Positions 1 through 64,000 of a stretch of 64,000 nucleotides of DNA are shown here, piece after piece. A program made the position numbers and the translations under genes. The DNA is from Mytilus galloprovincialis (taxonomy: Eukaryota), in the NCBI RefSeq assembly GCF_965363235.1, contig NC_134847.1, positions 69,846,935-69,910,934 of the forward strand, in the 5' to 3' direction. The notes beneath the pieces are model-generated. The model saw only the letters and a list, made by a program, of their open reading frames with translations, made no database searches and had not been told where the DNA came from. How positions within the stretch are numbered: position 1 is the stretch's first letter; each line of letters opens with the position of its first letter.

Positions 1-833
1 TTGAGTCTGAAATATATCCATAATAAATGCACCGTATCAAATGCATATATGAGAACACCTACTTATAAACTGTTACGCGTCGCATACTATGTTTAGAGAC
101 ATGCATGATAAATCTAAATTAAAAGACGAATTAAAAAAAAAAGAAATTCTTCAAGCTTACTTTGACAAATTTTAAACTAACTTCATTTCAACAATTTTAA
201 TTACATGTTCTAAAATAGAGCTAAGAATTGTTTGTAGTGTAGTAAATTTAAGTCTTTGAAATTTTATTCAAATACGCTATTGAACATTACTAAGAGCCAA
301 TAAATACAATAATTTTATATTTTATAAATTAGTGCCTTCAATAAATTAAAGCCGTCATAGAACAGTCTCATTTTCATAACGATATTCGAAATGACTCGTT
401 TCATTGCCATTAAAATAAATATATCATAACAACATGACAGAGAGTTTTGTTTCGGAATATTCTAGATAAATATACAAAAAGCAAATTTTAGACAATGTAC
501 CCTCCTAAGCCTAGAAGTGGTTAGTCACATATAGTTAACGGCTTTTTTCTTACAATGACGTTCTACCTCCATAAGCTTGGATATGTCGTGGCTGGTCACA
601 TATGTGTTATATACACAAAAAAGTGATAAATGATCCCTACTTGCAGATGGTGGTATTTGGAACAATTGTAAAAGCTTTAGAAAGAATGCTTGTTTCTGAA
701 TAAAATATTATATGACTTTATTTGATTTTTGTGTTTTAAACGCCACTTTTAAGCACTGCTTTTTGGGTAATTTCGTGGCTGCCAGTTGTTGTCAGTGGAG
801 GAAGCCGATTCAATATCATTTGAACTGCATTTC

Positions 834-840
<7 letters not shown>

Positions 841-868
<28 letters not shown>
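841..868. repeat. A28 homopolymer
   Basis: It is directly visible. ORF 712-933 (poly-K) is an artefact of it. Confidence 0.95.
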
Positions 869-869
<1 letters not shown>

Positions 870-1189
870 AGTTTACCTATATGCATTGCATATGATTTCA
901 ACTAAAAATTCTGGTAAACGTCACTCGCCTTAATCTCTGTAAAAATTACCAAGGTGGCTTTTCTGGTGTTATATGAGTGAAGTCTTGAAGAGAATAAAGA
1001 ACAATGTTGCAGTTGACTGTATACTGATGAGATGGATATTTGAGTATTTATATGAATATTATATGCAAATAGAGACTCGATGAGAGTTTAGTAACCCTAC
1101 TGGTTGAAAATGATGCTGGAATTTAGTGTTGTTAGACTTTTCTTTTTATAATGACATATATAATAAAGCTTGTAGATTTTTTATTCCTC

Positions 1190-1450
1190 TGAATAAAGGC
1201 AACAGTAGTATACCGCTGTTCGAAAATCATAAATCGATGGAGAAAAAAACAAATCCGGGTTACAAACTAAAACTGAGGGAAACGCATCAAATATAAGAGG
1301 AGAACTACGACACAACAGACACACAACATTAAAATGTAACTCACACAGATACGAACTATAATATATCAATGGTCATTTTCCTGACTTGGTACAGGACATT
1401 TTAAGAAAAAAATGGTCGGTTGAACCTGGTTTTGTGGCATACCCAACCTC
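1190..1450 (+). repeat. Dispersed SINE/MITE-like repeat, family 1 (…AAAGGCAACAGTAGTATACCG…TATTCCTGACTTGGTACAGGCATTTTC…GGTGGATTAAACCTGGTTTTATAGC)
   Basis: Related copies or parts lie at 3465-3520, 8760-8990, 20880-21010, 22130-22300, 25250-25390 (paralogous to 54410-54550) and 35580-35720. The copies differ by substitutions and internal deletions typical of a dispersed interspersed family. Confidence 0.65.
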
Positions 1451-2642
1451 TTTTATGGCAATGTTAAATATAACATTAAAATGACAACATTACATGATTG
1501 GACTACAATACAAATAAATTGGAGAACATATAGAACAGAGAAACACACGAATAATAGCGAACAAAAGGTACCAGGTCAAAAATTTAATACGCCAGACGCC
1601 CGTTTCGTCCACACAAGACTCACCAGCGACGCTCAGATGAAAAAAGTTCGAAAGCCAAAACAAGTACAAAGTTGAAGAGCACTGAGAACCAAAAGTTCCA
1701 AAACGTTGTGCCCAATACGACTAGGGTTTTTTTGCCTGGGATAAGAACATCCTTATTATTAAGAATAATTCATACTTTTGCAAAAGTAAATTTTATAAAA
1801 TGACTATATAATAGATATACATGATAAAACCGAAGTGGTGACACACTACAGAATAAAAACGGATACATTACATAAAACAATCTAAACTAGTACATATAAA
1901 AACACAGCCGAGTTAGCCAAAGTCATCAAAGCACAAAGTGACGTCACATTTGAATTTGTAATACTGATATAACATTTATTAATAACAATGAAAATTACAA
2001 TACTAATTAATATCAAATTGTGGTAGTTATGAGTTTGTAAATGTGCTGAAAACCAATACCGTATCGTCGGCTATAAAAGACACGACATTCAAAATGATTA
2101 ACAATTCAAACGAGGAAGCCAGCGTTTTAAGAAAAGAAAAAACATCGATAAAAAGCAAATATGACACACACGAACCAACGACGACTTCTGAACTACAGGC
2201 TTCTAACTTGGGACAGGCACATACAGAGTGTAACGGGGTTAAACATGTTTGTGAGGTCCCGGTATGCTAGTGGTGTAGCAGCACAATTTAAGACAAACTA
2301 TTAAAATCAGGTACAATTGCCTACACTCAAACCATTGACACGAGGCACTAACACAACTAACGTAAAAACAATAGACATAAACCACTAAAAAAAGAGTACT
2401 CGCAGTTACTGAAAGCTAGTTCAAAGCCTATTTCAACTAAATTATGTTCGGTCAGACTAAAATTTCAGTCAGTATACATTTAATGAATGTTTAGTGTTAA
2501 GGCGTCATAAATACTCTGAAAAATACATGACCTTGGTTATCGACAAGCTGTCGGATCATATATTGCAAACTATATTTTCAATAACAACATCAGTGTAAGT
2601 ACCAATAAAAACAATATTTAAATATTTCATAACTATGTTAAC

Positions 2643-2939
2643 TTAAAAATCTTCAAGAACAAGGTAATTCAAATGATTCATTAGTTTACATGGGTTGTAG
2701 CTACATTTACAGACTTTAAAAACAACATCACCGTAAAAAAAAGGATGCGATATCATGTTTTTTAAAATAAATCTACAGGTATAGTTAAACCGCCTCAAGA
2801 TCATAGTATATTCTGCCTCTTTATTTGAACAGAGAGGTTTCATATTGGCAGATATTCTTAATATAAAACACCGACAAAATTTGGAATTTTTTTTAATGGA
2901 AACAATTTCTTGGCATAATATAGAATATTTTTGTAACAT
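2643..2939 (-). mobile_element. Fragment of the same retroelement family (C-terminal region only)
   Basis: The ORF product ...TCRFILKNMISHPFFYGDVVFKVCKCSYNPCKLMNHLNYLV aligns with the 32791-33210 product ...STCRFLIRSGISHPIFYGNILYKAQKCQYSPQKLTKPLNRLI. Confidence 0.5.
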
Positions 2940-4019
2940 TACAGAATACTAGTATATGTTTGACTTAAAAATGTAGCAAAACCCTATTTATATTCAAAAT
3001 TGAGGTTAATTTTTCGCCTTAAGATGTTTTTCAAGTTTTTTGACTGAAAAAGGAACATTAAATATATAGGTTCATTTATGTTAAATTGAAGTATAATAAA
3101 TTATTTCTTATCTGAACGATCCAGTGACATTTTACACGGGTGAATTAATGAACTAAATTGATCGTTAGTTGAACTAACCTTACTGACAAATATGTTTTCT
3201 TGTTTGAATGTTTGTGATGATATTTGTTGTTGTAACAGTAGTCATGTTTGTCTGAGGAAACAAAAATAATATAACATAAATGTCATAACTATCAATTTGC
3301 ACCGTCATCCATTCACTTCCATGTCAATTCGGTTTCCTTCGCATTAGTTGAAGTCGTTGATTTTTTCAACGAAGTCGTATTATTTGGATGTACTTGTAAA
3401 AGCAAAAATAACAAAGTTAACACATTAAAATAGACAAAATACTAACAGTTGAACTTTTTTCTGCTTTAAATAAAGGCAACAGTAGTATACCGATGTTTAA
3501 AACTCATAAATCGATCATCCAAATGTGATGTACTTAATTATGAAACAAAGCAGCCAATAATATAGCCAGATAAAGGTCGTTTTTTGTGTCAATGTGATAG
3601 GTATTCATATATATTCCTAAACATAGTCTTGATTCCAAGATAATGAATGTGAGTGGTAATTGAAAATAATAAAAATATGTATATTTATACTTACTTTATG
3701 AAAACAAAAGTAGCTGAGAATTTTCTTGAATGAGATCCAATGATTCCTTTAAACCACACACATTAAAAAATTACCAGATCTCATATAAACTCATCATTAC
3801 ATGTTCTCCTGCTTCTGCAATGATTCAGTTTCCTTCCAAATATATGCAGACATATAAGAGGGGTATTGAATGAAATTTATTCTGGAAGATGATGATTTTC
3901 TCTTTATATTTGAAAGTATTTTTGTCCATCTGATGAGTTAAGCCTTTTTCAACTCATTTTTATAGTTCGTTCTTATATTGTACTGTTATACCACTGTCCA
4001 GGTTAGGGGAAGGATTGGG

Positions 4020-4340
4020 ATCCCGCTAACATGTTTAACCCCGCCACATTATTTATGTATGTGCCTGTCCCAAGTCAGGAGCCTGTAATACAGTGGTTGT
4101 CATTTGTTTATGTGTTACATATTTGTTTTTCGTTCATTTTTTTATATATAAATAAGGCCGTTAGTTTTCTCGTTTGAATTGTTTTACATTGTTATATCGG
4201 GACCATTTATAGCTGACTATGCAGAATGGGCTTTGCTCATTGTTGAAGGCCGTACGGTGACCTATAGTTGTTAATGTATGTGTTATTTTGGTCTCTTGTG
4301 GACAGTTGTCTCATTGGCAATCATACCACATCTTTTTTTT
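4020..4340 (+). repeat. Dispersed repeat, family 3 (…CCCCGCCACATT…TGCCTGTCCCAAGTCAGGAGCCT… / …GTGTTGAAGGCCGTAC.GTGACCTATA…TTGTCTCATTGGCA)
   Basis: Partial copies lie at 33560-33640, 20090-20210 (+), 18530-18660 (-), 55300-55440 (-), 46560-46620 and 57440-57500. Confidence 0.55.
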
Positions 4341-7300
4341 ATATTTAACCAAACTTTCAGTAACTGCGAGTTTTCCTAGGTCGACACGTTATTTTATGGC
4401 TTTTTTTTTTGGTGCTTAATGTCAATCTGATTAGTCAAGCCTATTCCAGCTGATTATTATTTGTTGCTCTTACAATAAAGCTGTTTCAGCTATTTCTTCC
4501 AAAGGTTTACTGCCCCTATTATAATTTGGTTGACGGTAATGACATATATTTGTTAGTGGTGATACTAATGTGTTTCATTTGTCGTAATATCTATCCAATC
4601 CATTTTCCCGATATTACTTTATAAAATTGAATTAGACTTACACTGGGTTTCTACAAAACAGACACAAACAGTGAAGCAGGAACCGCTTACCAATCTATAG
4701 CACCATCGTTTTTAGAATAATTTTTGTAAACATTTATATGTTTTACTATTGGCAACGTTCTTATCATTGCCCTTATAAATCTTTTTTTTTTAACTCACAT
4801 ATTCAGTTTAAAGGTACCGATATTTTTGAAATTTCTATTTACTAGCATGTGCAAGACTAAGAGACATTTACCAATCTGCTATTGTAAAATGCCATTGTGT
4901 CGGTTATCCCACTTCAATCGGTTTAAACAGGTAAACAGATGGATGTCACTGGTATATATAGTAGAGAGCTCTTGAACCAAATTATTAACGCATTGTATTT
5001 CTTTATTATAATGAATGTTCTTATGAAAATAGCCCATTCACTGCGTCTTACCAGGTCTTCGATATCTTTTCATGAATATGTAAATCTGAGCGAAGTAAAA
5101 TAAAAAAAAAAAAATAAAAAAAAAAAAACAGAAGGAGATTAGTCTCGAGTTTATAACAACATTTTTTCCTTAATTGTTTATTCTTCATATACTAAGTTAT
5201 GGTCAATGCATCCATCATATACACATCAATTCATTTATACTAAATTTTGTCATTAAAAAATTAATTTTAAGTGTCTGTATTGGTTTGCAATGAAATAGTC
5301 AATATATTTTTTAAGAAGACAGGATAATTATAAATCAAAGTTTTCTTCATTTCTAATTTGCAGATGATGTAGAATATCTAGACATTTTTTTGATTTATAA
5401 AATTGAATATTACAAAGAAGGTATATAATGCAAAAATTATAGTCGCAAAAGATACGAACATTAAATCTGGCTAAAATAACTTGATGAAAATGACTTTGAA
5501 TAGCTAAAACATTGAAATGAAATACCTATTTCAACGGAAGTCATACAAGACCAGCTTTATAATAAATTTTGAAATTATCGTATAAATTTTGTTATCAGTA
5601 TTATCTTGAATGTTTATGATATTCTGAGTGTTTCTCTATGGTTGTTCCTAGCAGTCAAGATAATTTGACCTCTAGAATAAGAATCTCAATGTTATGCTTT
5701 GTTTACAAGGCTAATCCAATAATGGCATTCCACTTCAAGTTTAATAAGAATAGTATTGACAATCTAAATTGGTCAATACTGTGTGGTTAATATTTATGGA
5801 CACTTATCTTGCAGATGTCAATGACAGTTTTCTGACTCGATAAAAAGATATAAAAAGTCTAAATAGCCCTTCATATATCAATTAAGATGCAAGGTTGCTT
5901 AATCTTTGTGTAAACAGCTCGACTGTACTTTAAAACTTTGAACTCTGCCAATCGTAAATTACTTTTTTTTTCCTGAGATTAAAACAAAAGCGAATCGGAG
6001 GAGATATATTTATGGTTAAGTTTTCAAAGGAGAATGGCCGAGAAATTTCTATGTAAACTTTGAGTTTAAGTCACAATATAAGAAGGCGTGGATGAACAAG
6101 CGGGACAATAAAAATTCGAAAGTGTAGGGAAAGAATGCGATAGCAACACCATGATCAAAACAAATAAAAAATAGAATAAAGACAAACAAGTCAACCAGGC
6201 AAAAATTAAGGAATGAGCCACACGAACTCAACTAGATGATGGGTTATTGCTTAAAAAACGAAAAGAATACTGGAAATCCGGAAATATTATCAATTATTGA
6301 AATTAGATGTAATTGACTTGAATTATTTTTTGATATTCTATAAAATCTGAACAGATATTTATAGACATAATTTCAAAGTCACCATTCAGATCAGCTTGAT
6401 TGGTCATACTAAAGTATAAAAATAAAGGGATAACTTCATAGTTTTATAACACATGATTGCCTGCATATGCATTAAATATAACAAGAGTCGTGTCATACAT
6501 GAGGGGAAAAAAACTTTAAAAAAGGGACGGTTTCTTTAGAGCTAAAATTAATAAAGCGCTGTTTTCATATTTACATCAGAGGCTCGATATCACTGTTAGG
6601 GGACCACAAGTTGACGAGGGTATCATCAGCTAAGTATTCCATACTGTGGTACCGACATGATTCAATTTTGCAATATTTAAAAAAAAACTGTTCGTTTATG
6701 AACTTAGAAGTTGAAAAGAAACTGAGATTTTAACTCCCTTAATCACAGTTGACCCTGGATAAATTTGGATAAATATTCTGGTCTTATCGTTCTTCAACTG
6801 TGTCGGTATTTACCCCCAGTGTTTGTTTTGTGTCGTGTTGCTCAGTCTTTCGTTTTCTATGTTGTGTTCTGTGTACTGTTGGTTGCATGTTGGTCTTTTT
6901 GTTATCAATTAATACGTTGTCAGTTTATTTTCGACTTATGAGTTTGAATGTCCCTTTGGTATCTTTTGCGTATCTTGACGCAAAATATTCTCACACTATG
7001 CAACATTGATTTCACCCAAAATAATCAGCATATTAATAACATATAACTATACCCATCCCTGTCATTATTAGAACGGGTATTGCATTTAGAAAGGAGGAAC
7101 TATATTGACATATTTCTACACCTTAGTTATCATTATAGTTCATTAACAAACGAAAGAAAAATAAAAGCAATGTAGAGAAAGCTTTGGTTCGGATAAATCT
7201 CATACCTTAAACAAACACGTTAAATCTGCGTTACCACTTATTTTGTATTGTATTAACATTTGTTTTGTAATTTTTCAAACGAAAGACTAACGCAAAAGGT

Positions 7301-8759
7301 AGTTAATAACAATCTATAAGCATATGAGATTTGACATGATTTAATTGACTTAAAAAAAATTATTATACCATAATCGAAAACTAACTGTGATCAAAGCTTA
7401 ACGGTCTATTTATACAAATGTACTATGGTCAGTACAACTATAAAGTGGTCATTTACCAGAACTATTAATGTCGAAAGTGATGTCAATTCTCACCTATGTT
7501 CAACGTTGGTATAAGTTACCTTGGTTCAAATGAGTGTGGTGTTTATATTATTGATACAACATATTTTCATATCATTATTCTATTCTGGTGTTTAGATTTT
7601 TTTTAGCATTACATAATTGGCGTGTAGCGTAATATATGGATGTTAATAACAACACGAGTAATATTGTGTATTATAAAGGACATCTTGTGAAAACACAACA
7701 TTTTATATTTAATGGGGGATTTGTAGTATTCAGTCCTCTACTACATAAACGTTTTTAGGTCGAGCTTTTTCATATCATAGTGTTACTGCTAAACTTATTA
7801 TCGCCTCTACAAATAGAGCGCTTAGTCTTTGAATATCTAAGTGTAAAAGTTTCTGTGGTGTACAAATTGTGATGTATTTATGAGGTTCCCAATTAGGAAT
7901 GTGGTGCTGGTCCTTGGAGCTTTCAGATGTTTTCGGCTCTTTGGTCGGGTTGTTGTCTTTTTGAAATATTCCTCATTTCCATTCAATTTCCATTCTCAAT
8001 TTTATTGTTTGTTAATGCCGTAAAATATACATCGAATAATGTAGATGCAAATGATATTTAGAAAGTTAAAACGATTTTCTTATTTCCAGGTGTTCCTTAC
8101 AGAAACAAAAGGTGTAGAAAACTTTTTTTGTTTTTTAGATGAATGCATTTTCTGTGTCAATCTAGAGTGTGTGTGTAAAATCGCATACTGTATTAGTACT
8201 ACTTAATTTTCCAAAAATATTCTATTGGATCGTTGTCTTAATCTATTCAAGAAAAGTTTTGAAACTGGAAGACTTTTGACAATTCCAATGCCATTCATAT
8301 ACATACATTGTTACGTGGTGTTGCACTATTTAAAATCGAAGCAGGACAATTTGAAAGACATTTTTAACAAAAATCGCACTCTTAAAAAATTTTTAAAGGA
8401 GAAAGTCCAGAAATCAAACGTTTGTTTATATAAACCAACAGAACGATTGGAAACCAACTGTCATATTTGTGACATGGCACAGGCATTTACCATTGAAAAG
8501 GGGGAAGGGGAGATAAAGCTGGTCTCATAGCTAGCTTAACCTCATACTGTTTTAACTATTACGAGATCACAAGATCAACTCTGTGATAAAAATTAAAATA
8601 TTTTCGAATATCAAGCTCATTTAAACAAGTCCATTATATGAAGATTAAAAAAACAAAACATATTTTAAAGTCATAGCATTGTAATGTTGCATATATGTCT
8701 ATTTGTGGTATATAGAAATGATCGTTTTCATTCGGAACGCGTGTGTCGTAAACACTTAT

Positions 8760-8990
8760 ATGGATTTTATCTTATCTCATAAATCGATTGAGAGAAAACA
8801 AATCCGGGTTATAAACTAAAACCGAAGGAAACACATCAACTATTAAACGAAAACAACGAAATAACAGAACATACAAGTGCAATATTAGAAAAAAAACAAT
8901 ACATAGAAACGAACTACTAGATAACAACTGCCATATTCCTGACTTGGTACATTTTAAGAAAAAAAAATGGTGGGCATCATATGTTAAATG
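8760..8990 (+). repeat. Family 1 dispersed repeat copy
   Basis: It contains 'cataaatcgat.gagagaaaacaaatccgggttataaactaaaaccgaaggaaacacatcaa...ccatattcctgacttggtacattttaagaaaaaaaaatggtgg'. Confidence 0.65.
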
Positions 8991-10274
8991 TTATATTGTA
9001 TATCATTGAGAGTTGATATCTTTGAATATAAACCAATCTAAAAATTACGACGAAAACACCATAATAATAAGTTTGAGATACCAGAATTTAAATCAAACCC
9101 CGATGTAATCGGTGCCCCAGAAAGTCATGAAGATCATTGTTCAGATTTGCTTCAAGTCTGATCTAGTAAGGAACTAAGGGTTGTTTTGTACGGAAAACGG
9201 AATGACATAGTCATGACTATTGAAATATATGGAGGCATTTCGTTAATAAAAATGTGTATTTTTCAAATTTACTGAAAACATTCAGTGTCAAATTTCTAAA
9301 GCAAAAAACAAACATTTCTCGTTTAGACATTCTACAAAAAAAAACGAAATGTTTCTATTCTCTTATTACATCTTCTAAACCATTGTTCTATATTGGGCTT
9401 TAATACATCAAATCAGTAAAAAAATGACATATAACTTGTTTGTTTCAATACTTTGTTGTTAAGAGAAAATTGAATATTTGGTATTTCACTGTTTTAAAAT
9501 TAAAATTATAATCTTACTTTAAAAAAAGTACAAGTGCTATTTATACCCCCAACTTTAAGATAACATTATATTCTATTTTCAAGTTTCAGATATATAAATG
9601 TGTAAGTCGTTCTCGGATTTTTGTTAACTATGTCGGCAATGTCATAGAACCGCTTAGTCATAAATCCTTGTGAAAAGCTGAGCTGTTTGAGATGTTGTAA
9701 AAAGTGGAAGACATAGAAAACAACTATCCAAATATATCACACAGGACAAATAAATGAAGAAAATAATTATTTGATAATCAAAATAATGTCAATTACACAA
9801 TTTTATATGGTTCCAAAACATTAAATTAGATTAGATCCTGAGTTTTCAGATAATATGGATAATATAAGCAAATTGTTTAAAATCTAATAAAATCATGTAA
9901 GATTTATTGGTTAATGAGTGTTTTTGTATAATCAGGAAACGTCAGTGCAGTAGTGTCACTTGTGATGTCACTATGACATTATAAACATGTTAAAATCAAC
10001 TTATTTGACGAAAACATAGGTTTTTCCATGTAAAATTCGAGCTTTGTTTTTGTGAAAAGGTTAAAAAATGTATTATTGATTTAAACTTTTAATATCATCC
10101 ATCCAGTTCAATGTCAATTAAACACCCAAATCTACTGTGTATTATTTGAATATCATATAATCATAAATATGGCATATTGGGTGAGTGTATGTGTAAAAAG
10201 ATATTAACAAATTTGTTACTTTGAAATGATAAAAATATCAAAAGAGAGACGATAGTTATCAAAAGTACCAGGAT

Positions 10275-10460
10275 TATAATTTACCACGCCAGACACCAGA
10301 CGCGCGTTTCGTCTACATAAGACTCATCAGTGACGCTCATATCAAAATAGTTATAAAGCCAAACAATACAAAGTTAAAGAGCATAGAGGATCCAAAATTC
10401 CAAAAAGTTGTACCAAATACGGCTAAGGTAATCTATTCTTCGGACAAGAAAATCCTTAGT
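10275..10460 (+). repeat. Dispersed repeat, family 2 (core CCAGACGCGCGTTTCGTCTACAtAAGACTCATCAGTGACGCTC…CCAAATACG.CTAAGGT)
   Basis: Further copies lie at 1560-1760, 26905-27085 and 58150-58213 (partial). The core contains an imperfect palindrome, AGACGCGCG/CGTCT. Confidence 0.65.
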
Positions 10461-12904
10461 TTTTACCACAGTGACGTTCAAACTCATAAATTGAAAATAA
10501 ACTTGACAGTCCCGTGGCTTACTTTTCATCATCTTACATATAAATATAAAATAAATATGATATAATTGCAAATAACTGTCCAGACGTAGATATTATCAAC
10601 TATTTTTTAAATATGAAACAAATCAGTCAAACCATTAAGCACGATCAAAGGAGTTTCTAACGTCAATGTCAGCGGTAAATTCAATTATTCCATAACAACT
10701 GTTTGGCTTCAAAGATTAGAAGTGGCAATATTAATATGAATATAATAAATTAATAATATCTATATAAAAAGTAAAACATACCCCAACCAAAGTGTATATA
10801 TGCGTACTATGGAAAAAATCCCAGAGCAATATCGAGACATTTGAAAACCATAGAAAAATATGGTGTAGGCGCTGAAAAATATGCTGTAATCATTGAGAAA
10901 TATGCTGTAATCCAGCAATGACGTTGAAATTCAATGATCTCATATTAACAAATTCCTAAATGATTTCCAGCTGAACGACTTATTTCTCCGTCAAACATAT
11001 ACAGATCTATCGGAGATGGAATAAATAAAAATTGAGTCTTGCAGATAATGACTTATCTTTTTGCTGAATTTGAGTTTAAATTAGATTTTTATAACTGCGA
11101 GTACTCTAAGGTCGGCACTTTCTGTCCTTTGTCCTTTGGTGTTTAGGTTGTGTAGCGACCGGATGAAATCAACCCTTTTCAAATAATTATCTATTTGTTC
11201 TTTTTTATTTATTTATTTTTCGAATTATTTATCTAACTATAAAGTTGTTTTCAACTGTGCTATGTAGAACAACTATCTTAATACAGTTTTTTTGTTGTTG
11301 TTGAGTGTGTTGTTAAACCACGGTAACAGATATGGAGAGAGTTTGACAAACATAAGTTAAAATGGGTTTTGTTCATTGTTAAAAGTTGCATATTGACTTG
11401 TAATTATTCGTATTTGTCATTTCAGGCTATGGCTAGTTGACACAATGGCAATCATATCTTTTTCATTATGTTTGTCTTTCCAAAGGCAGGCAATTACTTT
11501 TGTAATGTCAAGAGTTTGATGATTTTCCGTTCTCATCATTCGGCATTGTGCATGGGTCTAAAATAGCACTAGATGTTCTTGTTTGCCTTATCGAATTATG
11601 AAATGTATTATAGATATCACAATAGAAATGGCATATACAACTTGCTATCAAATAATAGATTTCATCAATTGATTTTGACAATCCTACATAGTTTAATACA
11701 TAAAAGGTAGATCAAGTACTACTTGACCTTCATCAGGTCTGTGTGGTAGTAAATTAAGAACGTTCATCGATAACGATTACTTTTCGTGGGAGACCAATCA
11801 ATAGAACTTTCTGATTATTCATTATATAACTCTTTATCATCTGATATATGAATTATTTACTAGTTGATATATAGTTTTGGAATATGTATGCTTTTTGACA
11901 TGACTTTGGTCAAATTGGTCAATATACCTGTCACGATCCTGACTCAAGCCTGCCTTTATTACCACAAAAATAGGACCACTATATTGAACATTTAAGTTGG
12001 ATCAAATTTTAAGTACAGCTCTTTATAAGAACCAGGCAGAGTGCCATATACATGTGATATATGGGGGGTTTCAGATTTTATCTATAATTGGCCTAGTAGA
12101 AGCAATAAATGAATCCTGCTCAAAAAATAATTTTGAGTGGGAAAATATGAGCGGTTGCCATGGTAACGGACACACAATTTTTTGGTTGTTAAGCGTAGTA
12201 AAATCTTTCACAAATCAGCTAAATCACCACATTTCAGAGCCTGATTATGAATAGAACCATGCATGTTTCATTAATTTTCATATGTAACATTGATAGAACA
12301 TGGTTTAAGCTTCATTTTAGTGAAGATTGCATGTCAACCAAATTTGTAAATTTTTTGAAATTTTTTTCGAAAAAATGCATATTTTCAACTTTTCTGAAAT
12401 TGGGATTTTTGCGAAATTATCAAATATTCTCTGGTGTTTTTCAGAAAAGTGCAAATGTGTACAGAATAGTTAGCACTGTAGTTATGAAGTTTGGATACTA
12501 CTTTACCAAATTTAATAGAAAAATGCGTGGGATTTCTTTTAGTTTTGTCACCATAGCAACCGATTTTTTCCTTGGAAACGGAGTTTTCATTTGCAGAATA
12601 TTGCAGTTTAAGAGCTTAAATGTCCTGAATTGTTTTATAACCGATAAGAAAAAAAAAAAGCTAACTCAAACTTTAAATTACTATCGTCAAGTGTTGCTGA
12701 CTTCAATTGTTACCACAGAAAGACATATTATCCATAGCAACATCCATTAAAAAACTGCATAAATAGAAATTTATGTAAAAAAATACATAAATAAAGGGTG
12801 TTAATTTTCAAATTGGAATATGACTTCCTTCTTTGCTTCACTCACAGTCTTGTCTAAATTTTTTCTTCAGATGGTTCAATAAATTTAATATGTAACGAAA
12901 CATT

Positions 12905-12940
12905 GGGGTTGGGGGGCTTGGAAAAAGGGGGGAGGGGTAT
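12905..12940 (+). other. G-rich tract with at least 4 G-runs of 4 or more (ggggttggggggcttggaaaaaggggggagggg), a candidate G-quadruplex motif
   Basis: It is directly visible and stands out against the AT-rich background. Related strings recur at 58325-58345 and 58688-58705 (cccctccccttacc). Confidence 0.4.
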
Positions 12941-12999
12941 GTTGATTTTTTAAAATGTTGCATACAAGTAGATACTTGAGAAAAAGAGAATTGCGTTAC

Positions 13000-13470
13000 A
13001 TCGTCCGAAGACACATTGGTTTTTGCACTTTAACTTTAGTTTAATTTAATAGAAATCTATTAAATTTAAACACAAGGTTAATTACCACAAAAGGAAGGTT
13101 GGGATTGATTTTGAGAGTTTTGGTCCCAACAGGTTAGGAATTAGGGGCGAAAAAAGGGCTCATTTAGGCATTTTTCGTGGTTTTCACACAATAATTTTAG
13201 TACAAGTTAATAGAAATCTATGAAATTCACACACAAGGTTTATGAACACAAAAGAAAGTTGGGATTGATTTAGGGAGTTTTGGTCCCAACAGTTTAGGAA
13301 TTAGGGGCCAAAAAGGGGCCCAATTAAGCATTTTTCTTGGTTTTCGCACCATAAATTTAGTATAAGTAAATAGAAATCTATGAAATTTAAATACAAGGTT
13401 TATTACCATAAAAGGAAGGTTGGGATTGATTTTGGGAGTTTTGGTCCCAACAGTTTAGTAATTAGGGGCC
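13000..13470. repeat. Tandem array of about 161 bp units (about 3 copies) in the left foldback arm
   Basis: The unit 'tagaaatctatgaaatt...ggttgggattgattttgggagttttggtcccaacag' has a period of 160-162 bp. Confidence 0.8.
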
Positions 13471-15639
13471 CAAAGGGTTAAAATTAAACTTTGTTTGATT
13501 TCATCAAAAATTGAATAATTGGGGTTCTTTGATATGCCGAATCTTACTGTAAATGTAAATTTTTGGTCCAGTTTTTAAATTATTTTACATTAAGGTCCAA
13601 AGGGTCCAAAATTAAACTTTTTAGTTTGATTTTAACAAAAAATTAATTCTTGGGGTTCTTTGATATGCTGAATTTAACCGTGTATTTAGATTTTGGATAT
13701 TGGACCATAATAGGTAAATCTCCAATGTTTAAGTTTTTAAGTTTAAGTTCTTAGACTACATTCATTGTGTGTCAGAAAACTATGTTGTGTCAACTATTTA
13801 ATCGCAATCCAAATTCAGAGCTGTATCAAGTTTGAATGTTGTGTCCATACTTGCCCCAACTGTTCAGGGTTCGAACTCTGTGGTCGTATAAAGCTGCGCC
13901 CTGTGGAGCATCTGGTTTAAGGTTAACAGATGATGAACTTCATGGGATTGCAATAGCTGTGCCAACCTGGCTTATGGAAAGGCAAGATAGATATGGCACT
14001 AACAATTGTAATTTCTTATGGCACACATCCGTCTGAGATGTTATTCCACCAGCATAAATCACAAAATTCACCCGCAACATAATATTAACAAACTAATAAT
14101 TTGGTCAAAGCATTTCTAAACTGAAACTGAAGTGTGATGGACAAGCGGATAGACGGACTGGCAAATTGAACATATTTTAAGTTGGTGGTGATTTAAAAAA
14201 TAATAATAGTCAATGGGTGATAGCTAATATCGGAAGTCCAGTATAATGGAATCCTCTTAATATATACATGTAGCTATTAACATATCATTAATAACGGCTT
14301 TGTTGTACTACTATCCCGCAATTGGAATTCCGGATCTCCGAGATAGACAAATATAATACATCTGCTAAGTTAGAATTGTGCTAATCCCAGTAAAATATTT
14401 ATGCTATTACCGGCAAAACTATGAAATCAAAATTATCAAGCAATATAATTGTATCAATAATGAATCATTTCTTACTATGCGTCGTTCTACATATATCTCA
14501 CATTTTTTAAGTTCATGATTCCAATATCATAATATCTTGTTTTGTGTGTGTTGGGGAGGGGGATTCAGCTGAAGCACACTTATAATCCTTCTGAAATCCC
14601 CCTCCTGTCCTTTAAGAGACCTGTAAATTGAGGTATAATATTTTAGGATAAATCTTCGAAAAAATTGTTTTGCTATTCTCAACGTTTTTTTTAACCTTTA
14701 CATGAATTACGCCCTTATTTTCTGTATCTGTCTCTGTAACCTTTACAAAAGACTGCATTAATCCCGAGATTTGGAATGAAACCACTAAGCTCAGAATGTC
14801 TGCATAAATACAAGATTAACCAGGTGCTCCGCAGGGCGCAGCTTTATACGACCGCAGAGGTCGAACCCTGAACAGTTGGGGCAAGTATGGACAAAACATT
14901 CAAGAATGATACAGCTCTGAATTTGGATTGTGATCAAATTTTTGACATTACATGGTTTTTTTTTACACAAAACAAATGCCAAGATTTTACAAATCAATTA
15001 AAGATTTCTTCTTCAAACTTTTTAAATCTAAAATTAAATAGTTGACACAGCATAGGTTTCTGACACAGAATGAATGTGGTCTAATGAACTTAAAAGGTTT
15101 TTTTTGCCTTTGAGCAAATCACTATGCTGTTGAATATTAATCCTCTCAAAAAAATGTTTGAAGAAATTTTCTTTTTATTTATGAAATCTGAAATGAGAAA
15201 AATTTAACCCCCCCCCCCTTTTTTTTCACATCCCCGTTTCCCTTTTTCAAAACTGATATCAATTCAAATTTCTAATGGAGTTTGCAACAATAACTACTCA
15301 TTTAAATACATCATAAAATATTAAGATGTAAAAAAACTGCTTGTTATCACTGAATGGTAAAGATTATTTAAATTTATCAGTTGGTAGTAAAAAGTGTATA
15401 TACATTGTATATTGTATATAACAAAGATTTAAGTTGATTCTGGACAAAGAAAGATAACTCCAATTAAAAAAAATTCTTGCTATTGCACAAATAGGATATT
15501 TCTTGCTTACTATTCTGGACAAAGAAAGATAACTCTAATTAAAAAAAAAATTGCTATTTCACAATATTGTGCAATTAGATATTTCTTGCCATTGCACAAT
15601 ACTGTGCAATTGAAAAGACTTGCTATTGCACAATACTTA

Positions 15640-16200
15640 ATATAATAATTTTAGATCCTGATTTGGACCAACTTGAAAACTGGGCCCATAATCAAAAATC
15701 TAAGTACATGTTTAGATTCAGCATATCAAAGAGGCCCAAGAATTCAATTTTTGTTAAAATCAAACTTAGTTTAATTTTGGACCCTTTGGACTTTAATGTA
15801 GAATTTGAAATTTGAAAACAGGACCAAAAATGAAGAATCTACATACACAGTTAGATTTGGCATATCAAAGAACCCCAAGGATTCAATTTTTGATGAAATC
15901 AAACAAAGTTTAATTTTGGACCCTTTGGACCTTAATGAAGACCAATTTGAAAACTGGACCAAAAAAACTTCAATAATCAAGAATCTAAGTACATTTTTAG
16001 ATTCAACATATCAAAGAACCCAACCGATTCATTTTTTGTCAAAATCAAACTAAGTTTAATTTTGGACCCTTTGGACCTTAATGTAGACCGATTTGAAAAC
16101 GGGACCAAAAGTTGAGAATCTACATATACAGTTAGATTCGGCATATCAAAGAACCCCAATTATTCAATTTTGATGAAATCAAACAAAGTTTAATTTTGGA
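15640..16200. repeat. Tandem array of 120-140 bp units (4 copies) containing 'ttaattttggaccctttggac'; 2 copies lie at 13480-13720 in the opposite orientation
   Basis: The array is directly visible as periodic recurrence of 'ttggcatatcaaagaaccccaa...aattttggaccctttggac'. Confidence 0.75.
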
Positions 16201-16800
16201 CCCTTTGGGCCCCTTTTTCCTAAACTGTTGGGACCAAAACTCCCAAAATCAATACCAACCTTCCTTTTATGGTCATAAGCCTTGTGTTTAAATTTCATAG
16301 ATTTGTATTTACTTATACTAACATTATAGTGCGAAAACCAAGAAAAATGCTTATTTGGGTCCCTTTTTGGCCCCTAATTCCTAATCTGTTGGGTCCTAAA
16401 CTCCCAAAATAAATACCAACCTTCCTTTTGTGGTCATAAACATTGTGTTTAAATTTCATAGATTTCCATTTACTTAACCTAAGGTTATTGTGCAAAAACC
16501 AAGAAAAATGCTTATTTGGGCCCTTTATTGGCCCCTTATTCCTAAACTATTGAAACCAAAACTCCCAAAATCAATCCCAATCTTTCTTTTGTGGTCATAA
16601 ACCTTGTGTCAAAATTTCATAGATTTCTATTAACTTAAACTAAAGTTATGGTGCGAAAACCAAGAAAATGCTTATTTGGGCCCTTTTTGGCCCCTTATTC
16701 CTAAAATGTTGGGACCAAAACTCCCAAAATCAATACCAACCTTCCTTTTATGGTCATAAACCTTGTGTTAAAATTTCATAGATTTCTATTCACTTTTACT
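16200..16800. repeat. Tandem array of the same about 160 bp unit (about 4 copies, reverse complement) in the right arm
   Basis: The unit '...ctgttgggaccaaaactcccaaaatcaat.ccaaccttcctttt...' recurs at about 16240, 16400, 16560 and 16720. Confidence 0.8.
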
Positions 16801-16838
16801 AAAGTTAGAGTGCGAAAACTAAAAGTATTCGGACGCTG

Positions 16839-16876
<38 letters not shown>
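16839..16876. repeat. (GACGAC)n microsatellite
   Basis: Twelve consecutive GAC triplets sit within the right-arm insertion. Confidence 0.9.
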
Positions 16877-17584
16877 AGACGCCAACGTCATAGTAATATA
16901 CGACGAAAATTTTTTCAAAATTTGCGGTCGTATAAAAACAGTAATAATTTGAAGACAAATTCCACACATTCAATAAACTGCAACACTAGAAACAGTGCAG
17001 TACATACCAATCTTATTTTTCTTTGTAATTATCAATGCTTTTTAATCCCAACAAGTTGTAAACATTCATGAATACATGTACAAGACTTTAGTGTCCCCTG
17101 TGAAATAAGAGAATAAATTTCCAATGTCCCACACATTTGATCGATTCAAGGTACAAGGCCGGGCAAAAACTAAAATAAACACTTTTATGACCGTGTCGCA
17201 ATTTTTTTGTTTTGGAGGGGGAAGGGTTGTAGTAGCTTTAACCCATGTTTGTCAGTACATTAGTCATCACAAAGTTTGTTTCCATTTTATGATTTTAGTT
17301 TGCCTAAATCAAATCTTATGAAACATGTATACACAGAGATATCAAGTTTGAATTTTGTTGGTGTCACTGTAAGTGTTAACTGTATAATTTGCCTAATATG
17401 GCCTGGTTAACTAAATAAATTTCTAAAAGTTACCATTTGATCTTAGGACTGAGAACCTTTTTGTAGCCCTCTTTTCGTCATACATTCAATATTATATTTT
17501 TCGACTTTCATGTAGATTTCTTTTTATCTTTTCTGTTAATTTAAAAATGAAGATGTGGTATAATTGTTAATGAGATGGTTACAC

Positions 17585-17765
17585 GCCATTATTCCGACAG
17601 CCCATAACATGTAGTCTGACAACCCATTAGTCCGACAACCCATTGGTCCGACAGCCCATTGGTCCAACAGCCCATTGGTCCAACAACCCATTAGTCCAAC
17701 CACCCAATAGTCTGACAATCAATTGCTCCGACAGCCCAATACTCCAACAACACATTAGTCCAACA
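17585..17765. repeat. Minisatellite of a 16 bp unit, CCCATTGGTCCGACAG-like, about 11 copies
   Basis: The unit recurs as cccattagtccgacaacccattggtccgacagcccattggtccaacag... Confidence 0.85.
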
Positions 17766-20700
17766 CTTATCAAGTCAAGCATAAGGGTAACAGGATAAAA
17801 GAAAATTGTCTGTCTGTATTATTATATTACGTTTAGATATACGATAAAGTAACATGTTTTTAAAGAAATAACTCTGTATATATAACATAAGGCTTAGGTA
17901 GTTCGAATACTTTCTATATACTCAATTCGAAATCTGTATATAGAATAAAACAGAACAGAATATTTCATTTTTCCAAATTAAAGGGTCTATAAAGAGCATA
18001 TTAAAAACCAGTGGTGGTGCGAACTACTGATGATACAATGTACCCCGCCCAAACATGCACTACATTATTCAAAAGAACTATTGTTTAACAATACAATCGT
18101 CAGTATCCCCATAATAGTAAAGTTTTTTTGTGTTAACATCGAGATGTGCTAGAAATGTGCTGAAAGAGTTCCTCCCTCAAATCATTATGAAGTAAGCATT
18201 CGATTGAAAAATGACGCTCATCCTCCACTCTATCAGCTGTACATTACGTTTGTCTGGCAGTTTTCAATTCTTAATGTAATGGGTGAGCACCGATTCTTAA
18301 GTAATATATGCACTACCTTTCTTAAAATCTACGGAAGCGTATTAGCGCCAAACATTTTTTAAATTTTTTCTTCCAATGTTTGCGTTACAACGCAAACCTT
18401 TGCGAAATAACGCAAACCTTTGTTTTAGCTTATTTCTTATTTAAGATTCAAAGGAAACAGTAGTTATTAATAGATTGCAAAGTAAAATCCTTGAATAATT
18501 AGATCATATATCATTGACTTCAATAATGAGCAAAATTATATAAGAAAATGTGGTATGAATGCCAATAAGAAAACTCTCTATCTAAGTCACTATTCCTAAA
18601 AGTAAACTATCATAGGCCAAAGTACGGTCTTCAACACGGAGCATTAGCTTACACTGAACAAGAAACTATAAAGGCCCCCAGAAACGATATCCTTGTTACT
18701 ACTAGTATATATACTATAAAGAAAATTGAGTAAATTGAGGTGATACGGAAGAACAAAAATCAACCCTGCTAATATAACTATAACCGAATATAAATATACT
18801 TCCAAAGTAAGCTCTCGTTTGAGAACTGTGTAAAGTAGTTTTGCAATAAATATATAGAATGAAGATGTTTTTATTAATAAAATCATATTCTATCTATTCA
18901 AATTGCTACCCAAGCATCTTAAAAAGAATACTTTATTATATTGAAATGAAAATTCAATGACTTTCTATCAAAGAATCTTGATCATATTCTGAGATTTAAA
19001 AAAATTATCCAATTTCAGAGTGGATGTTGCTATGGATAATATGTGTTTCCGTGGTAACAATTGAAGTCAACAACACTTGACGAATGTAATTTTAAGTTTG
19101 CGCTAGCTTTTATGTATTTTTTTTATCGGTTATAAAACAATTCAGGACATTTGAGCTCTTAAACTACAATATTCTGCAAATAAAAACTCCGTTTCCAAGG
19201 AAAAAATCGGTTGCTATGGTGACAAAACTAAAAAAAATCCCACGCATTTCACTATTTAATTTGATAAAGAAGTATCCAAACTTCATAACTACAGTGCTAA
19301 CTATTCTGTACACATTTGCACTTTTCTGAAAAACACTAGAGAAAATTTGATAATTCAGCAAAAATCCAAATTTCAGAAAAGTTGAAAATATGCATTTTTT
19401 CACAAAATTTTTCAAAAAATTTACAAATTTGGTTGACATGCAATCTTCACTAAAATGAAACTTAAACGATGTTCTATCTATGTTACATATGAAAATTAAT
19501 GAAAAATGCATGATTCTATTCATAATCAGGCTCTGAATTGTGGTGATTTAGCTGTTTTTTGACAGATTTTACCACGCTTAACAACCAAAAAATAGAGTGG
19601 CCGTTACCATGGCAACCACTCATATTTTCCCACTCAAAATTATTTTTTGAGCAGGATTCATTTATTGCTACTACTAGGCCAATTATAGAAAAAATCTGAA
19701 ACCATCATGTATCGCACTCTGCCTGGTTCTTACAAAGAGCTGTACTTAAATGATCCATGATAGCCAGCTCTATATATACAATGCAGAGTGACAAAGTTAA
19801 TTAGCACTGTTTGTTTAAAAGGGTACTCTTAGTCAGGTAGTTGTAAATAGGAATTTGCTTGCGTCTTTGTAAGATTAATTTGTCAGTTGTGATGTATGTT
19901 TACACAGTTTTGGATGCTGAATCCCAATTAATTTCAAATTATCTATTAAGTTTTTTTGGTTTTCTTATCTAATTTTGCCAATATAATGAAACTATAAACA
20001 ACAGAATTTCTAGTTGGAGGTTAGCGTTGTGCTTATATCTGCACAATATCCAAAAGAAAGGACTGAAACTGGGATTTTTTATAGCGTGTTGTTGGGTGTG
20101 AGCCAAGGCTCCGTGTTGAAGGCCGTACTTTGACCTATAATGGTTTACTTTTATAAATTGTGACTTGGATGAAAAGTTGTCTCACTGGCACTCATACAAC
20201 ATCTTCTTATAGCTATTTGTTGACAGGCAAAATGTTAATGACCAGAATAGAATAACGGTACCTTGACCTTGATCATATATCATGTATATTTCTAACATAT
20301 ATATATTGCTACTCACAACGCCGAAAAATCATTTAACAAACCATCAAAGTATTAATTATGAATAAATTGTACAAAACAATAATAGAATTACATACTTTAC
20401 CACGTAATATATCAGAGCTTTCATACTTAACGCGGTGACATTTTTATCAGTTTTCAGGGGCGGTTCCAGCCATTTTAAAAAGGGGGGTTCCCAACCCAGG
20501 ACAAAAGGGGGGGGTTCCAACTATATGTCCCCATTCAAATGCATTGATCGGCCAAAAAAAGGGGGGTTCCAACCCCCGGAACCCCCCCCCTTGGATCCGC
20601 CAATGGTTTTCTTTAGTTGCTGGATACTGGCAAAAGAAATGTCGATCGACTAATGAATAATAGTAAAAGTACAGGTATGGATTCGTCATGATGACAGTCT

Positions 20701-22699
20701 GTCAGAGGTTAAATTCAAGGTAATAAATATATAGATGAATTGACGATACATGTTCGTTCGAGAACTCGATGCGTCTGACTAGGGAGTTGTAGGTTCCCTG
20801 TCACAAGGCAACAGTATATTCAACCATTGTCAATATTTATATAGATAACAAAATCAATAAAACGGAATATTTCTGTTTAGCACAAGACAATAATAATCAC
20901 ATGGCAAAATCAAATAACCAAACGCATCAAAAACGAATGGACAAGAACTGTTATATTCCTGACTTGTACAGGCATTTTCAAATGTATAAAATGGTGGATT
21001 AAACCTGGTTTTATAGCGATAACCCTCTCACTTTGATGACAGTCTCATCAAATTCCGTAATATTTACATTGATGCGTAAACTAAACAGACACAATAAATA
21101 AAACAGTCAAAATATGGGCACATCAGTCATCATCGTATAACAATTTTAAAAGGAACAATTTAACAGAACACAAAAACATCTATCTACAAACACATTCATT
21201 GATTTGAGTGTCTGACGTCAGAAAATTTTATACGTCACATAAATTTGTCGTTCAATGTGCATACAATCAATTTTAAAATTTACAAAGGCAACGTAAGCAT
21301 ATAGGGTTAAAAAATCAAAAGTATGTAAGAATAAATTTCAGAAATAGACCGAGATTGAAAATAGTCCAAAAGTTATATATAGAATTTATAAGAATTCACA
21401 AATAGTAAATTCCACTACGCGATTGAATGATTTTGACGTTTATGGTTCAACGTATTTTGTAATTCATAATAGAAATATATCATAATGACATAAACTAGAA
21501 CAATATCATACTGACATACGGGATCTTTTGAAGTACAGAGTCACGTTATAAGAACCAAAGAAATACAAAATGTCGCATATACAAAGCACGACACCAAAAA
21601 TGGAAAGACAATACAAGCACATTGATGAGATGTACAAGTACCGAGACACGTCAAACGGAGATCACATCAAACCATTCACCAGTAAAAGTAATATTAATAA
21701 TAGAACAAAGACAAATGAAAGAACTATAAAACACGTTGTTAAGATGATAAACAACATCAGTACGCAGAATCTATACATCAAGACCATCGTGTATTATTTG
21801 TGACGTTGATACGGAATATTTATCAACAAGGTCTTGGTACCTTCCGATGAACTTTTTTTAGAAAAAGGACGAGACGTTCTTTGACATACACCTGGTTCAT
21901 TAACTTTCTACTCAGACACTGATGACGTTTTACAAAGTCTGAGTAGGAGCTGCAAGCTCTTGAATATCGAATAAGTTGGGAAATATATATCCCATATGCA
22001 GGTGAAGTTGGTATATTGCTACTAAGGTGGGGGAAATTTATAATTTCAAAATTAAAATCGTCTCGTTTGTAATAGATTCTGGTACTGAGATGACTGTGTT
22101 AGTCAAATTCGAGATATAAGTCTAAGAATGAATAAAGGCAACAGTAGTATACCGCTGTTCAAAACTCATAAATCTATGGACAAAAAACAAAATCGGGGTA
22201 ACAAACTAAAACCGAGGGAAACGCATTAAATATTAGAGGAGAATAACGACACAACATTAAATTGTAACACACACAGCAACGGACTAAGCATTAGACAAAA
22301 TCCGATGAGAATAACCAATATAACATCAAAACCAAAAACATGAATTTGGGATAGAAAAGTACTGTGACACGTCTTATAGTAATGTGAATTCATACTCAAA
22401 AATAGAAGAAAACAAACGACACAACGGGAAAAAATGAGGCAGAGGAAACCGTGTCTGTTGTTTCTTTAATCTCTAGTTCTGGGGGATATATTAATGGAAC
22501 CCAATCAGAAAAGTTCGGATTGTTTATGGAAAGAACATCATCAATATATCTGAAAGTGAAATTAAATAATCTGGCAATTTTACACAAATACCAAATTGAA
22601 ATCTACGCTGGCTATGGTTTGAAACCGTATTTGAAATTAAGTAGGGCGTCTATATAAAGTTAGGTCTTAATGAATTTATACAGAATCAAATGTGAATTA

Positions 22700-22990
22700 T
22701 CAACAAACATACTACATATTAGTCTGACTCGGAGGGCTCCCTGTGTTGTAATTGAAACTATTTCATAAAGCATTAACCATCAAGCATAATACATATTCGT
22801 CTAACTAGAAGGGCTTTCTGTGTTGTAATTTCGATACTATTTCATATAGCAATGACCATCAAGCATAATACATATTAGTCTGACTAGGAGGGCTTTCTGT
22901 GTTGTAATTTTGATACTATTTCATATAGCAATGACCATCAAGCATGATACATATTAGTCTGACTAGGAGGGCTTTCTGTGTTGTAATTTT
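22700..22990. repeat. Minisatellite of about 66 bp units, about 4 copies (about 2.5 copies at the paralogous site 50890-51050)
   Basis: The unit 'attagtctgactaggagggctttctgtgttgtaattttgatactatttcatatagcaatgaccatcaagcat.atacat' repeats head-to-tail. Confidence 0.8.
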
Positions 22991-23184
22991 GATACTATTA
23001 ATATAGCAATGACCGTATGATTCGACTTGTAAATTTAATTATATGCCTTATTCTGACTCAAAGCGGAGAGTATAATTGTGAAACGTCGAAGGCATACAAG
23101 CTTTTCTGTATAAAAAATTTCTGACTGGTTTGGTAATTAAATATCGATCAAACAATTTAAATTTTTAATGTGTTTATTCCATAT

Positions 23185-24500
23185 ATATATATATATGTGT
23201 AACACTCCCAAACGTGTCCTTCCCCCCAAACGTGTCCGATTCCCCCATACGTGTCTATTCTCCCCAAACGTGTCCATAATATTCAATATTCCCCAAACGT
23301 GTCCGATTTCAGAACCTCCAAACGTGCCCGATACTATTGTTATTCGCCCAAACGTGTCCACTTTTAAACGCCAGAACGTCTCGTGTCTTTTGCGCTAATA
23401 CATGTCCTAAACGCGACATCAATAACGTTCGCGGCAGTTCTATGATGGGGGACACAGTTGATAAAGTGGTAATTTATTAACATTAACTTGTTCAATGCCG
23501 GTTGTTAATGATTATCATTACTGAAAATTTAATATGTAACATATGCATTAACTTTTGACTTAATTTGCTTATTGTCCAGTTGCAAGTATTTCATACTCAT
23601 TTAAAGCGAACATACAAATAATTCTAGTACAGTTGAATTAATCGTTTACTATGTAAATTTTATACTAATAAACTCCGATGATGCCTTTTATATTAATCAG
23701 AATATTCCACGGTGGGCTTTCAGTCGAATTGAACTCCCATCTTTTTTTAACAGTTCTAATTTTAATAAATTTTAAGTTACGAGCGTCACTAAAGACACAC
23801 GAACAAGAGATATAACGTCCAGTGCCAAATATTTCATTCGTTATTTGAACGATATCATATTAACGATATATACTGTAGATAGGTTATATTATCAAACCGG
23901 GAATTTAAAATTGGGCATTAATTTTTACGGTTATTTGGGATGACCACTAGTTTGGATTTTAATCTAAAGAAAAATAAATGCGAGTAAAGACCGATTTGTT
24001 TATGACTTCAGTAAGAAACTACTTCAATGTCTGTTATGTAATATAGAGGCCGTTTCAAATAAAAGTTGTAGAAATTAAAAAAAAATTTGCCTTCCAAAAT
24101 ACAAAGTTTGGCACATTATAAAGAGTGAAATGCTACAAACATTTTAATGGGCATAGAAAAAGAATTTAAGTAATTTATGTTGATCTTTTAATGAAGTAGT
24201 AAAAGATCGTAAAATGAGTATACAATGATAGTAATAAAAAAAACACACACAAATAACCTACGTTTTTATAATATGAACACGAATGATAGTTCCAGTAAAA
24301 TAAAAAAAGCTTGGTATGGACACGTTTGGGGGATTGGACACGACTGGGGGTTTATTAAAAAATGGACACGTTTGAGCGTTTATACAAATGACACGCTTTG
24401 GTGCCATTTGACAACTAGACATGTCTTTGCAGTTCAGTGACGTCGATGTGGACACGTTTGGGGGAATCGGTCACGTTTGGGGGGTTACATATATACGATA
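23185..24500. mobile_element. Non-autonomous TIR/foldback-type element whose subterminal inverted arrays are built from the 12-mer CCAAACGTGTCC
   Basis: The left end (23195-23400) has at least 8 copies of CCAAACGTGTCC or variants. The right end (24300-24490) has the reverse complement, GGACACGTTTGG, multiple times. The termini are tatatatgtgtaacactccc and ggggggttacatatata. The roughly 900 bp AT-rich interior has no credible ORF. Confidence 0.6.
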
Positions 24501-25842
24501 CTTTTATAGTTTTTGGACATTATTATTGGACAGACATTTACTTGTGAAATATTAAAAAATGAATGATATTCAAAATTTAAACACTAACATGTCAAGAGAG
24601 GCAACTCAATTCTTTTTTTATATAAATTGTATAAGTTATAAACAGAAAAGATCTACTTAATCTCAGACACCAATAGCTACGGATATAAACAAAAAGAAAT
24701 CCGTTTTCCACTTTGTTCACATGGTCTGGGTAGGGCAGGGTTGATAACATACTAAGATAATTGTTTAGAAATGTGTGGCTGGGTAAAAATCACCCCCTTC
24801 GTATCTTGAAGTGTTGCGAAAAATGCAAAGACTATTTACAAATCTAACTCACAACTTGTGTTGACAGAGGGGACAAACAGTACTTGAAGGTCGTTGTCTA
24901 GCTGTGGTGGTTTCAAATCGAAAATAATATTATTGTGAAGACTAAAATTATAAACGTTCTTCTATTCAGTAATTGTGAGCATCAAAGAAACTCACAGGAA
25001 TGAAGAATTCACTAAAAAAAGTTTTCTATCTTTATCTATAAGTTATAAGCATAACTACATTTATAAGAGAAATTTAGGTTACATGCCAAGAAAATAATAC
25101 AGAAAACTGAAAATAATCCATTTAGAAAAGACAAATTGTTCTGCATTCCTGATCTGATATTACAAAGTTGTGATACAAATTACTGGATTAGTATATAAAA
25201 AAAAGTAAAATCATAAAAATACTGAACTCCGAGAAATATTCAAAGCGGAATGTCCCTAATTAAATGGCAAAATCAAAAGCTCAAACACATCAAACGAATT
25301 GACAACTACTGTCATATTCCTAACTTGGTTCAGGCATTTTCTTAGGTAAAAAGTGTGGGATTAAACCTTGTTTTATAGCTTGCTAAACGTCTCACTTAAC
25401 GCACGTAGACTTTGGGCTTTTTGATTCGTTAGCCATTCACATTGACAAATATCATAAAACAAGCATAGTTCATTTATAATTTCTAGGCTATCACATGAAC
25501 AATCTGTAAAATCTTAACAAGCCTTAGGACGTATATTGATTGATCTAAATGAGATATTAAGATTTAAATATCTAACTAACGTCATTCAAAGTTTCAACTG
25601 ATGATACTTATGAGTATTAATCATTCATATTTCCATGCCATTACTTAACAAAGATTTGTGAATACTATTACTAAATAGAATACTACATTGTAACCCCTTA
25701 AGGATATACTTTGAATAAATAAACACATGATTACGGTGACATTATCGATCAAGATAACAGGATGATTGGTTGATGATAAAAGAGTGTTTTCCATACGATC
25801 AGGGTTTGTGAACGACAATCTGATTTTATTTGCTTCTTTTGG

Positions 25843-25866
25843 TTTTTTTTTTTTTTTTTTTTTTTT
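25843..25866. repeat. T24 homopolymer, present in duplication copy A only (the copy B site at about 56390 reads ggttttcttttaaaggaggagg)
   Basis: It is directly visible. Confidence 0.9.
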
Positions 25867-28800
25867 GGACGGATTTAGGAACTGAATAAAGAGTATTTTG
25901 ACCTGATAGATATTTTGCCCCAAATAAAAGACAGGATAACTGAATAATTTGCATTTGGATAACATTGGGTTTTTTTCATCGTAAACCTGTGCAATTTGCT
26001 TATTTACTAAATATTTTGTTTAGTATAAGTTCTTTTTCAAAATCTGTCAACATTCTTGTACAACTGACCTTTGAGGAAAATACGGATGTGTCATTATTTG
26101 AATTTTGGTGTCCTGCTTAGTGCCACGTAAGTTCTACTATTTGCAATAGACAAATAAGGAATAGGTCCGTTGATTTTCTTGAAAATTATGCTCAAAGTTC
26201 TAACATGACCTCAAACTGCATGACCCAACCCCAAAAATACCAAATATCGTATCAATATAAACATCTTTACAATTACACAAATCTTACAAATTTCTGTTTA
26301 GATAGAAAATATAATGTAGATTGATATAACAACACCTTTAGTTGTTGGTTTGATTTCAGATTTATCTTAATATTTTAAATGTATTTGATATTTGTTTGCT
26401 ATAATATAACTCATGAAACTCCTTTTGTATCTAGAAAGTGCCTATACTAAACTATAACTCTACCTATCATAATAATAATGGCTGCATAAATAAATAACTC
26501 TGTAATGGAATCAATATTTTTTTACATTTAAGTAGGTAGCGGTAAAATGTATTTTTTAACTGGTCCACTTGGAAACGGGATTTTTAATAAAGATTACAAT
26601 GGAACATCAAACACGTTCATATCTATATCATTATAATCAATGTTTTGCATTTACAGTGTTTGTGATGTCGAAATATCAGTGGTATTAACAAATGCCACAA
26701 AGTGTGAAGACGTCCACTACAAAACGATCAACTACAATACAATAGATCAATTTTTTATGCAGTTGGCATTCTTCTAATGTAGTTAATAATATCGTTTTAT
26801 AAGTGACAAAAGGCAAAAGTCAAGATCGTACGTTTAACATGTTATAACTTAAGTAATAAGAAAAGAGTAAATAAACTCATCATAGATACAAGGATTAAAA
26901 TTTTGTATTAACGCCTGACGCGCGTTTCGTCTACAAAAGATTCATCAGTGACTCTCGAATAAAAAAATTGAAAACGCCAAATAAAGTATGAAGTTTAAAA
27001 GCATTGAGGACCAACAATTCGTTAAAGTTTTTCCCAAATACAGTTAAGGTTATCTATTCTTGAGGTAGAAAAGCCTTAATATTAAATACTCAAAGTTTTG
27101 TAAACAGATAATTTATAATAATAACCATATCAATCATAATTTATGTCAACACTTAAGTGCTGACTCCTTGGCTGGTGATACCATCGGGGACTAAAAACTC
27201 CACCGATTTTTTAATAACTAAGGAACATGTCATCATTTGTCACTACAGAACATTGATATATCAACATAAATGCTATTGTAATGTAGTTGACAAATTTATG
27301 TTATCTCATTTTGCATTTGAAATTATCTTCGCACAAGACTGCATATTAAAGACTTTGTTCATATAAACTACTGTGAGTTCAGTAGAATATTAAAAATATA
27401 GTTTAACTAATACAAATGAACTATGAATGGATTTTGAAAACGACCCATTATTTATTTATTTGAAACAAAATATGGAAAGATGATTTCAATGCATATTATG
27501 TTTCTCCTTTTATATTCCCTTATTATTAAAATATAAATCCCCGAAAGAAAAGTTAATATGATTTTAGAACTTGATGCTTCAGAAATTTAACATTAAAGAT
27601 CAGAAATTTTGTTCTTCTGGTCCTACATAATTAAGGCTATGTTTTCATGCGAAAAATTTCATGTCAAAAGAAAAATGTTAACTTTACATTGGCAGCAGAG
27701 CTGGAAAGATCTCTAAAACAAGATACCGCTGTAAAGTCCATGTGAAACATTGTTACATTTTACTGATTGTTTTCAGGTTCTGTCCTCTATTATTAATATA
27801 AGTCATTATCGTTTGACGACTTTGTCAATAAAAATGTTGATTATTCAAAAGCATTAGACAGATAAAGAATACCTTCATATAAGTTGTTTATGGAATTCAT
27901 TAACGCAGAACTAGACGACCATAAGAATTTGGGGACACCAAAATTAATAAGATAAATAAGATAAATTCTGTCATAAAGATATTATGAAATGCATGTAAGC
28001 AACATACACATTTTCCATCTTAGCATTTAAACAATCACAAACATATCAAAGAATAAACCCACCTGATGTTGAAATGTAGTAAATAAAAATTTGAAATATG
28101 TAACATATTCTTTATTCTCAATATCATTTCGCAATGAATAAATCTGAATATAAAATACACAACAAAGTTTTGCAGTTTATTTCTAATGATATAATCTTTA
28201 TATGCTCTACAATTTCGACGTGTGGTGAACGACTCTTACAAAAAGAACCGCATGATAAAGAGTTTTGGAAAAGTGCCATCACGACATTTATCTTCACTTA
28301 CAATAAGTATAAATCTTTCCTTTTCGAGACAGTGAACCAAAAAAAAAAATGAATATCTTCTGTACTTTCGTTTAACCTATATCTTTGATATTATATATAC
28401 ACCATACTTACTGGAACACTACAGAATTCAATTTAACTTAGGCTCTTATCATTCATAATTTGGAAGGAGGATTTCGGTTGTTTTTTTTAGGAGAATGACT
28501 TCAATAAATACTAACTAACAAACAGGAACAGGTTATGTGTTTTGATATTCAATGATGTATTTCTCCCCTCAACCTTTTATGTGTAAGGGGGCTCGCGGGT
28601 CTAAATCAATTTTTTTTTTCTAATATAGGATTTCGCTATATTTTTCTATAAATGAACTTTATCTTATACCTAAAAGAAAAATAAAATAAAAAATTGGGGT
28701 CACCGTTCATTTACGCTCACAATCTGCATTCGAAAGAAGCATACATTTTTTGTAAAGGTACTTTTTTTCTGTAGAACTATTAGCAGAAATAGAGGTAATA

Positions 28801-29304
28801 TCGAAATAAAATGATAACCTAATTACAGAAATCGCTTAAATTTTACAATTATTTAGTTTATGTACAACTTATTTAAAAACAATAATAAAAAATTATAGGT
28901 CACCGATGTATTTCAATTTTATTGCCAAAAAATTGCATTTTTGGACCAAAGGCAGATAATTTGGAGCTTTTTCAATGATATAAACATTTTAAAAGTCATC
29001 TGGGGACAAACAGAATCGATTTTATTGGTTGATTTTTGTACCATATCATAAAGTAATAACTAATAGTGTAATACATAAAATTTGTAATGAAAAAATAAAT
29101 GTTTAATTTTTTGCTGAAAATTTTGTACCCGCGAGCCTCCTTAAATACAAAATATGCAAACAAATCCTTCTCATAACTGTATTGAAATGACATTGATAAT
29201 TAGATAGTAGCAATTATATTTCCAATGTCAAAGTTTTCCCGTTGGTAGATACAAACATAAATCATTCATTTGTGTATACCTAATATTTAAATTCATTAAT
29301 TATT

Positions 29305-29312
29305 CATGATTA
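29305..29312 (+). promoter_or_regulatory. TATA-like element (tgattataatact) about 80 bp upstream of the exon-1 ATG
   Basis: A TATAATA string sits in a suitable position for a core promoter of the PAN-mucin gene. AT-rich DNA contains many such strings by chance. Confidence 0.2.
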
Positions 29313-29388
29313 TAATACTACAGGTACGTGAGTGAGAATCTGCAAGAAATCTTGCAAAGACGATACGAATTTTTCGTAGAAATATTTA

Positions 29389-29718
29389 ATGATACCACAA
29401 AGTGCAAACATGTTTATAGTTAAATACGTTTTATTCTTTATAAATGTTTTCAGTCCGGCTCAAACTGAATCAAACATTTTTCGCATTCACCCAGATCGGC
29501 TTGATTCTAAACTGCAAGGATACATTTATTTAACATTTGAGAAAATATCACCGAGGTTGTGCTTTAACAAATGTATACGACGACCTAACTGTCACTCGTA
29601 CAACTATAATAAATCTTTACTGACATGTGAACTAAATAACAAGCCAAAATCTGTATCTTCTGATGATTTCTTTTTTCAGAATGGATATGTGTATGTTGAA
29701 ATTGAACAGTACAGAGGG
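29389..29718 (+). CDS. Exon 1 of secreted PAN/apple-EGF-mucin gene: signal peptide plus PAN/apple-like domain
   Basis: The ORF-track ORF 29389-29739 has alternative Met codons at 29389 and 29410, followed by a hydrophobic N-terminus (FIVKYVLFFINVFSPA|QTE) typical of a signal peptide. A 4-Cys motif follows (LCFNKCIRRPNCHSYNYNKSLLTCEL) that matches the PAN/apple core pattern C-x3-C-x5-C...C-x-L. The ORF track shows the frame running 6 codons past a consensus GTATGT donor placed directly after codon GGG at 29718, so the exon ends in phase 0 and is phase-compatible with exon 2. Confidence 0.6.
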
Positions 29719-30448
29719 GTATGTAAAAAATTCATATAATAAGGAAAATAATATCTTTTTTGACTAACGTTTTCGATTTATTGTATTATTCTGAACGAAA
29801 TATAAGTTTTGAGCATTGTCCGTGATTCGTAAAGACAGAAATATAATTAGAAAAATAATATGTTCTTAACTTATTATCAGCCTTCAATCATATCAATTAT
29901 AACGTAAATAGGTTAATTTTGTGGTGATTGCTGGGTTCGTGTTGTTGCTTTGTCTTCTTTGTTTTCTTTGTTGTGTCTTGTGTACTATTACTTGTCTGTT
30001 TGTCTTTTTCTTTTTCAGCCACGGAGTTGTAATTTTATTTTCGATCTATGAATGTGACTGTCCCTCTGGTATCTTTCGCCACTCTTTTAGAACAAAACAT
30101 CTAAATACCGTGGTGCAGAAATATAGTTTGTCATGTTAAAATAGTAAAATTGATTCATTTGACCTAAAACGATAACATTACACATAGTTATGGTAAAACA
30201 TTTATCAAAATCTTCACCCAAAAAATACTTTACCTACTGCAACATCGTTTCAGATAATTGTAAACAATGCTGTTGAGCAAAGGATATATAAATGACAAAA
30301 ATCAAACATAGATATTCAGCCCCTTTCTACAATTTAGTCAGACGTCAGTCGCTACCCTAATACACCCTATCGTTTCGGGGTAATTAATACGGATAGCGTT
30401 TGACATCTTTAGCCGTACAGATTTATCATTTTTACATAACCTAATTCA

Positions 30449-33210
30449 TTGTATGCTGGTTCATATTCTGGACACCAGTCTTTGCTCCTTTCTAATATAA
30501 TTCACAAACAAAAAACAAATATGAAGCTTAGAAATGGAAAAATATTAAATACTAAACTCGTTCAAAGGGTATCTACACGTCTCAATCTTGAAAATCGCTT
30601 ATATAAAAGTACAACCATCGCTAATATTTTTAACAATAAAAATCTTGGTTACCCTTCTATTGATAAGTATCGTTTTAAAAGACCCAATAAATTCAAAAGT
30701 ATCATTTATCAACACCTTAAGAAGCACAATCATCCTATTAAATATTTAGCAGTTCAACCTTTGGAAGTAGTAAATAAGCAGCCTGGTGAATCTCATTCAA
30801 AGTTTGTACGATCACGGAAAATAATTGAATTAAAAAATTACAGATAGTCTACCCTCTCTGTCTTATTGATAATATCATGGGAATTGGCAATATATCAAGA
30901 ACCGATTCTGTTAACATTTTGGATATTGTTTCTAAAACTGTTCGAAAAAAACCGCTCTCATGGTCGTAGAAAAAATCGCAATCAAAGAAAACTTCGGACA
31001 AATCATACCAATATTTCGGACCTAATTTCTATTTCAAAAAACAACGGCAGACATTATCTGTTAACTAAGCTCTGTTCGTTACCGATTAATAAGTTAAATA
31101 TAATTCTAAACTGTCCTAAAATTGATCGTCCTGAAGATCATAAAAAACATTTTATTAAAATAAAGTATGTCAATAAAGGTTTTGATTTTGCTAATATTGC
31201 TGGTATTTTTAACGACCATTCTGTTAAAGAACAAATTCCTGGATATTTTGATAATACTGAGCTCCCTCTTATTTGTTATATTTACAAGAAATCTACCCGG
31301 AAATTTGTGTTTAATTATAGCCAATTGTGTAAAGATGTTAATATCAGTGAAAATACACCTACTTCATGTAATTGCAGTAATTCCAAATACATTTATGCAC
31401 CCATTTCCCATGTTATAACAGGAGATCTTAACATCGTTCAAGACCGAGAGTTGAAATCATTCCTCAGTAAAGGACCTAAATATCGTCCCCCTTCAACTAT
31501 TAATTGGAATGAGTGTCGTGATATCATCCACGACTCACTCCGTACTTACTGTTTGAAATGGATAAAACGGGAAAAAGCTGACAAAAAATCTTTGGACTCT
31601 TTTTTTAATTCAGTAATAAACATTGTTAATATACGTATTCAACATTTTAAAGAACATTTTACTCTTAACAATAACCACAATAAACCTATTACTCGTATCA
31701 AACATAAACTAAAAGAATTTGTTTTTGTCCCGGCCGATAAAGCTGCTAATAATATTATTATTGTTTGACGTAAATTTTACATTGAGGTTCTACAAAAAGA
31801 AATCACCAATTCAACAATATTCCAACTGACTCCATTTTCAGAAAACGACATCTGTAACAAACATAAACTTTTAGCTACTGCTTTACAAACAGAACCAAAA
31901 ACAATGAAAGTCCCAACTATGTATTTGCTTCCGAAACTACACAAAACACCTTACAAATATAGATTTATTTCGTCTTCAAGCCATTGTTCCACTACTAAAT
32001 TATCTATTCTTCTTACCAGTACACTTGGTACAATCAAAAACCTGATAATAAATTGTTCAAATAAGGCCTTCGAAAATAGTGGAATTAATTACTTTTGGAG
32101 TGTCAAAAACTCGTTGGAAGTACTTGATAAATTGCATGCTTATATTGGTGATTTTGAATCTGTTCAAAGTTTTAATTTTTCTACCCTATATACCACATTG
32201 CCTCACATTCTCATTAAGAAAAAATTCACACACCTAATTAAATGGGCATTTAAAAAGTCAGAATGTGAATATATATGTTCAAACTCTTTTAGGTCATTTT
32301 TTAGTAGCAATAAACAAAAAAACTATGTCAATTGGACATGCTTTGATACTATATCTGCTCTTGAATTTTTACTAGATAACTTTTTTGTTCGCTTTGCAGA
32401 TTCCGTATATCGTCAGGTTATCGGAATTCCAATGGGGACTAACTGTGCACCACTTTTTGCGGACCTGTTTTTGTATTGCTATGAGTTACAATATATGACA
32501 AAAATCAGCAAAGACCCATCGAAACATTTCTGATACACAAATTTAATAATACTTTTAGATATTTGGATGATATTTAAGCTCTCAATAATGACGACTTAAG
32601 TATGTAAACTAAAGAAATTTATCCTGTTGAACTTACTTTAAATAAAGCTAATGCTAACAATGACCACTGCCCTTACCTCGATCTTGATATATATATCATT
32701 AACGGAAAGTTTAATACTAAAATTTATGATAAAAGAGATGATTTCTCATTTCCTATCGTTAATTATCCATTTTTAGATGGTGACGTTCCCTTGTCACCAT
32801 CTTACGGTGTTTATATATCTCAACTTGTACGATTCGCTCGTGTATGTAACAATGTTGTAGATTTTAACGATAGAAATTTATGTATTACTGAAAAATTATT
32901 ACACCAGGGTTTTCGATATCACAAACTAGTCAAAACATTTACTAAATTTTATCATCGGTATAAGGACATCATTCGTAAATATAGCTCAACATGCAGATTT
33001 CTTATACGTTCAGGTATTTCACATCCAATATTTTATGGAAATATTCTTTATAAAGCACAAAAATGTCAGTATTCACCTCAGAAGCTAACAAAACCTTTAA
33101 ATAGACTTATTAAGAAGGGATATAGTTACGATACTGTTGTCAGGTCATTAAAGATTGCATATTTTGGCGTTAATATTGATTCACTTATAGGGTCTTTGCA
33201 TCGGAACTAA
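30449..33210 (+). mobile_element. Degenerate RT-bearing retroelement (unclassified) inside intron 1
   Basis: Consecutive plus-strand ORFs 30449-30847, 30866-31768, 31904-32533 and 32791-33210 are broken by frameshifts and stops. Reverse-transcriptase motifs are present (VIGIPMGTNCAPLFADLFLY; out-of-frame FRYLDDI at about 32553-32573). A conserved C-terminal region (ISHPIFYGNILYKAQKCQYSPQKL) is also present. Confidence 0.6.
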
Positions 33211-34291
33211 ACACATTTATTATTAATAAACCAGTTGTTGGCATGACACGGGTTATGTTCTTCTCATATTTGTTATGATGATTTGAGACTAAACCCCTCA
33301 GGGGGGGATTGTGCCTGATATTCATATGATGAAGACATAATTTTTCAATCAGTTTAATTGAGGTCCGGAGCTGGCATATCAGTTAACTGCTAGTAGTCTG
33401 ATGTTATTTATGTATTATTGTCATTTGTTTTATTTTGTTTATTGTTTATTTTCTTTGGTTACATCTTCTGACATCAGACTCGGACTTCTCTTGAACTGAA
33501 TTTTAATGTGCGTATTGTTATGCGTTTACTTTTCTGCATTGGCTAGAGGTATAGGGGAGGGTTGAGATTTCACAAACATGTTTAACCCCGCCACATTTTT
33601 GTGCCTGTCCCAAGTCAGGAGCCTCTGGCCTTTGTTAGTCTTGTATTATTTTAACTTTAGTTTCTTGTGTACAATTTGGAGTTTAGTATGGGGTTCATTA
33701 TCACTGAACCAGTATATATTTGTTTAGGGGCCAGCTGAAGGACGCCTCCGGGTGCGAGAATTTCTCGTTGCATTGAAGACCTGTTGATGACCTTCTGCTG
33801 TTGACTGCTCTATGGTTGGGTTGTTGTCTCTTTGGCACATTCCCCATTTCCATTCTCAATTTTATGTTCGTATTTCTTATTTTCTTAGACGTCAGGAGTT
33901 TGGAGACATATAACCAATGGAAAATTTGAACATGATAAATAGTGGTTTCGTACAGATTTAATATAATTTGAGTCATCTTTACCAGTCCTATTGATGTGCT
34001 TTGGTACATATGATACTTTTTTTAAAATCTTAGATACTGTGGATTCATTAATGTTCGTGGATTGCGTGGATTCACGAAATACAAATTTTCTATAAGGTAA
34101 TATTCAGATTTAGGCAAAACCACGAAATCAAATATCTACGAACATGCAAGTTTTCCTCAATCCACGAAAATTGGTATCCACAAAAATAAATGAATTCACA
34201 GTATTGGCCTTGTTTGTTCCTGTTGAAGATCATTCAAGACACCAATGCATTTAAATCGGTATTATATACTATGCACTCATGATCCTATCTC

Positions 34292-34403
34292 AACATTTTA
34301 GGACCCTCTACTGGATCCATGTCATAGAAAACCCTGCAAGTCAGCAGAGATTTGTGAAATAAAACTGGATGGAAACACATTTTGTGTAAAAGATAATAAG
34401 TAC
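34292..34403 (+). CDS. Exon 2: small EGF-like cysteine module (DPCHRKPCKSAEICEIKLDGNTFCVKDNKYIIK)
   Basis: The 112 nt exon is preceded by a polypyrimidine tract and ttttAG acceptor and is followed by a GTAAAT donor. It opens in phase 0 with a DPC..KPC..C..C spacing typical of the N-terminal half of an EGF-like domain. It ends with 1 extra nt, which exactly complements the phase-2 start of the mucin exon at 36418. The coordinates were hand-counted (±1). Confidence 0.5.
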
Positions 34404-35579
34404 ATAATTAAAGGTAAATGTATCGTTGATTGTCGGAAATATCTGAAATATTTGTAAGATTTCTGTTTTGTGTATGATTAAATAGATATTTTGTTGTAAT
34501 GAAAATTAAAAAGGAGCGGGAAAGTTAGGTGGAATCATTCTTTCCTTGATTTAAATGCATACTAAACAAAAGAGTTAATGTAATTATCTTTTTTAAGAAA
34601 CAATGACTATAAAGGTAAAAGGGTTTTGAAATAAAGACAATACGATTAGTAATTTTAATATTTAATGATAAAGTTTTATCATTGTAATTTAATGATTATA
34701 CATTTTGGCATAGTATTGGCTAACCTATTATGTTCAATAGGAACAAACATTTAATGTATTTGCCAAATCAAACAGAGAATTAAAACAAAGGAGTAGATTC
34801 AATTGGACCCTCTTTTGGCCCCAAAATATAGCAGTTTTACAAAATTGTTAAAATGTAGACTTTTAGTTATTAATTGGATTGTAAATTTCTTCTGCTACAT
34901 AAACATGTGCTGTTTTTGACATTACAATGCACATATATCGGGTATAAACATCATTAAGTCATGCTAAATTACTGAAATCTTAACTTTTTTTGTTTTTTAG
35001 TTAAATTTTAGAAGGTTTTCGTCTTAAATGAAAGTGGCCGCATTTGTGTTCATTCTTAATATTGAAATGTAAGTTGTATTTGATGATAATACATAACATA
35101 TATAAACGTTTGGGATGAACACTGATGCTGCCACTTTCATTTAAGACGAAATCCTTTGATAAAAACTATCAGAAAAGTGACATTTTTGTGCATAGATTTT
35201 TCCTATTTAAGCTTGAATTGTTTGAGCGTTTTTAATGAGTAAATAGGTCGAAATAGTTCACATATACTTATTGAATCAACTGAAATAGATACTTAAGTTT
35301 TAAAAAGTGTACAAAATCTTTCGTCAGATGAACCTGAAATTTGAGGCTAAAACCAGCCCTCATCGGACCTACTCCTTTGATAATTTCATCCATGGAATAT
35401 ACATAAATTGTAATTTCAATCAATCTGAATTCCGAAATGACATGTTGCCTGCAAACGCCGTGTCTGAAATGTGATGAAATTCCAATAACGTTGTGAACGC
35501 CTTTGACACATCTTGATGCAGCATGATGCAACAAAAAAAGTAGTGTGAGGAAATAAACCGAACTCCAATCAAATTCAAA

Positions 35580-35720
35580 TCGGAAAATCCCTTATCAAAT
35601 GGCAAATTAAAAGCGTAAATACTTCAAACGAACGAATGGAAAAAAGCAGTCATATTCATGACTTGGTACATAAATTTTCTTATGTAGAAAATGGTGGATT
35701 AAACCTGATTTTATAACTAG
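35580..35720 (+). repeat. Family 1 dispersed repeat copy (3' portion), in intron 2
   Basis: It contains 'aaatggcaaattaaaagcgtaaatacttcaaacgaacgaatggaaaaaagcagtcatattcatgacttggtacataaattttcttatgtagaaaatggtggattaaacctgattttata'. Confidence 0.65.
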
Positions 35721-35991
35721 CTTTTCCTCCCTTTTGTGTGACCATCGCATAAAATGTCTTTATATTGACAACAATATGTGAACAAAAGCTGTCATTATTT
35801 TGTTAAAATCTTATTTACTATCAAAATGAACAACTATGCCAACAACTAAAAATAACATGGCATCTATAGACAAAGTACATGAGCCAAAATGGAAGACAGG
35901 AATACACAAATTGGTCACAGAACAATAAACAAATGGCGGGATATATGAATACCGAGGCACGCGAAAAAAAAAATCACTGAAAATGTACTAA

Positions 35992-36287
35992 GGGAGCTAC
36001 CATTTGATTTTTATGGGGGCTAGGATGAAATTTGAAAAAAATAGGCAGAACAGGAGTTTTGAGTAAAAAAAAAAGGCAGGATGTGACACTTGCAAAAAAA
36101 AAAGTCAGGACGACAATTTAGGTAAAAAAAAGTCAGGATAAACTTTAAAAAAAAGGCAGGACCGATTAGAGTGAAAACTAAAGAGGCAGGACAGAGATTA
36201 CAGCTAACAAAAAATGCAGGACAAAATGTTTCATCCTAGCACCCCCCCCCCCCCCCCCCCCCCCATAAAAATCAAATGGTAGCTCCC
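35992..36287. mobile_element. 296 bp MITE-like hairpin element in intron 2, with 28 bp perfect TIRs, an internal 22-25 bp tandem repeat, a C23 tract and TAA TSD
   Basis: The left TIR is GGGAGCTACCATTTGATTTTTATGGGGG (35992-36019) and the right (36260-36287) is its exact inverse complement. It is flanked by TAA on both sides. The interior holds seven (A)6-10 GGCAGGA/GTCAGGA repeats followed by a poly-C run at 36242-36264. Confidence 0.7.
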
Positions 36288-36417
36288 TAAACAGTAAATG
36301 GAATAATATTCATATACAAATAAAAGAACACGTCGCAAAACATTGAAATTGAACGTTTTAAATTCGAGTACGATCCAGATTTGGATGAATAATGACGTCT
36401 CGTTTTCTCTTTTTCAG

Positions 36418-39400
36418 AACCAACTTCCACTACAAAATCGGTTAAAACAACAACAAACGACAATACAAACATTCGAAATACTGGCACTTCAGAAGCGCAA
36501 ACAAAAACAATGGCCTCCATTTCTCAGACGATTGGCACAGCCACAAAAAGCACAGAACTTACCTCCATATATATTAATGTTGGCACAACCACTAAGACTG
36601 TTGTTACTACCGCCGAGAAACATTTGACCAAAACCGAATTTGAAACTACCGTATATGACAATCATGGACCAACATCTGACGAAACATCTCACACAGCAGC
36701 AACGAGATTGCTAAAAACCACCGCTAATCAAGTTTCGAATTATACGATCACTAATGATAAACCGAAGTTGACGACAGAAACTGTGACTGGCTCAGAAACC
36801 CGAACAAAAACACCGGTGCACGTCTCTATCACTCATACTATTGGCACTACAACATATGATACGACTATGACAGGCACATCAACTAGTGATGCTACTATCA
36901 CATCCGCAAAAACCATCACACCTACCTCTTTATCGAATACTGTTGGAACTACAACGAACACAGTTGGTACTACCGAAGAACACCCGTTGATTAACACCAA
37001 AGGTACAACTGCTGTCTCTGAGACTCATGGACCATCATCTAACGAAAAAACTCACGCATCAGCAACAATCTTGTTAGAGACAGCCTCGGATCAAAGATCG
37101 ATCTTTCCAATTACTAATAATAAACCGACAGAAATGAAAGACACTAAAACTAGATCAGCAACACCACCATTCATTTCTAACACTCAGACGATTGGCACTG
37201 TAACAGACGTAGCACCTAGTGAAGCTACAGCTGCAAAAACTACAAAGCTAACCTCTATGTCTAAGATTATTACAACTACCGCTGAAATTACATTGACAAA
37301 CCCCGAGAGTACAACTGTCTCCGAGACTCACACAGCAGCATCAAAATTACTGAAGACAACTGCTGGTCAATCTTCGAACTTTCCGACGTCTTATGATAAA
37401 CAGGAGGAAACGACGGACACTATAGCTAGCTCAGTAACGCCAACGAAAACACCAGCATACATGTCTCACACTCAAACGATTGGCTTTACAACAGACGATA
37501 GTACTTTGACAGACGCAATAACTGATGAAGATACGGTCACAGCCGAAGATTCCGTAAAACGCAGTTCTATATCGTATAATGTTGGCACTACCACTCACAC
37601 TGTTGGTACTTCTGCCGAAAAGCCGATAAACACCGAAGGTACACCTGTTGTTGAGAATCATGGGTCAAAATCTGAAGAAACAACTCACACAGCAGCATCA
37701 ACCTTGATAAAGACAACCATTGATCAATATTCAACCTTTCCACATACTAATCTAAAACATAAAGAGATGACAGATACTATATCTAGCTCATCAACGCCAA
37801 CGAAAACACCGGCATCCATGTCTAATACTATGACGATTGGCACTAGAACAGATGACACAATTATGACAGTCGCAACAACTGATGAAGCTTCTGTCACAGC
37901 TGCAAAAATCATTGAAATTACCTCGATATCAAATACTGTTGGCGTTACCACTAGGACTGTTGGTACTACCGGAGAAAACTCGTTGATGAGCATAGAAGGT
38001 CCAACTACTATCTCTGAAACTCACGAATCATCATCTGACAAAACAGATGACACAGCAGCAACAATATTGTTAGGGACAAGCGATGTCGCCTGGGTCTCTC
38101 TGACTACTTCTTATAATCCGAATGAAATGCTAGACACTATGGCCAGCTCAAAACCGACAACTAAAACACCGGCATTAATGTCAAACAGTCAAACCATTAG
38201 CATTAAAACTGATAACATGACTGTGACAGCTACTGACACAACACAAAAAAACATCGAACTTACCTCCATATCTTATACTGTTGGTATTTCCACTAACACT
38301 ATCGGTTCTCAGTTGCCAAAAACCAATGGTACAACTGTCTCTGAGATAGATAGGCCATCATTTCACAAAACCAATAACACAACCTTGCTAGAAACTACTG
38401 CTGATCAAGCTTCGCATTCTCCAAGTACTGATGATCAAACAACGAAAACTTGGGACTCAATAGCGAGCACAGCAAATACAGAGAAAACACCGGCATTCAT
38501 TTCTGACACTGAGGCTATTGGCACTATAACAAATGATACGACTGTGACACACACAACAACTGATGAAGATACTGTCACAACTGCCAATATAACCTCAATA
38601 TCTACTTATATTGCCATTACTAATAAGACTGTTGGCATTATTACAGAAAAACGGTTAACAGACACAAAAGGTACAATTTCTGCCTCCGGGACTATTGGAC
38701 CAACATCTGACGAAACCACTCATACCGCAGTCACATTGCTAGGGACCACCGCTGTTCAATTGACAGTCTCTCCAATTACTAATGATAAACCGACAGAAAC
38801 CATAGCTAGCTTGGAAACGCCAACAAAAAAGTCTACGTCCATATCTGACACTCATACGATCGGCTTAACAACAGATGATACGACGATGACAGACACAACA
38901 ACTAGTGAAGCTACTGTATCAGCCGCAAAAAATATCCAACTTACCTCGATATCTAATACTGCTGGCATAACCACAAGCATCATTGGTACTACCACCGATA
39001 AACATTTGACAAACGCAGATGGAACAACTACTCTTTCTGAGACTTATGAACCAACATATGACGAAACAACTTACACAGCACCAACAACTTTGCTAAAGAC
39101 TACCACTGATACAGCTTCGGTCACTTCGAATACTAATGACAAATTGACAGAAAATACGGAAACCAAAGCTAGATCAGAAACGCCAACAAAAACGTTTACA
39201 CCCATATCTAACACCCAGACGATCAGCTTAACAACAGATGATACTACAATGACAGACACAACATCTAGTGACGCTACTGACACAGTCACAAAAACTATCC
39301 AACTTACCTCGATATCTAATACTGCTGGCATAACCACTAGGACCATTGGTACTATCACCGATAAATATTTGACAAACACAGAAGGTACAACTACTGTTTC

Positions 39401-42400
39401 TAAGACTCACGGACCAAAATCTTTCGAAACAACTTACATGGCAGTAACAACCCTGCTAAATACCACCGCTGGTCAAACTACGAACTCTTCGATTAAGAAT
39501 AATAAACCAATGGAAATGACAGACACTATAGCTAGCTATGCAACTCCAAGGATAACATCGGCATTCAATTCCGACACGCAGACGATTGGCACTACAACAG
39601 ATGATATAACGATGGTCGACACAACAACTAGTGACGCTACTAATACAGCTGCAAAAACTATCAAACTCACCTCAATATCAAATTATGCTGGCACTTTTTC
39701 AAACACTGTTGGGACTACCACAGAAAAACATTTGACCAACACAGAAAGTACAACTACTGTATCGCAAAGTTACAGATCAACATCTGACGAAACCACACAC
39801 ACGACACCTACAATCTTCCTAAAGACAACTGCTGGTCAATCTACGGTCCGTCCAAATACTAACGATAAACCGACGGAAACGACGGAAACCATAGCTAGCG
39901 CAGAAACGCCAACAAAAACGACTACATCTATATCCAACACTCAGACGAACGTCTTTACAACAGATGATATAACGATGGTAGACACAACAACTAGTGACGC
40001 TACAGCTGCAAAAACTATCGAACTTCCCTCTATATCAAATTATGTTGGCACTACCTCAAAAATTGTTGGTACTACGACAGAAAAACATTTGAAAAACACA
40101 GAAGGTACAACAATTTTCTCTCAGCCTCACGGACCAAAATCTTACGATATTACACACACAGCACCTACAATCTTGTTAAAGACCACTGCTGGTCAATCTA
40201 CGGTCTCTCCGAATGATAAACCGACGGAAACGACGGAAACCATACCTAGCTCAGAAACGCCAACAAAAACGAATGAATCCATTTATGACACTCAGACAAT
40301 CGTCTTTACACCAGATGATACTACGATGATAGACACAACAACTAGTGAAGCTACTGTAACAGCTTCAAAAACCATCGAACTTACCTCGATATATAATACT
40401 GCTGGCATAACCCCAAGCACCATTGGTACTACCACCGATAAACATTTGACAAACGCAGATGGAACAATTACTCTTTCTGAGACTCATGGACCAACATCTG
40501 ACAAAACAACTTACACAGCACCAACAACTCTGCTAAAGACTACCACTGATACAGCTTTGGTCACTTCGCTTACTAATGAAAAATTGACAGAAAATATGGA
40601 AACCAAAGCTAGCTCGGAAACGCCAACAAAAACGTCTACACCCATATCTAACACCCAGACGATCGGCTTAACAACAGATGATACTACAATGACAGACACA
40701 ACATCTAGTGACGCTATTGAGACAGTCACAAAAACTATCCAACTTACCTCGATATCTAATACTGCTGGCATAACCACAAACACCATTGGTACTACCACCG
40801 ATAAATATTTGACAATCGCAGATGGAACAATTACTCTTTCTAAGACTCATGGACCAACATCTGACAAAACAACTTACACAGCACCAACAACTCTGCTAAA
40901 GACTACCACTGATACAGCTTTGGTCACTTCGAATTCTAATGACAAATTGACAGAAAATATGGAAATCAAAGCTACCTCGGAAACGCCAACAAAAACGTCT
41001 ACACCCATATCTAACACCCAGACAATCGGCTTAACAACAGATGATACTACAATGACAACCACAACATCTAGTGACGCTACTGACACAGTCATAAAAGTTA
41101 TCCAACTTACCTCGATATCTAATACTGCTGGCATAACCATTAGGACCATTGGTACTATCACCGATAAATATTTGACAAACGCAGATGGAACAATTACTCT
41201 TTCTGAGACTCATGGACCAACATCTGACAAATCAACTTACACAGCACCAACAACTCTGCTAAAGACTACCACTGATACAGCTTTTGTCACTTCAATTACT
41301 AATGACAAATTGACAGAAAATATGGAAATCAAAGCTAGCTCGGAAACGCCAACAAAAACGTCTACACCCATATCTAACACCCAGACGATCGGCTTAACAA
41401 CAGATGATACTACAATGACAGACACAACTTCTAGTGACGCTACTGACACAGTCACAAAAACTATCCAACTTACCTCGATATCTAATACTGCTGGCATAAC
41501 CACTAGGACCATTGGTACTATCACCGATAAATATTTGACAAACACAGAAGGTACAACTACTGTTTCTAAGACTCACGGACCATCATCTGACGAAACAACT
41601 TACATGGCAGTAACAACCCTGCTAAATACCACCGCTGGTCAAACTACGAACTCTTCGATTGATAATAATAAACCAATGGAAATGACAGACACTTTAGCTA
41701 GCTTAGCAACTCCAAGGATAACATCGGCATTCAATTCCGACAGGCAGACGATTGACACTACAAGAGATGATAGAACGATGGTCGACACAACAACTAGTGA
41801 CGCTACTAATACAGCTGCAAAAACTATCCAACTCACCTCAATATCAAATTATACTGGCACTTTTTCAAACACTGTTGGGACTACCACAGAAAAACAATTG
41901 ACCAAAACAGAAGGTACAACCACTGTATCGCAACGTCACAGAGCAACATCTGACGAAACCACACACGCGACACCTACAATCTTCCTAAAGACAACTGCTG
42001 GTCAATCTACGGTCCGTCCAAATATTAATGATAAACCGACGGAAACGACGGAAACCATAGCTAGCGCAAAAACGCCAACAAAAACGGCTACATTTATATC
42101 CAACACTCAGACGAACGTCTTTACAACAGATGATATAACGATGGTAGACACAACAACTAGTGACGCTACAGCTGCAAAAACTATCGAACTTCCCTCTATA
42201 TCAAATTATGCTGGCACTTTTTCAAACACTGTTGGGACTACCACAGAAAAACAATTGACCAAAACAGAAGGTGCAACTACTGTATCGCAACGTCACAGAG
42301 CAACATCTGACGAAACCACACACGCGACACCTACAATCTTCCTAAAGACAACTGCTGGTCAATCTACGGTCCGTCCAAATACTAATGATAAACCGACGGA

Positions 42401-45400
42401 AACCATAGCTAGCGCAGAAACGCCAACAAAAACGTCTACATCTATATCCGACACTCAGACGAACGTCTTTACAACAGATGATATAACGATGGTAGACACA
42501 ACAACTAGTGACGCTACAGCTGCAAAAACTATCGAACTTCCCTCTATATCAAATTATGCTGGCACTTTTTCAAACACTGTTGGTACTACCACAGAAAAAC
42601 AATTGACCAAAACAGAAGGTACAACTACTGTATCGCAACGTCACAGAGCAACATCTGACGAAACCACACACGCGACACCTACAATCTTCCTAAAGACAAC
42701 TGCTGGTCAATCTACGGTCCGTCCAAATACTAATAATAAAACGACGGAAACGACGGAAACCATACCTAGCTCAGAAATGCCAACAAAAACGAATGAATCC
42801 ATTTATGAAACACATACAATCGTCTTTACACCAGATGATACTACGATGATAGACACAACAACTAGTGAAGCTAGTGTAACAACTTCAAAAACCATCGAAC
42901 TTACCTCGATATATAATACTGCTGGCATAACCCTAAGCACCATTGGTACTACCACCGATAAACATTTGACAAACGCAGATGGAACAATTACTCTTTCTGA
43001 GACTCATGGACCAACATCTGACAAAACAACTTACACAGCACCAACAACTCTGCTAAAGACTACCACTGATACAGATTTGGTCACTTCGATTACTAATGAA
43101 AAATTGACAGAAAATATGGAAACCAAAGCTAGCTCGGAAACGCCAACAAAAACGTCTACACCCATATCTAACACCCAGACGATCGGCTTAACAACAGATG
43201 ATACTACAATGACAGACACAACATCTAGTGACGCTACTGACACAGTCACAAAAACTATCCAACTTACCTCGATATCTAATACTGCTTGCATAACCACAAA
43301 CACCATTGGTACTACCACCGATAAACATTTGACAAACGCAGATGGAACAATTACTCTTTCTGAGACTCATGGACCAACATCTGACAAAACAACTTACACA
43401 GCACCAACAACTCTGCTAAAGACTACCACTGATACAGCTTTGGTCACTTCGAATTCTAATGACAAATTGACAGAAAATATGGAAATCAAAGCTACCTCGG
43501 AAACGCCAACAAAAACGTCTACACCCATATCTAACACCCAGACAATCGGCTTAACAACAGATGATACTACAATGACAGCCACAACATCTAGTGACGCTAC
43601 TGACACAGTCATAAAAGCTATCCAACTTACCTCGATATCTAATACTGCTGGCATAACCACTAGGACCATTGGTACTATCACCGATAAATATTTGACAAAC
43701 GCAGATGGAACAATTACTCTTTCTGATACTCATGGACCAACATCTGACAAAACAACTTACACAGCACCAACAACTCTGCTAAAGACTACCACTGGTACAG
43801 CTTTGGTCACTTCGATTACTAATGAAAAATTGACAGAAAATATGGAAACCAAAGCTAGCTCGGAAACGCCAACAAAAACGTCTACATCCATATCTAACAC
43901 CCAGACGATCAGCTTAACAACAGATGATACTACAATGACAGACACAACATCTAGTAACGCTACTGACACAGTCACAAAATCTATCCAACTTACCTCGATA
44001 TCTAATACTGCTGGCATAACCACAAACACCATTGGTACTACCACCGATAAACTTTTGACAAACGCAGATGGAACAATTACTCTTTCTGAGACTCATGGAC
44101 CAACATCTGACAAAACAACTTACACAGCACCAACAACTCTGCTAAAGACTACCACTGATACAGCTTTGGTCACTTCGATTACTAATGACAAATTGACAGA
44201 AAATATGGAAATCAAAGCTACCTCGGAAACGCCAACAAAAACGTCTACACCCATATATAACACCCAGACGATCGGCTTAACAACAGATGATACTACAATG
44301 ACAGACACAACTTCTAGTGACGCTACTGACACAGTCACAAAAACTATCCAACTTACCTCGATATCTAATACTGCTGGCATAACCACTGGGACCATTGGTA
44401 CTATCACCGATAAATATTTGACAAACACAGAAGGTACAACTACTGTTTCTAAGACTCACGGACCATCATCTGACGAAACAACTTACATGGCAGTAACAAC
44501 CCTGCTAAATACCACCGCTGGTCAAACTACGAACTCTTCGATTGATAATAATAAACCAATGGAAATGACAGACACTATAGCTAGCTTAGCAACTCCAAGG
44601 ATAACATCGGCATTCAATTCCAACACGCAGACGATTGGCACTACAACAGATGATATAACGATGGTCGATACAGCAACTAGTGACGCTACTAATACAGCTG
44701 CAAAAACTATCAAATTCAGCTCAATATCAAATTATGCTGGCACTTTTTCAAACACTGTTGGGACTACCACAGAAAAACAATTGACCAAAACAGAAGGTAC
44801 AACTACTGTATCGCAACGTCACGGAGCAACATCTGACGAAACCACACACACGACACCTACAATCTCCCTAAAGACAACTGGTGGTCAATCTACGGTCTCT
44901 CCAAATACTAATGATAAACCGACGGAAACGACGGAAACCATAGCTAGCGCAGAAACGCCAACAAAAACGACTACATCTATATCCGACACTCAGACGAACG
45001 TCTTTACAACAGATGTTATAACGATGGTAGACACAACAACTAGTGACGCTACAGCTGTAAAAACTATCGAACTTACCTCTATATCAAATTATGTTGGCAC
45101 TACCTCAAAAACTGTTGGTACTACGACAGAAAAACCTTTGAAAAACACAGAAGGTACAACAATTGTCTCTCAGCCTCACGGACCAAAATCTTACGAAATT
45201 ACACACACATCACCTACAATCTTGTTAAAGACCACTGTTGGTCAATCTACGGTCTCTCCGAATGATAAACCGACGGAATTGACGGAAACCATACCTAGCT
45301 CAGAAACGCCAACAAAAACGAATGAAGCCATTTATGACACTCAGACAATCGTCTTTACACCAGATGATACTACGATGATAGACACAACAACTAGTGAAGC

Positions 45401-45695
45401 TACTGTAACAGCTGCAAAAACCATCGAACTTACCTCGATATATAATACTGCTGGCATAACCACAAGCACCATTGGTACTACCACCGATAAACATTTGACA
45501 AACACAGATGGAACAACTACTCTTTCTGAGACTCATGGACCAACATACGACGAAACAACTTCGGTCACTTCGATTACTAATGATAAATTGACGGAAAATA
45601 CGGAAGCCATAGCTATCTCGGAAACGCCAACAAAAACGACTACAGCCATATCTAACACTTGTCTTTCAGTTTTTGGTGTTGTGTTTTGTATATGA
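36418..45695 (+). CDS. Exon 3: giant mucin-like Thr/Ser-rich tandem-repeat exon with hydrophobic C-terminal tail
   Basis: A 9.2 kb open frame (ORF track 36510-45695) remains open upstream to a ttttcAG acceptor at 36416-36417. About 3090 codons are dominated by T, S, P, K and D, with a recurring 121-aa unit (TPTKTSTPISNTQTIGLTTDDTTMTDTTSSDATDTVTKTIQLTSISNTAGITTRTIGTITDKYLTNADGTITLSETHGPTSDKTTYTAPTTLLKTTTDTALVTS...). The repeat body has essentially no Cys. The exon terminates ...AISNTCLSVFGVVFCI*. Confidence 0.8.
36800..45650 (+). repeat. Coding tandem repeat array, 363 bp unit (variants 354-369 bp), about 25 copies, with 2.2-2.9 kb higher-order repeats
   Basis: Reverse-strand ORF artefacts recur at exactly 363 nt spacing (40511/40874/41237 and 43031/43394/43757/44120). 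Near-identical blocks of about 240 aa recur three times (starting near aa 940, 1660 and 2620). Units at the edges of the array are more divergent than the central ones. Confidence 0.85.
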
Positions 45696-46726
45696 CTGAC
45701 GTTGTTTATCATCTTAATAACGTGTTATATTATTCTTTTATTTTTCTTTATTAATATTACTTTTACTGTTAAGTCTGTTTTTTAGATATCCTTTTGACGA
45801 AACTTTGTGCTTATGTATCCCATCATACTTTGAACGACAAAATTATTTTATGATGTGACTCTGTACCTATGTTTCTTGTCATACTTTGAATGACAAAATT
45901 ATTTTATTTATCAATATTACTTTAAATTTACTGTTATGTTAACACGAATAATTCAGTCGTTATATTCCGCTTACTACATTACAAGTAGGAGAGATCGATT
46001 ACGGGGAGGGACTGAATTATTCGGGTTACTGTTACGTCTGTTTTTTTGTGATATACATTTGACGTGACTCTGTATTTATGTATCCCGTCATACTTTTAAC
46101 CACACTATTATTCTATTTATTATTATTACTCTTACTGTTAAGTCTGTATTGTTATATCCATTTTACGTGACTGTATTTATGTATCCCGTCATACTTTGAA
46201 CGACAAAATTATTTCATTTCTACCTGTGCGAATTTCATACGCGCAATTTTACACCAGTACTTAAAACCCTCCATCCTTTATGGTTGCATTTTACATAAAT
46301 TAATAAAATCGTATAATATAAGCAAAATGAGGATGTTAAATTTGATGTATGCCTTTTTGTGCTTCTTCGTTACATTTGTTGTTTTTATAGTGATTAATTA
46401 AGATGATAACACAATGTTGACTGCTGTACCCCATTTTTGACATTTTTACCTATTGTGTCTGTTTGTTTTATTCACGCATCGGTGACAATATAATGGAATT
46501 TGATGCGACTGTCATACAAATGAGAGGTTTAGCTAGCTATAAAACCAGTTTCAATACACCATTTTCTACATTTTAAAATGCCTGTACCAAGTCAGGAATA
46601 GGACAGTTCTTTTCCATTCGTTTTTGATACGTTTTGTTATTTGATTTTGCTATGTGATTATGGACTTTCCGAATTGGTTTTCCTCTAAGTTCCGTATTTT
46701 TGTCATTTTACTTTTTACACTCAGAC

Positions 46727-47290
46727 GATCGGCTTTACAACAGATTATACTTCGATGACAGACAAAACAACTACCACCGATAAACATTTGACAAACACAG
46801 ATGAAACAACTACTCTTTCTGAGACTCATGGACCAACATCTGACGAAACAACTTACACGGCAGCAACAACCCTGTTAAAGACAACCGCTGATCCAGCTTC
46901 GGTCAATTCGATTGCTAATGATAAATTGACGGAAAATACGGAAATCATAGCTAACTTTGAAACGCCAAGAAAAACGTCTACACCCATATCTGACACGCAG
47001 ACGATCGGCTTCACAACAGACGATACTACGATGACAAACACAACTAGTAGATAAGCTACTGTTACAGCTGCAAAAACCATCCAACTTACCTCGATGTCTT
47101 ATACTGCTAGCATAGCCACAAGGATCATTGGCACAATCACCGATAAATATTTCACAAACACAGAAGGTACAACTACTGTTTCTCAGCCTCACGGACAAAC
47201 ATCTGACGAAACCACACACACAGCAGCAACAAACCTGCTAAAGACCACCGCTGATCAAGCTTCGGTCTCTCCGAGTACTAATGATTAACC
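46727..47290 (+). pseudogene. Degenerate relic of mucin repeat units about 1 kb downstream of the gene stop
   Basis: ORFs 46755-47054 and 47094-47288 translate to the same repeat consensus (TDKHLTNTDETTTLSETHGPTSDETTYTAATTLLKTTADPASV...ISDTQTIGFTTDDTTMT) but are interrupted by in-frame TAA stops (about 47052 and 47286). The relic begins mid-repeat after an acceptor-like sequence. Confidence 0.7.
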
Positions 47291-47952
47291 GACGGAAACG
47301 ACTTCGTTAATACCGTAAATTGGGAAATTTTGGCGTCGCGATATTTTGGCTGTTTTCTCTCAAAAATCATTTGTTTTATTTTGGTGTTTCGTTCAATTTA
47401 TATGTTTAATTTATTAGCAACAATAGTGATCAATTTATATGTGCTTCTATTAACCCGTTTATTGACAAAATATCATTGAATTTCTCAAACTAAAAACAAG
47501 ACAAAATTAACTTATGAAGGAATCAGATACGGATGCAATTGCAAATAATTCCATATATCGAAATAGAAATATGAAAAAAAGGAACATTAAAACAACTTTT
47601 TTATTAGATTATTTTTACAAAAATCATTTTAAAATTTAATCCTTATGCCTCTGGCAATAAGTTGAAGATAAAAGATTAGAAGAAGGTTTGATGTTCTAAT
47701 TGTCAATAACGACGTCTAATCAGTAATAGCCTGGCATATTCGTGACTTGTGTGAATATTTCATGTTTTGTTTTCTTAACGATTTAGGAAAATACAATTCA
47801 ATTCAATGTTTTATTAAAGTCTCATCTCTCAACAAGTACAATCAATCTTTATACATTGTAAAATAACACTAAATAAAATAAGAGCCATTCTATACAGAAT
47901 TATAAGAGACTATTAAAATGCATAGATATAATACACAATATGAAATAAAATA

Positions 47953-49871
47953 CTATTTACAATAAATAAAATTTCTACGTCTTTTAAAAATCAAATGACA
48001 GGTTTTGGCACACACACGTATCATATTTACATCTGAGAATAAAAACACTAACTTTTGATTATCATCTAAAGTATTAAAATTATCATTAAAAGTTTCAGCA
48101 ACATAATATAAATGGTTTCTAAAATCGTCATACAGAGGACATTTTAATAAAACATGCGCTTCATCGTCAATAAAAACGTCACATATATGGCACATTCTAT
48201 TTTCTAAAACAATATTTTCATATCTCCCTGTTTCAATTCTTAGGGGAGCAACACCATATCTAAATTTGGCGAAAGCACTTCTGTGACTGAAGGGTAAAGC
48301 TATTTTACAATATTCCTCCGATTCAAAATTTTCCTTAAACAGTCTGTAAGTTCGTAGCTTATTGCCACCTCTGTCGGATATAGATTTATCTAAATGTAAA
48401 ACACCATGCCAATTATCGACATGTTTTTCGTGTAATTTTGACATAATTTTTTTTATAACATAGTTAGTGTCCATATTTTCAGGACACGATAAATGACTTA
48501 AATTTAGTTTACTATTAGCCCACTTGTGAACTTTTGCATTTAACCGATTTAAGCTCATGTTATTTAATCTACACCACAAACGAATAATACTTTTCCACTG
48601 CTTATCAAAAATAGGTGTTATACCTAAGTCTCCAGTAACTGCAGCATTTGGTGCATATTTTCCTACTCCGAGAAAAAATCTACAAGCCCTAGTATGTATG
48701 GAGTTAATACAAGAATATGTTTTTACACCCCATATACCTGCTCCATATTCTATTATAGGACAAACCAAACTTTCATATAATTTTACAAATACATCGAAAC
48801 AAACACCACCTAAAAGTTTACATTTGGCTATTACCAACCCTAAAGCTCTATTTGCCGAAGATGCAACGGCTTTTGCAGTAACATTATAGTCTAAATGCTC
48901 GTTTAAAACGAGACCAAGATAAGTATAATTACTAGAAAAATTAATAGTATGACCATTACAATTAAAAATTACATCAGATCTAGGTATAGATGGCGGTCTA
49001 AAATGTACAACGTTACTCTTGTTTACATTAATTGTCATACATTGTTTTCACACCATGTAGATAAAGCATTTAACAGAAGTTGAAGCTCTTTTTCATCGTT
49101 TGCTATAATTACAACGTCATCAGCATATAATAAAATACACAGTTTTTCATCACCTATTTCTATTCCGCAGTCAAAGGACTTAAGAAATGTAACTAAATCA
49201 TTAATATACAAGTTGAACAAAATGGGCGACAAGGGACATCCTTGTTTCAAGCCACAGTTAACATCAAACCAGTCTGTGAAATGACCGTTTATTCTTACAG
49301 AACATAAAACATTTGTATAAATTGACTTAATAGCAGAACAAAAAGGCTGTGCAACACCCATGTTATTCAATTTATACCACAAAATATCCCTTTGTATAGT
49401 GTCGTAAGCCTTTTTAAAATCTATAAAGGCGCAAAATGTTGATTTACGAAGTTTTTTTCTTACATCTATCAAATTAGTAAGACTAGATAATTGGTCAATT
49501 GTACTACTTTGTTGCCGGAAACCATTCTGCTCGTCAGCCAGTACATTGTTATCATCTACCCATTGAGCTAATCTATCGCTCAGTATATTACAATACAATT
49601 TGTAAGACACGGCTGCCAGGGCGATCCCTCTATAACAAAGGGGGTCTCTCGGGTCCGACATGTTAGATTTAGGAATAGGATTTATAATAATTCTATTCCA
49701 TAAATCTGGAACATTACCATATCTAAAACAAATATCTTTGGTATCACCTCGGAGGTTCTTACGAGTTACCGGTCCTTGGTATGGTGACATGAAATTTTGA
49801 ACGAGAAAAAAATGTGAAAAAGGTGAAAAACATCTAATTTTGAGATATGTAAAAGATTGAAAATAGTCCAA
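47953..49871 (-). mobile_element. 5'-truncated non-LTR (LINE) retrotransposon, CR1/L2-like RT, minus strand
   Basis: ORF 49035-49871 carries RT domains (FRQQSSTIDQL, CAFIDFKKAYDTI, GLKQGCPLSPILFNLYINDL, LLYADDVVII). The abutting ORF 47953-49038 carries the RT thumb and a C-terminal Cys/His motif (CHICDVFIDDEAHVLLKCPLY). The two ORFs overlap by 4 nt, indicating a frameshift. No endonuclease domain lies upstream of the RT, which indicates 5' truncation. Confidence 0.75.
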
Positions 49872-51214
49872 AAGTTATATATAGAATTTATAAGAATCCA
49901 CAAATAGTAAATTCCACTACGCGATTGAATGATTTTGACGTTTATGGTTCAACGTATTTTGTAATTCATAATAGAAATATATCATAATGACATAAACTGG
50001 AACAATATCATACTGACGGGATCTTTTGAAGTACAGAGTCACGTTATAAGAACCAAAGAAATACAAAAAGTCGCATATACAAAGCACGACACCAAAAATT
50101 GAAAGACAATACAAACACATTGACGAGATGTACAAGTACCGAGCCACGCCAAACGGATATCACATAAAACCATTCAACAGTAAAAGTAATATTAATAATA
50201 GAACAAAGACAAATGAAAGAACTATAAAACACGTTGTTAAGATGATAAACAACATCAGTACGCAGAATCTATACATCAAGACCATCGTGTATTATTTGTG
50301 AAGTTGATACGGAATATTTATCAACAAGGTCTTGGTACCTTCCGATGAACTTTTTTAGAAAAAGGACGAGACGTTCTTTGACATACCCCTGGTTCATTAA
50401 CTTTCTACTCAGACACTGATGACGTTTTACAAAGTCTGAGTAGGAGCTGCAAGCTCTTTAATATCGAATAAGTTGGGAAATATATATCACATATGCAGGT
50501 AAAGTTGGTATATTGCTACTAAGGTGGGGGAAATTTATAATTTCAAAATTAAAATCGTCTCGTTTGTAATAGATTCTGGTACTGAGATGACTGTTTAAGT
50601 CAAATTCGAGATATAAGTCTAAAAATGAGGCGGAGGAAGCCGTGTCTGTTGTTTCTTTAATATCTAGTTCTGGGGGATATATTTATGGAACCTAATCAGA
50701 AAAGTTCGGATTGTTTATGGAAAGAACATCATCAATATATCTGAAAGTGAAATTAAATAATCTGGCAATTTTACACAAATACCAAATTGAAATCTACGCT
50801 GGCTATGGTTTGAAACCGTATTTGAAATTAAGTAGGGCGTCTATATAAAGTTAGGTCTTAATGGATTTATACAGAATCAAATGTGAATTATCAACGAACA
50901 TACTACATATTAGTCTGACTCGGAGGGCTCCCTGTGTTGTAATTTTGAAACTATTTCATAAAGCATTAACCATCAAGCATAATACATATTAGTCTAACTA
51001 GAAGGGCTTTCTGTGTTGTAATTTTGATACTATTAATATAGCAATGACCATATGATCGACTTGTAAATTTAATTGTATGCCTTATTCTGACTCAAAGCGG
51101 AGAGTATAATTGTGAAACGTCGAAGGCATACAAGCTATTCTGTTTAAAAAATGTCTAACTGGTTTGGTATTTAAATATCGATCAAACAATTTAAATTTTT
51201 AATGTGTTTATTCC

Positions 51215-52527
51215 ATATATATATATATATGTGTGTAACACTCCCAAACGTGTCCTTCCCCCCAAACGTGTCCGATTCCCCCATACGTGTCTATTCTCAC
51301 CAAACGTGTCCATAATATTCAATATTCCCCAAACGTGTCCGATTTCAGAACCCCAAACGTGCCCGATACTATTGTTATTCGCCCAAACGTGTCCACTTTT
51401 AAACGCCAGAACGTCTCGTGTCTTTTGCGCTAATACATGTCCTAAACGCGACATCAATAACGTTCACGGCAGTTCTATGATGGGGACACAGGTGATGAAG
51501 TGGTAATTTATTAACATTAACTTGTTCAATGCCGGTTGTTAATGATTATCATTACTGAAATTTAACATATGCATTAACTTTTGACTTAATTTGCTTATTG
51601 TCCAGTTGCAAGTATTTCATACTCATTTAAAGCGAACATACAAATAATTCTAGTATAGTTGAATTAATCGTTTACTATGTAAATTCTTTTATACTAATAA
51701 GCTCCGATGATGCCTTTTATATTAATCAGAATATTCCACGGTGGGCTCTCAGTCGAATTGACCTCCCATCTTTTTTTAACAGTTCTAATTTTAATAAATT
51801 TTAGGTTACGAGCGTCACTAAAGACACACGAACAAGAGAAATAACGTCCAGTGCCAAATATTTCATTCGTTTTTTGAACGATATCATATTAACGATATAT
51901 ACTGTAAATAGGTTATATTATCAAACCGGGAATTTAAAATTGGGCATTAATTTTTACGGTTATTTGGGATGACCACTAGTTTGGATTTTAATCTAAAGAA
52001 AAATAAATGCGAGTAAAGACCGATTTGTTTATGACTTCAGTAAGAAACTACTTCAATGTCTGTTATGTAATATAGAGGCCGTTTCAAATAAAAGTTGTAG
52101 AAATTAAAAAAAAAATTTGCCTTCCAAAATACAAAGTATGGCACATTATAACGAGTGAAATGCTACAAACATTTTAATGGGCATAGAAAAAGAATTTAAG
52201 TAATTTATTTTGATCTTTTAATGAAATAGTAAAAGATCATAAAATGAGTATACAATGATAATAATAAAAAAAAAACACAAATAACCTACGTTTTTATAAT
52301 ATGGACACGAATGATAGTTTCAGTAAAATAAAAAAAAGCTTGGTATCGACACGTTTGGGGGATTGGACACGACTGGGGGTTTATTAAAAAATGGACACGT
52401 TTGAGCCTTTATACAAATGACACGCTTTGGCGCCCTTTGACAACTAGACATGTCTTTGCAGTTCAGTGACGTCGATGTGGACACGTTTGGGGGAATCAGA
52501 CACGTTTGGGGGGTTACATATATACGA
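51215..52527. mobile_element. Second copy of the CCAAACGTGTCC-array element (within segmental duplication B)
   Basis: It has the same termini and 12-mer arrays as 23185-24500. Confidence 0.6.
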
Positions 52528-54400
52528 TACTTTTAGAGTTTTTGGACATTATTAATGGACAGACATTTACTTGTGAAATATTAAAAAATGAATGATATTC
52601 AAAATTTAAACACTAACATGTCAAGAGAGGCAACTCAATTCTTTTTTTATATAAATTGTATAAGTTATAAACAGAAAAGATCTACTTAATCTCAGACACC
52701 AATAGCTGCGGATATGAACAAAACTAAATCCGTTTTCCACTATGTTCACAGGGTCTGGGTAGGGCAGGGTTGATAACATACTAAGATAATTGTTTAGAGA
52801 TGTGTGGCTGGGTAAAAATCACCCCCTTCGTATCTTGAAGTGTTGCGAAAGATGCAAAGACTATTTACAAATCTAACTCACAACTTGTGTTGACAGAGGG
52901 GACAAACAGTACTTGAAGGTCGTTGTCTAGGTGTGGTGGTTTCAAATCGAAGATAATATTATTGTGAAGAGTAAAATTATAAAGGTTCTTCTATTCAGTA
53001 ATTGTGAGCATCAAAGAATCTCACAGGGATGAAGCATTCACTAAAAAAAAGATAATTTTGCCTTGAATTCTATCTTTATCTATAAGTTATAAGCTTAACT
53101 ACATTTATAAGACAACTTTAGGTTACATGCCAAGAAAATAATACAGACAACTTAAAATAATCAATTTAGAAAAGACAAATTGTTCTGCATTCCTGATCTG
53201 ATATTACACAGTAGTGATACAAATTACTGGGTTAGTATATATAGAAAAAAGTAAAATTATAAAAATACTGAAATCCGAGGAAAATTCAAAGCATAGAAAA
53301 AGAATTTAAGTAATTTATTTAATTTATTTTGATCTTTTAATGAAATAGTAAAAGATCGTAAAATGAGTATACAATGATAATAATAAAAAAAAACCACAAA
53401 TAACCTACGTTTTTATAATATGAACACGAATGATAGTTCAAGTAAAATAAAAAAAAAGCTTGGTATGGACACGTTTGGGGGATTGGACACGACTGGGGGT
53501 TTATTAAAAAATGGACACGTTTGAGCCTTTATACAAATGACACGCTTTGGCGCCCTTTGACAACTAGACATGTCTTTGCAGTTCAGTGACGTCGATGTGG
53601 ACACGTTTGGGGGAATCAGACACGTTTGGGGGGTTACATATATACGATACTTTTAGAGTTTTTGGACATTATTAATGGACAGACATTTACTTGTGAAATA
53701 TTAAAAAATGAATGATATTCAAAATTTAAACACTAACATGTCAAGAGAGGCAACTCAATTCTTTTTTTATATAAATTGTATAAGTTATAAACAGAAAAGA
53801 TCTACTTAATCTCAGACACCAATAGCTGCGGATATGAACAAAACTAAATCCGTTTTCCACTATGTTCACAGGGTCTGGGTAGGGCAGGGTTGATAACATA
53901 CTAAGATAATTGTTTAGAGATGTGTGGCTGGGTAAAAATCACCCCCTTCGTATCTTGAAGTGTTGCGAAAGATGCAAAGACTATTTACAAATCTAACACA
54001 CAACTTGTGTTGACAGAGGGGACAAACAGTACTTGAAGGTCGTTGTCTAGGTGTGGTGGTTTCAAATCGAAGATAATATTATTGTGAAGAGTAAAATTAT
54101 AAAGGTTCTTCTATTCAGTAATTGTGAGCATCAAAGAATCTCACAGGGATGAAGCATTCACTAAAAAAAGATAATTTTGCCTTGAATTCTATCTTTATCT
54201 ATAAGTTATAAGCTTAACTACATTTATAAGAGAACTTTAGGTTACATGCCAAGAAAATAATACAGACAACTTAAAATAATCTATTTAGAAAAGACAAATT
54301 GTTCTGCATTCCTGATCTGATATTACAAAGTTGTGATACAAATTACTGGGTTAGTATATATAGAAAAAAGTAAAATTATAAAAATACTGAAATCCGAGGA
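52183..54400 (+). repeat. Local tandem duplication, 2 copies of about 1.1 kb (52183-53290 and 53291-54400), present only in copy B
   Basis: The sequence from 'atagaaaaagaatttaagtaattta' to 'ggaaaattcaaagc' occurs twice head-to-tail, so the right GGACACGTTTGG array appears at both 52340-52520 and 53460-53650. Copy A has one unit. Confidence 0.8.
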
Positions 54401-54682
54401 AAATTCAAAGCGGAAAGTCCCTAATCAAATGGCAAAATCAAAAGCTCAAACACATCAAACGAATGGACAACTTCCTAACTTTGTTCAGGCATTTTCTTAG
54501 GTAGAAAATGTGGGATTAAACCTTGTTTTATAGCTTGCTAAATGCCTCACTTAACGCGCGTAGACTTTGGGCTTTTTGTTTCGTTAGCCATTCACATTGA
54601 CAAATATCATTAAAAAATAATAATTCATTTATACATTTCTAGGCTATCACATGAACAATCTGTGAAATCTTAACAAGCCTTA

Positions 54683-56096
54683 AGCCCCAGTCCCACTAGA
54701 CCACGATCGCACCACGCTCACCGCGATCTAAAATAAATTTAGATCGTGGTGAGGTCGCGGTATGAGCTGCATGAAAATGTAAATTTTCTTTGCTTTCACG
54801 ATGCTACTACGTCCTCTCTACGCTTCTACAAAGATCCCGCTACGATTATACCACGTTCTCACCGCGCTTATTCTGCGACCTCACTACGCTTATCAAGATC
54901 TTTCTACGCTCTTCACGTTCTCATTACGACCATACCACGAGTTATCCGATTGCAACACGATCTTACTGCGATTATAACACGTTCTTTCCACGATTATACT
55001 ACGTTCATAGCGCGATCTTACTACGTTCTCAGCAATAACGTCAACATCGTGTTCCATATCAATACAGTTCAATTCCATCTATTTCTGATTAAATCGTAGA
55101 TTCTCGGAAACATACAGTCATGCCACCAAAATCTACAAAACACCTGGGCATGGTGGTAGGAGTTGATGTAGAGGCAGAGGGAGCAAAGTAACGAATCCTG
55201 ATCTAGCAGAGATGTCGGACCGACCAATACAACCTAAATTACAACCTATTACTGGTCCATAAAGCTCAATGACGATATTTTAGTGAACGATAGCAGAGAT
55301 GATATATATAGGAAGATGTGGTATGAGTGCCAATGAGACAACTCTCCATCCAAGAAACAATTTATAAAAGTAAACCATTATAGGCCAAGGTTCGGCCTTC
55401 AACACGGAGCCTTGGCTCATAATCAATCAACACGTTATAAAGGACCCAACATATTACTAGTGTTAAACCATTTCAACGGGAAAACCAACGGTCTAATTTA
55501 TATAAAAACGAGAAGCATGGTTGAGCAGTTAGAGCAAATGGATAATTACATTCAAAGAAACAAAATCTAGGAGCTTTTTTATATATTTTATGTGAAAATG
55601 ACAATGAGAATGATGATCGTAGTGTGAACGTAGTCAGGTCGTAAGAAGAGCGTGATGAGGACAGCAAGGGCGTGCTAGAATCGTACAATGGTCGTGAACA
55701 GCGTGGTATAGTCGTAGTGGAAGCGTAGTTGGGTCGCAGTGAGAACGAGATGGTCGTAGTGAGGTCGTGATAACGTCGCTGTGAAATCGTAGCGCAGTAT
55801 CTCCGAATAGAATCATACTTTCGCTACGCTCTCGATACGATTGTACAGCGACCTTTGCGATCTTACTACGATCTTAGTGCGCTCTCACTACGCTTCTACT
55901 ACGACCTGATTTCGCCACGACCGCACCACGATTGTTTTGAACATGTTCAAAGTTGGCCACGCTCTTCACGATCTTGAAGACCTCACCACGACCGTGATAC
56001 GACCTTACTGCGATCTACACGATCGCACTACGATCATCAAAACTTGCATTTTTTTCACAGATTGTAGTGCGATTGTGGCCTAGTGGGACTGGGGTA
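54683..56096. mobile_element. 1.4 kb non-autonomous TIR element with TTA target-site duplication (PIF/Harbinger-like), whose interior is made of inverted CTACG/CGTAG short-repeat arrays
   Basis: It has roughly 30 bp imperfect TIRs (left AGCCCCAGTCCCACTAGACCACGATCGCAC, right GTGCGATTGTGGCCTAGTGGGACTGGGGTA). It is flanked by TTA on both sides (54680-82 and 56097-99). The orthologous site in copy A (about 25521-25528, ccTTAggacg) is uninterrupted with a single TTA. The interior 54720-55060 holds arrays of about 20 bp CTACG-containing repeats, and 55620-56060 holds their reverse complement. Confidence 0.75.
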
Positions 56097-58212
56097 TTAG
56101 GACGTGTATTGATTGATCTAAATGAGATATTAAGATTTAAATATCTAACTAACGTCATTCATAGTTTAAACTGATGATACTTATGATTATTAATCATTCA
56201 TATTTCAAATACTATTACTAAATAGAATACTACACTGTAATCCCTTAAGGATATACTTTGAATAAATAAACACATGATTACGGTGACATTATCGATCAAG
56301 ATAACAGGATGATCGGTTGATGATTAAAGAGTGTTTTTCATACGATCGGGGTTTGTGAACCACAATCTGATTTTATTTGCTTCTTTTGGTTTTCTTTTAA
56401 AGGAGGAGGGGTTTAGGAACTGAATAAAGAATATTTTGACCTGATAGATATTTTGCCCCCCCCCCCAAAAAAAACGGGATAACTGAATAATTTGCATCTA
56501 TTATATAGGATAACATTGGTTTTTTTTTTCATCGCAAACCTGTGCAATTTGCTTATTTACTAAATATTTCGTTTAGTTTAAGTTCTTTTTCAAAATCTGT
56601 CAACATTCTTGTACAACTGACCTGTGAGGAAAATACGGATGTGTCATTACTTGAATTTTGGTGTCCTGCTTAGTGCCACGTAAGTTCTACTATTTGCAAT
56701 AGACAAACAAGGAATAGGTCAGTTGATTTTCTTTAAAATTATGCTCAAAGCTCAAACATGACCTCAAACTGCATGACCCAACCCCAAAAATACCAAATAT
56801 CGTATCAATATAAACATCTTTACAATTACACAAATCTTACAAATTTCTGTTTAGATAGAAAATATAATGTAGATTGATATAATAAAACCTTCTATCATTT
56901 ATGGGTAGACTTTACATAGATAAATTCAGCCGTATTTGACGTGAAACTGTACTTATGTGTCCCGTCATACTTTGAACCACACCATTATTTTATTTATTAT
57001 TTTTATTGTAAGTCTGTTTTTTGTTATATCTACTTTACATGAGTCTGCATTTATGTATGCCGTCATACGACAAAATTATTTTTATGTCTACCTGTGCGAA
57101 TTTCAAACGCGCAATTTTACACCAGTAATGAAAACCTTCTTTCATTTATGGGTAGACTTTACATAGATAAATTCAGCCGTATAAGAAAAGCAAAATGAGA
57201 ATGTTAAATTTGATGTATGCCTTTTTGTGCTACTTTGTTACATTTGTTGTTTATGTAGTGATATTAAGATGATAACACAATATTGACTGTTGTACCCCTA
57301 TTTTTGACATTTTTACTCTTTGAGTATGTTTGTTTTGTTCATGCATCGTTGACAATGTAATGGAATTTGATGCGACTGTCATACAAGTGAGAGGTTTAGC
57401 TAGCTATAAAACCAGGTTCAATCCACCATTTTCTACATTAGAAAATGCCTGTACCAAGTCAGGAATATGACAGTTGTTATCCATTCGTTTGATGTGTTTG
57501 GACTTTTGATTTTGCCTTTTGATTTTTGATTTTCCTTTTTGAATTTTCCTCGGAGTTCAGTATTTTTGTGTTTTTACTTTTTAGTTGCTGGTTTTGGTTT
57601 CAGATTTATCTTAATGTTTTGAGTGTATTTGATATTTGTTTGCTATAATATAACCCATGAAACTCATTTTGTATCTAGAAAGTGCCTATACTAAACTATA
57701 ACTCTACATATCATAATAATAATGAGTGCATAAATAGATAACTCTGTAATGGAATCAATATTTTTTGGCATTTAAGTAGGTAGCGGTAAAATGTATTTTT
57801 TTACTGGTCCACTTGGAAACGGGATTTTTTATAAAGATTACAATGGAACATCAAACACGTTCATATCTATATCATTATAACCAATGTTTTGCATTTACAG
57901 TGTGTGTGATGTCGAAATATCAGTGGTATTAATAAATGCCACAAAGTATGAATACGTCCACTACAAAACGATCAACTACATAACAATAGATTTAATTTAT
58001 TTATGCAGTTGGCATTCTTCTAATGTAGTTAATAATATCGTTTTAAAAGTGACAAAAGGCAAAAGTCAAAATCGTACGTTTAACATGTTATAACTTACGT
58101 AATAAGAAAAGAGTAAATAAACTCATCATAGATACCAGGATTAAAATTTTGTATTAACGCCAGACGCGCGTTTCGTCTACAAAAGACTCATCAGTGACTC
58201 TCGAATACAAAA

Positions 58213-59100
58213 AATTGAATGCTTTTTCATATGTTTTCAGTTGGATTTAAATAATGAGAACTGGCACCTTACGCGAGGAGAAATTCTCACTATAGTAGAG
58301 GGGTCTGTAGAAGCTGAACTTAGGGAACGGTCACCCCTCCCCTTACCACATAGCTTCAAAACTTTGACCCCCAAACAAAAATCCCTATCGGTTGCCGTCA
58401 GTGAAATTTGTTTTTATTGGACCAGTGGAATAACCTGTCTCTTGACTGTCAGATTTAACAGGTGAAGGCAAGGACTCCCAGGTCGGAATGCTTTTTCACA
58501 TGTTTTCAGTTGGATTTAAATAATGAGAACTGGAACCTTACGCGAGGAGAAATTCTCACTATAGTAGAGGGGTCTGTTGAAGCTAAACTTAGGGAACGGT
58601 CATTGTTTATCAGCTGAGGGGTATATATGTTCAAATTTATTGAACCCCCCCCCCCCCCCCCAAAAAAAAAACATTATGAACCACATAATGACCCCCCTCC
58701 CCTTACCACATAGCTTCAAAACTTTGACCCCCAAACAAAAATCCCTATCGATTGCCGTCAGTGAAATTTGTTTTTAGTCGACCAGTGGAATAACCTGTCT
58801 CTTGACTGTCAGATTTAACAGGTGAAGGCAAGGACTCCCAGGTCGGAATGCTTTTTCATATGTTTTCAGTCGGATTCAATAATGAGAACTGGAACCTTAC
58901 GCGAGGAGAAATTCTCACTAAGTAGAGGGGTATCTAGAAGCTAAACCTAGGGAACGGTCTTTGTTTATCAGCTGAAGGGTATGTTCAAAATTTTCACCAC
59001 ATAATGACCCCCTACTCTTAACACATAGCTTCAAAACTTTGACCCCAAACAAAAATCCCTATCGATTGTAAAAAGAAATTCTCACTATAGTAGGACATTT
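58213..59100. repeat. Tandem repeat of 270-360 bp units, about 3 copies
   Basis: Units begin 'ggaatgctttttcatatgttttcagttggatttaaataatgagaactgg' at about 58215, 58487 and 58848. The second unit carries a C17A10 homopolymer insert. ORFs 58241-58465 and 58577-58777 are artefacts of this repeat. Confidence 0.8.
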
Positions 59101-59925
59101 CCCAGATTCCAGATAAGGTGTCTGTAGAAGCTAAACTTAATATAGTTATATATGTTCTTGGGAGCAACAAGAACAGTGTGCAGGAGGATTAGATCTGAGT
59201 ACAGAGGTAGTATAAAGTTGAAAGGAAAGGGGATTATTCTTTGATTTTTTGGGGAGGATGATTTTGAAAATGAATATCATATCCATATGTCCACTGAATA
59301 AAATAAGCATAACAGATGAAAATGAATATTCAATTTGGAAAATATTACTTCTGGCCCCCCAAATTATTAAATGGTCATCTAAGCCAAATAATTATGACGT
59401 CTTGACCATGTTGAAAGGCTATTTGATTTTTTTCCTGTGACACATTCCGTCTTTGGACTAACGGTTATCTAATTATTTGTCAATTTGTTAGCTATTTTAT
59501 TTTTTTTTCTGTAACACCTTGCTTTGGACTAATGGGCATCTAATTATTATTTGTCAATTTGTTATACCTTTTAACATAAATGGGGAGACCTGCAATTACT
59601 TCACAATTACTAGGTTGTTTTAAAACATTTCACAGTACTTGCATTTGTTGAATCAGATGAATTACTAGGCATAGTTTTAGTTGTACATGAGTACTGTCAC
59701 GAGACTTTGACTCCATAATGGATGACTGGGAGAGTTAAATAGATTAGCTTCTGCATCTGACATGTCTGATACATCCATTTTATTGGAATGTCTTTTTTTT
59801 CGAAAGTAAAATACATAAAACTCTGTATAAAATCATCAATACCTCTCTCTCTATATCTTCATGTATCTAGATTTTTTGTGCATCCGATGGATAAATCTGT
59901 TGTAGAGTTGTCACTGACTCAGACG

Positions 59926-59928
<3 letters not shown>

Positions 59929-59966
<38 letters not shown>
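59929..59966. repeat. (TA)n microsatellite
   Basis: It is a run of about 19 TA dinucleotides. Confidence 0.9.
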
Positions 59967-59970
<4 letters not shown>

Positions 59971-60399
59971 ACAGAAAAACTTTTTCACTGCTATGAATAT
60001 TGATGTAGGCTCGAAACAATTGCATACAGCCATACACAAGCGTAAATTATACATTTATTTTAGTAAAAAAATTACTAATTTTTAGCACATTTCTACACTG
60101 ATGCAAATACATGTACATGTACTAATACAAATATATTGATTCAGTGGTGATGGTAATAGACACTGAAAACTTTTTAGTTTTGAATGTTTTTTTCTTCACC
60201 TGTTTACCAAGATAAGGTGGAAGTGTGTTCTTATTTCAAGAGAAAGGCACTCAGGATCGATAACGGTCTCCGAATTTGAATATTTTCTTAAAAATTGGCA
60301 TTTTCTGTGGAAAAAAGATTGTTTCAAAAACAAATTTAGGAAGTACAAAACATTACATTTATACGTCATATCACAAATATTTCTGACTTTGTATGGTTT

Positions 60400-61320
60400 C
60401 AGAGGAGTTTTTAGATAATAAGGACATACTATGTAGATGTGCATATTGACAGGAAATTATGATTCAATTTTTTTCTAGGAGTTATGCCCCTTTGAACTTA
60501 TTTGCCCCAATATACTACTGCAACAGTTTGTCAAACCACACAACAGAATTTCATGAAACATTGTCGATAATAAGGACATACTATGTAGATGTGCATATCG
60601 ACAGGAAATTACGATACAATTTTTTTTCTAGAGGTTACGCCCCTTTAAACTTATTTGCCTCAATATACTACTGCAACAGTTTGTAATCGCAACTCCTCTG
60701 AAACCACACAACAAAATTTCATGAAACTTTGTCGATAATAAGGACATACTATGTAGATGTGCATATGGACAGGAAATTACGATACAATTTTTTTTTCTAG
60801 AGGTTACGCCCCTTTGAACTTATTTGCACCAATATACTACTGCAACAGTTTGTCATCGCAACTCCTCTGAAACCACAACAGAATTTCATGAAACCTTTTT
60901 AGATATTAAGGACATACTATAGATGTGCATATCAACAGTAAATTACGATACAATTTTTTTTCTAGGAGTTACGCCCCTTTGAACTTATTTGCACTAATAT
61001 ACTACTACAACAGTTTGTCATCTCAACTCCCCTGAAATCACACAACAGAATTTCATGAAACTTTGTAGATAATAAGGAAATACTATGTAGATGTGCATAT
61101 CGACAGGGAATTATGATTCCAACTTTTTTCTAGGAGTTATTCTCCTATGAACTTATTTGCCTCAATATACAGTTATTATTAATGCAACAGTTTGTCATCA
61201 AAACTCCTCTGAAACATCACAACAGAATTTCATGAAACCTTTTAGATAATAAGGACAGACTATGTTGATGTGCTTATCGACAGGAAATTATGATTCAATT
61301 TTTTTTCTTAGAGTTATTTT
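60400..61320. repeat. Satellite-like tandem array, 155-175 bp unit, about 6 copies
   Basis: The block 'ataataaggacatactatgtagatgtgcatatcgacaggaaattacgatacaattttttttctag' recurs at about 60411, 60567, 60731, 60901, 61071 and 61247. Confidence 0.85.
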
Positions 61321-64000
61321 ATTTGTCCAGTGACAATGTGGGGGCGAGGGGTATGTGAGCGCGCTCACTTATAAGGTTCTTTAATTTGTGTTGATGTTAA
61401 TTGACGGATTACAGCACCGTTTATTTTTATACCATGGCCACAACAAAACTGCATCCTACAAGTTTCATTTATATTTCTATCCACATAACAAAAACCTTGA
61501 AACAAGAATAATTCTGCAAAACCTTATTTATATTTTTTATAGTCTACACTATTTGTAATAATCTATTTAGAGAAATTAAGAATCATAAACAAATGAATTG
61601 GATATACCATGTTATTAAAATTGTTTCATTCTGGTAAATTTGTCTTTTATCATGTTTATATAACTTCAATCAGGCCATGGAGAATCTAAGATAAAGACAA
61701 TGTCAAAGAAAGAATTAAAATATATGTGTGATACAACAGAAGTGTACTTTCTTGCTCATCTAGCCCCATGTGCATGCCAGGTATTATCATCACTTTGAAC
61801 TATTAGACATCTAAGAAACAATGTCGAACATGTAAAGGGAAATTTTCACTAATGATACTGGGATAATCCTTGACTACAGTGTTCCAAGTAAGAAATGCCC
61901 ACCACAATGGACATAATTAGAACCATACGAGAAGAACATACATACAGGTTCTTATAAACCATCTTGCATATCAAAATTACATATAATGTAGAAATGCAGC
62001 TTATGTGTTCCTCTACTAATTTTTAGTATTTTTTTTTTATCCAAAAGCAATTTAGTGGATCTCTTTTTAACAGAATCATTTGGTAATCCATATATTGTGT
62101 ACACAAATTTTATCAGAAAACACCGTCAAACATCCAAACATATTATCCACATTGATCTATGTCCACACTTGTTTTATTAACAACAAATAATGTGAAGCGA
62201 CAGCGAATGTGTCAACTAATGCAATGCGGTTCATTTCGGGAGTTTAAACTTATTAAAGCTGAAAGATGTTATGTAAATTTCGATTATTTCTAATTCAGTA
62301 TGACATCATCTAGTATAATATATACTTTTAATTGGGTTTGAAAAGCCTATGGAAGAGAGTTTTTCAGCATTAATTCTTTTCTTCCAATATATGATGTTCA
62401 TACTTACCTGTATTTTATGTAAGCAAGACGACCTAAAATAAAATACGATGGTTCATATGTGTAGACATAGTGCAACAATTAAATATTTCAATAACTGAAA
62501 AGGGTCAATTATATTGAGTATACTACATTTTATGTAATGATATTTTCCCATTTTATTAAAAGATCCAGGTTTTATAAAGTTAGTTACTCAAATTGGTTTT
62601 CAGTGTTATTGTAGGGAGTTGTCTGTGCGTTGTCTTAATTATATTTGCCCATGCAGGAGTATCATATTTAACCATAGCACTGTTAGTTGCACACATGGCA
62701 ACTGTTAACAATATTCAACTCATTAAAATCAATTATTTTTGACATTGTGTTTTATTCTTTCGAATGATTCTAATGATGGTTTTAATATTTGATATTTAAC
62801 TAGTAAAATGAAAGTTTGCAATATGTGGAGCCCTGTGACTATTAGACGGATTATAAAGTTTTACTGCAAGACATTTACTCAATACAAGTTGCTTCATTAG
62901 CTTTTCTGTCGCATATCATTCAATATGCATGTTGTTTAATCATGCATACATGTTTCAAGGTGAATTTGAATTATTTAAAAATATTTAAAAAGGTTCATAA
63001 AATAATATTGGTATCAATAAAAATATGGAGCCCAATGTGGTGTATTGAAACAATGTAATTATAAATGTGGAAGCTGTTATATCTCCTGCAAAGAACAATA
63101 CAATTACCAATCCTTTTTTCCTACACAATTAAATTATAATGCATCTTTTGTTAACGTGTTCATGTTGTATTTAAGAGACTCGATCTCGACAATATGAATT
63201 TCATTTTAGCGTCATAGTTATATTAACGACCATAACGAGACAGTGATGCTGTTAGACCTTCCATACCAACAGTAAACATTGTGAAGATGAAATAACATAC
63301 AGATATGTTTTTTTTTTAAATGTCATATTGATGATGATGATGACTGTAGATACTCTTTTTATTTTAGAATTCGTTGTCACTTGCCACAATTATTATTGTT
63401 ACCGAAAACCTATTAAAATATAGCTACGAAACAAGAGTTATAAACTGCAGATTCTATTAAGCTCCGTTTGCTTCATGTTTCTGCTTATAACAAGGGAGTT
63501 ACGGGATAGTAACTGCCTTAGAATTTGCATTATTTGCATATTAAGTTGTAATTAATCTAATGTTGCTTCTATACTAAATTGTAGCATTATTTTGTACCAA
63601 TGAGGATCTATCAAGGATAGCAAAATCTATCTATGAGTAACAGCATGAATTAATGGGATAGAAGTAGTATATAAGCTCTTTTATATAAACATGTAGCGGT
63701 CAAAACATTTAATTGTTCAATGTAAAAATAACGATTTGCATTGAAACTAAAAATACATAACATGATAATACATTTTGAACCCCTGTTAGCAGATACATTA
63801 AATCTTCATTGCATAGTTAAAAAAGCATGTACTTTTAAAAATCTTCATATAAAGAAGGATGTCATATCAATTTTGTCAAGTATTTAACAGCAAAAGCAAA
63901 ACCTATTGCTTAAATGTGAAATGATCTAATTGACCGTGTTATCAGCACATCTCGTTATCAGGAATGAAAAGAATCAGGAACACATTCCAATTTGATATCA

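Follow-up and report, generated by a model that had tools for sequence, protein, structure and literature searches.

Direct low-copy repeats around genes are a textbook structure, and duplications and transposons are abundant in bivalve genomes. In mammals, non-allelic homologous recombination (NAHR) involves uninterrupted identity tracts of hundreds of bp. By the usual operational definition, segmental duplications have a length of 1 kb or more and an identity of 90% or more. Mytilus galloprovincialis has an average heterozygosity of 1.73% and massive hemizygosity, and it was left open how the massive variation in gene presence/absence in Mytilus came about (PMC7653742). Assemblies of heterozygous genomes are well known to contain false duplications (PMC9516828; bioRxiv 10.1101/2022.08.29.505626). 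Here we describe two direct copies of a non-coding block, A and B, which at 5.6 kb and 96.4% identity fall within this definition and bracket a plausible PAN-EGF-mucin gene in the window, i.e., the whole 64,000-nucleotide stretch of DNA that was analyzed. The pair is probably a genuine local segmental duplication in a genome of the mytilid-mussel type, in which A was copied downstream of the gene as B.

Self-BLAST of the window showed A and B to be collinear direct repeats on the same strand, connected by a chain of six blocks, each with an E-value of 0, which far exceeds chance. The copies and blocks are as follows (here and below, features are unstranded unless a strand is given).

21352..26972: copy A, parental-type, 5,621 bp, from self-BLAST, edge comparison and alignment; runs on into dispersed repeats on both sides
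49854..58219: copy B, derived, 8,366 bp, enlarged by later insertions; both edges cut repeats that are continuous in A
Block 1, plus/plus: A 21352-22131 = B 49854-50628
Block 2, plus/plus: A 22430-22859 = B 50621-51051
Block 3, plus/plus: A 22864-25246 = B 50899-53292
Block 4, plus/plus: A 24160-25526 = B 53308-54682
Block 5, plus/plus: A 25524-26338 = B 56097-56891
Block 6, plus/plus: A 26337-26972 = B 57580-58219

The boundaries of the homology are base-sharp (beginning at A 21352 / B 49854, stopping at A 26972 / B 58219), all four flanks are mutually unrelated, and the interval between the copies is 22.9 kb. MAFFT alignments of the blocks comprise 4,835 aligned bases, of which 96.4% are identical in A and B (K2P 0.037), and 22 small gap events; the longest exact tracts measure 198, 170, 152, 128 and 124 bp. 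Divergence is uneven, rising from 2.6% to 5.5% in a step near A 24900 (2dLL 26). Judged from the alignment, this step is compatible with gene conversion between linked copies; it could equally be explained by uneven mutation rates or by an allelic mosaic. A previous sequence-only reading had placed two direct, collinear copies of high identity around the gene, and two of the checks it proposed, a self-comparison of the window and a measurement of identity, uphold it with the chain and the value given above. Its start of copy A stands, but its end (27085) does not: homology stops at 26972, and 26973-27134 is part of a dispersed repeat kept only in A. Copy B, given there as 49857-58213, has its exact edges at 49854-58219.

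The bracketed gene looks real, as judged from its canonical splice sites and consistent reading frame.

29389..45695, plus strand: PAN-EGF-mucin gene, three exons
29389-29718, plus strand: exon 1, signal peptide and PAN
34302-34413, plus strand: exon 2, EGF-like
36418-45695, plus strand: exon 3, mucin repeat of 363 bp (121 aa), 18.8 units

For the PAN exon, the annotated reference offers no close ortholog, its relatives being 58-60% identical; this may reflect no more than a window derived from a different species. Decayed mucin-repeat sequence extends to 47302; the distance of about 4 kb previously given between the last exon and B thus holds from the end of the ORF (4.2 kb) but not from the last mucin-like sequence (2.6 kb).

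The duplicated block itself, as far as its composition tells, is a mosaic of old transposon fragments and not a single element: nested fragments of unrelated families lie within it in both orientations. Two of them are the following.

21296..22575, minus strand: 5'-truncated, reverse transcriptase (RT)-like retroelement fragment with 3' UTR, crossing the left edge of A; counterpart in B at 49854-50766
23190..24491: nested element with inverted subterminal arrays of a ~19-bp motif (CCCAAACGTGTCC...), present in both copies

The RT-like fragment at the left edge of A has a YIDD box and in-frame stops; matches to Pfam RVT_1 are sub-threshold, and the family counts 2,941 relatives at E<=1e-20. In the independent copies L003, L004 and L006, homology ends in all three at A 22575 / B 50766. 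The arms of the nested element are 34 nt long, 94% complementary and 1,195 nt apart. No ORF longer than 124 aa, no Pfam domain above cutoff and no RNA gene (Rfam families, tRNAs) was found in the block. A phmmer search of 1.84 billion representatives with its longest ORF found no relatives, the two weak matches (best E=1.5e-5) being likely due to low complexity. The block has no visible function of its own, and its significance is structural. The fetched contigs L003-L008 represent other transposon copies, not an orthologous locus, and exact look-ups of 10 ORFs of the window in public assemblies gave no match.

Later events account for the entire difference in size between A and B, and the other copy still has the empty site. 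Every large insertion or deletion is marked by a target-site duplication, by terminal inverted repeats or by microhomology at its junction.

22132..22429: A-only insertion, 298-bp dispersed repeat, 8-bp target-site duplication; empty site in B
22704..23014: 79-bp minisatellite, four units in A versus two in B (50899-51051)
52190..54411: B-only tandem duplication of a 1.1-kb unit (52190-53292 and 53308-54411, 98.8% identical), 2-bp GC junction microhomology
54683..56096: B-only DNA-transposon insertion, 1.4 kb, 15-bp perfect terminal inverted repeats, TTA duplication; empty site in A
56892..57579, plus strand: B-only retroposon-like insertion, 0.69 kb, of a family shared with 46057-46717; empty site in A

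Relatives of the 298-bp insertion lie at 1190-1317 and in L001 (15058-15161), the DNA transposon is 75-81% identical to positions 10289-11449 of L001, a Mytilus galloprovincialis locus, and the tail of the retroposon-like insertion matches the 3' region of L005 and L007.

The edges of the two copies bear on the direction of copying. On the right, the following features meet.

26866..27134: family-2 dispersed repeat, unbroken over the right edge of A; the part in B, 58112-58219, is cut at 58219
58217..59068: tandem repeat of ~360 bp, the right flank of B, which has GAA in common with B at the junction

Past 26972, A stays in register with the family-2 copies at 1560-1815, at 10262-10470 and in L001, whereas B departs at 58219; comparison of these repeat copies confirms the earlier statement that the right edge lies inside a family-2 repeat. 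On the left, about 55 bp outside 21352 still match the retroelement 3' region of the independent contig L006, whereas B departs at 49854. Because dispersed repeats continue past both edges of A but are interrupted at those of B, the source is A, or a locus like it, and B is derived; read from these edges, the polarity runs from A to B. Signatures of a single element (target-site duplication, terminal inverted repeats, LTRs) were looked for at the outer edges and not found; repeats run through both edges of A. A giant target-site duplication or LTR-like pair is ruled out by the continuity of the family-2 repeat over the right edge of A.

In the proposed course of events, the starting copy would be A, a non-coding 5.6-kb block of transposon fragments 2.4 kb upstream of the PAN-EGF-mucin gene. 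A DNA-level copy of it would have entered the same strand about 23 kb downstream, just past the gene, giving rise to B; presumably it was inserted at a break through end-joining or template switching, with a junction microhomology of 0-3 bp. The copies would then have diverged by about 3.7%, each acquiring separate transposon insertions and B gaining the tandem duplication.

To the left of B lie a LINE and a short spacer.

47802..49736, minus strand: 5'-truncated bivalve LINE with RT domain (Pfam RVT_1 E=5.5e-36); about the first 489 aa, including the endonuclease, are missing
49737..49853: spacer between the LINE and copy B, 117 bp

The presence of a 5'-truncated LINE just left of B, as previously described, is borne out by the RVT_1 match and by the start of homology at residue 490 of a 1,108-aa relative (P0235). 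The claim that it abuts B has to be withdrawn: homology to related LINEs stops at 49736, 117 bp short of B. At the DNA level, homology to L008 spans 49732-47802, and the first six codons of the LINE ORF as listed are read from copy B. The 3' end of the LINE lies within 47303-47802, the contig of the nearest relative stopping at the match to 47802. The only candidate for a target-site duplication of the LINE is a 9-bp repeat, TAAAAGATT, at 47669 and 49850 (chance ~0.05). No significant match to the spacer was found in the window or the fetched loci. Its derivation from an inverted piece of the LINE (twin priming) was rejected, with an alignment score of 52 against a shuffle mean of 41 and maximum of 60. 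LINE-mediated transduction was likewise considered; neither direct joining nor a common target-site duplication around the composite was found.

Other origins of the pair have to be weighed against a local duplication. A and B could be two haplotypes of one locus (X-A-gene-Y and X-B-Y, the latter lacking the 22.9-kb interval) that were placed in series by the assembler. The right junction of B looks as it would in a deletion allele, the family-2 repeat being cut and joined to Y with a 3-bp overlap, GAA. The divergence of A and B and their differences in transposon insertions are within the range possible for mussel haplotypes; two haplotypes could look like A and B because 3.7% divergence (plus structural differences) is only about twice the heterozygosity of 1.73%. 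We nevertheless consider a serial assembly of haplotypes unlikely: the window is free of Ns, and false duplications are typically adjacent or gap-flanked, whereas these copies are neither, with 22.9 kb of unique sequence between them. Moreover, the junction of spacer and B is dissimilar to the left flank of A, which excludes joining by overlap and would call for a chimeric join that no reads support. A tandem duplication of A together with the gene, followed by deletion, is unsupported, with neither a second copy of the gene nor the missing 5' part of the LINE found beyond 58219.

That the machinery of the neighboring LINE made B, so that LINE and B stem from one event, appears very improbable. 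It could have done so by a switch of the RT from the LINE RNA to a minus-strand transcript of A, or by LINE cDNA priming repair synthesis on A. B does lie at the truncated 5' end of the LINE, and the minus strand carries both the LINE and the retroelement fragment at the left end of B, as expected of a chimeric retrocopy. However, 117 bp intervene between the LINE homology and B, the switch in A would have taken place inside a 3' UTR and not at the end of an RNA, an unspliced template of 5.6 kb would be long, and the 3' flank of the LINE shares no target-site duplication with the right flank of B. The weak 9-bp repeat TAAAAGATT suggests instead that the LINE inserted later, beside a pre-existing B. 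Hardly any weight can be given to independent insertions of a large non-autonomous or composite transposable element, or of a multi-copy repeat from a third locus, even though the block is rich in transposon sequence and has sharp edges. Those edges are not element termini, because repeats pass both of them in A. The ends lack terminal inverted or direct repeats and TG...CA, the flanks differ at each copy without a target-site duplication (GACCG left of A versus TGCTT right of B), and the inside of the block, which has no coding capacity, is pieced together from unrelated fragments in either orientation. Furthermore, a search of about 90 kb of mussel-like DNA, made up of 39 kb of fetched loci and the remainder of the window, found no third copy of the core, and two copies in the same orientation 23 kb apart are explained more simply by local copying.

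Taken as a local segmental duplication, A and B have the geometry of an NAHR substrate, lying in direct orientation on one chromosome on either side of a gene-holding interval. NAHR between them would delete or duplicate these 22.9 kb, and from this arrangement both NAHR and copy-number variation at the locus may reasonably be inferred. Since their identical tracts reach 198 bp at most, a modest length for NAHR to be efficient, A and B would form a usable but not a strong substrate. The locus is a candidate site of copy-number or presence/absence variation for a secreted PAN-EGF-mucin gene, with exactly defined breakpoints. It is rather doubtful that the mucin gene is dispensable in mussel populations and is removed or doubled by recombination between A and B. 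If it were so, the divergence step near 24900 would record an exchange between A and B, and the locus would illustrate concretely, at the level of sequence, how mussels come by their very large gene presence/absence variation. As it stands, the pair is an ordinary case of a well-known kind, and its modest value is practical, in marking this candidate gene. Annotators should also be aware that the copies would confuse read mapping and could be taken for a haplotype duplication, or even be one.

Among known systems, the closest are the gene-flanking segmental duplications or low-copy repeats that mediate NAHR at human genomic-disorder loci. These share with A and B two direct copies of more than 1 kb and more than 90% identity at a distance of tens of kb, a bracketed gene, breakpoints in interspersed repeats and a divergence that is uneven, as with gene conversion. 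In contrast, A and B are small (5.6 kb), 96% identical with identical tracts of at most 198 bp, and consist purely of non-coding transposon debris; they are known from one sequence, whereas recurrent rearrangement is a feature of the human loci. LTRs and solo-LTRs resemble the pair in that a segment is enclosed by two direct repeats, which recombination would reduce to one hybrid copy. Unlike LTR retrotransposons, A and B lack a target-site duplication, TG...CA and gag/pol (A begins with AGATTG and ends with TTGAA, between the outer flanks GACCG and TGCTT), their edges are not element ends, and the interior is an intron-containing cellular gene, the mucin gene. The presence/absence variation in hemizygous regions of Mytilus galloprovincialis (Gerdol et al. 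2020, PMC7653742) agrees with the present locus, whose nearest matches come from M. galloprovincialis, in the type of genome, a lineage-specific gene for a secreted protein and repeat-rich DNA; flanking direct repeats are not reported in that paper, whereas here they are present as A and B.

Copy A (21352-26972, upstream of the mucin gene) and copy B (49854-58219, downstream) form a collinear, same-strand chain in a comparison of the window with itself. Pairwise alignments of the edges showed that homology begins and stops within one or two bases and that all four flanks are mutually unrelated. Block-wise MAFFT alignment gave an identity of 96.4% over 4,835 aligned bases (K2P 0.037), with 78 transitions, 98 transversions, 22 small gaps and a longest identical tract of 198 bp. 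The collinear direct copies of high identity described in the sequence-only reading are thus borne out, and their coordinates were essentially right, except that copy A ends at 26972 and not at 27085. The pair is probably a real duplication, i.e., a direct low-copy repeat pair around one gene.

The window is AT-rich (33% GC) and contains no Ns. Its single convincing gene, PAN-EGF-mucin, lies on the plus strand:

29389-29718, plus strand: exon 1, signal peptide and PAN/apple domain (Pfam PAN_1, E=1e-6, above cutoff)
34302-34413, plus strand: exon 2, EGF-like cysteine pattern
from 36418, plus strand: exon 3, the mucin exon, leading into a 3,061-codon open frame

Exon 1 ends at a GTATGT donor; a Pfam search of exon 2 gave no match despite its cysteine pattern. 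The open frame of exon 3 comprises 18.8 units of a Thr/Ser-rich 363-bp repeat. Only two proteins were related to the PAN exon (58-60% identity), one of them from M. galloprovincialis, and several dispersed repeats of the window match an M. galloprovincialis locus (75-88%); the window was therefore treated as a mytilid-mussel-type genome.

The mucin array breaks off at 45659, where a transposon stretch of about 1.06 kb (45659-46721) interrupts it; within this stretch the long ORF stops at 45695 with a hydrophobic tail (...CLSVFGVVFCI), so that the present C-terminus is transposon-derived. At 46722-47302 the array picks up again as a decayed remnant that contains stops. The repeat has a higher-order structure (38792-45561), in which 38796-40512 and 43845-45561 are 95% identical whereas adjacent units are only about 75-87% identical, which suggests that a block inside the array was duplicated recently. 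Intron 1 contains a 2.8-kb RT-like retroelement (30449-33210, plus strand) whose superfamily also includes the RT-like fragment of both copies (about 40% amino acid identity); another fragment lies at 2643-2939 (minus strand). Left of copy A, two inverted pairs (12008-12746 vs 19021-19750, 92%; 13016-13702 vs 15971-16663, 86%, these inner arms being 160-bp satellites) may form the inverted, satellite-carrying arms of one large element (12008-19750).

The block common to both copies is without a gene: its longest stop-to-stop frame has 124 codons, no Pfam domain passed the cutoff, a search with the longest ORF in 1.84 billion representative proteins gave no meaningful relatives, and Rfam and tRNA searches for RNA genes gave no matches. 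It contains the following:

left 1.2 kb, minus strand: RT-like retroelement fragment, 5'-truncated and stop-ridden, with a YIDD box
interior, 1.3 kb: element with inverted subterminal motif arrays
25200-25397: copy of a short, LINE-tail-like repeat
right edge: family-2 dispersed repeat

The RT-like fragment belongs to a family with 2,941 relatives at E<=1e-20. Its truncation point is marked by the independent contigs L003, L004 and L006: the homology of each of the three breaks off at 22575 in A (50766 in B), while their own ORFs extend upstream. On a TARA metagenome scaffold (L007, 56-4587), an ORF of 199 aa that is 77% identical to the fragment lies 250 bp downstream of a complete LINE ORF (1,225 aa with endonuclease, RT and RNase H), either a nested or tandem pair of retroelements or a two-ORF element. 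In L006 a 3'-UTR piece (1-175) precedes a same-family RT ORF (512-1015); this order is a circular permutation of that in copy A and suggests that the family inserts in head-to-tail tandem or targets itself.

Copy B exceeds copy A by 2.7 kb. Each large difference is a later event, for which the other copy retains the empty site intact:

22132-22429, A only: dispersed-repeat insertion, 298 bp, with an 8-bp target-site duplication
54683-56096, B only: 1.41-kb DNA transposon bounded by perfect 15-bp terminal inverted repeats, TTA duplicated; related sequence in M. galloprovincialis
56892-57579, B only: 0.69-kb retroposon-like insertion of the same family as 46057-46717
52190-53292 and 53308-54411, B only: 1.1-kb tandem duplication, units 98.8% identical, 2-bp microhomology at the junction
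79-bp minisatellite: four units in A, two in B

A and B have therefore had separate histories for some time. On the right side, A stays in register with three other family-2 copies (1560-1815, 10262-10470 and one at locus L001) for 40-160 bases past 26972, whereas B gives way at 58219 to a tandem repeat of about 360 bp that is unrelated apart from a shared GAA; the sequence-only reading had correctly placed the right end inside a family-2 repeat. At the left edge, L006 matches A unbroken through 21352 (about 21296 to about 21425), and B diverges from this sequence exactly at 49854. Both edges of B are therefore breakpoints within repeats that A has intact, which makes A, or an A-like locus, the source and B the derived copy. 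Right of B lie a tandem array (58217-59068, about 360-bp unit, poly-C/poly-A run at 58646-58670) and a second one (60408-61325, 168-bp satellite with a 334-bp dimer).

Microhomology at the B junctions (0 and 2-3 bp) fits a copied fragment having been inserted by end-joining or by a replication template switch. Divergence is uneven: it amounts to 2.6% between 21352 and about 24900 but to 5.5% onward to 26972, with the step at 24900 in A and about 54070 in B (change-point 2dLL=26; Fisher p=8e-6 with the split placed at 24160). Gene conversion between the linked copies could explain the lower value on the left, as could uneven mutation or a two-step origin. The dating proposed in the sequence-only reading was carried out; with 1-5e-9 substitutions per site per year assumed, K=0.037 would correspond, as a rough figure only, to 4-19 million years.

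A LINE-mediated origin of B is very improbable. The LINE beside B (ORFs 47953-49871, minus strand; RT domain E=5.5e-36) belongs to a bivalve family with relatives in Mercenaria, Dreissena and Mya. Its homology to a 1,108-aa full-length relative starts at residue 490 of the latter, and at the DNA level the match to a copy that is 79% identical, and whose LINE sequence extends 1.45 kb further upstream, ends at 49732-49736; the LINE is therefore 5'-truncated, as proposed, but it does not abut B, from which 117 bases (49737-49853) separate it. This spacer had no match in the window or the fetched loci, and its similarity to an inverted LINE piece was not significant. Given the spacer, and since no target-site duplication joining the LINE 3' flank to the right flank of B was found, the LINE is not credited with the duplication. 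The 9-mer TAAAAGATT occurs at 47669 and again across the spacer/B junction at 49850 (chance probability about 0.05); if real, this repeat would mean that the LINE inserted later, beside a pre-existing B. Eight proteins (P0147, P0180, P0183, P0192, P0197, P0203, P0209, P0219) are 47-52% identical to ORF2 of this bivalve LINE; they are deposited under the name 'MAG: reverse transcriptase family protein' for the clam symbionts Candidatus Thiodiazotropha and Sedimenticola, but DNA of the bivalve hosts was probably binned into these bacterial MAGs.

There is likewise little chance that A and B are members of a multi-copy repeat family: the block is a mosaic in which fragments from unrelated transposon families lie nested and in either orientation, so that it is ordinary intergenic DNA and not one mobile element, and the repeats running past the edges of A argue against two insertions of one element. 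The main rival, rather unlikely in our view, is a haplotype artefact in which a deletion allele X-B-Y (X and Y being the outer left and right flanks) was placed in series with X-A-gene-Y. This would yield exactly the observed picture, M. galloprovincialis has a reported average heterozygosity of 1.73% and massive hemizygosity (PMC7653742), and assemblies of heterozygous genomes of this type often contain false duplications (PMC9516828; bioRxiv 10.1101/2022.08.29.505626). However, the window is without gaps, A and B are not adjacent, and the spacer/B junction has no similarity able to cause an overlap-based mis-join.

Unequal homologous recombination between direct low-copy repeats deletes or duplicates the interval between them. 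For a genuine A/B duplication, such an exchange would delete or duplicate a 22.9-kb interval with the gene; the small spacing favors it, whereas an identity of 96%, with no identical tract longer than 198 bp, counts against it. Taken as a whole, the interpretation in the sequence-only reading is reasonable but only partly supported, and the non-allelic recombination proposed there is a hypothesis. The mechanism of gene presence/absence variation in mussels was left open in the literature (PMC7653742), and the locus is a precisely mapped, easily testable candidate for such variation. Its interest is modest, the pair being an ordinary example of a well-known kind.

Follow-up and report, generated by a model that had tools for sequence, protein, structure and literature searches.

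The repeat-bordered feature of the 64-kb window (the whole stretch of Mytilus galloprovincialis DNA that was analysed, 64,000 nucleotides) is very probably a non-autonomous cut-and-paste DNA transposon of about 1.3 kb with terminal inverted repeats (TIRs). As expected of this structural class, it possesses TIRs, lacks coding capacity and recurs in unrelated surroundings with sharply defined limits; its length of 1.29 kb exceeds that of a typical MITE. The family is real and was mobile, with members elsewhere in DNA of related marine invertebrates. Its termini and target sites point to the superfamily Ginger2/TDD, an assignment given about an even chance of being correct.

Structure of the element

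The complete copy (copy 1) extends from TGTAAC to GTTACA, and homology with sequences outside the window begins exactly at TGTAAC (Table 1). If an extra TG that directly precedes TGTAAC is counted as part of the element, the left boundary shifts to 23196. The TIR is imperfect and 40–41 nt long, with positions 1–40 of copy 1 being 85% complementary to positions 1292–1253, and the left TIR was 95% identical to the terminus of a related end recovered from a marine metagenome (L012). The inverted termini described in the earlier note were therefore borne out, as was a non-coding core, which had been put at roughly 900 bp and measured approximately 950 bp. The longest stop-to-stop frame in the core was 64 amino acids, a Pfam search of the core gave no match of any weight, and an Rfam search of the element gave no match.

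The 12-mer CCAAACGTGTCC occurred 24 times in the window with at most one mismatch, compared to 0.13 occurrences expected from dinucleotide shuffles, and all 24 matches were confined to the intervals 23208–24480, 51244–52509 and 53467–53629, inside the three stretches that the earlier note had named. The true repeat unit is approximately 13–14 nt, CC(C)AAACGTGTCC, and includes the sequence ACGTG. When up to three mismatches were allowed, copy 1 contained seven motif copies on the plus strand between 23208 and 23359, six on the minus strand between 24318 and 24480 (five good and one degenerate) and a single degenerate inverted copy at 23450, while the rate away from the element stretches was 0.38 per kb. 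The earlier counts of at least eight copies on the left and at least six on the right are reached only when degenerate variants are included.

The motif copies are direct within one end and inverted between the ends, and the layouts of the two arrays are asymmetric. Start-to-start spacing in the left array was 18, 19, 19, 29, 25 and 30 nt, compared to 19, 86, 28 and 18 nt in the right array when read inward from the right end. Within the 86-nt gap of the right array lies a unique block that reads ACATCGACGTCACTGAACTGCAAAG in the inward direction and is well conserved in L012. Both arrays lie within about 165 bp of their respective ends, each accounting for about 13% of the element. Inverted motif similarity reaches over these 165 bp in a non-collinear manner, and contiguous pairing is restricted to 34–41 nt. 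In a test for purifying selection on the motif sites, five independent left ends gave a mean pairwise identity of 0.745 for motif columns and 0.681 for spacer columns, a marginal difference (p = 0.07) that does not establish such selection.

By analogy with Ac/Ds (hAT), En/Spm (CACTA) and P, in which short motifs occupy the subterminal 150–250 bp, direct at each end and inverted between asymmetric ends, the motif copies are probably transposase binding sites, with CCCAAACGTGTCC as the candidate sequence. The earlier interpretation of the arrays as transposase-binding architecture thus holds for the general arrangement, but the hAT, Mutator and CACTA elements that it named as models do not fit on termini or duplication lengths: neither a CACTA terminus with 3 bp nor a YARNG terminus with 8 bp is found here.

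Table 1. Positions of features in the window, and related element ends from outside it. Flanks are read inward to TGTAAC.
Feature	Location	Strand	Description	Flank
(TA)n microsatellite	23179..23197	.	ends in TG, directly left of copy 1; insertion target; flank comparison	
Element copy 1, complete	23198..24489	+	1292 bp; TGTAAC...GTTACA; outside homology begins at TGTAAC	left ..atatata(tg); right ..cgtatata
Left TIR	23198..23237	+	~40 bp; includes the first two motif copies; complementarity to 24450-24489, 85% across 41 nt	
Left subterminal array	23205..23362	+	7 direct CC(C)AAACGTGTCC; motif scan; array conserved in L024, L025, L026	
Core	23363..24315	.	non-coding, AT-rich, ~950 bp; only islands conserved in L012	
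Right subterminal array	24316..24484	-	inverted motif, five good copies and a degenerate one; motif scan; motif positions conserved in L012	
Right TIR	24450..24489	-	complementarity to left TIR	
Putative TATA/TA duplication, right copy	24490..24493		TATA; left copy inside the (TA)n microsatellite	
Element copy 2	51234..52518	+	1285 bp; 96.5% identical to copy 1; paralogue via segmental duplication; both flanks homologous	
Partial copy 3	53308..53638	+	right-hand ~330-350 bp of element; opening part of 1.1-kb tandem duplicate	
Segmental duplication block A	21352..26972	.	self-BLAST; 89-97% identity, collinear pieces	
Segmental duplication block B	49854..58219	.	self-BLAST; direct orientation, ~28.5 kb from block A	
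Blocks A and B, piece 1	21352-22131 and 49854-50628		96.9% identity	
Blocks A and B, piece 2	22430-22859 and 50621-51051		97.0% identity	
Blocks A and B, piece 3	22864-25246 (holds copy 1) and 50899-53292 (holds copy 2)		95.4% identity	
Blocks A and B, piece 4	25524-26338 and 56097-56891		89.3% identity	
Blocks A and B, piece 5	26337-26972 and 57580-58219		94.8% identity	
L012	marine metagenome ORXM01085539, 1069-bp contig, 33% GC		right-end type; 83% over 185 bp	..aacatata
L024	ENA ERZ6864376, 10.9 kb		element positions 1-831; 90% over 808 bp	..gaatata(tg)
L025	ENA ERZ6864376		element positions 1-498, left-end type; 83% over 507 bp	..gtcaata
L026	Logan SRR29152241		element positions 1-150; 82%	..gtttata
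L027	ENA ERZ27264458		more divergent relative; same terminus and motif	..cgtatata

Duplication of the locus

A second copy, placed by the earlier note at 51215–52527, was confirmed with slightly narrower limits, and a third, partial copy follows it. Copies 1 and 2 lie in the two blocks of a segmental duplication, the second of which is interrupted by insertions and by a tandem duplicate of 1.1 kb. In this tandem duplication the segment 52190–53292 is repeated at 53308–54411 with 98.6% identity, while the corresponding segment is single in the paralogue that carries copy 1. Since copies 1 and 2 share homologous flanks on both sides, they represent one insertion that was passively copied by segmental duplication, and the three occurrences in the window reflect duplication of the locus, not transposition. 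The two blocks bracket a mucin-like open reading frame at 36510–45695, and it is because of the segmental duplication that copies are found on both sides of it, some 12 kb away upstream and some 5.5 kb away downstream.

The right-hand array had also been described as duplicated again at 53460–53650, which was taken as a sign that the arrays are recombinogenic. An array is present at 53467–53629, but as part of the tandem duplicate, which begins inside the element's unique core and extends about 770 bp into the flank, and not as an array alone. The extra array is a passenger, as the duplication junctions fall in the unique core and the flank and none falls in an array, and the proposal of recombinogenic arrays is not upheld.

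Relatives outside the window

As both full copies are contained within the segmental duplication, the evidence for mobility comes solely from sequences outside the window. Five further element ends were obtained from a marine metagenome, ENA and Logan contigs, with 82–90% identity over the aligned stretches (Table 1). The flanks of all five were unrelated to those of the window and to one another, and homology started exactly at TGTAAC; these unrelated flanks and the sharp boundary show that the family was mobile. The possibility that the two copies are just part of the segmental duplication and belong to no mobile family, which the earlier note had allowed for, therefore applies to both full window copies but does not account for the five outside ends. 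All outside copies are incomplete, each being cut by the end of its contig.

The metagenomic end was identified using a pattern scan for two motif copies 4–22 nt apart, which returned 21 loci of which one was related (L012). This end showed 95% identity across the terminal 40 nt and conserved internal islands, next to an unrelated flank. Most of the 20 unrelated loci were 10/21-bp tandem arrays that came chiefly from a single sample set; the others were GC-rich contigs, L002 among them. The remaining four ends came from protein searches, in which an 88-amino acid spurious open reading frame (window 51191–51457, minus strand) was compared with 1.84 billion representative proteins and a small profile was compared with a set of 5.8 billion proteins, the latter adding P0127 only. 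Four proteins were obtained, all of them translations of other element copies, and their contigs are L024–L027. Gene callers sometimes call spurious open reading frames across such motif arrays.

A 1166-amino acid concatenation of all reading frames of the element gave no match in the set of 5.8 billion proteins, and exact look-ups of the window open reading frames found nothing on record. The motif pattern gave no matches in viral contigs and one unrelated Burkholderiaceae site in prokaryotic genomes, and a literature search for the motif string returned primer sequences only, while one for the sample accessions gave nothing.

Additional interspersed repeats, 72–82% identical, are common to the window and the contigs L024 and L025, indicating that these derive from related genomes. 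L012 and L025 were considered as the two halves of one copy, which would have yielded a target duplication, and this was rejected, as their 106-bp overlap is just 93% identical and the element does not resume in L025 after a shared palindromic insert of about 245 bp. Reverse-transcriptase fragments are also present in the window; their best matches were to Mercenaria, Mya and clam DNA that contaminates symbiont MAGs (about 50%) and to a Tara metagenome scaffold (75%), and they indicate a mollusc, probably a bivalve.

Target site and superfamily assignment

Seven independent ends, two from the window and five from outside, all in TA-rich sites, were available for comparison of the flanks. With the extra TG counted as element, the flank at the terminus read ATA in all seven ends, TATA in six and A-TATA in five, the two exceptions in this small sample being one T-TATA and one C-AATA. 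The extra TG was restricted to the pair of left ends that are most closely related and is expanded to TGTG in copy 2 of the window; it thus resembles a segment of that subfamily's terminus that is prone to slippage. Since these two ends have TG in place of TA before TGTAAC, placing the boundary involves an assumption.

The only complete copy from which a target duplication could be read is embedded in a (TA)n microsatellite; duplications of 2, 4 and 6 bp (TA, TATA and TATATA) all match perfectly there and fit equally well. For a 4-bp duplication, taking TGTGTAAC as the left terminus gives TATA/TATA (4/4), and the match is otherwise TATG/TATA (3/4); for a 2-bp duplication it is TA/TA (2/2) with TG as element and TG/TA (1/2) otherwise, both values being read within the microsatellite. 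When TG is assigned to the flank an 8-bp duplication matches at seven of eight positions, and lengths of 3, 5, 7 and 9 bp fail completely. The failure of the 3- and 9-bp lengths excludes CACTA and PIF (3 bp) as well as Mutator and Foldback (9 bp).

On their termini, CACTA, ISL2EU and PIF are excluded as well, and hAT and P do not fit. CACTA/En-Spm was rejected on the TGTAAC terminus, which is neither CACTA nor CACTG, and on 3-bp flanks that match at 0/3, and hAT on the start TGTAA in place of YARNG and on an 8-bp duplication that reaches 7/8 under one boundary only. PIF/Harbinger and ISL2EU elements have a TWA or AT duplication and a TIR starting with G or A, usually GG (PMC4482050); here the TIR starts with TG and the 3-bp duplication matches at 0/3.

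The published signature of Ginger2 comprises TGTNR termini, TIRs of 45–300 bp, a 4-bp target-site duplication (5 bp in TDD-4 and TDD-5) and the preferred target RTATAY (PMC2836005). The 5'-TGTNR...YNACA-3' terminus is represented by TGTAAC...GTTACA in window copies 1–3, L012 and L024–L027, and the RTATAY target by A-TATA in five of the seven independent ends, which is a small sample. The contiguous TIR of 40–41 bp at 85% stands at the low end of a range that begins at about 45 bp and extends to 300 bp. Ginger2 occurs in molluscs, including the snail Littorina (PMC2836005), and Ginger elements have been recorded in bivalves (PMC10294476). The element resembles Ginger2/TDD, including non-autonomous derivatives such as Ginger2-1N1_NV (Bao, Kapitonov and Jurka 2010), in its TGTNR (TGTAA) termini, its A-TATA ends and its occurrence in marine invertebrates and molluscs, and differs in the short contiguous TIR and in the five to seven subterminal copies of a 13-nt motif.

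An autonomous Ginger2/TDD partner would share the termini and encode an integrase-like transposase, with an H2C2 zinc finger and a DDE domain. No transposase was found in any sequence examined (the window and the fetched loci), and no autonomous copy was found among them. Five Ginger2 transposase cores from the supplement of PMC2836005, compared by tblastn with the window and the 27 loci, gave no match.

PMC2836005 makes no mention of subterminal motif arrays in Ginger2, nor does that paper describe an end architecture of five to seven subterminal sites. It is decidedly unlikely that the element represents something new in this respect, either as a Ginger2-type transposon with hAT/CACTA-style arrays of five to seven subterminal sites recognised by a sequence-specific DNA-binding domain or as an undescribed superfamily with TGT..ACA ends. 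It is very probably an ordinary non-autonomous TIR transposon family, and it may already stand in repeat libraries.

Alternative classes

A non-autonomous Tc1/mariner (ITm) element with a TA duplication, in which the motif would represent expanded multiple sites of the IR/DR type, is unlikely but has several observations in its favour. TA directly adjoins TGTAAC in five of the seven ends, or in all seven with TG as element, and the 2-bp duplication of the complete copy is perfect. Some Tc1-like elements favour targets resembling ATATATAT. Further similarities with Tc1/mariner IR/DR elements and MITEs are the TA at the ends, the repeated transposase sites in long inverted ends and abundance in bivalves, where TcMar is the richest superfamily of DNA transposons with 41% of elements (PMC10294476). 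However, the conservation of the flanks continues beyond TA as far as TATA, with A at position -3 in all seven ends and T at position -4 in six. The TGTAAC terminus is atypical of Tc1/mariner/pogo, and each end of an IR/DR element carries two sites in place of the five to seven seen here.

Alternatively, the TA next to TGTAAC could belong to the element itself, giving an IS3EU/GingerRoot-type transposon with TA..TA termini and a 6-bp duplication, for which the chance is slim. IS3EU elements always have TA..TA termini and usually 6-bp duplications, and the termini of GingerRoot are occasionally TG..CA (PMC10045372). In keeping with this, TGTAAC is preceded by TA in all ends but two left ones, which have TG instead. 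With TA..TA boundaries, however, the 6-bp flanks are TATATA and TATACG and match at only four of six positions, an objection weakened by the instability of the microsatellite, and the conservation at positions -3 and -4 is left unexplained.

It is very unlikely that the element belongs to hAT, P or a similar group with an 8-bp duplication, in which TATATACG would be the duplicated target and its left copy would have decayed to TATATATG by a CpG to TpG change; this comes near the hAT comparison drawn in the earlier note. The match at seven of eight positions with TG as flank agrees with this, the single mismatch being C to T at a CpG, and hAT and P elements do have subterminal transposase-binding repeats. 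Against it, hAT termini are YARNG and P termini begin CATG, neither of which fits TGTAA; the flanks do not follow the hAT target pattern nTnnnnAn, an invariant ATA at every end would be unexpected for hAT or P, and in copy 2 the 8-bp duplication matches at 6/8 only.

The feature might instead be a cis-regulatory module of the host, in which clustered sites bind an ACGTG-recognising factor and which was duplicated with the locus and is not mobile. The earlier note's suggestion that the motif could act as a clustered factor-binding site at the mucin gene found no support. The ACGTG inside the motif and the segmental duplication, which explains both full window copies, are compatible with such a module. 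It is extremely unlikely in view of the five further ends in unrelated flanks, where homology stops sharply at TGTAAC, the presence of a TIR and a target-site signature, and the distances of 12 kb and 5.5 kb between the copies and the mucin-like open reading frame.

The probability is negligible that this is a Foldback or Mutator-like element proper, in which long terminal arrays fold back and the duplication is 9 bp: inverted short-repeat arrays are present at both ends as in Drosophila Foldback (FB), but FB arrays are long and tandem, form most of the element and are accompanied by a 9-bp duplication, whereas here the 9-bp flanks match at 0–1 of 9 positions, the arrays are short (about 165 of 1292 bp), irregular and non-collinear with a longest inverted match of 34–41 nt, and the unique core dominates, so that the label "foldback-type" used in the earlier note is not retained.

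Proposed mechanism and implications

An autonomous relative would supply the transposase in trans, and the motif copies would be its binding sites. The transposase may bind several of these sites, bring the two ends together, cut the element out and integrate it in TA-rich DNA, with the multiple sites helping the paired-end complex to assemble. The differing layouts of the left and right arrays, including the 86-nt gap with its conserved block at the right end, could allow the two ends to be told apart, following the multi-site and asymmetric-end logic known from Ac/Ds, En/Spm and P. At this locus a single insertion, into the (TA)n microsatellite, underlies all three occurrences: copy 2 arose by the segmental duplication and the partial copy 3 by the 1.1-kb tandem duplication.

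In annotations the element is best masked with other DNA transposons instead of being taken for a regulatory cluster of the adjacent mucin-like gene, and its three occurrences in the window should be read as a record of the duplication history of the locus, not of transposon activity. If the assignment to Ginger2 is true, the family would provide a convenient case for the study of end recognition by integrase-like transposases, with a candidate motif of 13 nt repeated five to seven times at each end.

Sequence context of the element copies

The two element copies in the window lie in the halves of a direct segmental duplication, which share 89–97% identity and are separated by ~28.5 kb. Block B contains additional insertions and a 1.1-kb tandem duplicate. 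A 79-bp unit repeated in four tandem copies is located ~180 bp upstream of the left end of the first element copy, and these units were also found in the paralogous block. The duplication blocks bracket a single Thr/Ser-rich open reading frame of 3061 amino acids, which is made up of 18.8 copies of a 363-bp (121-residue) unit with pairwise identities of 75–95% and looks like a mucin-like tandem-repeat exon.

Elsewhere in the window, a 740-bp inverted duplication with 92% identity between its arms encloses tandem arrays of 139–161-bp units, which likewise occur in inverted orientation. Together the arms and arrays form a large palindromic satellite-like structure.

The window also holds a reverse-transcriptase fragment of a non-LTR retrotransposon. 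It is interrupted by a frameshift, and its top relatives (~50%) were bivalve proteins from Mercenaria and Mya, together with clam DNA that has been mis-binned into metagenome-assembled genomes of Candidatus Thiodiazotropha; the Tara metagenome scaffold L023 matched the fragment at 75%. Three successive open reading frames of 300, 209 and 139 residues gave no significant match to Pfam. These contain an LPKLHK-type motif and look like a decayed retroelement polymerase.

Positions of repeats and coding regions in the window and in other contigs
Feature	Sequence	Positions	Strand	Remarks
Inverted 740-bp arms	window	12008–12746, 19021–19750
Arrays of 139–161-bp units	window	13017–13474, 15673–16208, 16195–16819
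Duplication block A	window	21352–26972
Duplication block B	window	49854–58219		tandem duplicate 53308–54411
79-bp unit	window	22704–23014
Three open reading frames	window	30866–33210	+
Mucin-like open reading frame	window	36510–45695	+	repeats 38792–45561
Reverse-transcriptase fragment	window	47953–49871	-	RVT_1, E = 5.5e-36
Interspersed repeat	window	20889–21136, 25200–25397, 35571–35787, 46411–46661, 54365–54552, 57385–57582
Interspersed repeat	L024	6576–6886
Interspersed repeat	L025	1058–1166
Palindromic insert	L025	243–487		481–725 of inward-reading copy
Palindromic insert	L012	~962–1069
Opposed repeat sets	L002	310–530
10/21-bp arrays	L003, L004, L007, L009, L010, L014, L015, L017, L018, L021			Ga0302xxx contigs

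Related and look-alike sequences in other contigs

Two kinds of metagenome locus carry the motif or a close variant of it and are unrelated to the element. In L002 (Ga0207712_10399769), a GC-rich contig (GC 0.56) that is probably bacterial, three overlapping GGACACGTT(T)GG repeats face three CAAACG(T/C)GTCC repeats across ~150 bp, an inverted iteron- or operator-like arrangement of nearly the same motif. The Ga0302xxx contigs, which derive from one metagenome sample set, contain long tandem arrays that include CCAAACGTGTCC with a 10/21-bp period; these are a minisatellite.

Incomplete copies of the element itself are present in the marine metagenome contig L012 and in the ERZ6864376 contigs L024 and L025. 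At element position ~498–503 both L025 and L012 carry a palindromic insert of ~245 bp with arms starting TTACAGCTRATTTCCTAATGC, which is a nested MITE common to one subfamily of the element. Beyond this insert L025 does not return to element sequence; a deletion or chimeric assembly of the contig may be the cause. An interspersed repeat of ~200–250 bp occurs at least six times in the window and was found as well in L024 and L025, which come from related genomes; it probably represents a SINE or MITE family belonging to this one group of genomes.

Follow-up and report, generated by a model that had tools for sequence, protein, structure and literature searches.

The window, by which is meant the whole 64,000-nucleotide stretch of DNA that was analysed, probably harbors a three-exon PAN/Apple gene of Mytilus that ends in a mucin-like repeat tail, the repeat array having grown through unequal recombination and having been truncated by an insertion. 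The repeat-bearing region is most likely the third and last coding exon of this gene, and the gene is most likely that of M. galloprovincialis. Judged from sequence, the product is predicted to be secreted and to consist of a signal peptide, one PAN/Apple domain, a short 4-Cys module, and a tail of ~3090 residues. Within the locus, the 3' part of the array was amplified by out-of-register recombination and gene conversion, and the array was cut short by a transposon-derived insertion that is the source of the present stop codon. Together, these observations give a full gene model, along with a map of the repeats, for a previously uncharacterised protein family that is confined to Mytilus.

The gene model rests on an alignment of the window to an M. 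galloprovincialis 'Apple domain-containing protein' (P0002) that extends over three exons (Table 1), the splice sites of which are canonical and phase-compatible and yield a spliced, in-frame coding sequence of 9699 nt (3232 aa). Exon 1 is 99% identical to P0002 (tblastn) and encodes a hydrophobic, signal-like leader that was judged by eye (MFIVKYVLFFINVFSPA, followed by QT); the donor GTATGT, read from the sequence, follows the exon directly in phase 0. The translation of this exon matches PAN_1 (PF00024) with 29.2 bits against a Pfam gathering cutoff of 21.4, the cysteines C51, C55, C61, and C73 of the domain are invariant across relatives, and a search of the PDB returned a weak match to an apple-domain microneme antigen L2 (2yil, E 0.0076). 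The module encoded by exon 2, which is bordered by the acceptor ttttag and the donor G/gtaaat (phase 1), is EGF-like in appearance by eye, and a Pfam search of it for EGF gave no match. The coding frame of exon 3 is free of stops over 9.3 kb versus 92-367 stops in each of the other five frames. This exon, which the initial annotation had begun at 36800, starts at 36418, and its first full repeat unit starts at 36561.

Table 1. Coordinates of the gene, the repeat array, and the sequences at its 3' end within the window.
Feature	Position	Strand	Description	Basis
Exon 1	29410..29718	+	Start codon, predicted signal peptide, PAN/Apple domain	tblastn with P0002
Exon 2	34302..34413	+	37-residue 4-Cys module, DPLLDPCHRKPCKSAEICEIKLDGNTFCVKD...	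tblastn, 95% identity
Exon 3	36418..45695	+	Giant Thr/Ser-rich repeat exon including TGA stop; acceptor before exon tctctttttcag	
Units 1-7	36561..38942	+	Divergent, position-specific; 62-78% DNA identity to all other units	
Higher-order copy 1, units 8-11	38943..40382	+	A B C D	Identity matrix, clustering
Higher-order copy 2, units 12-18	40383..42902	+	A A A B C C C/D	Identity matrix, ungapped matches, clustering
Unit 18	42540..42902	+	Recombinant C/D chimera	Diagnostic sites
Higher-order copy 3, units 19-25	42903..45431	+	A A A A B C D	Identity matrix, ungapped matches, clustering
Unit 26	45432..45659	+	Partial A-type, broken after ...ISNT	Unit HMM, identity matrix
Insertion	45660..46716	.	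~1.06 kb, dispersed repeats	Unit homology breaks off after 45659 and returns, in register, from 46717
Relic units	46717..47315	+	~1.6 units, A-B pair	Two in-frame stops, near 47052 and 47287

An HMM of the repeat unit identified 25 full units and 1 partial unit of 363 bp (121 aa) on the plus strand of the open frame, from 36561 to 45665, in agreement with an earlier estimate of about 25 copies. Tandem repeats finder, a check that had been proposed, reported a period of 363 and 18.8 copies over 38792-45561, and autocorrelation peaks at lags of 363, 2883, 726, and 2520 revealed both the 363-bp lattice and a super-lattice above it. The higher-order periodicity amounts to 2166, 2520, and 2883 bp; B-type landmark units begin at 39306, 41472, and 44355, and their spacing of 2166 and 2883 bp bears out the 2.2-2.9 kb that had been claimed for the higher-order repeats. 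The core of the array comprises 19 units of four subtypes in the order ABCD, AAABCC(C/D), AAAABCD, A'. At the DNA level, units of one subtype are 93-99% identical; the figure falls to 71-78% for most pairs of subtypes and to 82-84% for C versus D, such that corresponding units across higher-order copies are far more alike than neighbouring units.

Several details of the initial annotation required revision in light of this map. Colinear blocks of six to eight units are absent, the three higher-order copies differing in content, and the supposed handful of substitutions between them proved to be 30-78 mismatches in colinear blocks of 1.1-1.8 kb that are 95.3-97.7% identical (2-5% divergence). 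The longest ungapped self-matches span 1833 bp (95.7%, 78 mismatches) and 1565 bp (96.0%, 63 mismatches), followed by 1282 bp (97.7%, 30 mismatches) and 1112 bp (95.3%, 52 mismatches). The first units are indeed divergent, but they number seven and not about four, and the proposed pattern of a homogenised centre between divergent edges holds for the 5' edge only, as units 23-26 at the 3' end fall within the homogenised core. The motif THGP(T/S)SD, which had been described as conserved, is missing from subtype C, where RHRATSD stands instead. The description of the repeats as essentially free of Cys is accurate: 3 Cys occur among 3091 residues, two of the three in the non-repeat tail.

Unequal crossing-over and concerted evolution, which had been proposed as the origin of this pattern, are supported by three lines of evidence. 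First, unit 18 is a clean C/D chimera: its (arbitrary) start has two sites in the D state, the next 34 diagnostic sites form a C-type stretch with a single exception (33 C, 1 D), and 19 consecutive D-type sites follow, with the switch located between unit nucleotides 185 and 225. Second, core units find their best matches in their own array (84-96% aa) versus 60-72% in paralogues or other species; for units 1-7, the best protein matches (54-69%) come from other loci or species and equal or exceed those within their own array. Third, the higher-order copies correspond to one another block by block. The claim that the exchange was recent needs to be tempered, because the higher-order copies are 2.3-4.7% apart and thus differ by more than the 1.7% allelic background. 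The seven 5' units are the old, position-specific part of the array. A higher-order repeat of four units, A-B-C-D, was the source from which the 3' part was amplified inside the locus; out-of-register recombination and gene conversion produced the present order of subtypes, and unit 18 is a crossover scar. Alpha-satellite higher-order repeat arrays likewise have a homogenised interior, an older edge, and hybrid monomers, and the subtypes here are about 75% alike while corresponding units across higher-order copies are 94-99% alike; unlike those arrays, the array in the window is protein-coding, in frame, and made up of just three irregular higher-order copies.

At its 3' end, the array is interrupted by the ~1.06-kb insertion, which has ACAC on either side; the final 12 codons (CLSVFGVVFCI) and the stop, at 45693-45695, come from it. 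Both strands of the window carry further, partial copies of the segment 46057-46717, and most of these end within 1-2 bases of 46716. The same insertion is also present in the homologous array of an M. galloprovincialis reference contig (L001). The relic units align without gaps to core A-to-B junctions at 84.6-85.6% identity; at ~85%, they are the only divergent units on the 3' side. Insertion of the element severed these last 1.6 units, which decayed afterwards. With its crossover scar and its transposon-isolated 'fossil' unit pair, the locus offers a textbook case of higher-order repeat evolution in a coding exon.

In comparisons of old subtypes with one another, and of the divergent units among themselves, dN/dS is 0.53-0.80. 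Among copies of the same subtype, 101 unique changes are non-synonymous and 11 are synonymous (omega about 3.1), an excess over the 72.5% non-synonymous changes that the mutation spectrum of local non-coding DNA predicts (p = 6e-6); variation at four-fold degenerate sites is 3.6-fold lower than at codon positions 1 and 2 (p = 9e-5), and the bias is present for every base type. No comparable excess was found in the M. edulis paralogue (40 to 13; codon positions 18:16:19) or in the allelic differences of the old units (21 to 10). It is conceivable, if doubtful, that the amplified units are under diversifying selection, as part of a Mytilus-specific, individually variable PAN-mucin, a polymorphic secreted glycoprotein that interacts with microbes or particles at mucosal surfaces; were this so, polymorphic mucins elsewhere would be its proposed functional analogues. 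The same counts could also be read as signs of a decaying or dispensable pseudogene whose frame stays open solely owing to the young age of the amplified units, given that within-subtype changes are not under purifying selection, that the array is cut short, and provided with its stop, by a transposon insertion, that unit 2 of the reference allele carries a 10-bp frameshifting deletion, that the gene is flanked by direct repeats (5.6 kb upstream, 8.4 kb downstream), and that Mytilus exhibits massive gene presence/absence variation (PMC7653742). Such decay is unlikely, however: the frame is also fully open in the seven old units, whose divergence from the others is 22-38%, their dN/dS and that between subtypes is below 1, the splice sites and exon phases are intact, an omega of about 3 exceeds the neutral value expected of a pseudogene, and the cut-off relic units, which have gained stops, show what decay looks like at this locus.

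That the third exon is of mucin type, as had been claimed, is supported by its Thr/Ser composition, by the confinement of the repeats to a single giant exon, and by the RefSeq names of homologues ('mucin-3A-like', 'mucin-22-like'). The 3091 residues contain 30.7% Thr, 9.9% Ser, 3.8% Pro, and 0.1% Cys, and Ser plus Thr (40.6% overall) reaches at least 40% in 1786 of 2992 100-aa windows. All 26 tandem units reside in exon 3, and the protein has a hydrophobic, signal-like N-terminus as judged by eye. When Pro of at least 5%, a threshold of PTS-prediction rules, is required in addition, just 247 of the 2992 windows qualify; with its low Pro content, the tail is therefore not a classical PTS domain. 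Pfam searches of the first units, units 1-6, and the last 325 residues gave no domain in the repeats, and those of the N-terminus of the window gene and of homologues P0002 and P0007 gave PAN_1 only (homologue P0004, no domain). Neither the VWD-C8-TIL assemblies and C-terminal cystine knot of gel-forming mucins nor the SEA domain of transmembrane mucins, the type to which the MUC3A- and MUC22-like RefSeq names of homologues refer, was found by Pfam. The product ends 12 residues past the array in an 11-residue hydrophobic stretch derived from the inserted element; this stretch is too short for a transmembrane helix and tail, and SEA is not matched, so that the product does not fit a transmembrane-mucin type. 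None of the domains that define canonical mucin families was found in the product, and its Pro content is low.

The composition of the tail suggests an extended, densely O-glycosylated mucin-like stalk. It is quite unlikely that the 121-residue unit is instead a folded (e.g. beta-rich) adhesion domain and the protein a repeat adhesin, even though the unit is long, Pro is scarce, and hydrophobic/Gly positions (I3, G15, L22, L51) are near-invariant and kept even in the old units. An AlphaFold2 model of one unit had a pLDDT of 42 and no secondary structure whatsoever; as evidence of disorder this is weak, because the genuine PAN domain run through the same pipeline with a shallow alignment scored only 44, and low confidence at such shallow alignment is uninformative about folding. 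A folded domain is made unlikely by the 41% Ser+Thr, the weak constraint (dN/dS 0.5-0.8), and the in-frame indels tolerated in many units, and neither Pfam nor a PDB sequence search gave a meaningful match. Under the preferred reading of a mucin-like stalk, the N-terminal PAN/Apple module may form a head that binds proteins or glycans, in the mucus of mussels or in some other extracellular matrix, making the protein, with a predicted glycosylated stalk of about 3000 residues under this head, a candidate structural or binding component of mussel mucus.

A query of four units matched Mytilus proteins only, and no homology to the repeat unit was found outside Mytilus in the protein collections searched. 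The matches include an M. galloprovincialis 'Apple domain-containing protein' (VDH98076.1, 1682 aa), 'mucin-22-like' proteins of M. edulis (CAG2205454.1, XP_071133558.1), and a 'mucin-3A-like' protein of M. trossulus (XP_063404517.1, 2404 aa). Such paralogues or orthologues share with the window gene both the 121-aa unit and the signal-PAN-4-Cys arrangement of the N-terminus, and their arrays of 13-21 units combine old 5' units with locally amplified 3' units, as here. They nonetheless represent other loci: unit protein identity to the window gene is at most 72%, and their repeat DNA, as compared at L002, the paralogue locus of M. edulis, is 73-81% identical. The M. galloprovincialis and M. 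edulis paralogue is conserved unit by unit (97-100%) and, unlike the window array, lacks a large higher-order expansion. The 26-unit allele with its ABCD higher-order pattern was absent from the protein collections searched.

Among systems outside Mytilus, C. elegans LET-653 is a secreted protein of the apical extracellular matrix in which a mucin-like linker accompanies PAN/Apple domains and a ZP domain; by domain description only, it resembles the window gene in its N-terminal PAN/Apple module(s) and Ser/Thr-rich mucin-like region, and it differs in its ZP domain and in the lack of a long tandem array of higher order. The secreted mucin-like SmPoMuc proteins of Schistosoma mansoni, non-homologous to the window gene and lacking a PAN domain, have tandem repeats (9-aa repeats in repeated small exons) that are diversified by recombination and variable between individuals. 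Vertebrate MUC VNTR exons (mucin pangenome preprint, PMC13345508) are likewise very large single exons of Thr/Ser-rich tandem repeats that vary in length, are difficult to assemble from short reads, and undergo unequal exchange. Unlike the vertebrate MUC family, the window gene has neither VWD/C8/TIL/CK nor SEA/TM domains, is low in Pro, and combines an unusually long 121-aa unit with a PAN/Apple N-terminal domain. The array is a real yet fairly ordinary one of mucin type, and the understanding of such arrays is unchanged.

Positions 19746-49722 of the window are collinear with the M. galloprovincialis contig UYJE01005694.1, and non-coding divergence between the two (288/16772, 1.7%) is the same as the heterozygosity of the species (1.73%; PMC7653742). 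The array of this reference contig has 11 full units and 1 partial unit and corresponds to window units 1-8 and 23-26, that is, 14 units or 5049 bp fewer, a difference that coincides with the 1565-bp, 96% self-repeat at exactly that lag; units 1-7 are 98-99.4% identical to their allelic counterparts. A shorter array is consistent with the length polymorphism and the short-read collapse that had both been predicted, and it could be either a real allele or an assembly collapse, the reference having been built from Illumina contigs scaffolded with PacBio (PMC7653742). Although the contig holds so few units and the difference is exactly one repeat lag, it is very unlikely that ~12 units is the true length and that the extra 14 stem from mis-joined or haplotype-duplicated reads, as the extra units do not duplicate their neighbours, each carry private variants, include the unique C/D chimera, belong to higher-order copies that differ by 2.3-4.7%, and leave the frame open, while the reference array itself carries frameshifts and its mode of assembly tends to collapse 96%-identical 1.5-kb repeats. 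The locus is a concrete case in which a reference assembly holds less than half of an array, and one suited to the study of structural variation in a genome noted for presence/absence variation.

The repeat exon is organised at two levels. A 363-bp period was recovered by TRF (18.8 copies at 38792-45561) and as the top lag of the DNA autocorrelation (0.59), followed by lags 2883, 726 and 2520. A profile HMM trained on 18 units of the core placed 25 full units and 1 partial unit between 36561 and 45665, in line with the roughly 25 recurrences of a 121-aa unit proposed in the initial annotation. The coding frame has 0 stops in 9.3 kb, versus 92-367 in the other five frames. Moreover, B-type units start at 39306, 41472 and 44355 (spacings of 2.2 kb and 2.9 kb), and together with TRF, the autocorrelation and a diagonal scan for the longest ungapped matches this spacing establishes that both the 363-bp lattice and its 2.2-2.9 kb super-lattice are real. 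The similarity of the higher-order copies had nevertheless been overstated: rather than blocks of 6-8 units separated by a handful of substitutions, the best ungapped matches are 95.3-97.7% identical and carry 30-78 mismatches. No significant sub-repeat was detected inside the 121-aa unit (score 62 versus 51.6 +/- 6.8 for shuffles). The repeat is essentially free of Cys, as first described; the sole Cys inside the array is a G8C replacement that results from one GGC>TGC change private to unit 20.

A pairwise DNA identity matrix resolved two zones, comprising the old 5' units (units 1-7) and a core (units 8-26) of four subtypes, with unit 18 intermediate between C and D. The order of the core units is ABCD / AAABCC(C/D) / AAAABCD / A'. 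Divergent units are present at the 5' edge, as had been claimed, but number seven and not four, and the coding 3' edge is not divergent.

Features of the repeat gene and its surroundings (window positions)
Feature	Position or units	Identity	Remark
Upstream segment repeated downstream	21352-26972 (5.6 kb); 49854-58219	89-97%	direct orientation; six pieces over 8.4 kb downstream
Exon 1, match to P0002	29410-29718	99%	
Exon 2, match to P0002	34302-34412	95%	
Array start, match to P0002		96%	
Poly-C run in intron 2	36247-36265		~24 bases; ~150 bp 5' of exon-3 acceptor
Single ORF over the array	36510-45695 (+)		3061 codons; frame open from 36393
Units 1-7	36561-38942	62-78% to all others	DNA identity
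Frameshifting deletion in L001	37025-37034		10 bp, unit 2
In-frame deletion in L001	39101-39109		9 bp, unit 8
Unit 20	43266-43628		G8C
Stop codon (TGA)	45693-45695		
Internal direct repeats of insertion	45778-46217		~74-115 bp
Inverted repeat of insertion	45940-45958 / 46010-46028		19 nt
Adjacent ORFs, directly downstream of relic units	47953-49871 (-)		361 and 278 aa; second matches reverse transcriptase RVT_1, E 5.5e-36
Subtype A	8, 12-14, 19-22, 26	93-99% among full units	partial unit 26 at 88-91%
Subtype B	9, 15, 23	96-97%	
Subtype C	10, 16, 17, 24	96-97%	
Subtype D	11, 25	97%	
Ungapped match, 1833 bp	lag 2883	95.7%	78 mismatches
Ungapped match, 1565 bp	lag 5049	96.0%	63 mismatches
Ungapped match, 1282 bp	lag 2520	97.7%	30 mismatches
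Ungapped match, 1112 bp	lag 2166	95.3%	52 mismatches

The manner in which the core grew can be read in part from its units. At 55 sites diagnostic for C versus D, unit 18 reads DD, then a 34-site C-type stretch (33 C, 1 D), then 19 straight D, with the C-to-D switch between unit nucleotides 185 and 225. Unit 18 is hence a clean C/D chimera and marks the place where a C unit and a D unit exchanged sequence out of register. Units cluster in pairs (U12/U19, U13/U20, U14/U21, U15/U23, U11/U25 and U16/U17), and this pairing indicates block duplication with later gains of single units. When units were compared at the protein level with relatives from M. trossulus, M. edulis and M. galloprovincialis, core units 8-25 found their best match in their own array (84-96% versus 60-72% elsewhere), whereas for units 1-7 matches in other loci equalled or exceeded those in their own. 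The M. trossulus relative (P0004) has undergone an independent amplification of its own, with units 97% alike, and the paralogue shared by M. galloprovincialis and M. edulis (P0007/P0009) shows unit-by-unit conservation at 97-100%. The comparison thus shows array-specific amplification and homogenisation beside an old 5' flank. The unequal crossing-over or concerted evolution originally invoked is borne out by the chimera and by this array-specific similarity; the amplification is, however, not very recent, since the higher-order copies are 2.3-4.7% apart against an allelic background of 1.7%.

That background derives from reference contig UYJE01005694.1 (L001) of M. galloprovincialis, with which 19746-49722 of the window is collinear. 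Non-coding substitution divergence between the two is 288/16772 (1.7%), equal to the heterozygosity of 1.73% reported for the species (PMC7653742), so that the window most likely represents a further haplotype of M. galloprovincialis. The first eight units of L001 correspond to units 1-8 of the window at 98-99.4%, and those that follow are nearest to units 23, 24, 11/25 and 26. L001 is shorter by 14 units (5049 bp), and a 1565-bp, 96% repeat in the window has exactly this lag. The L001 assembly consists of Illumina contigs scaffolded with PacBio reads (PMC7653742); either the array collapsed in it, or L001 is a real allele produced by unequal crossing-over. L001 also carries two small deletions (table), of which the frameshift in unit 2 explains why the annotated 'Apple domain-containing protein' (P0002) ends at 356 aa; this frameshift may reflect a null allele or, alternatively, a fault of the assembly. 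P0002 maps to the window as three exons, and the window gene has canonical splice sites and compatible exon phases that yield a spliced CDS of 9699 nt encoding 3232 aa. An Rfam scan of the entire window found nothing.

Selection on the units differs with the depth of the comparison. In comparisons between subtypes, and in those within the old units or of these with other units, dN/dS is 0.53-0.80; purifying selection is thus weak, as is usual for extracellular repeats of low complexity. Within subtypes (core, 38943-45431), unique variants comprise 101 non-synonymous versus 11 synonymous changes (omega ~3.1), a non-synonymous fraction of 90.2% versus a neutral expectation, taken from the local non-coding mutation spectrum, of 72.5% (binomial p = 6e-6). 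These changes are distributed over codon positions 1/2/3 as 47/44/21 (p = 0.003), the deficit at position 3 is present for every base type, and 2.5% of four-fold degenerate sites are variable versus 9.1% of positions 1 and 2 (3.6 times less; Fisher p = 9e-5). The excess is not seen among allelic differences in units 1-8 (21 versus 10 synonymous) and did not recur in the paralogue from M. edulis (40 versus 13); core units of L001 compared with their best window match deviate in the same direction, more weakly and not significantly (31 versus 8). Diversifying selection is possible but unproven as the cause of the within-subtype excess. Mutation bias was rejected, since the local spectrum falls short of the observed fraction and the bias holds base by base, as was gene conversion, which between subtypes would bring in relatively more synonymous differences.

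PAN/Apple domains are protein- or carbohydrate-binding modules, and exon 1 encodes one such domain (Pfam PAN_1, 29.2 bits versus a gathering score of 21.4). Exon 2 encodes a 4-Cys module without a Pfam match, and in the translation of exon 3 Thr makes up 30.7% of residues, Ser 9.9%, Pro 3.8% and Cys 0.1%. A signal peptide is followed by one PAN/Apple domain, then by the small Cys module and finally by ~3090 Cys-free residues, of which 41% are Ser or Thr; from this architecture we infer that the protein is secreted and that its binding head sits on a stalk that is extended and probably O-glycosylated. The repeat units matched no Pfam family, and a PDB sequence search with the unit profile gave no meaningful match; for the PAN/Apple head, the closest solved sequence is the apple-domain microneme antigen L2 (E 0.0076, weak). 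An AlphaFold2 model of the unit lacked secondary structure and had a pLDDT of 42. As an indication of disorder this is weak, since the PAN domain (N-terminal 141 residues, with a shallow 5-sequence alignment) scored only 44 by the same method, and with low Pro and conserved hydrophobic positions the repeat may conceivably be folded. Mucin VNTR exons are known to vary in length and to have a higher-order substructure. The window gene works like such an exon, and lies outside the gel-forming and transmembrane mucin families; it has no VWD/C8/TIL/CK, SEA or TM domains. PMC13345508 documents that large mucin VNTR exons are beyond short-read resolution. The present analysis adds a complete gene model, a map of the higher-order repeats that includes the crossover scar, the truncation by a transposon together with the fossil units, the difference of 14 units from the reference and the non-synonymous excess among young copies.

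The gene is one of a PAN-mucin-like family that is restricted to Mytilus and uncharacterised; its members have already been automatically annotated as mucin-like. A four-unit query against 5.8 billion proteins returned two matches only, both from Mytilus and including P0002, and the unit profile retrieved only four proteins, all from Mytilus, from 1.84 billion cluster representatives; these four are named 'mucin-3A-like', 'mucin-22-like', 'salivary glue protein Sgs-3-like' or 'Apple domain-containing protein' at source. Literature searches with the accession numbers of family members returned no paper that mentions them, and those on Mytilus, mucin-like and Apple domain found nothing on this family. 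A homology search with the N-terminal cassette added a single cluster. In XP_071136654.1 (P0011) of M. edulis, the signal-PAN-Cys cassette of the window gene is fused to an F5/8 type C (discoidin) domain, and the repeats are absent. This arrangement suggests that, in this lineage, the cassette moves between genes as a "head" module by exon shuffling. A paralogous M. edulis locus (CAJPWZ010001022.1, 475-1203 and 4376-12323) has an exon-1-like segment 89% identical to the exon 1 region of the window and ~22 units with an array DNA identity of 73-81%; frameshifts divide its array among three annotated 'genes' (1488, 337 and 495 aa).

At the 3' end of the array, unit homology stops after ...ISNT at 45659, the frame continues for 12 codons (CLSVFGVVFCI) to the TGA, and homology resumes in register (TQTIGF...) at 46717 for ~1.6 units that contain two in-frame stops. 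The 1.06 kb in between has ACAC at each end and is made of dispersed repeats with other partial copies on both strands of the window, most of which end within 1-2 bases of 46716. We read this segment as a transposon-derived insertion that truncated the array. That it is instead an intron is the less likely model: position 46722 offers a good acceptor (cactcag/AC), but the left junction has no convincing donor and the units downstream carry two in-frame stops. The insertion is also found in L001 and is thus older than the split of these haplotypes. The cut-off relic consists of one A and one B unit and matches the A-to-B junctions of the core at 84.6-85.6%; as a fossil, it shows that both subtypes were already present when the insertion occurred. 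The 3' 660 bp of the insertion is a dispersed repeat with at least 5 partial copies in the window. Farther downstream, the two reverse-strand ORFs look like a retrotransposon fragment. Finally, the repeats that bracket the gene represent a segmental duplication or a large dispersed element; they could mediate deletion of the whole locus, which bears on presence/absence variation in Mytilus.

Follow-up and report, generated by a model that had tools for sequence, protein, structure and literature searches.

What separates two otherwise colinear copies of a mussel genomic segment, and when did it arrive there? The window, meaning the whole 64-kb stretch of DNA analysed here (64,000 nucleotides), contains a segmental duplication whose copies A (21352-26972) and B (49854-58219) align in colinear blocks with 89-97% BLAST identity, and the alignment breaks exactly at a 1,414-bp insertion in copy B. 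The junction of copy A reads AACAAGCC-TTA-GGACGT, with a single TTA at 25524-25526, and copy B reads AACAAGCC-TTA(54680-54682)-[AGCCCCAGTCCCACTAG...CTAGTGGGACTGGGGTA, 54683-56096]-TTA(56097-56099)-GGACGT. An earlier note on this DNA had described an insertion at 54683-56096 with a TTA TSD and its empty site preserved in copy A, and the junctions bear this out to the base in both copies. Because the base preceding the right TTA is A and not C, the TSD can be at most 3 bp long, and the paralogous empty site fixes it at exactly 3 bp. A piggyBac element, which needs a 4-bp TTAA TSD, was rejected, as the empty site is CCTTAGG without TTAA, the right flank reads ATTAGG and the TSD is 3 bp. We consider it likely that the segment is a non-autonomous, multi-copy class II (cut-and-paste) transposon with a PIF/Harbinger insertion signature in a bivalve-type genome, and we hold the whole explanation, including the mechanism proposed below, at this same strength. 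The coordinates of its features are collected in Table 1.

Table 1. Features of the 1,414-bp element, its flanks and the paralogous empty site (positions in the window)
Feature	Coordinates	Strand	Basis or remark
Empty target TTA, paralogous copy A	25524-25526	.	Flanking sequence aligns with copy B to the left and right of the insertion
Left TSD, TTA	54680-54682	.	Junction comparison with copy A
Left terminus and TIR, AG + CCCCAGTCCCACTAG	54683-54699	+	Inverted repeat; kept in 10 other left ends
Left subterminal module: 2-3 forward units, AT-rich loop, 2 reverse units	54700-54765	+	Inverted-repeat search
Array L, ~24 forward 11-bp units, consensus ~AYCTYACYACG	54785-55045	+	Periodicity, repeat analysis
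Non-periodic central core, 560 bp	55046-55605	+	14 CpG without periodicity; alignment with family copies
Decayed N-terminal ORF remnant, family consensus MPPKSTRTRGRGGRVDVEAEGALIVTNPDQAEMSDRPIQPKLQPIAGPSSSNDDILVNDSRDDTDV	55120-55300	+	Kept across copies
Nested ~210-bp insertion, carrying a dispersed 135-bp repeat core (55307-55441)	55301-55511	+	Sequence comparison
Array R1, ~17 reverse units; inverted partner of array L, pairs also with R2	55606-55800	-	Inverted repeats, fold
Array R2, ~23 forward units; long hairpin with R1	55812-56045	+	Inverted repeats, fold
Right subterminal hairpin: last R2 units, AT-rich loop, 1-2 reverse units	56018-56077	+	89% complementary; z = -4.4
Right terminus and TIR, CTAGTGGGACTGGGG + TA	56080-56096	-	Kept in L001, L006, L016; partly in L009, L010, L017
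Right TSD, TTA	56097-56099	.	Junction comparison with copy A

The termini form a perfect 15-nt inverted repeat (CCCCAGTCCCACTAG) at positions 3-17, which continues imperfectly out to ~31 nt (26/31), and the outermost two bases are unpaired, AG on the left and TA on the right; within the 64-kb window, TIR copies occur only at the two ends of the element. PIF/Harbinger elements have TIRs of typically ~15 bp (PMC9710019), generate a 3-bp TSD (TTA for mPing) and require two proteins (PMC2836001), and a 3-bp TSD specific for TWA, combined with a TIR of ~15 bp, is the signature of the superfamily (PMC2836001, PMC2213677, PMC9710019). A short TIR (~15 bp or slightly more) is what the element has, perfect over 15 nt and kept across the family. 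Judged from its TSD and TIR, the element thus probably belongs to PIF/Harbinger, in agreement with the Harbinger-like assignment proposed in the earlier note. The TIR also resembles that of Ping/mPing (GGCCAGTCACAATGG), with 10/15 positions the same (12/15 for the L011 variant) and CCAGTC.CA.T.G in common with the element, a similarity that we treat as resemblance and not as aligned homology. CCAGTC is 2 nt away from the end in mPing but 4 nt away here, and where Ping/mPing starts with GG the element has the terminal bases AG/TA.

Public marine-metagenome contigs contain the termini of the element (AG-CCCCAGTCCCACTAG ... CTAGTGGGACTGGGG-TA) at another 12, unrelated insertion sites, the family copies having been drawn from ORXM01 contigs and four ENA assemblies. 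Together with the window copy there are thirteen insertions with the same ends and flanks that are all different, as expected of a mobile element, and one of them (L005) sits inside an array of another family member. Such recurrence had been suggested as a check in the earlier note, where TIRs that fail to recur, or copies with a different TSD or with none, would have counted against the proposal; instead, the flanking trinucleotides are TTA (12) or TAA (3) at 15/19 flanks, compared with 6% expected from the window frequency (P = 1.5e-15), which identifies the target as TWA. A left-end TTA flank is also present in L005, L009, L010, L011, L012, L014 and L016. Perfect TTA/TTA pairs enclose two complete copies (the window copy and L016), and the TSD pairs of three older, diverged complete copies (L006, L009, L010) match at 2/3 bases. 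The non-TWA flanks TGA, TTG and CTA are each one change from TWA and all belong to old copies; in L017 the ends are rearranged. We gave up the idea of a strict orientation bias, in which TTA would always read in the same direction as the element, in view of the TAA flanks of L006, L007 and L017; an extra terminal A shared by L006 and L007 is an unlikely explanation because these two are not sister copies.

Family members fall into a size series of 1463, 1414, 1231, 931 and 487 bp with common ends and differing internal deletions, none of them protein-coding, which is typical of deletion derivatives. A bivalve DNA-transposon family bounded this cleanly, by exact ends, a target site and a series of size variants, helps repeat annotation, the class II elements of bivalve genomes being poorly curated. 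Several candidates were discarded along the way. L002-L004 are GC-rich chance matches and not family members, and the TIR scan of genome contigs gave one chance match, to a cyanobacterial MAG on the same contig as L002; the scan of viral contigs gave no match. The idea that L005 is part of a longer element was likewise set aside, as it diverges inside a nested high-copy repeat and probably represents an assembly chimera or an unrelated continuation.

The interior is less simple than it had appeared. The earlier note described two opposed arrays of ~20-bp repeats that would fold the whole element into a long hairpin, and both parts of that description have to be revised. The repeat unit is a diverged 11-bp sequence (~AYCTYACYACG) with a CpG every 11 bp, 22 bp being the double unit, and CpG pairs exactly 11 bp apart number 42 compared with 5.5 ± 2.1 in dinucleotide shuffles. 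About 70 diverged units make up three long arrays (L forward, R1 reverse, R2 forward) and two short ones, the short unit pairs adjoining each TIR, and the phased arrays account for about half of the element. Rather than a whole-element hairpin, the predicted fold comprises a terminal stem and small hairpins beside the two TIRs, with R1 and R2 pairing in a strong local hairpin (z = -9.6). On the left, the subterminal hairpin or palindrome (54717-54753) has a 16-bp stem with 94% complementarity and a fold z of -4.3 to -5.5, and the module containing it is kept in 8/9 aligned copies and deleted in L008. Data on compensatory changes in the subterminal hairpin are few, and the changes in L009 are not compensatory. 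A foldback or long-TIR element (FB, Galileo) would need a 7-9-bp TSD and fully paired arms, and it was rejected on the 3-bp TSD and the absence of a whole-element foldback.

The ORF remnant in the central core (~65 aa) is broken by stops in the window copy and has no recognisable domain. The nested ~210-bp insertion is absent from L006 (1,231 bp) and L008, and we propose that the window copy is a member of a young subfamily that gained this repeat. Its 135-bp core has other copies in the window at 18537-18649 and 20078-20211 (reverse), and a literature search on it returned only irrelevant primer matches. An interior devoid of ORFs had been reported before, and indeed no intact ORF is present in the element, the longest (117 aa) being a stop-free read through a repeat array. 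The exact look-up of six window ORFs in a protein collection found none of them, and the divergent interiors of L005 and L001, examined as parts of an autonomous element, are without coding capacity. The autonomous partner suggested earlier, encoding a DDE_Tnp_4 transposase and a Myb-like protein, did not come to light, in that neither such a transposase nor a Myb/MADF partner occurs among the window ORFs or the 14 family loci. Protein searches with the ORF remnant, both word-based and exhaustive, returned short ORFs of other copies and two Mytilus trossulus gene models, with no transposase among them.

How could such an element move? We propose that an autonomous relative would supply, in trans, the two proteins needed for its mobilisation, a DDE transposase (DDE_Tnp_4-type) and a DNA-binding protein of the Myb/SANT/MADF kind. 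The former would cut at TWA with a 3-nt stagger, and repair of the cut would produce the TSD. The ~70 units of 11 bp may serve as iterated candidate binding sites for the DNA-binding partner; the arrays they form run in opposite orientations, and each TIR has a palindromic pair of units beside it. A YACG core once per helical turn would allow the partner to be loaded on one face of the helix and the two ends to be brought together. The central core may be a relic of the parent element that kept its promoter or first exon (beginning MPPKST.../MSDRPIQPKL...) and lost the coding region by deletion.

Known systems offer parallels for most of these steps. The rice element mPing (Tourist-like, mobilised by Ping/Pong) is likewise a non-coding deletion derivative with a ~15-bp TIR and a 3-bp TTA/TAA TSD, and the clean empty site of the mussel element is compatible with precise excision (PMC2836001). 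At 430 bp, mPing is much shorter than the typical family members described here (1.2-1.46 kb, three times longer) and lacks phased 11-bp arrays, whereas the mussel element resides in an animal (bivalve) host and has asymmetric AG/TA ends. The model for what the 11-bp units are proposed to do is Harbinger3_DR of zebrafish, an animal PIF/Harbinger element with a 9-bp motif that recurs in its subterminal regions and is bound by a Myb-like protein (PMC9710019). The mussel element would extend this arrangement to ~70 units in long arrays of alternating orientation. Harbinger3_DR, in comparison, is not known to have more than a few such sites per end. Galileo and En/Spm (CACTA) share with our element the many short direct and inverted motifs inside long imperfect inverted arms, but they differ from it in TSD length or specificity and in terminal sequences, so that the analogy is architectural only. 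The TSD of Galileo is 7 bp, and that of CACTA is 3 bp without a known TWA preference. For Galileo (Drosophila, P superfamily), the iterated motifs have been shown to provide multiple sites at which the transposase (THAP) binds (PMC3688188). The bivalve MITE DTC84 of Donax trunculus is also non-autonomous and has internal tandem repeats (PMC3879986); elements of this type carry a central block of longer satellite-like monomers, whereas the repeats here are 11 bp long, subterminal, mirror-arranged and highly diverged, a comparison by description only. Apart from its unusually regular 11-bp internal arrays, the element represents ordinary transposon biology, and the current understanding of transposons is unchanged by it.

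The class assignment and the role of the arrays both have competitors. The element might belong to another cut-and-paste superfamily with a 3-bp TSD (Zator, CACTA/CMC or Academ) and be merely Harbinger-like, which we consider highly unlikely. The failure to find a transposase in the window, the 14 family loci or the ORF-remnant searches leaves room for this reading, as do the CACTAG string inside the TIR, the end bases that differ from the GG start of Ping/mPing, and the dense two-orientation subterminal repeats, which are best known from CACTA/En-Spm. A sequence-specific TWA target, however, is to our knowledge characteristic of PIF/Harbinger and not of Zator, CACTA/CMC or Academ, and TWA is found at 15/19 flanks. 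CACTA/En-Spm (CMC) itself was rejected because the termini are AGCCCC.../TACCCC... and not CACTA/CACTG, CACTAG occurring only internally at TIR positions 12-17, and the 10-12/15 TIR positions in common with Ping/mPing also speak against another superfamily. The 11-bp arrays might also be functionless internal minisatellites of a tandem-repeat MITE-like element and not protein-binding sites, a possible but rather doubtful alternative. Between copies, array L varies by about one or two units at a time (indels of ~11 or 22 bp), as plain minisatellites do, and tandem-repeat-containing MITEs are documented in bivalves, DTC84 being an example (PMC3879986). The CG/YACG core is moreover no better conserved between copies (0.90-0.91) than other unit positions (0.81-0.94), and thus gives no direct indication that the proposed binding sites are under selection. 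Against recent slippage stands the divergence of the units, which within one copy are only ~53% alike with just the phased YACG core in common; the left arm holding them is 80-99% alike between copies, and we therefore regard the arrays as old. Their layout is kept in copies just 80-85% identical and is mirror-symmetric, starting with a pair of palindromic units immediately next to either TIR, a placement where class II elements keep transposase or cofactor sites (PMC9710019, Harbinger3_DR; PMC3688188, Galileo). As putative cofactor sites, the phased arrays are a natural candidate set for studying substrate recognition by the two-protein PIF/Harbinger machinery.

The timing of the insertion is a related matter of competing histories. 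The earlier note took the insertion to post-date the duplication on the grounds of the empty site, and the conclusion stands as the most likely one while the argument does not, since PIF/Harbinger excision is usually precise, removing the element and one TSD copy (PMC2836001), and an empty site by itself would look the same whether the element had been excised or had never been inserted. Substitution divergence is more informative. The A/B colinear blocks differ by 2.5-4.6% (~4.1% for the A/B flanks), whereas the window copy differs from its closest relative, L005, by 1.6% over 620 bp, which makes the insertion look younger than the duplication provided that L005 comes from the same species and substitution rates are equal. 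An insertion older than the duplication, followed by precise excision from copy A, would leave the A/B difference undated; copy A is as clean as such excision would make it, but for an insertion of that age the distance to any other copy should be no less than roughly half the A/B divergence with the decay of that other copy added, and we hold this history to be unlikely. The duplication could also be an assembly artefact, two haplotypes placed in series, with the A/B difference an allelic presence/absence polymorphism. Heterozygosity is very high in bivalve genomes and their haplotigs tend to stay uncollapsed, and A and B differ mainly by TE-sized indels. The 64-kb window, however, has no N runs, A and B are set apart by ~23 kb of unrelated sequence in which a LINE and a 9-kb repeat ORF lie, and for alleles a substitution divergence of 2.5-4.6%, on top of a 1.1-kb tandem duplication and several large indels, is high; together these points make an artefact very improbable. 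With an insertion into copy B after the duplication as the preferred reading, the element would provide a dated marker within a local segmental duplication.

A bolder interpretation, to which we give little weight, is that the arrays act as a dense cofactor-loading platform, on which a protein filament or cruciform-assisted synapsis would replace long TIRs, or that the family is mobilised by a transposase lineage new to TWA targets; the family might also donate a mobile promoter or first exon. The last suggestion stems from the ORF remnant, as the first exon (MSDRPIQPKL...) opens unrelated Mytilus trossulus models. The two models (XP_063448299.1 and XP_063420793.1), which begin with ~35 residues of the remnant, are chimeric, one being a Roc-COR GTPase and the other a gypsy pol fragment. 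Such element-derived N-termini in Mytilus gene models are a warning of TE-driven chimeric annotation, or possibly real exonisation.

The window holds a local segmental duplication, in which copy A (21352–26972) and copy B (49854–58219) align in the self-comparison as colinear blocks of 89–97% BLAST identity; the pair, which differs by 2.5–4.6% in substitutions, is unlikely to be a haplotig artefact instead of a true duplication. The alignment is interrupted at exactly the point where the earlier note had placed an insertion: copy A carries the empty site AACAAGCC-TTA-GGACGT, with the TTA at 25524–25526, and copy B the occupied site AACAAGCC-TTA-(1,414 bp, 54683–56096)-TTA-GGACGT. Because the base preceding the right TTA is A and not C, the target-site duplication (TSD) of the window copy is exactly 3 bp long. 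The insert starts with AGCCCCAGTCCCACTAG and ends with CTAGTGGGACTGGGGTA; its terminal inverted repeats (TIRs), the only two TIR copies within the window, are perfect over 15 nt (positions 3–17) and imperfectly complementary out to ~31 nt, while the outermost two bases, AG versus TA, are unpaired.

Further members of the family were found on public metagenome contigs. An exact TIR scan gave two genuine copies in ORXM01, a marine metagenome, namely the right end L001 and the left end L005, with ~94–95% BLAST identity over the matched parts; three other matches were rejected as GC-rich chance matches. The stop-free array ORF, used as a protein query, retrieved ten predicted 'proteins' on ENA contigs, and a central ORF remnant retrieved a second set; the contigs recovered by both protein queries are L006–L014 and L016–L018, from four ENA assemblies. 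Independent insertions with different flanks number 13 in all. Complete copies (L016, 1,463 bp; the window copy, 1,414 bp; L006, 1,231 bp; L009, 931 bp; L010, 487 bp) have both ends in common, differ in their internal deletions and all keep the terminal AG...TA. The left flanking trinucleotide was TTA in eight cases, TAA in two and TGA in one, with one rearranged end (L017), and the right one was TTA in four cases and TAA, TTG and CTA in one each; TWA stands at 15 of the 19 flanks versus a background of 6% (P = 1.5e-15). Perfect TTA/TTA pairs flank the window copy and L016, and the TSD pairs of L006, L009 and L010, whose compared arms are 82–92% identical to the window copy, have a one-base mismatch. 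The family also nests within itself, as L005 sits at a TTA in another member's 11-bp array, at a point corresponding to window ~54890–54892 (self-nesting at L005 1802–1921, reverse orientation). Both the TIRs and the 3-bp TWA duplication recur at further loci, and the observation thereby withstands the refutation test set in the earlier note.

A sequence-specific 3-bp TTA/TAA duplication and a ~15-bp TIR make up the PIF/Harbinger signature (PMC2836001, PMC2213677, PMC9710019), and the earlier assignment to PIF/Harbinger is supported by the 3-bp TWA TSD and ~15-bp TIR found here. The Ping/mPing TIR GGCCAGTCACAATGG (from primers in PMC2836001) has 10 of 15 positions in common with the window TIR, and 12 of 15 with the L011 variant CCCCAGTCACAATAG; however, mPing has the common motif 2 nt from its end and our element 4 nt from its end, which makes the likeness a resemblance only. 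The element is a non-autonomous transposon of a known kind, new or at least uncatalogued here; we read it as a Tourist-like derivative that would be mobilised in trans. Just two aspects are unusual: the 11-bp arrays, which are dense and phased with the helix, and the occurrence in Mytilus gene models of a putative first exon derived from the element.

The internal repeat unit is 11 bp long, with a consensus of about AYCTYACYACG and a CpG at the unit end. CpG pairs spaced exactly 11 bp apart number 42 versus 5.5 ± 2.1 in dinucleotide-preserving shuffles, Tandem Repeats Finder reports periods of 11, 20 and 22 in the element, and no arrays of this kind were found elsewhere in the window. The interior has more structure than the two opposed arrays of ~20-bp repeats in the earlier note, with three long arrays of 11-bp units. 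The order is the same from either end (TIR, forward units, loop, reverse units, forward units), with a reverse-unit block that is short at the left side and long at the right. The whole element was also supposed to form one hairpin; the predicted single-stranded DNA fold instead comprises a terminal stem, one small hairpin beside either TIR (z = −4.3 and −4.4) and, between R1 and R2, a strong local hairpin (z = −9.6).

Anatomy of the element and pieces of a second repeat family in the window
Feature	Position	Description
Left TIR		first part in order from the left end
Left subterminal module	palindrome 54717–54753, 16-bp stem	2–3 forward units, AT-rich loop, 2 reverse units
Spacer		between left palindrome module and array L
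Array L	54785–55045	~24 forward units
Core	55046–55605	non-periodic, 560 bp
Array R1	55606–55800	~17 reverse units
Array R2	55812–56045	~23 forward units
Right subterminal part		AT-rich loop and 1–2 reverse units, between array R2 and right TIR
Right TIR		last part in order from the left end
Pieces related to ~688-bp repeat	46057–46717, 20889–21136, 25200–25397, 35571–35787, 54365–54552	

In the left arm, L005 is the copy most similar to the window copy, at 99% identity across the first 380 bp, and L008 the least similar, at 82%; the arrays differ among copies mostly by ~11- or ~22-bp indels, roughly one or two units. Since L006, L008 and L016, copies just 80–85% identical, have the three-array layout, it is ancestral to the family. 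The element (54683–56096) has an observed/expected CpG ratio of 1.35, the window one of 0.85; left-arm CpGs are not decaying faster, because their retention between copies (0.90–0.91) resembles that of other positions (0.81–0.94). In the zebrafish Harbinger3_DR, a 9-bp motif of the subterminal regions is bound by the Myb-like protein of the element (PMC9710019). The phased 11-bp units, with a palindromic unit pair at each end, may likewise be iterated binding sites for a DNA-binding partner; spaced at one unit per turn of the helix, the sites would come to lie on a single DNA face, and the opposite unit orientations would favour synapsis of the element ends. That the arrays are instead functionless minisatellites seems to us rather unlikely. 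The YACG core is no better conserved between copies than other unit positions; units inside one copy are only 53% alike (42% outside the fixed CG), so the arrays did not arise by recent slippage.

The window copy carries a nested insertion of ~210 bp (about 55301–55511) that the 1,231-bp form lacks. It holds a 135-bp dispersed repeat (core 55307–55441, …GTGCCAATGAGACAACTCTCCATCCAAG…GGCCTTCAACACGGAGCCTTGGCTCA…) with further copies at 18537–18649 and 20078–20211 (−), that is, in three different contexts, one of them inside the transposon described here; a literature string search for the core gave no match. Behind its nested piece, L011 carries a duplicated ~25-bp segment.

The earlier note took the insertion to post-date the duplication. 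PIF/Harbinger excision is usually precise (PMC2836001), and a clean empty site alone is compatible with an ancestral insertion later lost from copy A. We nevertheless consider such an excision improbable, as the window copy and L005 differ by 1.6% substitutions over 620 bp, below the 4.1–4.2% of the A/B flanks adjoining the insertion. The proposed order stands on this comparison, and the insertion would be younger than the duplication, given equal rates and an origin of L005 in the same species.

PIF/Harbinger transposition requires two element-encoded proteins, of which one is a DDE transposase, the other a Myb/SANT/MADF-like protein (PMC2836001). ORFs within the element (at most 117 aa) are stop-free reads across the arrays, and a decayed N-terminal ORF (family consensus MPPKSTRTRGRGGRVDVEAEGALIVTNPDQAEMSDRPIQPKLQPIAGPSSSNDDILVNDSRDDTDV) survives in the central core, at 55120–55300 in the window, where stops interrupt it. 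The ORFs of the window from 75 aa upwards, apart from the repeat gene, gave just RVT_1 and a PAN domain in Pfam and no transposase, and none of the fetched family loci has coding capacity. A word-based search with the remnant, together with an exhaustive profile search against 1.84 billion representatives, gave 33 matches, none of them a transposase and all short ORFs of other copies except two Mytilus trossulus RefSeq models. These are a Roc-COR 'roco6' GTPase (XP_063448299.1, P0161) and a Ty3/gypsy pol fragment (XP_063420793.1, P0170), which match the remnant in their first ~35 residues only and have the remnant-derived starts MSDRPVQPDTQPIAGPS… and MLDRPIQPESQHIAGQ…, respectively. Their sequences would fit either TE-driven first-exon donation (exonisation) or annotation chimeras.

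A ~300-bp repeat insertion (22132–22430; relatives at 1190–1317 and 8776–8866) is present in copy A only, and copy B has a 1.1-kb tandem duplication (52190–53292 and 53308–54411, 98.5% identical) of a segment that occurs once in copy A; the paralogues have therefore diverged via several structural events. A second copy-B-only insertion of ~688 bp (56892–57579; junction 26337/26338 in copy A) shows no obvious TIR and is a member of another family of dispersed repeats with several copies within the window.

The window as a whole is AT-rich animal DNA (33% GC). A single 3,061-aa ORF at 36510–45695 (+) consists of ~363-bp (121-aa) Ser/Thr-rich tandem repeats, 70–95% alike, that continue to ~47300, and resembles a mucin-type gene or exon. 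Immediately upstream of copy B, a LINE-type ORF2 lies at 47953–49871 (−) in two ORFs (361 and 278 aa; RVT_1, E = 1.5e-34); the best named relatives of its reverse transcriptase are Mytilus edulis proteins (56–74% identity), with no match above 78%. Taken with the two Mytilus trossulus models, these relatives point to a host that is most probably a bivalve and may be a mytilid with sparse coverage in the protein collection. Co-oriented ORFs of 135, 306, 254 and 200 aa at 30440–33210 (+), which had no Pfam match at E ≤ 0.01 in a concatenated scan, contain retroelement-like motifs such as IGIPMGTNCAPLFADLFLY and may represent a divergent retroelement. A 740-bp inverted repeat, 92% identical (12008–12746 and 19021–19750), flanks ~6 kb with oppositely oriented tandem arrays whose units are ~160 bp and ~140 bp long (13000–16840), which together may form a large foldback-like or composite repeat structure. 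An ORF at ~29380–29736 (+) matches the PAN/Apple domain (PF00024, E = 6.9e-5) and is possibly an exon of a host gene.
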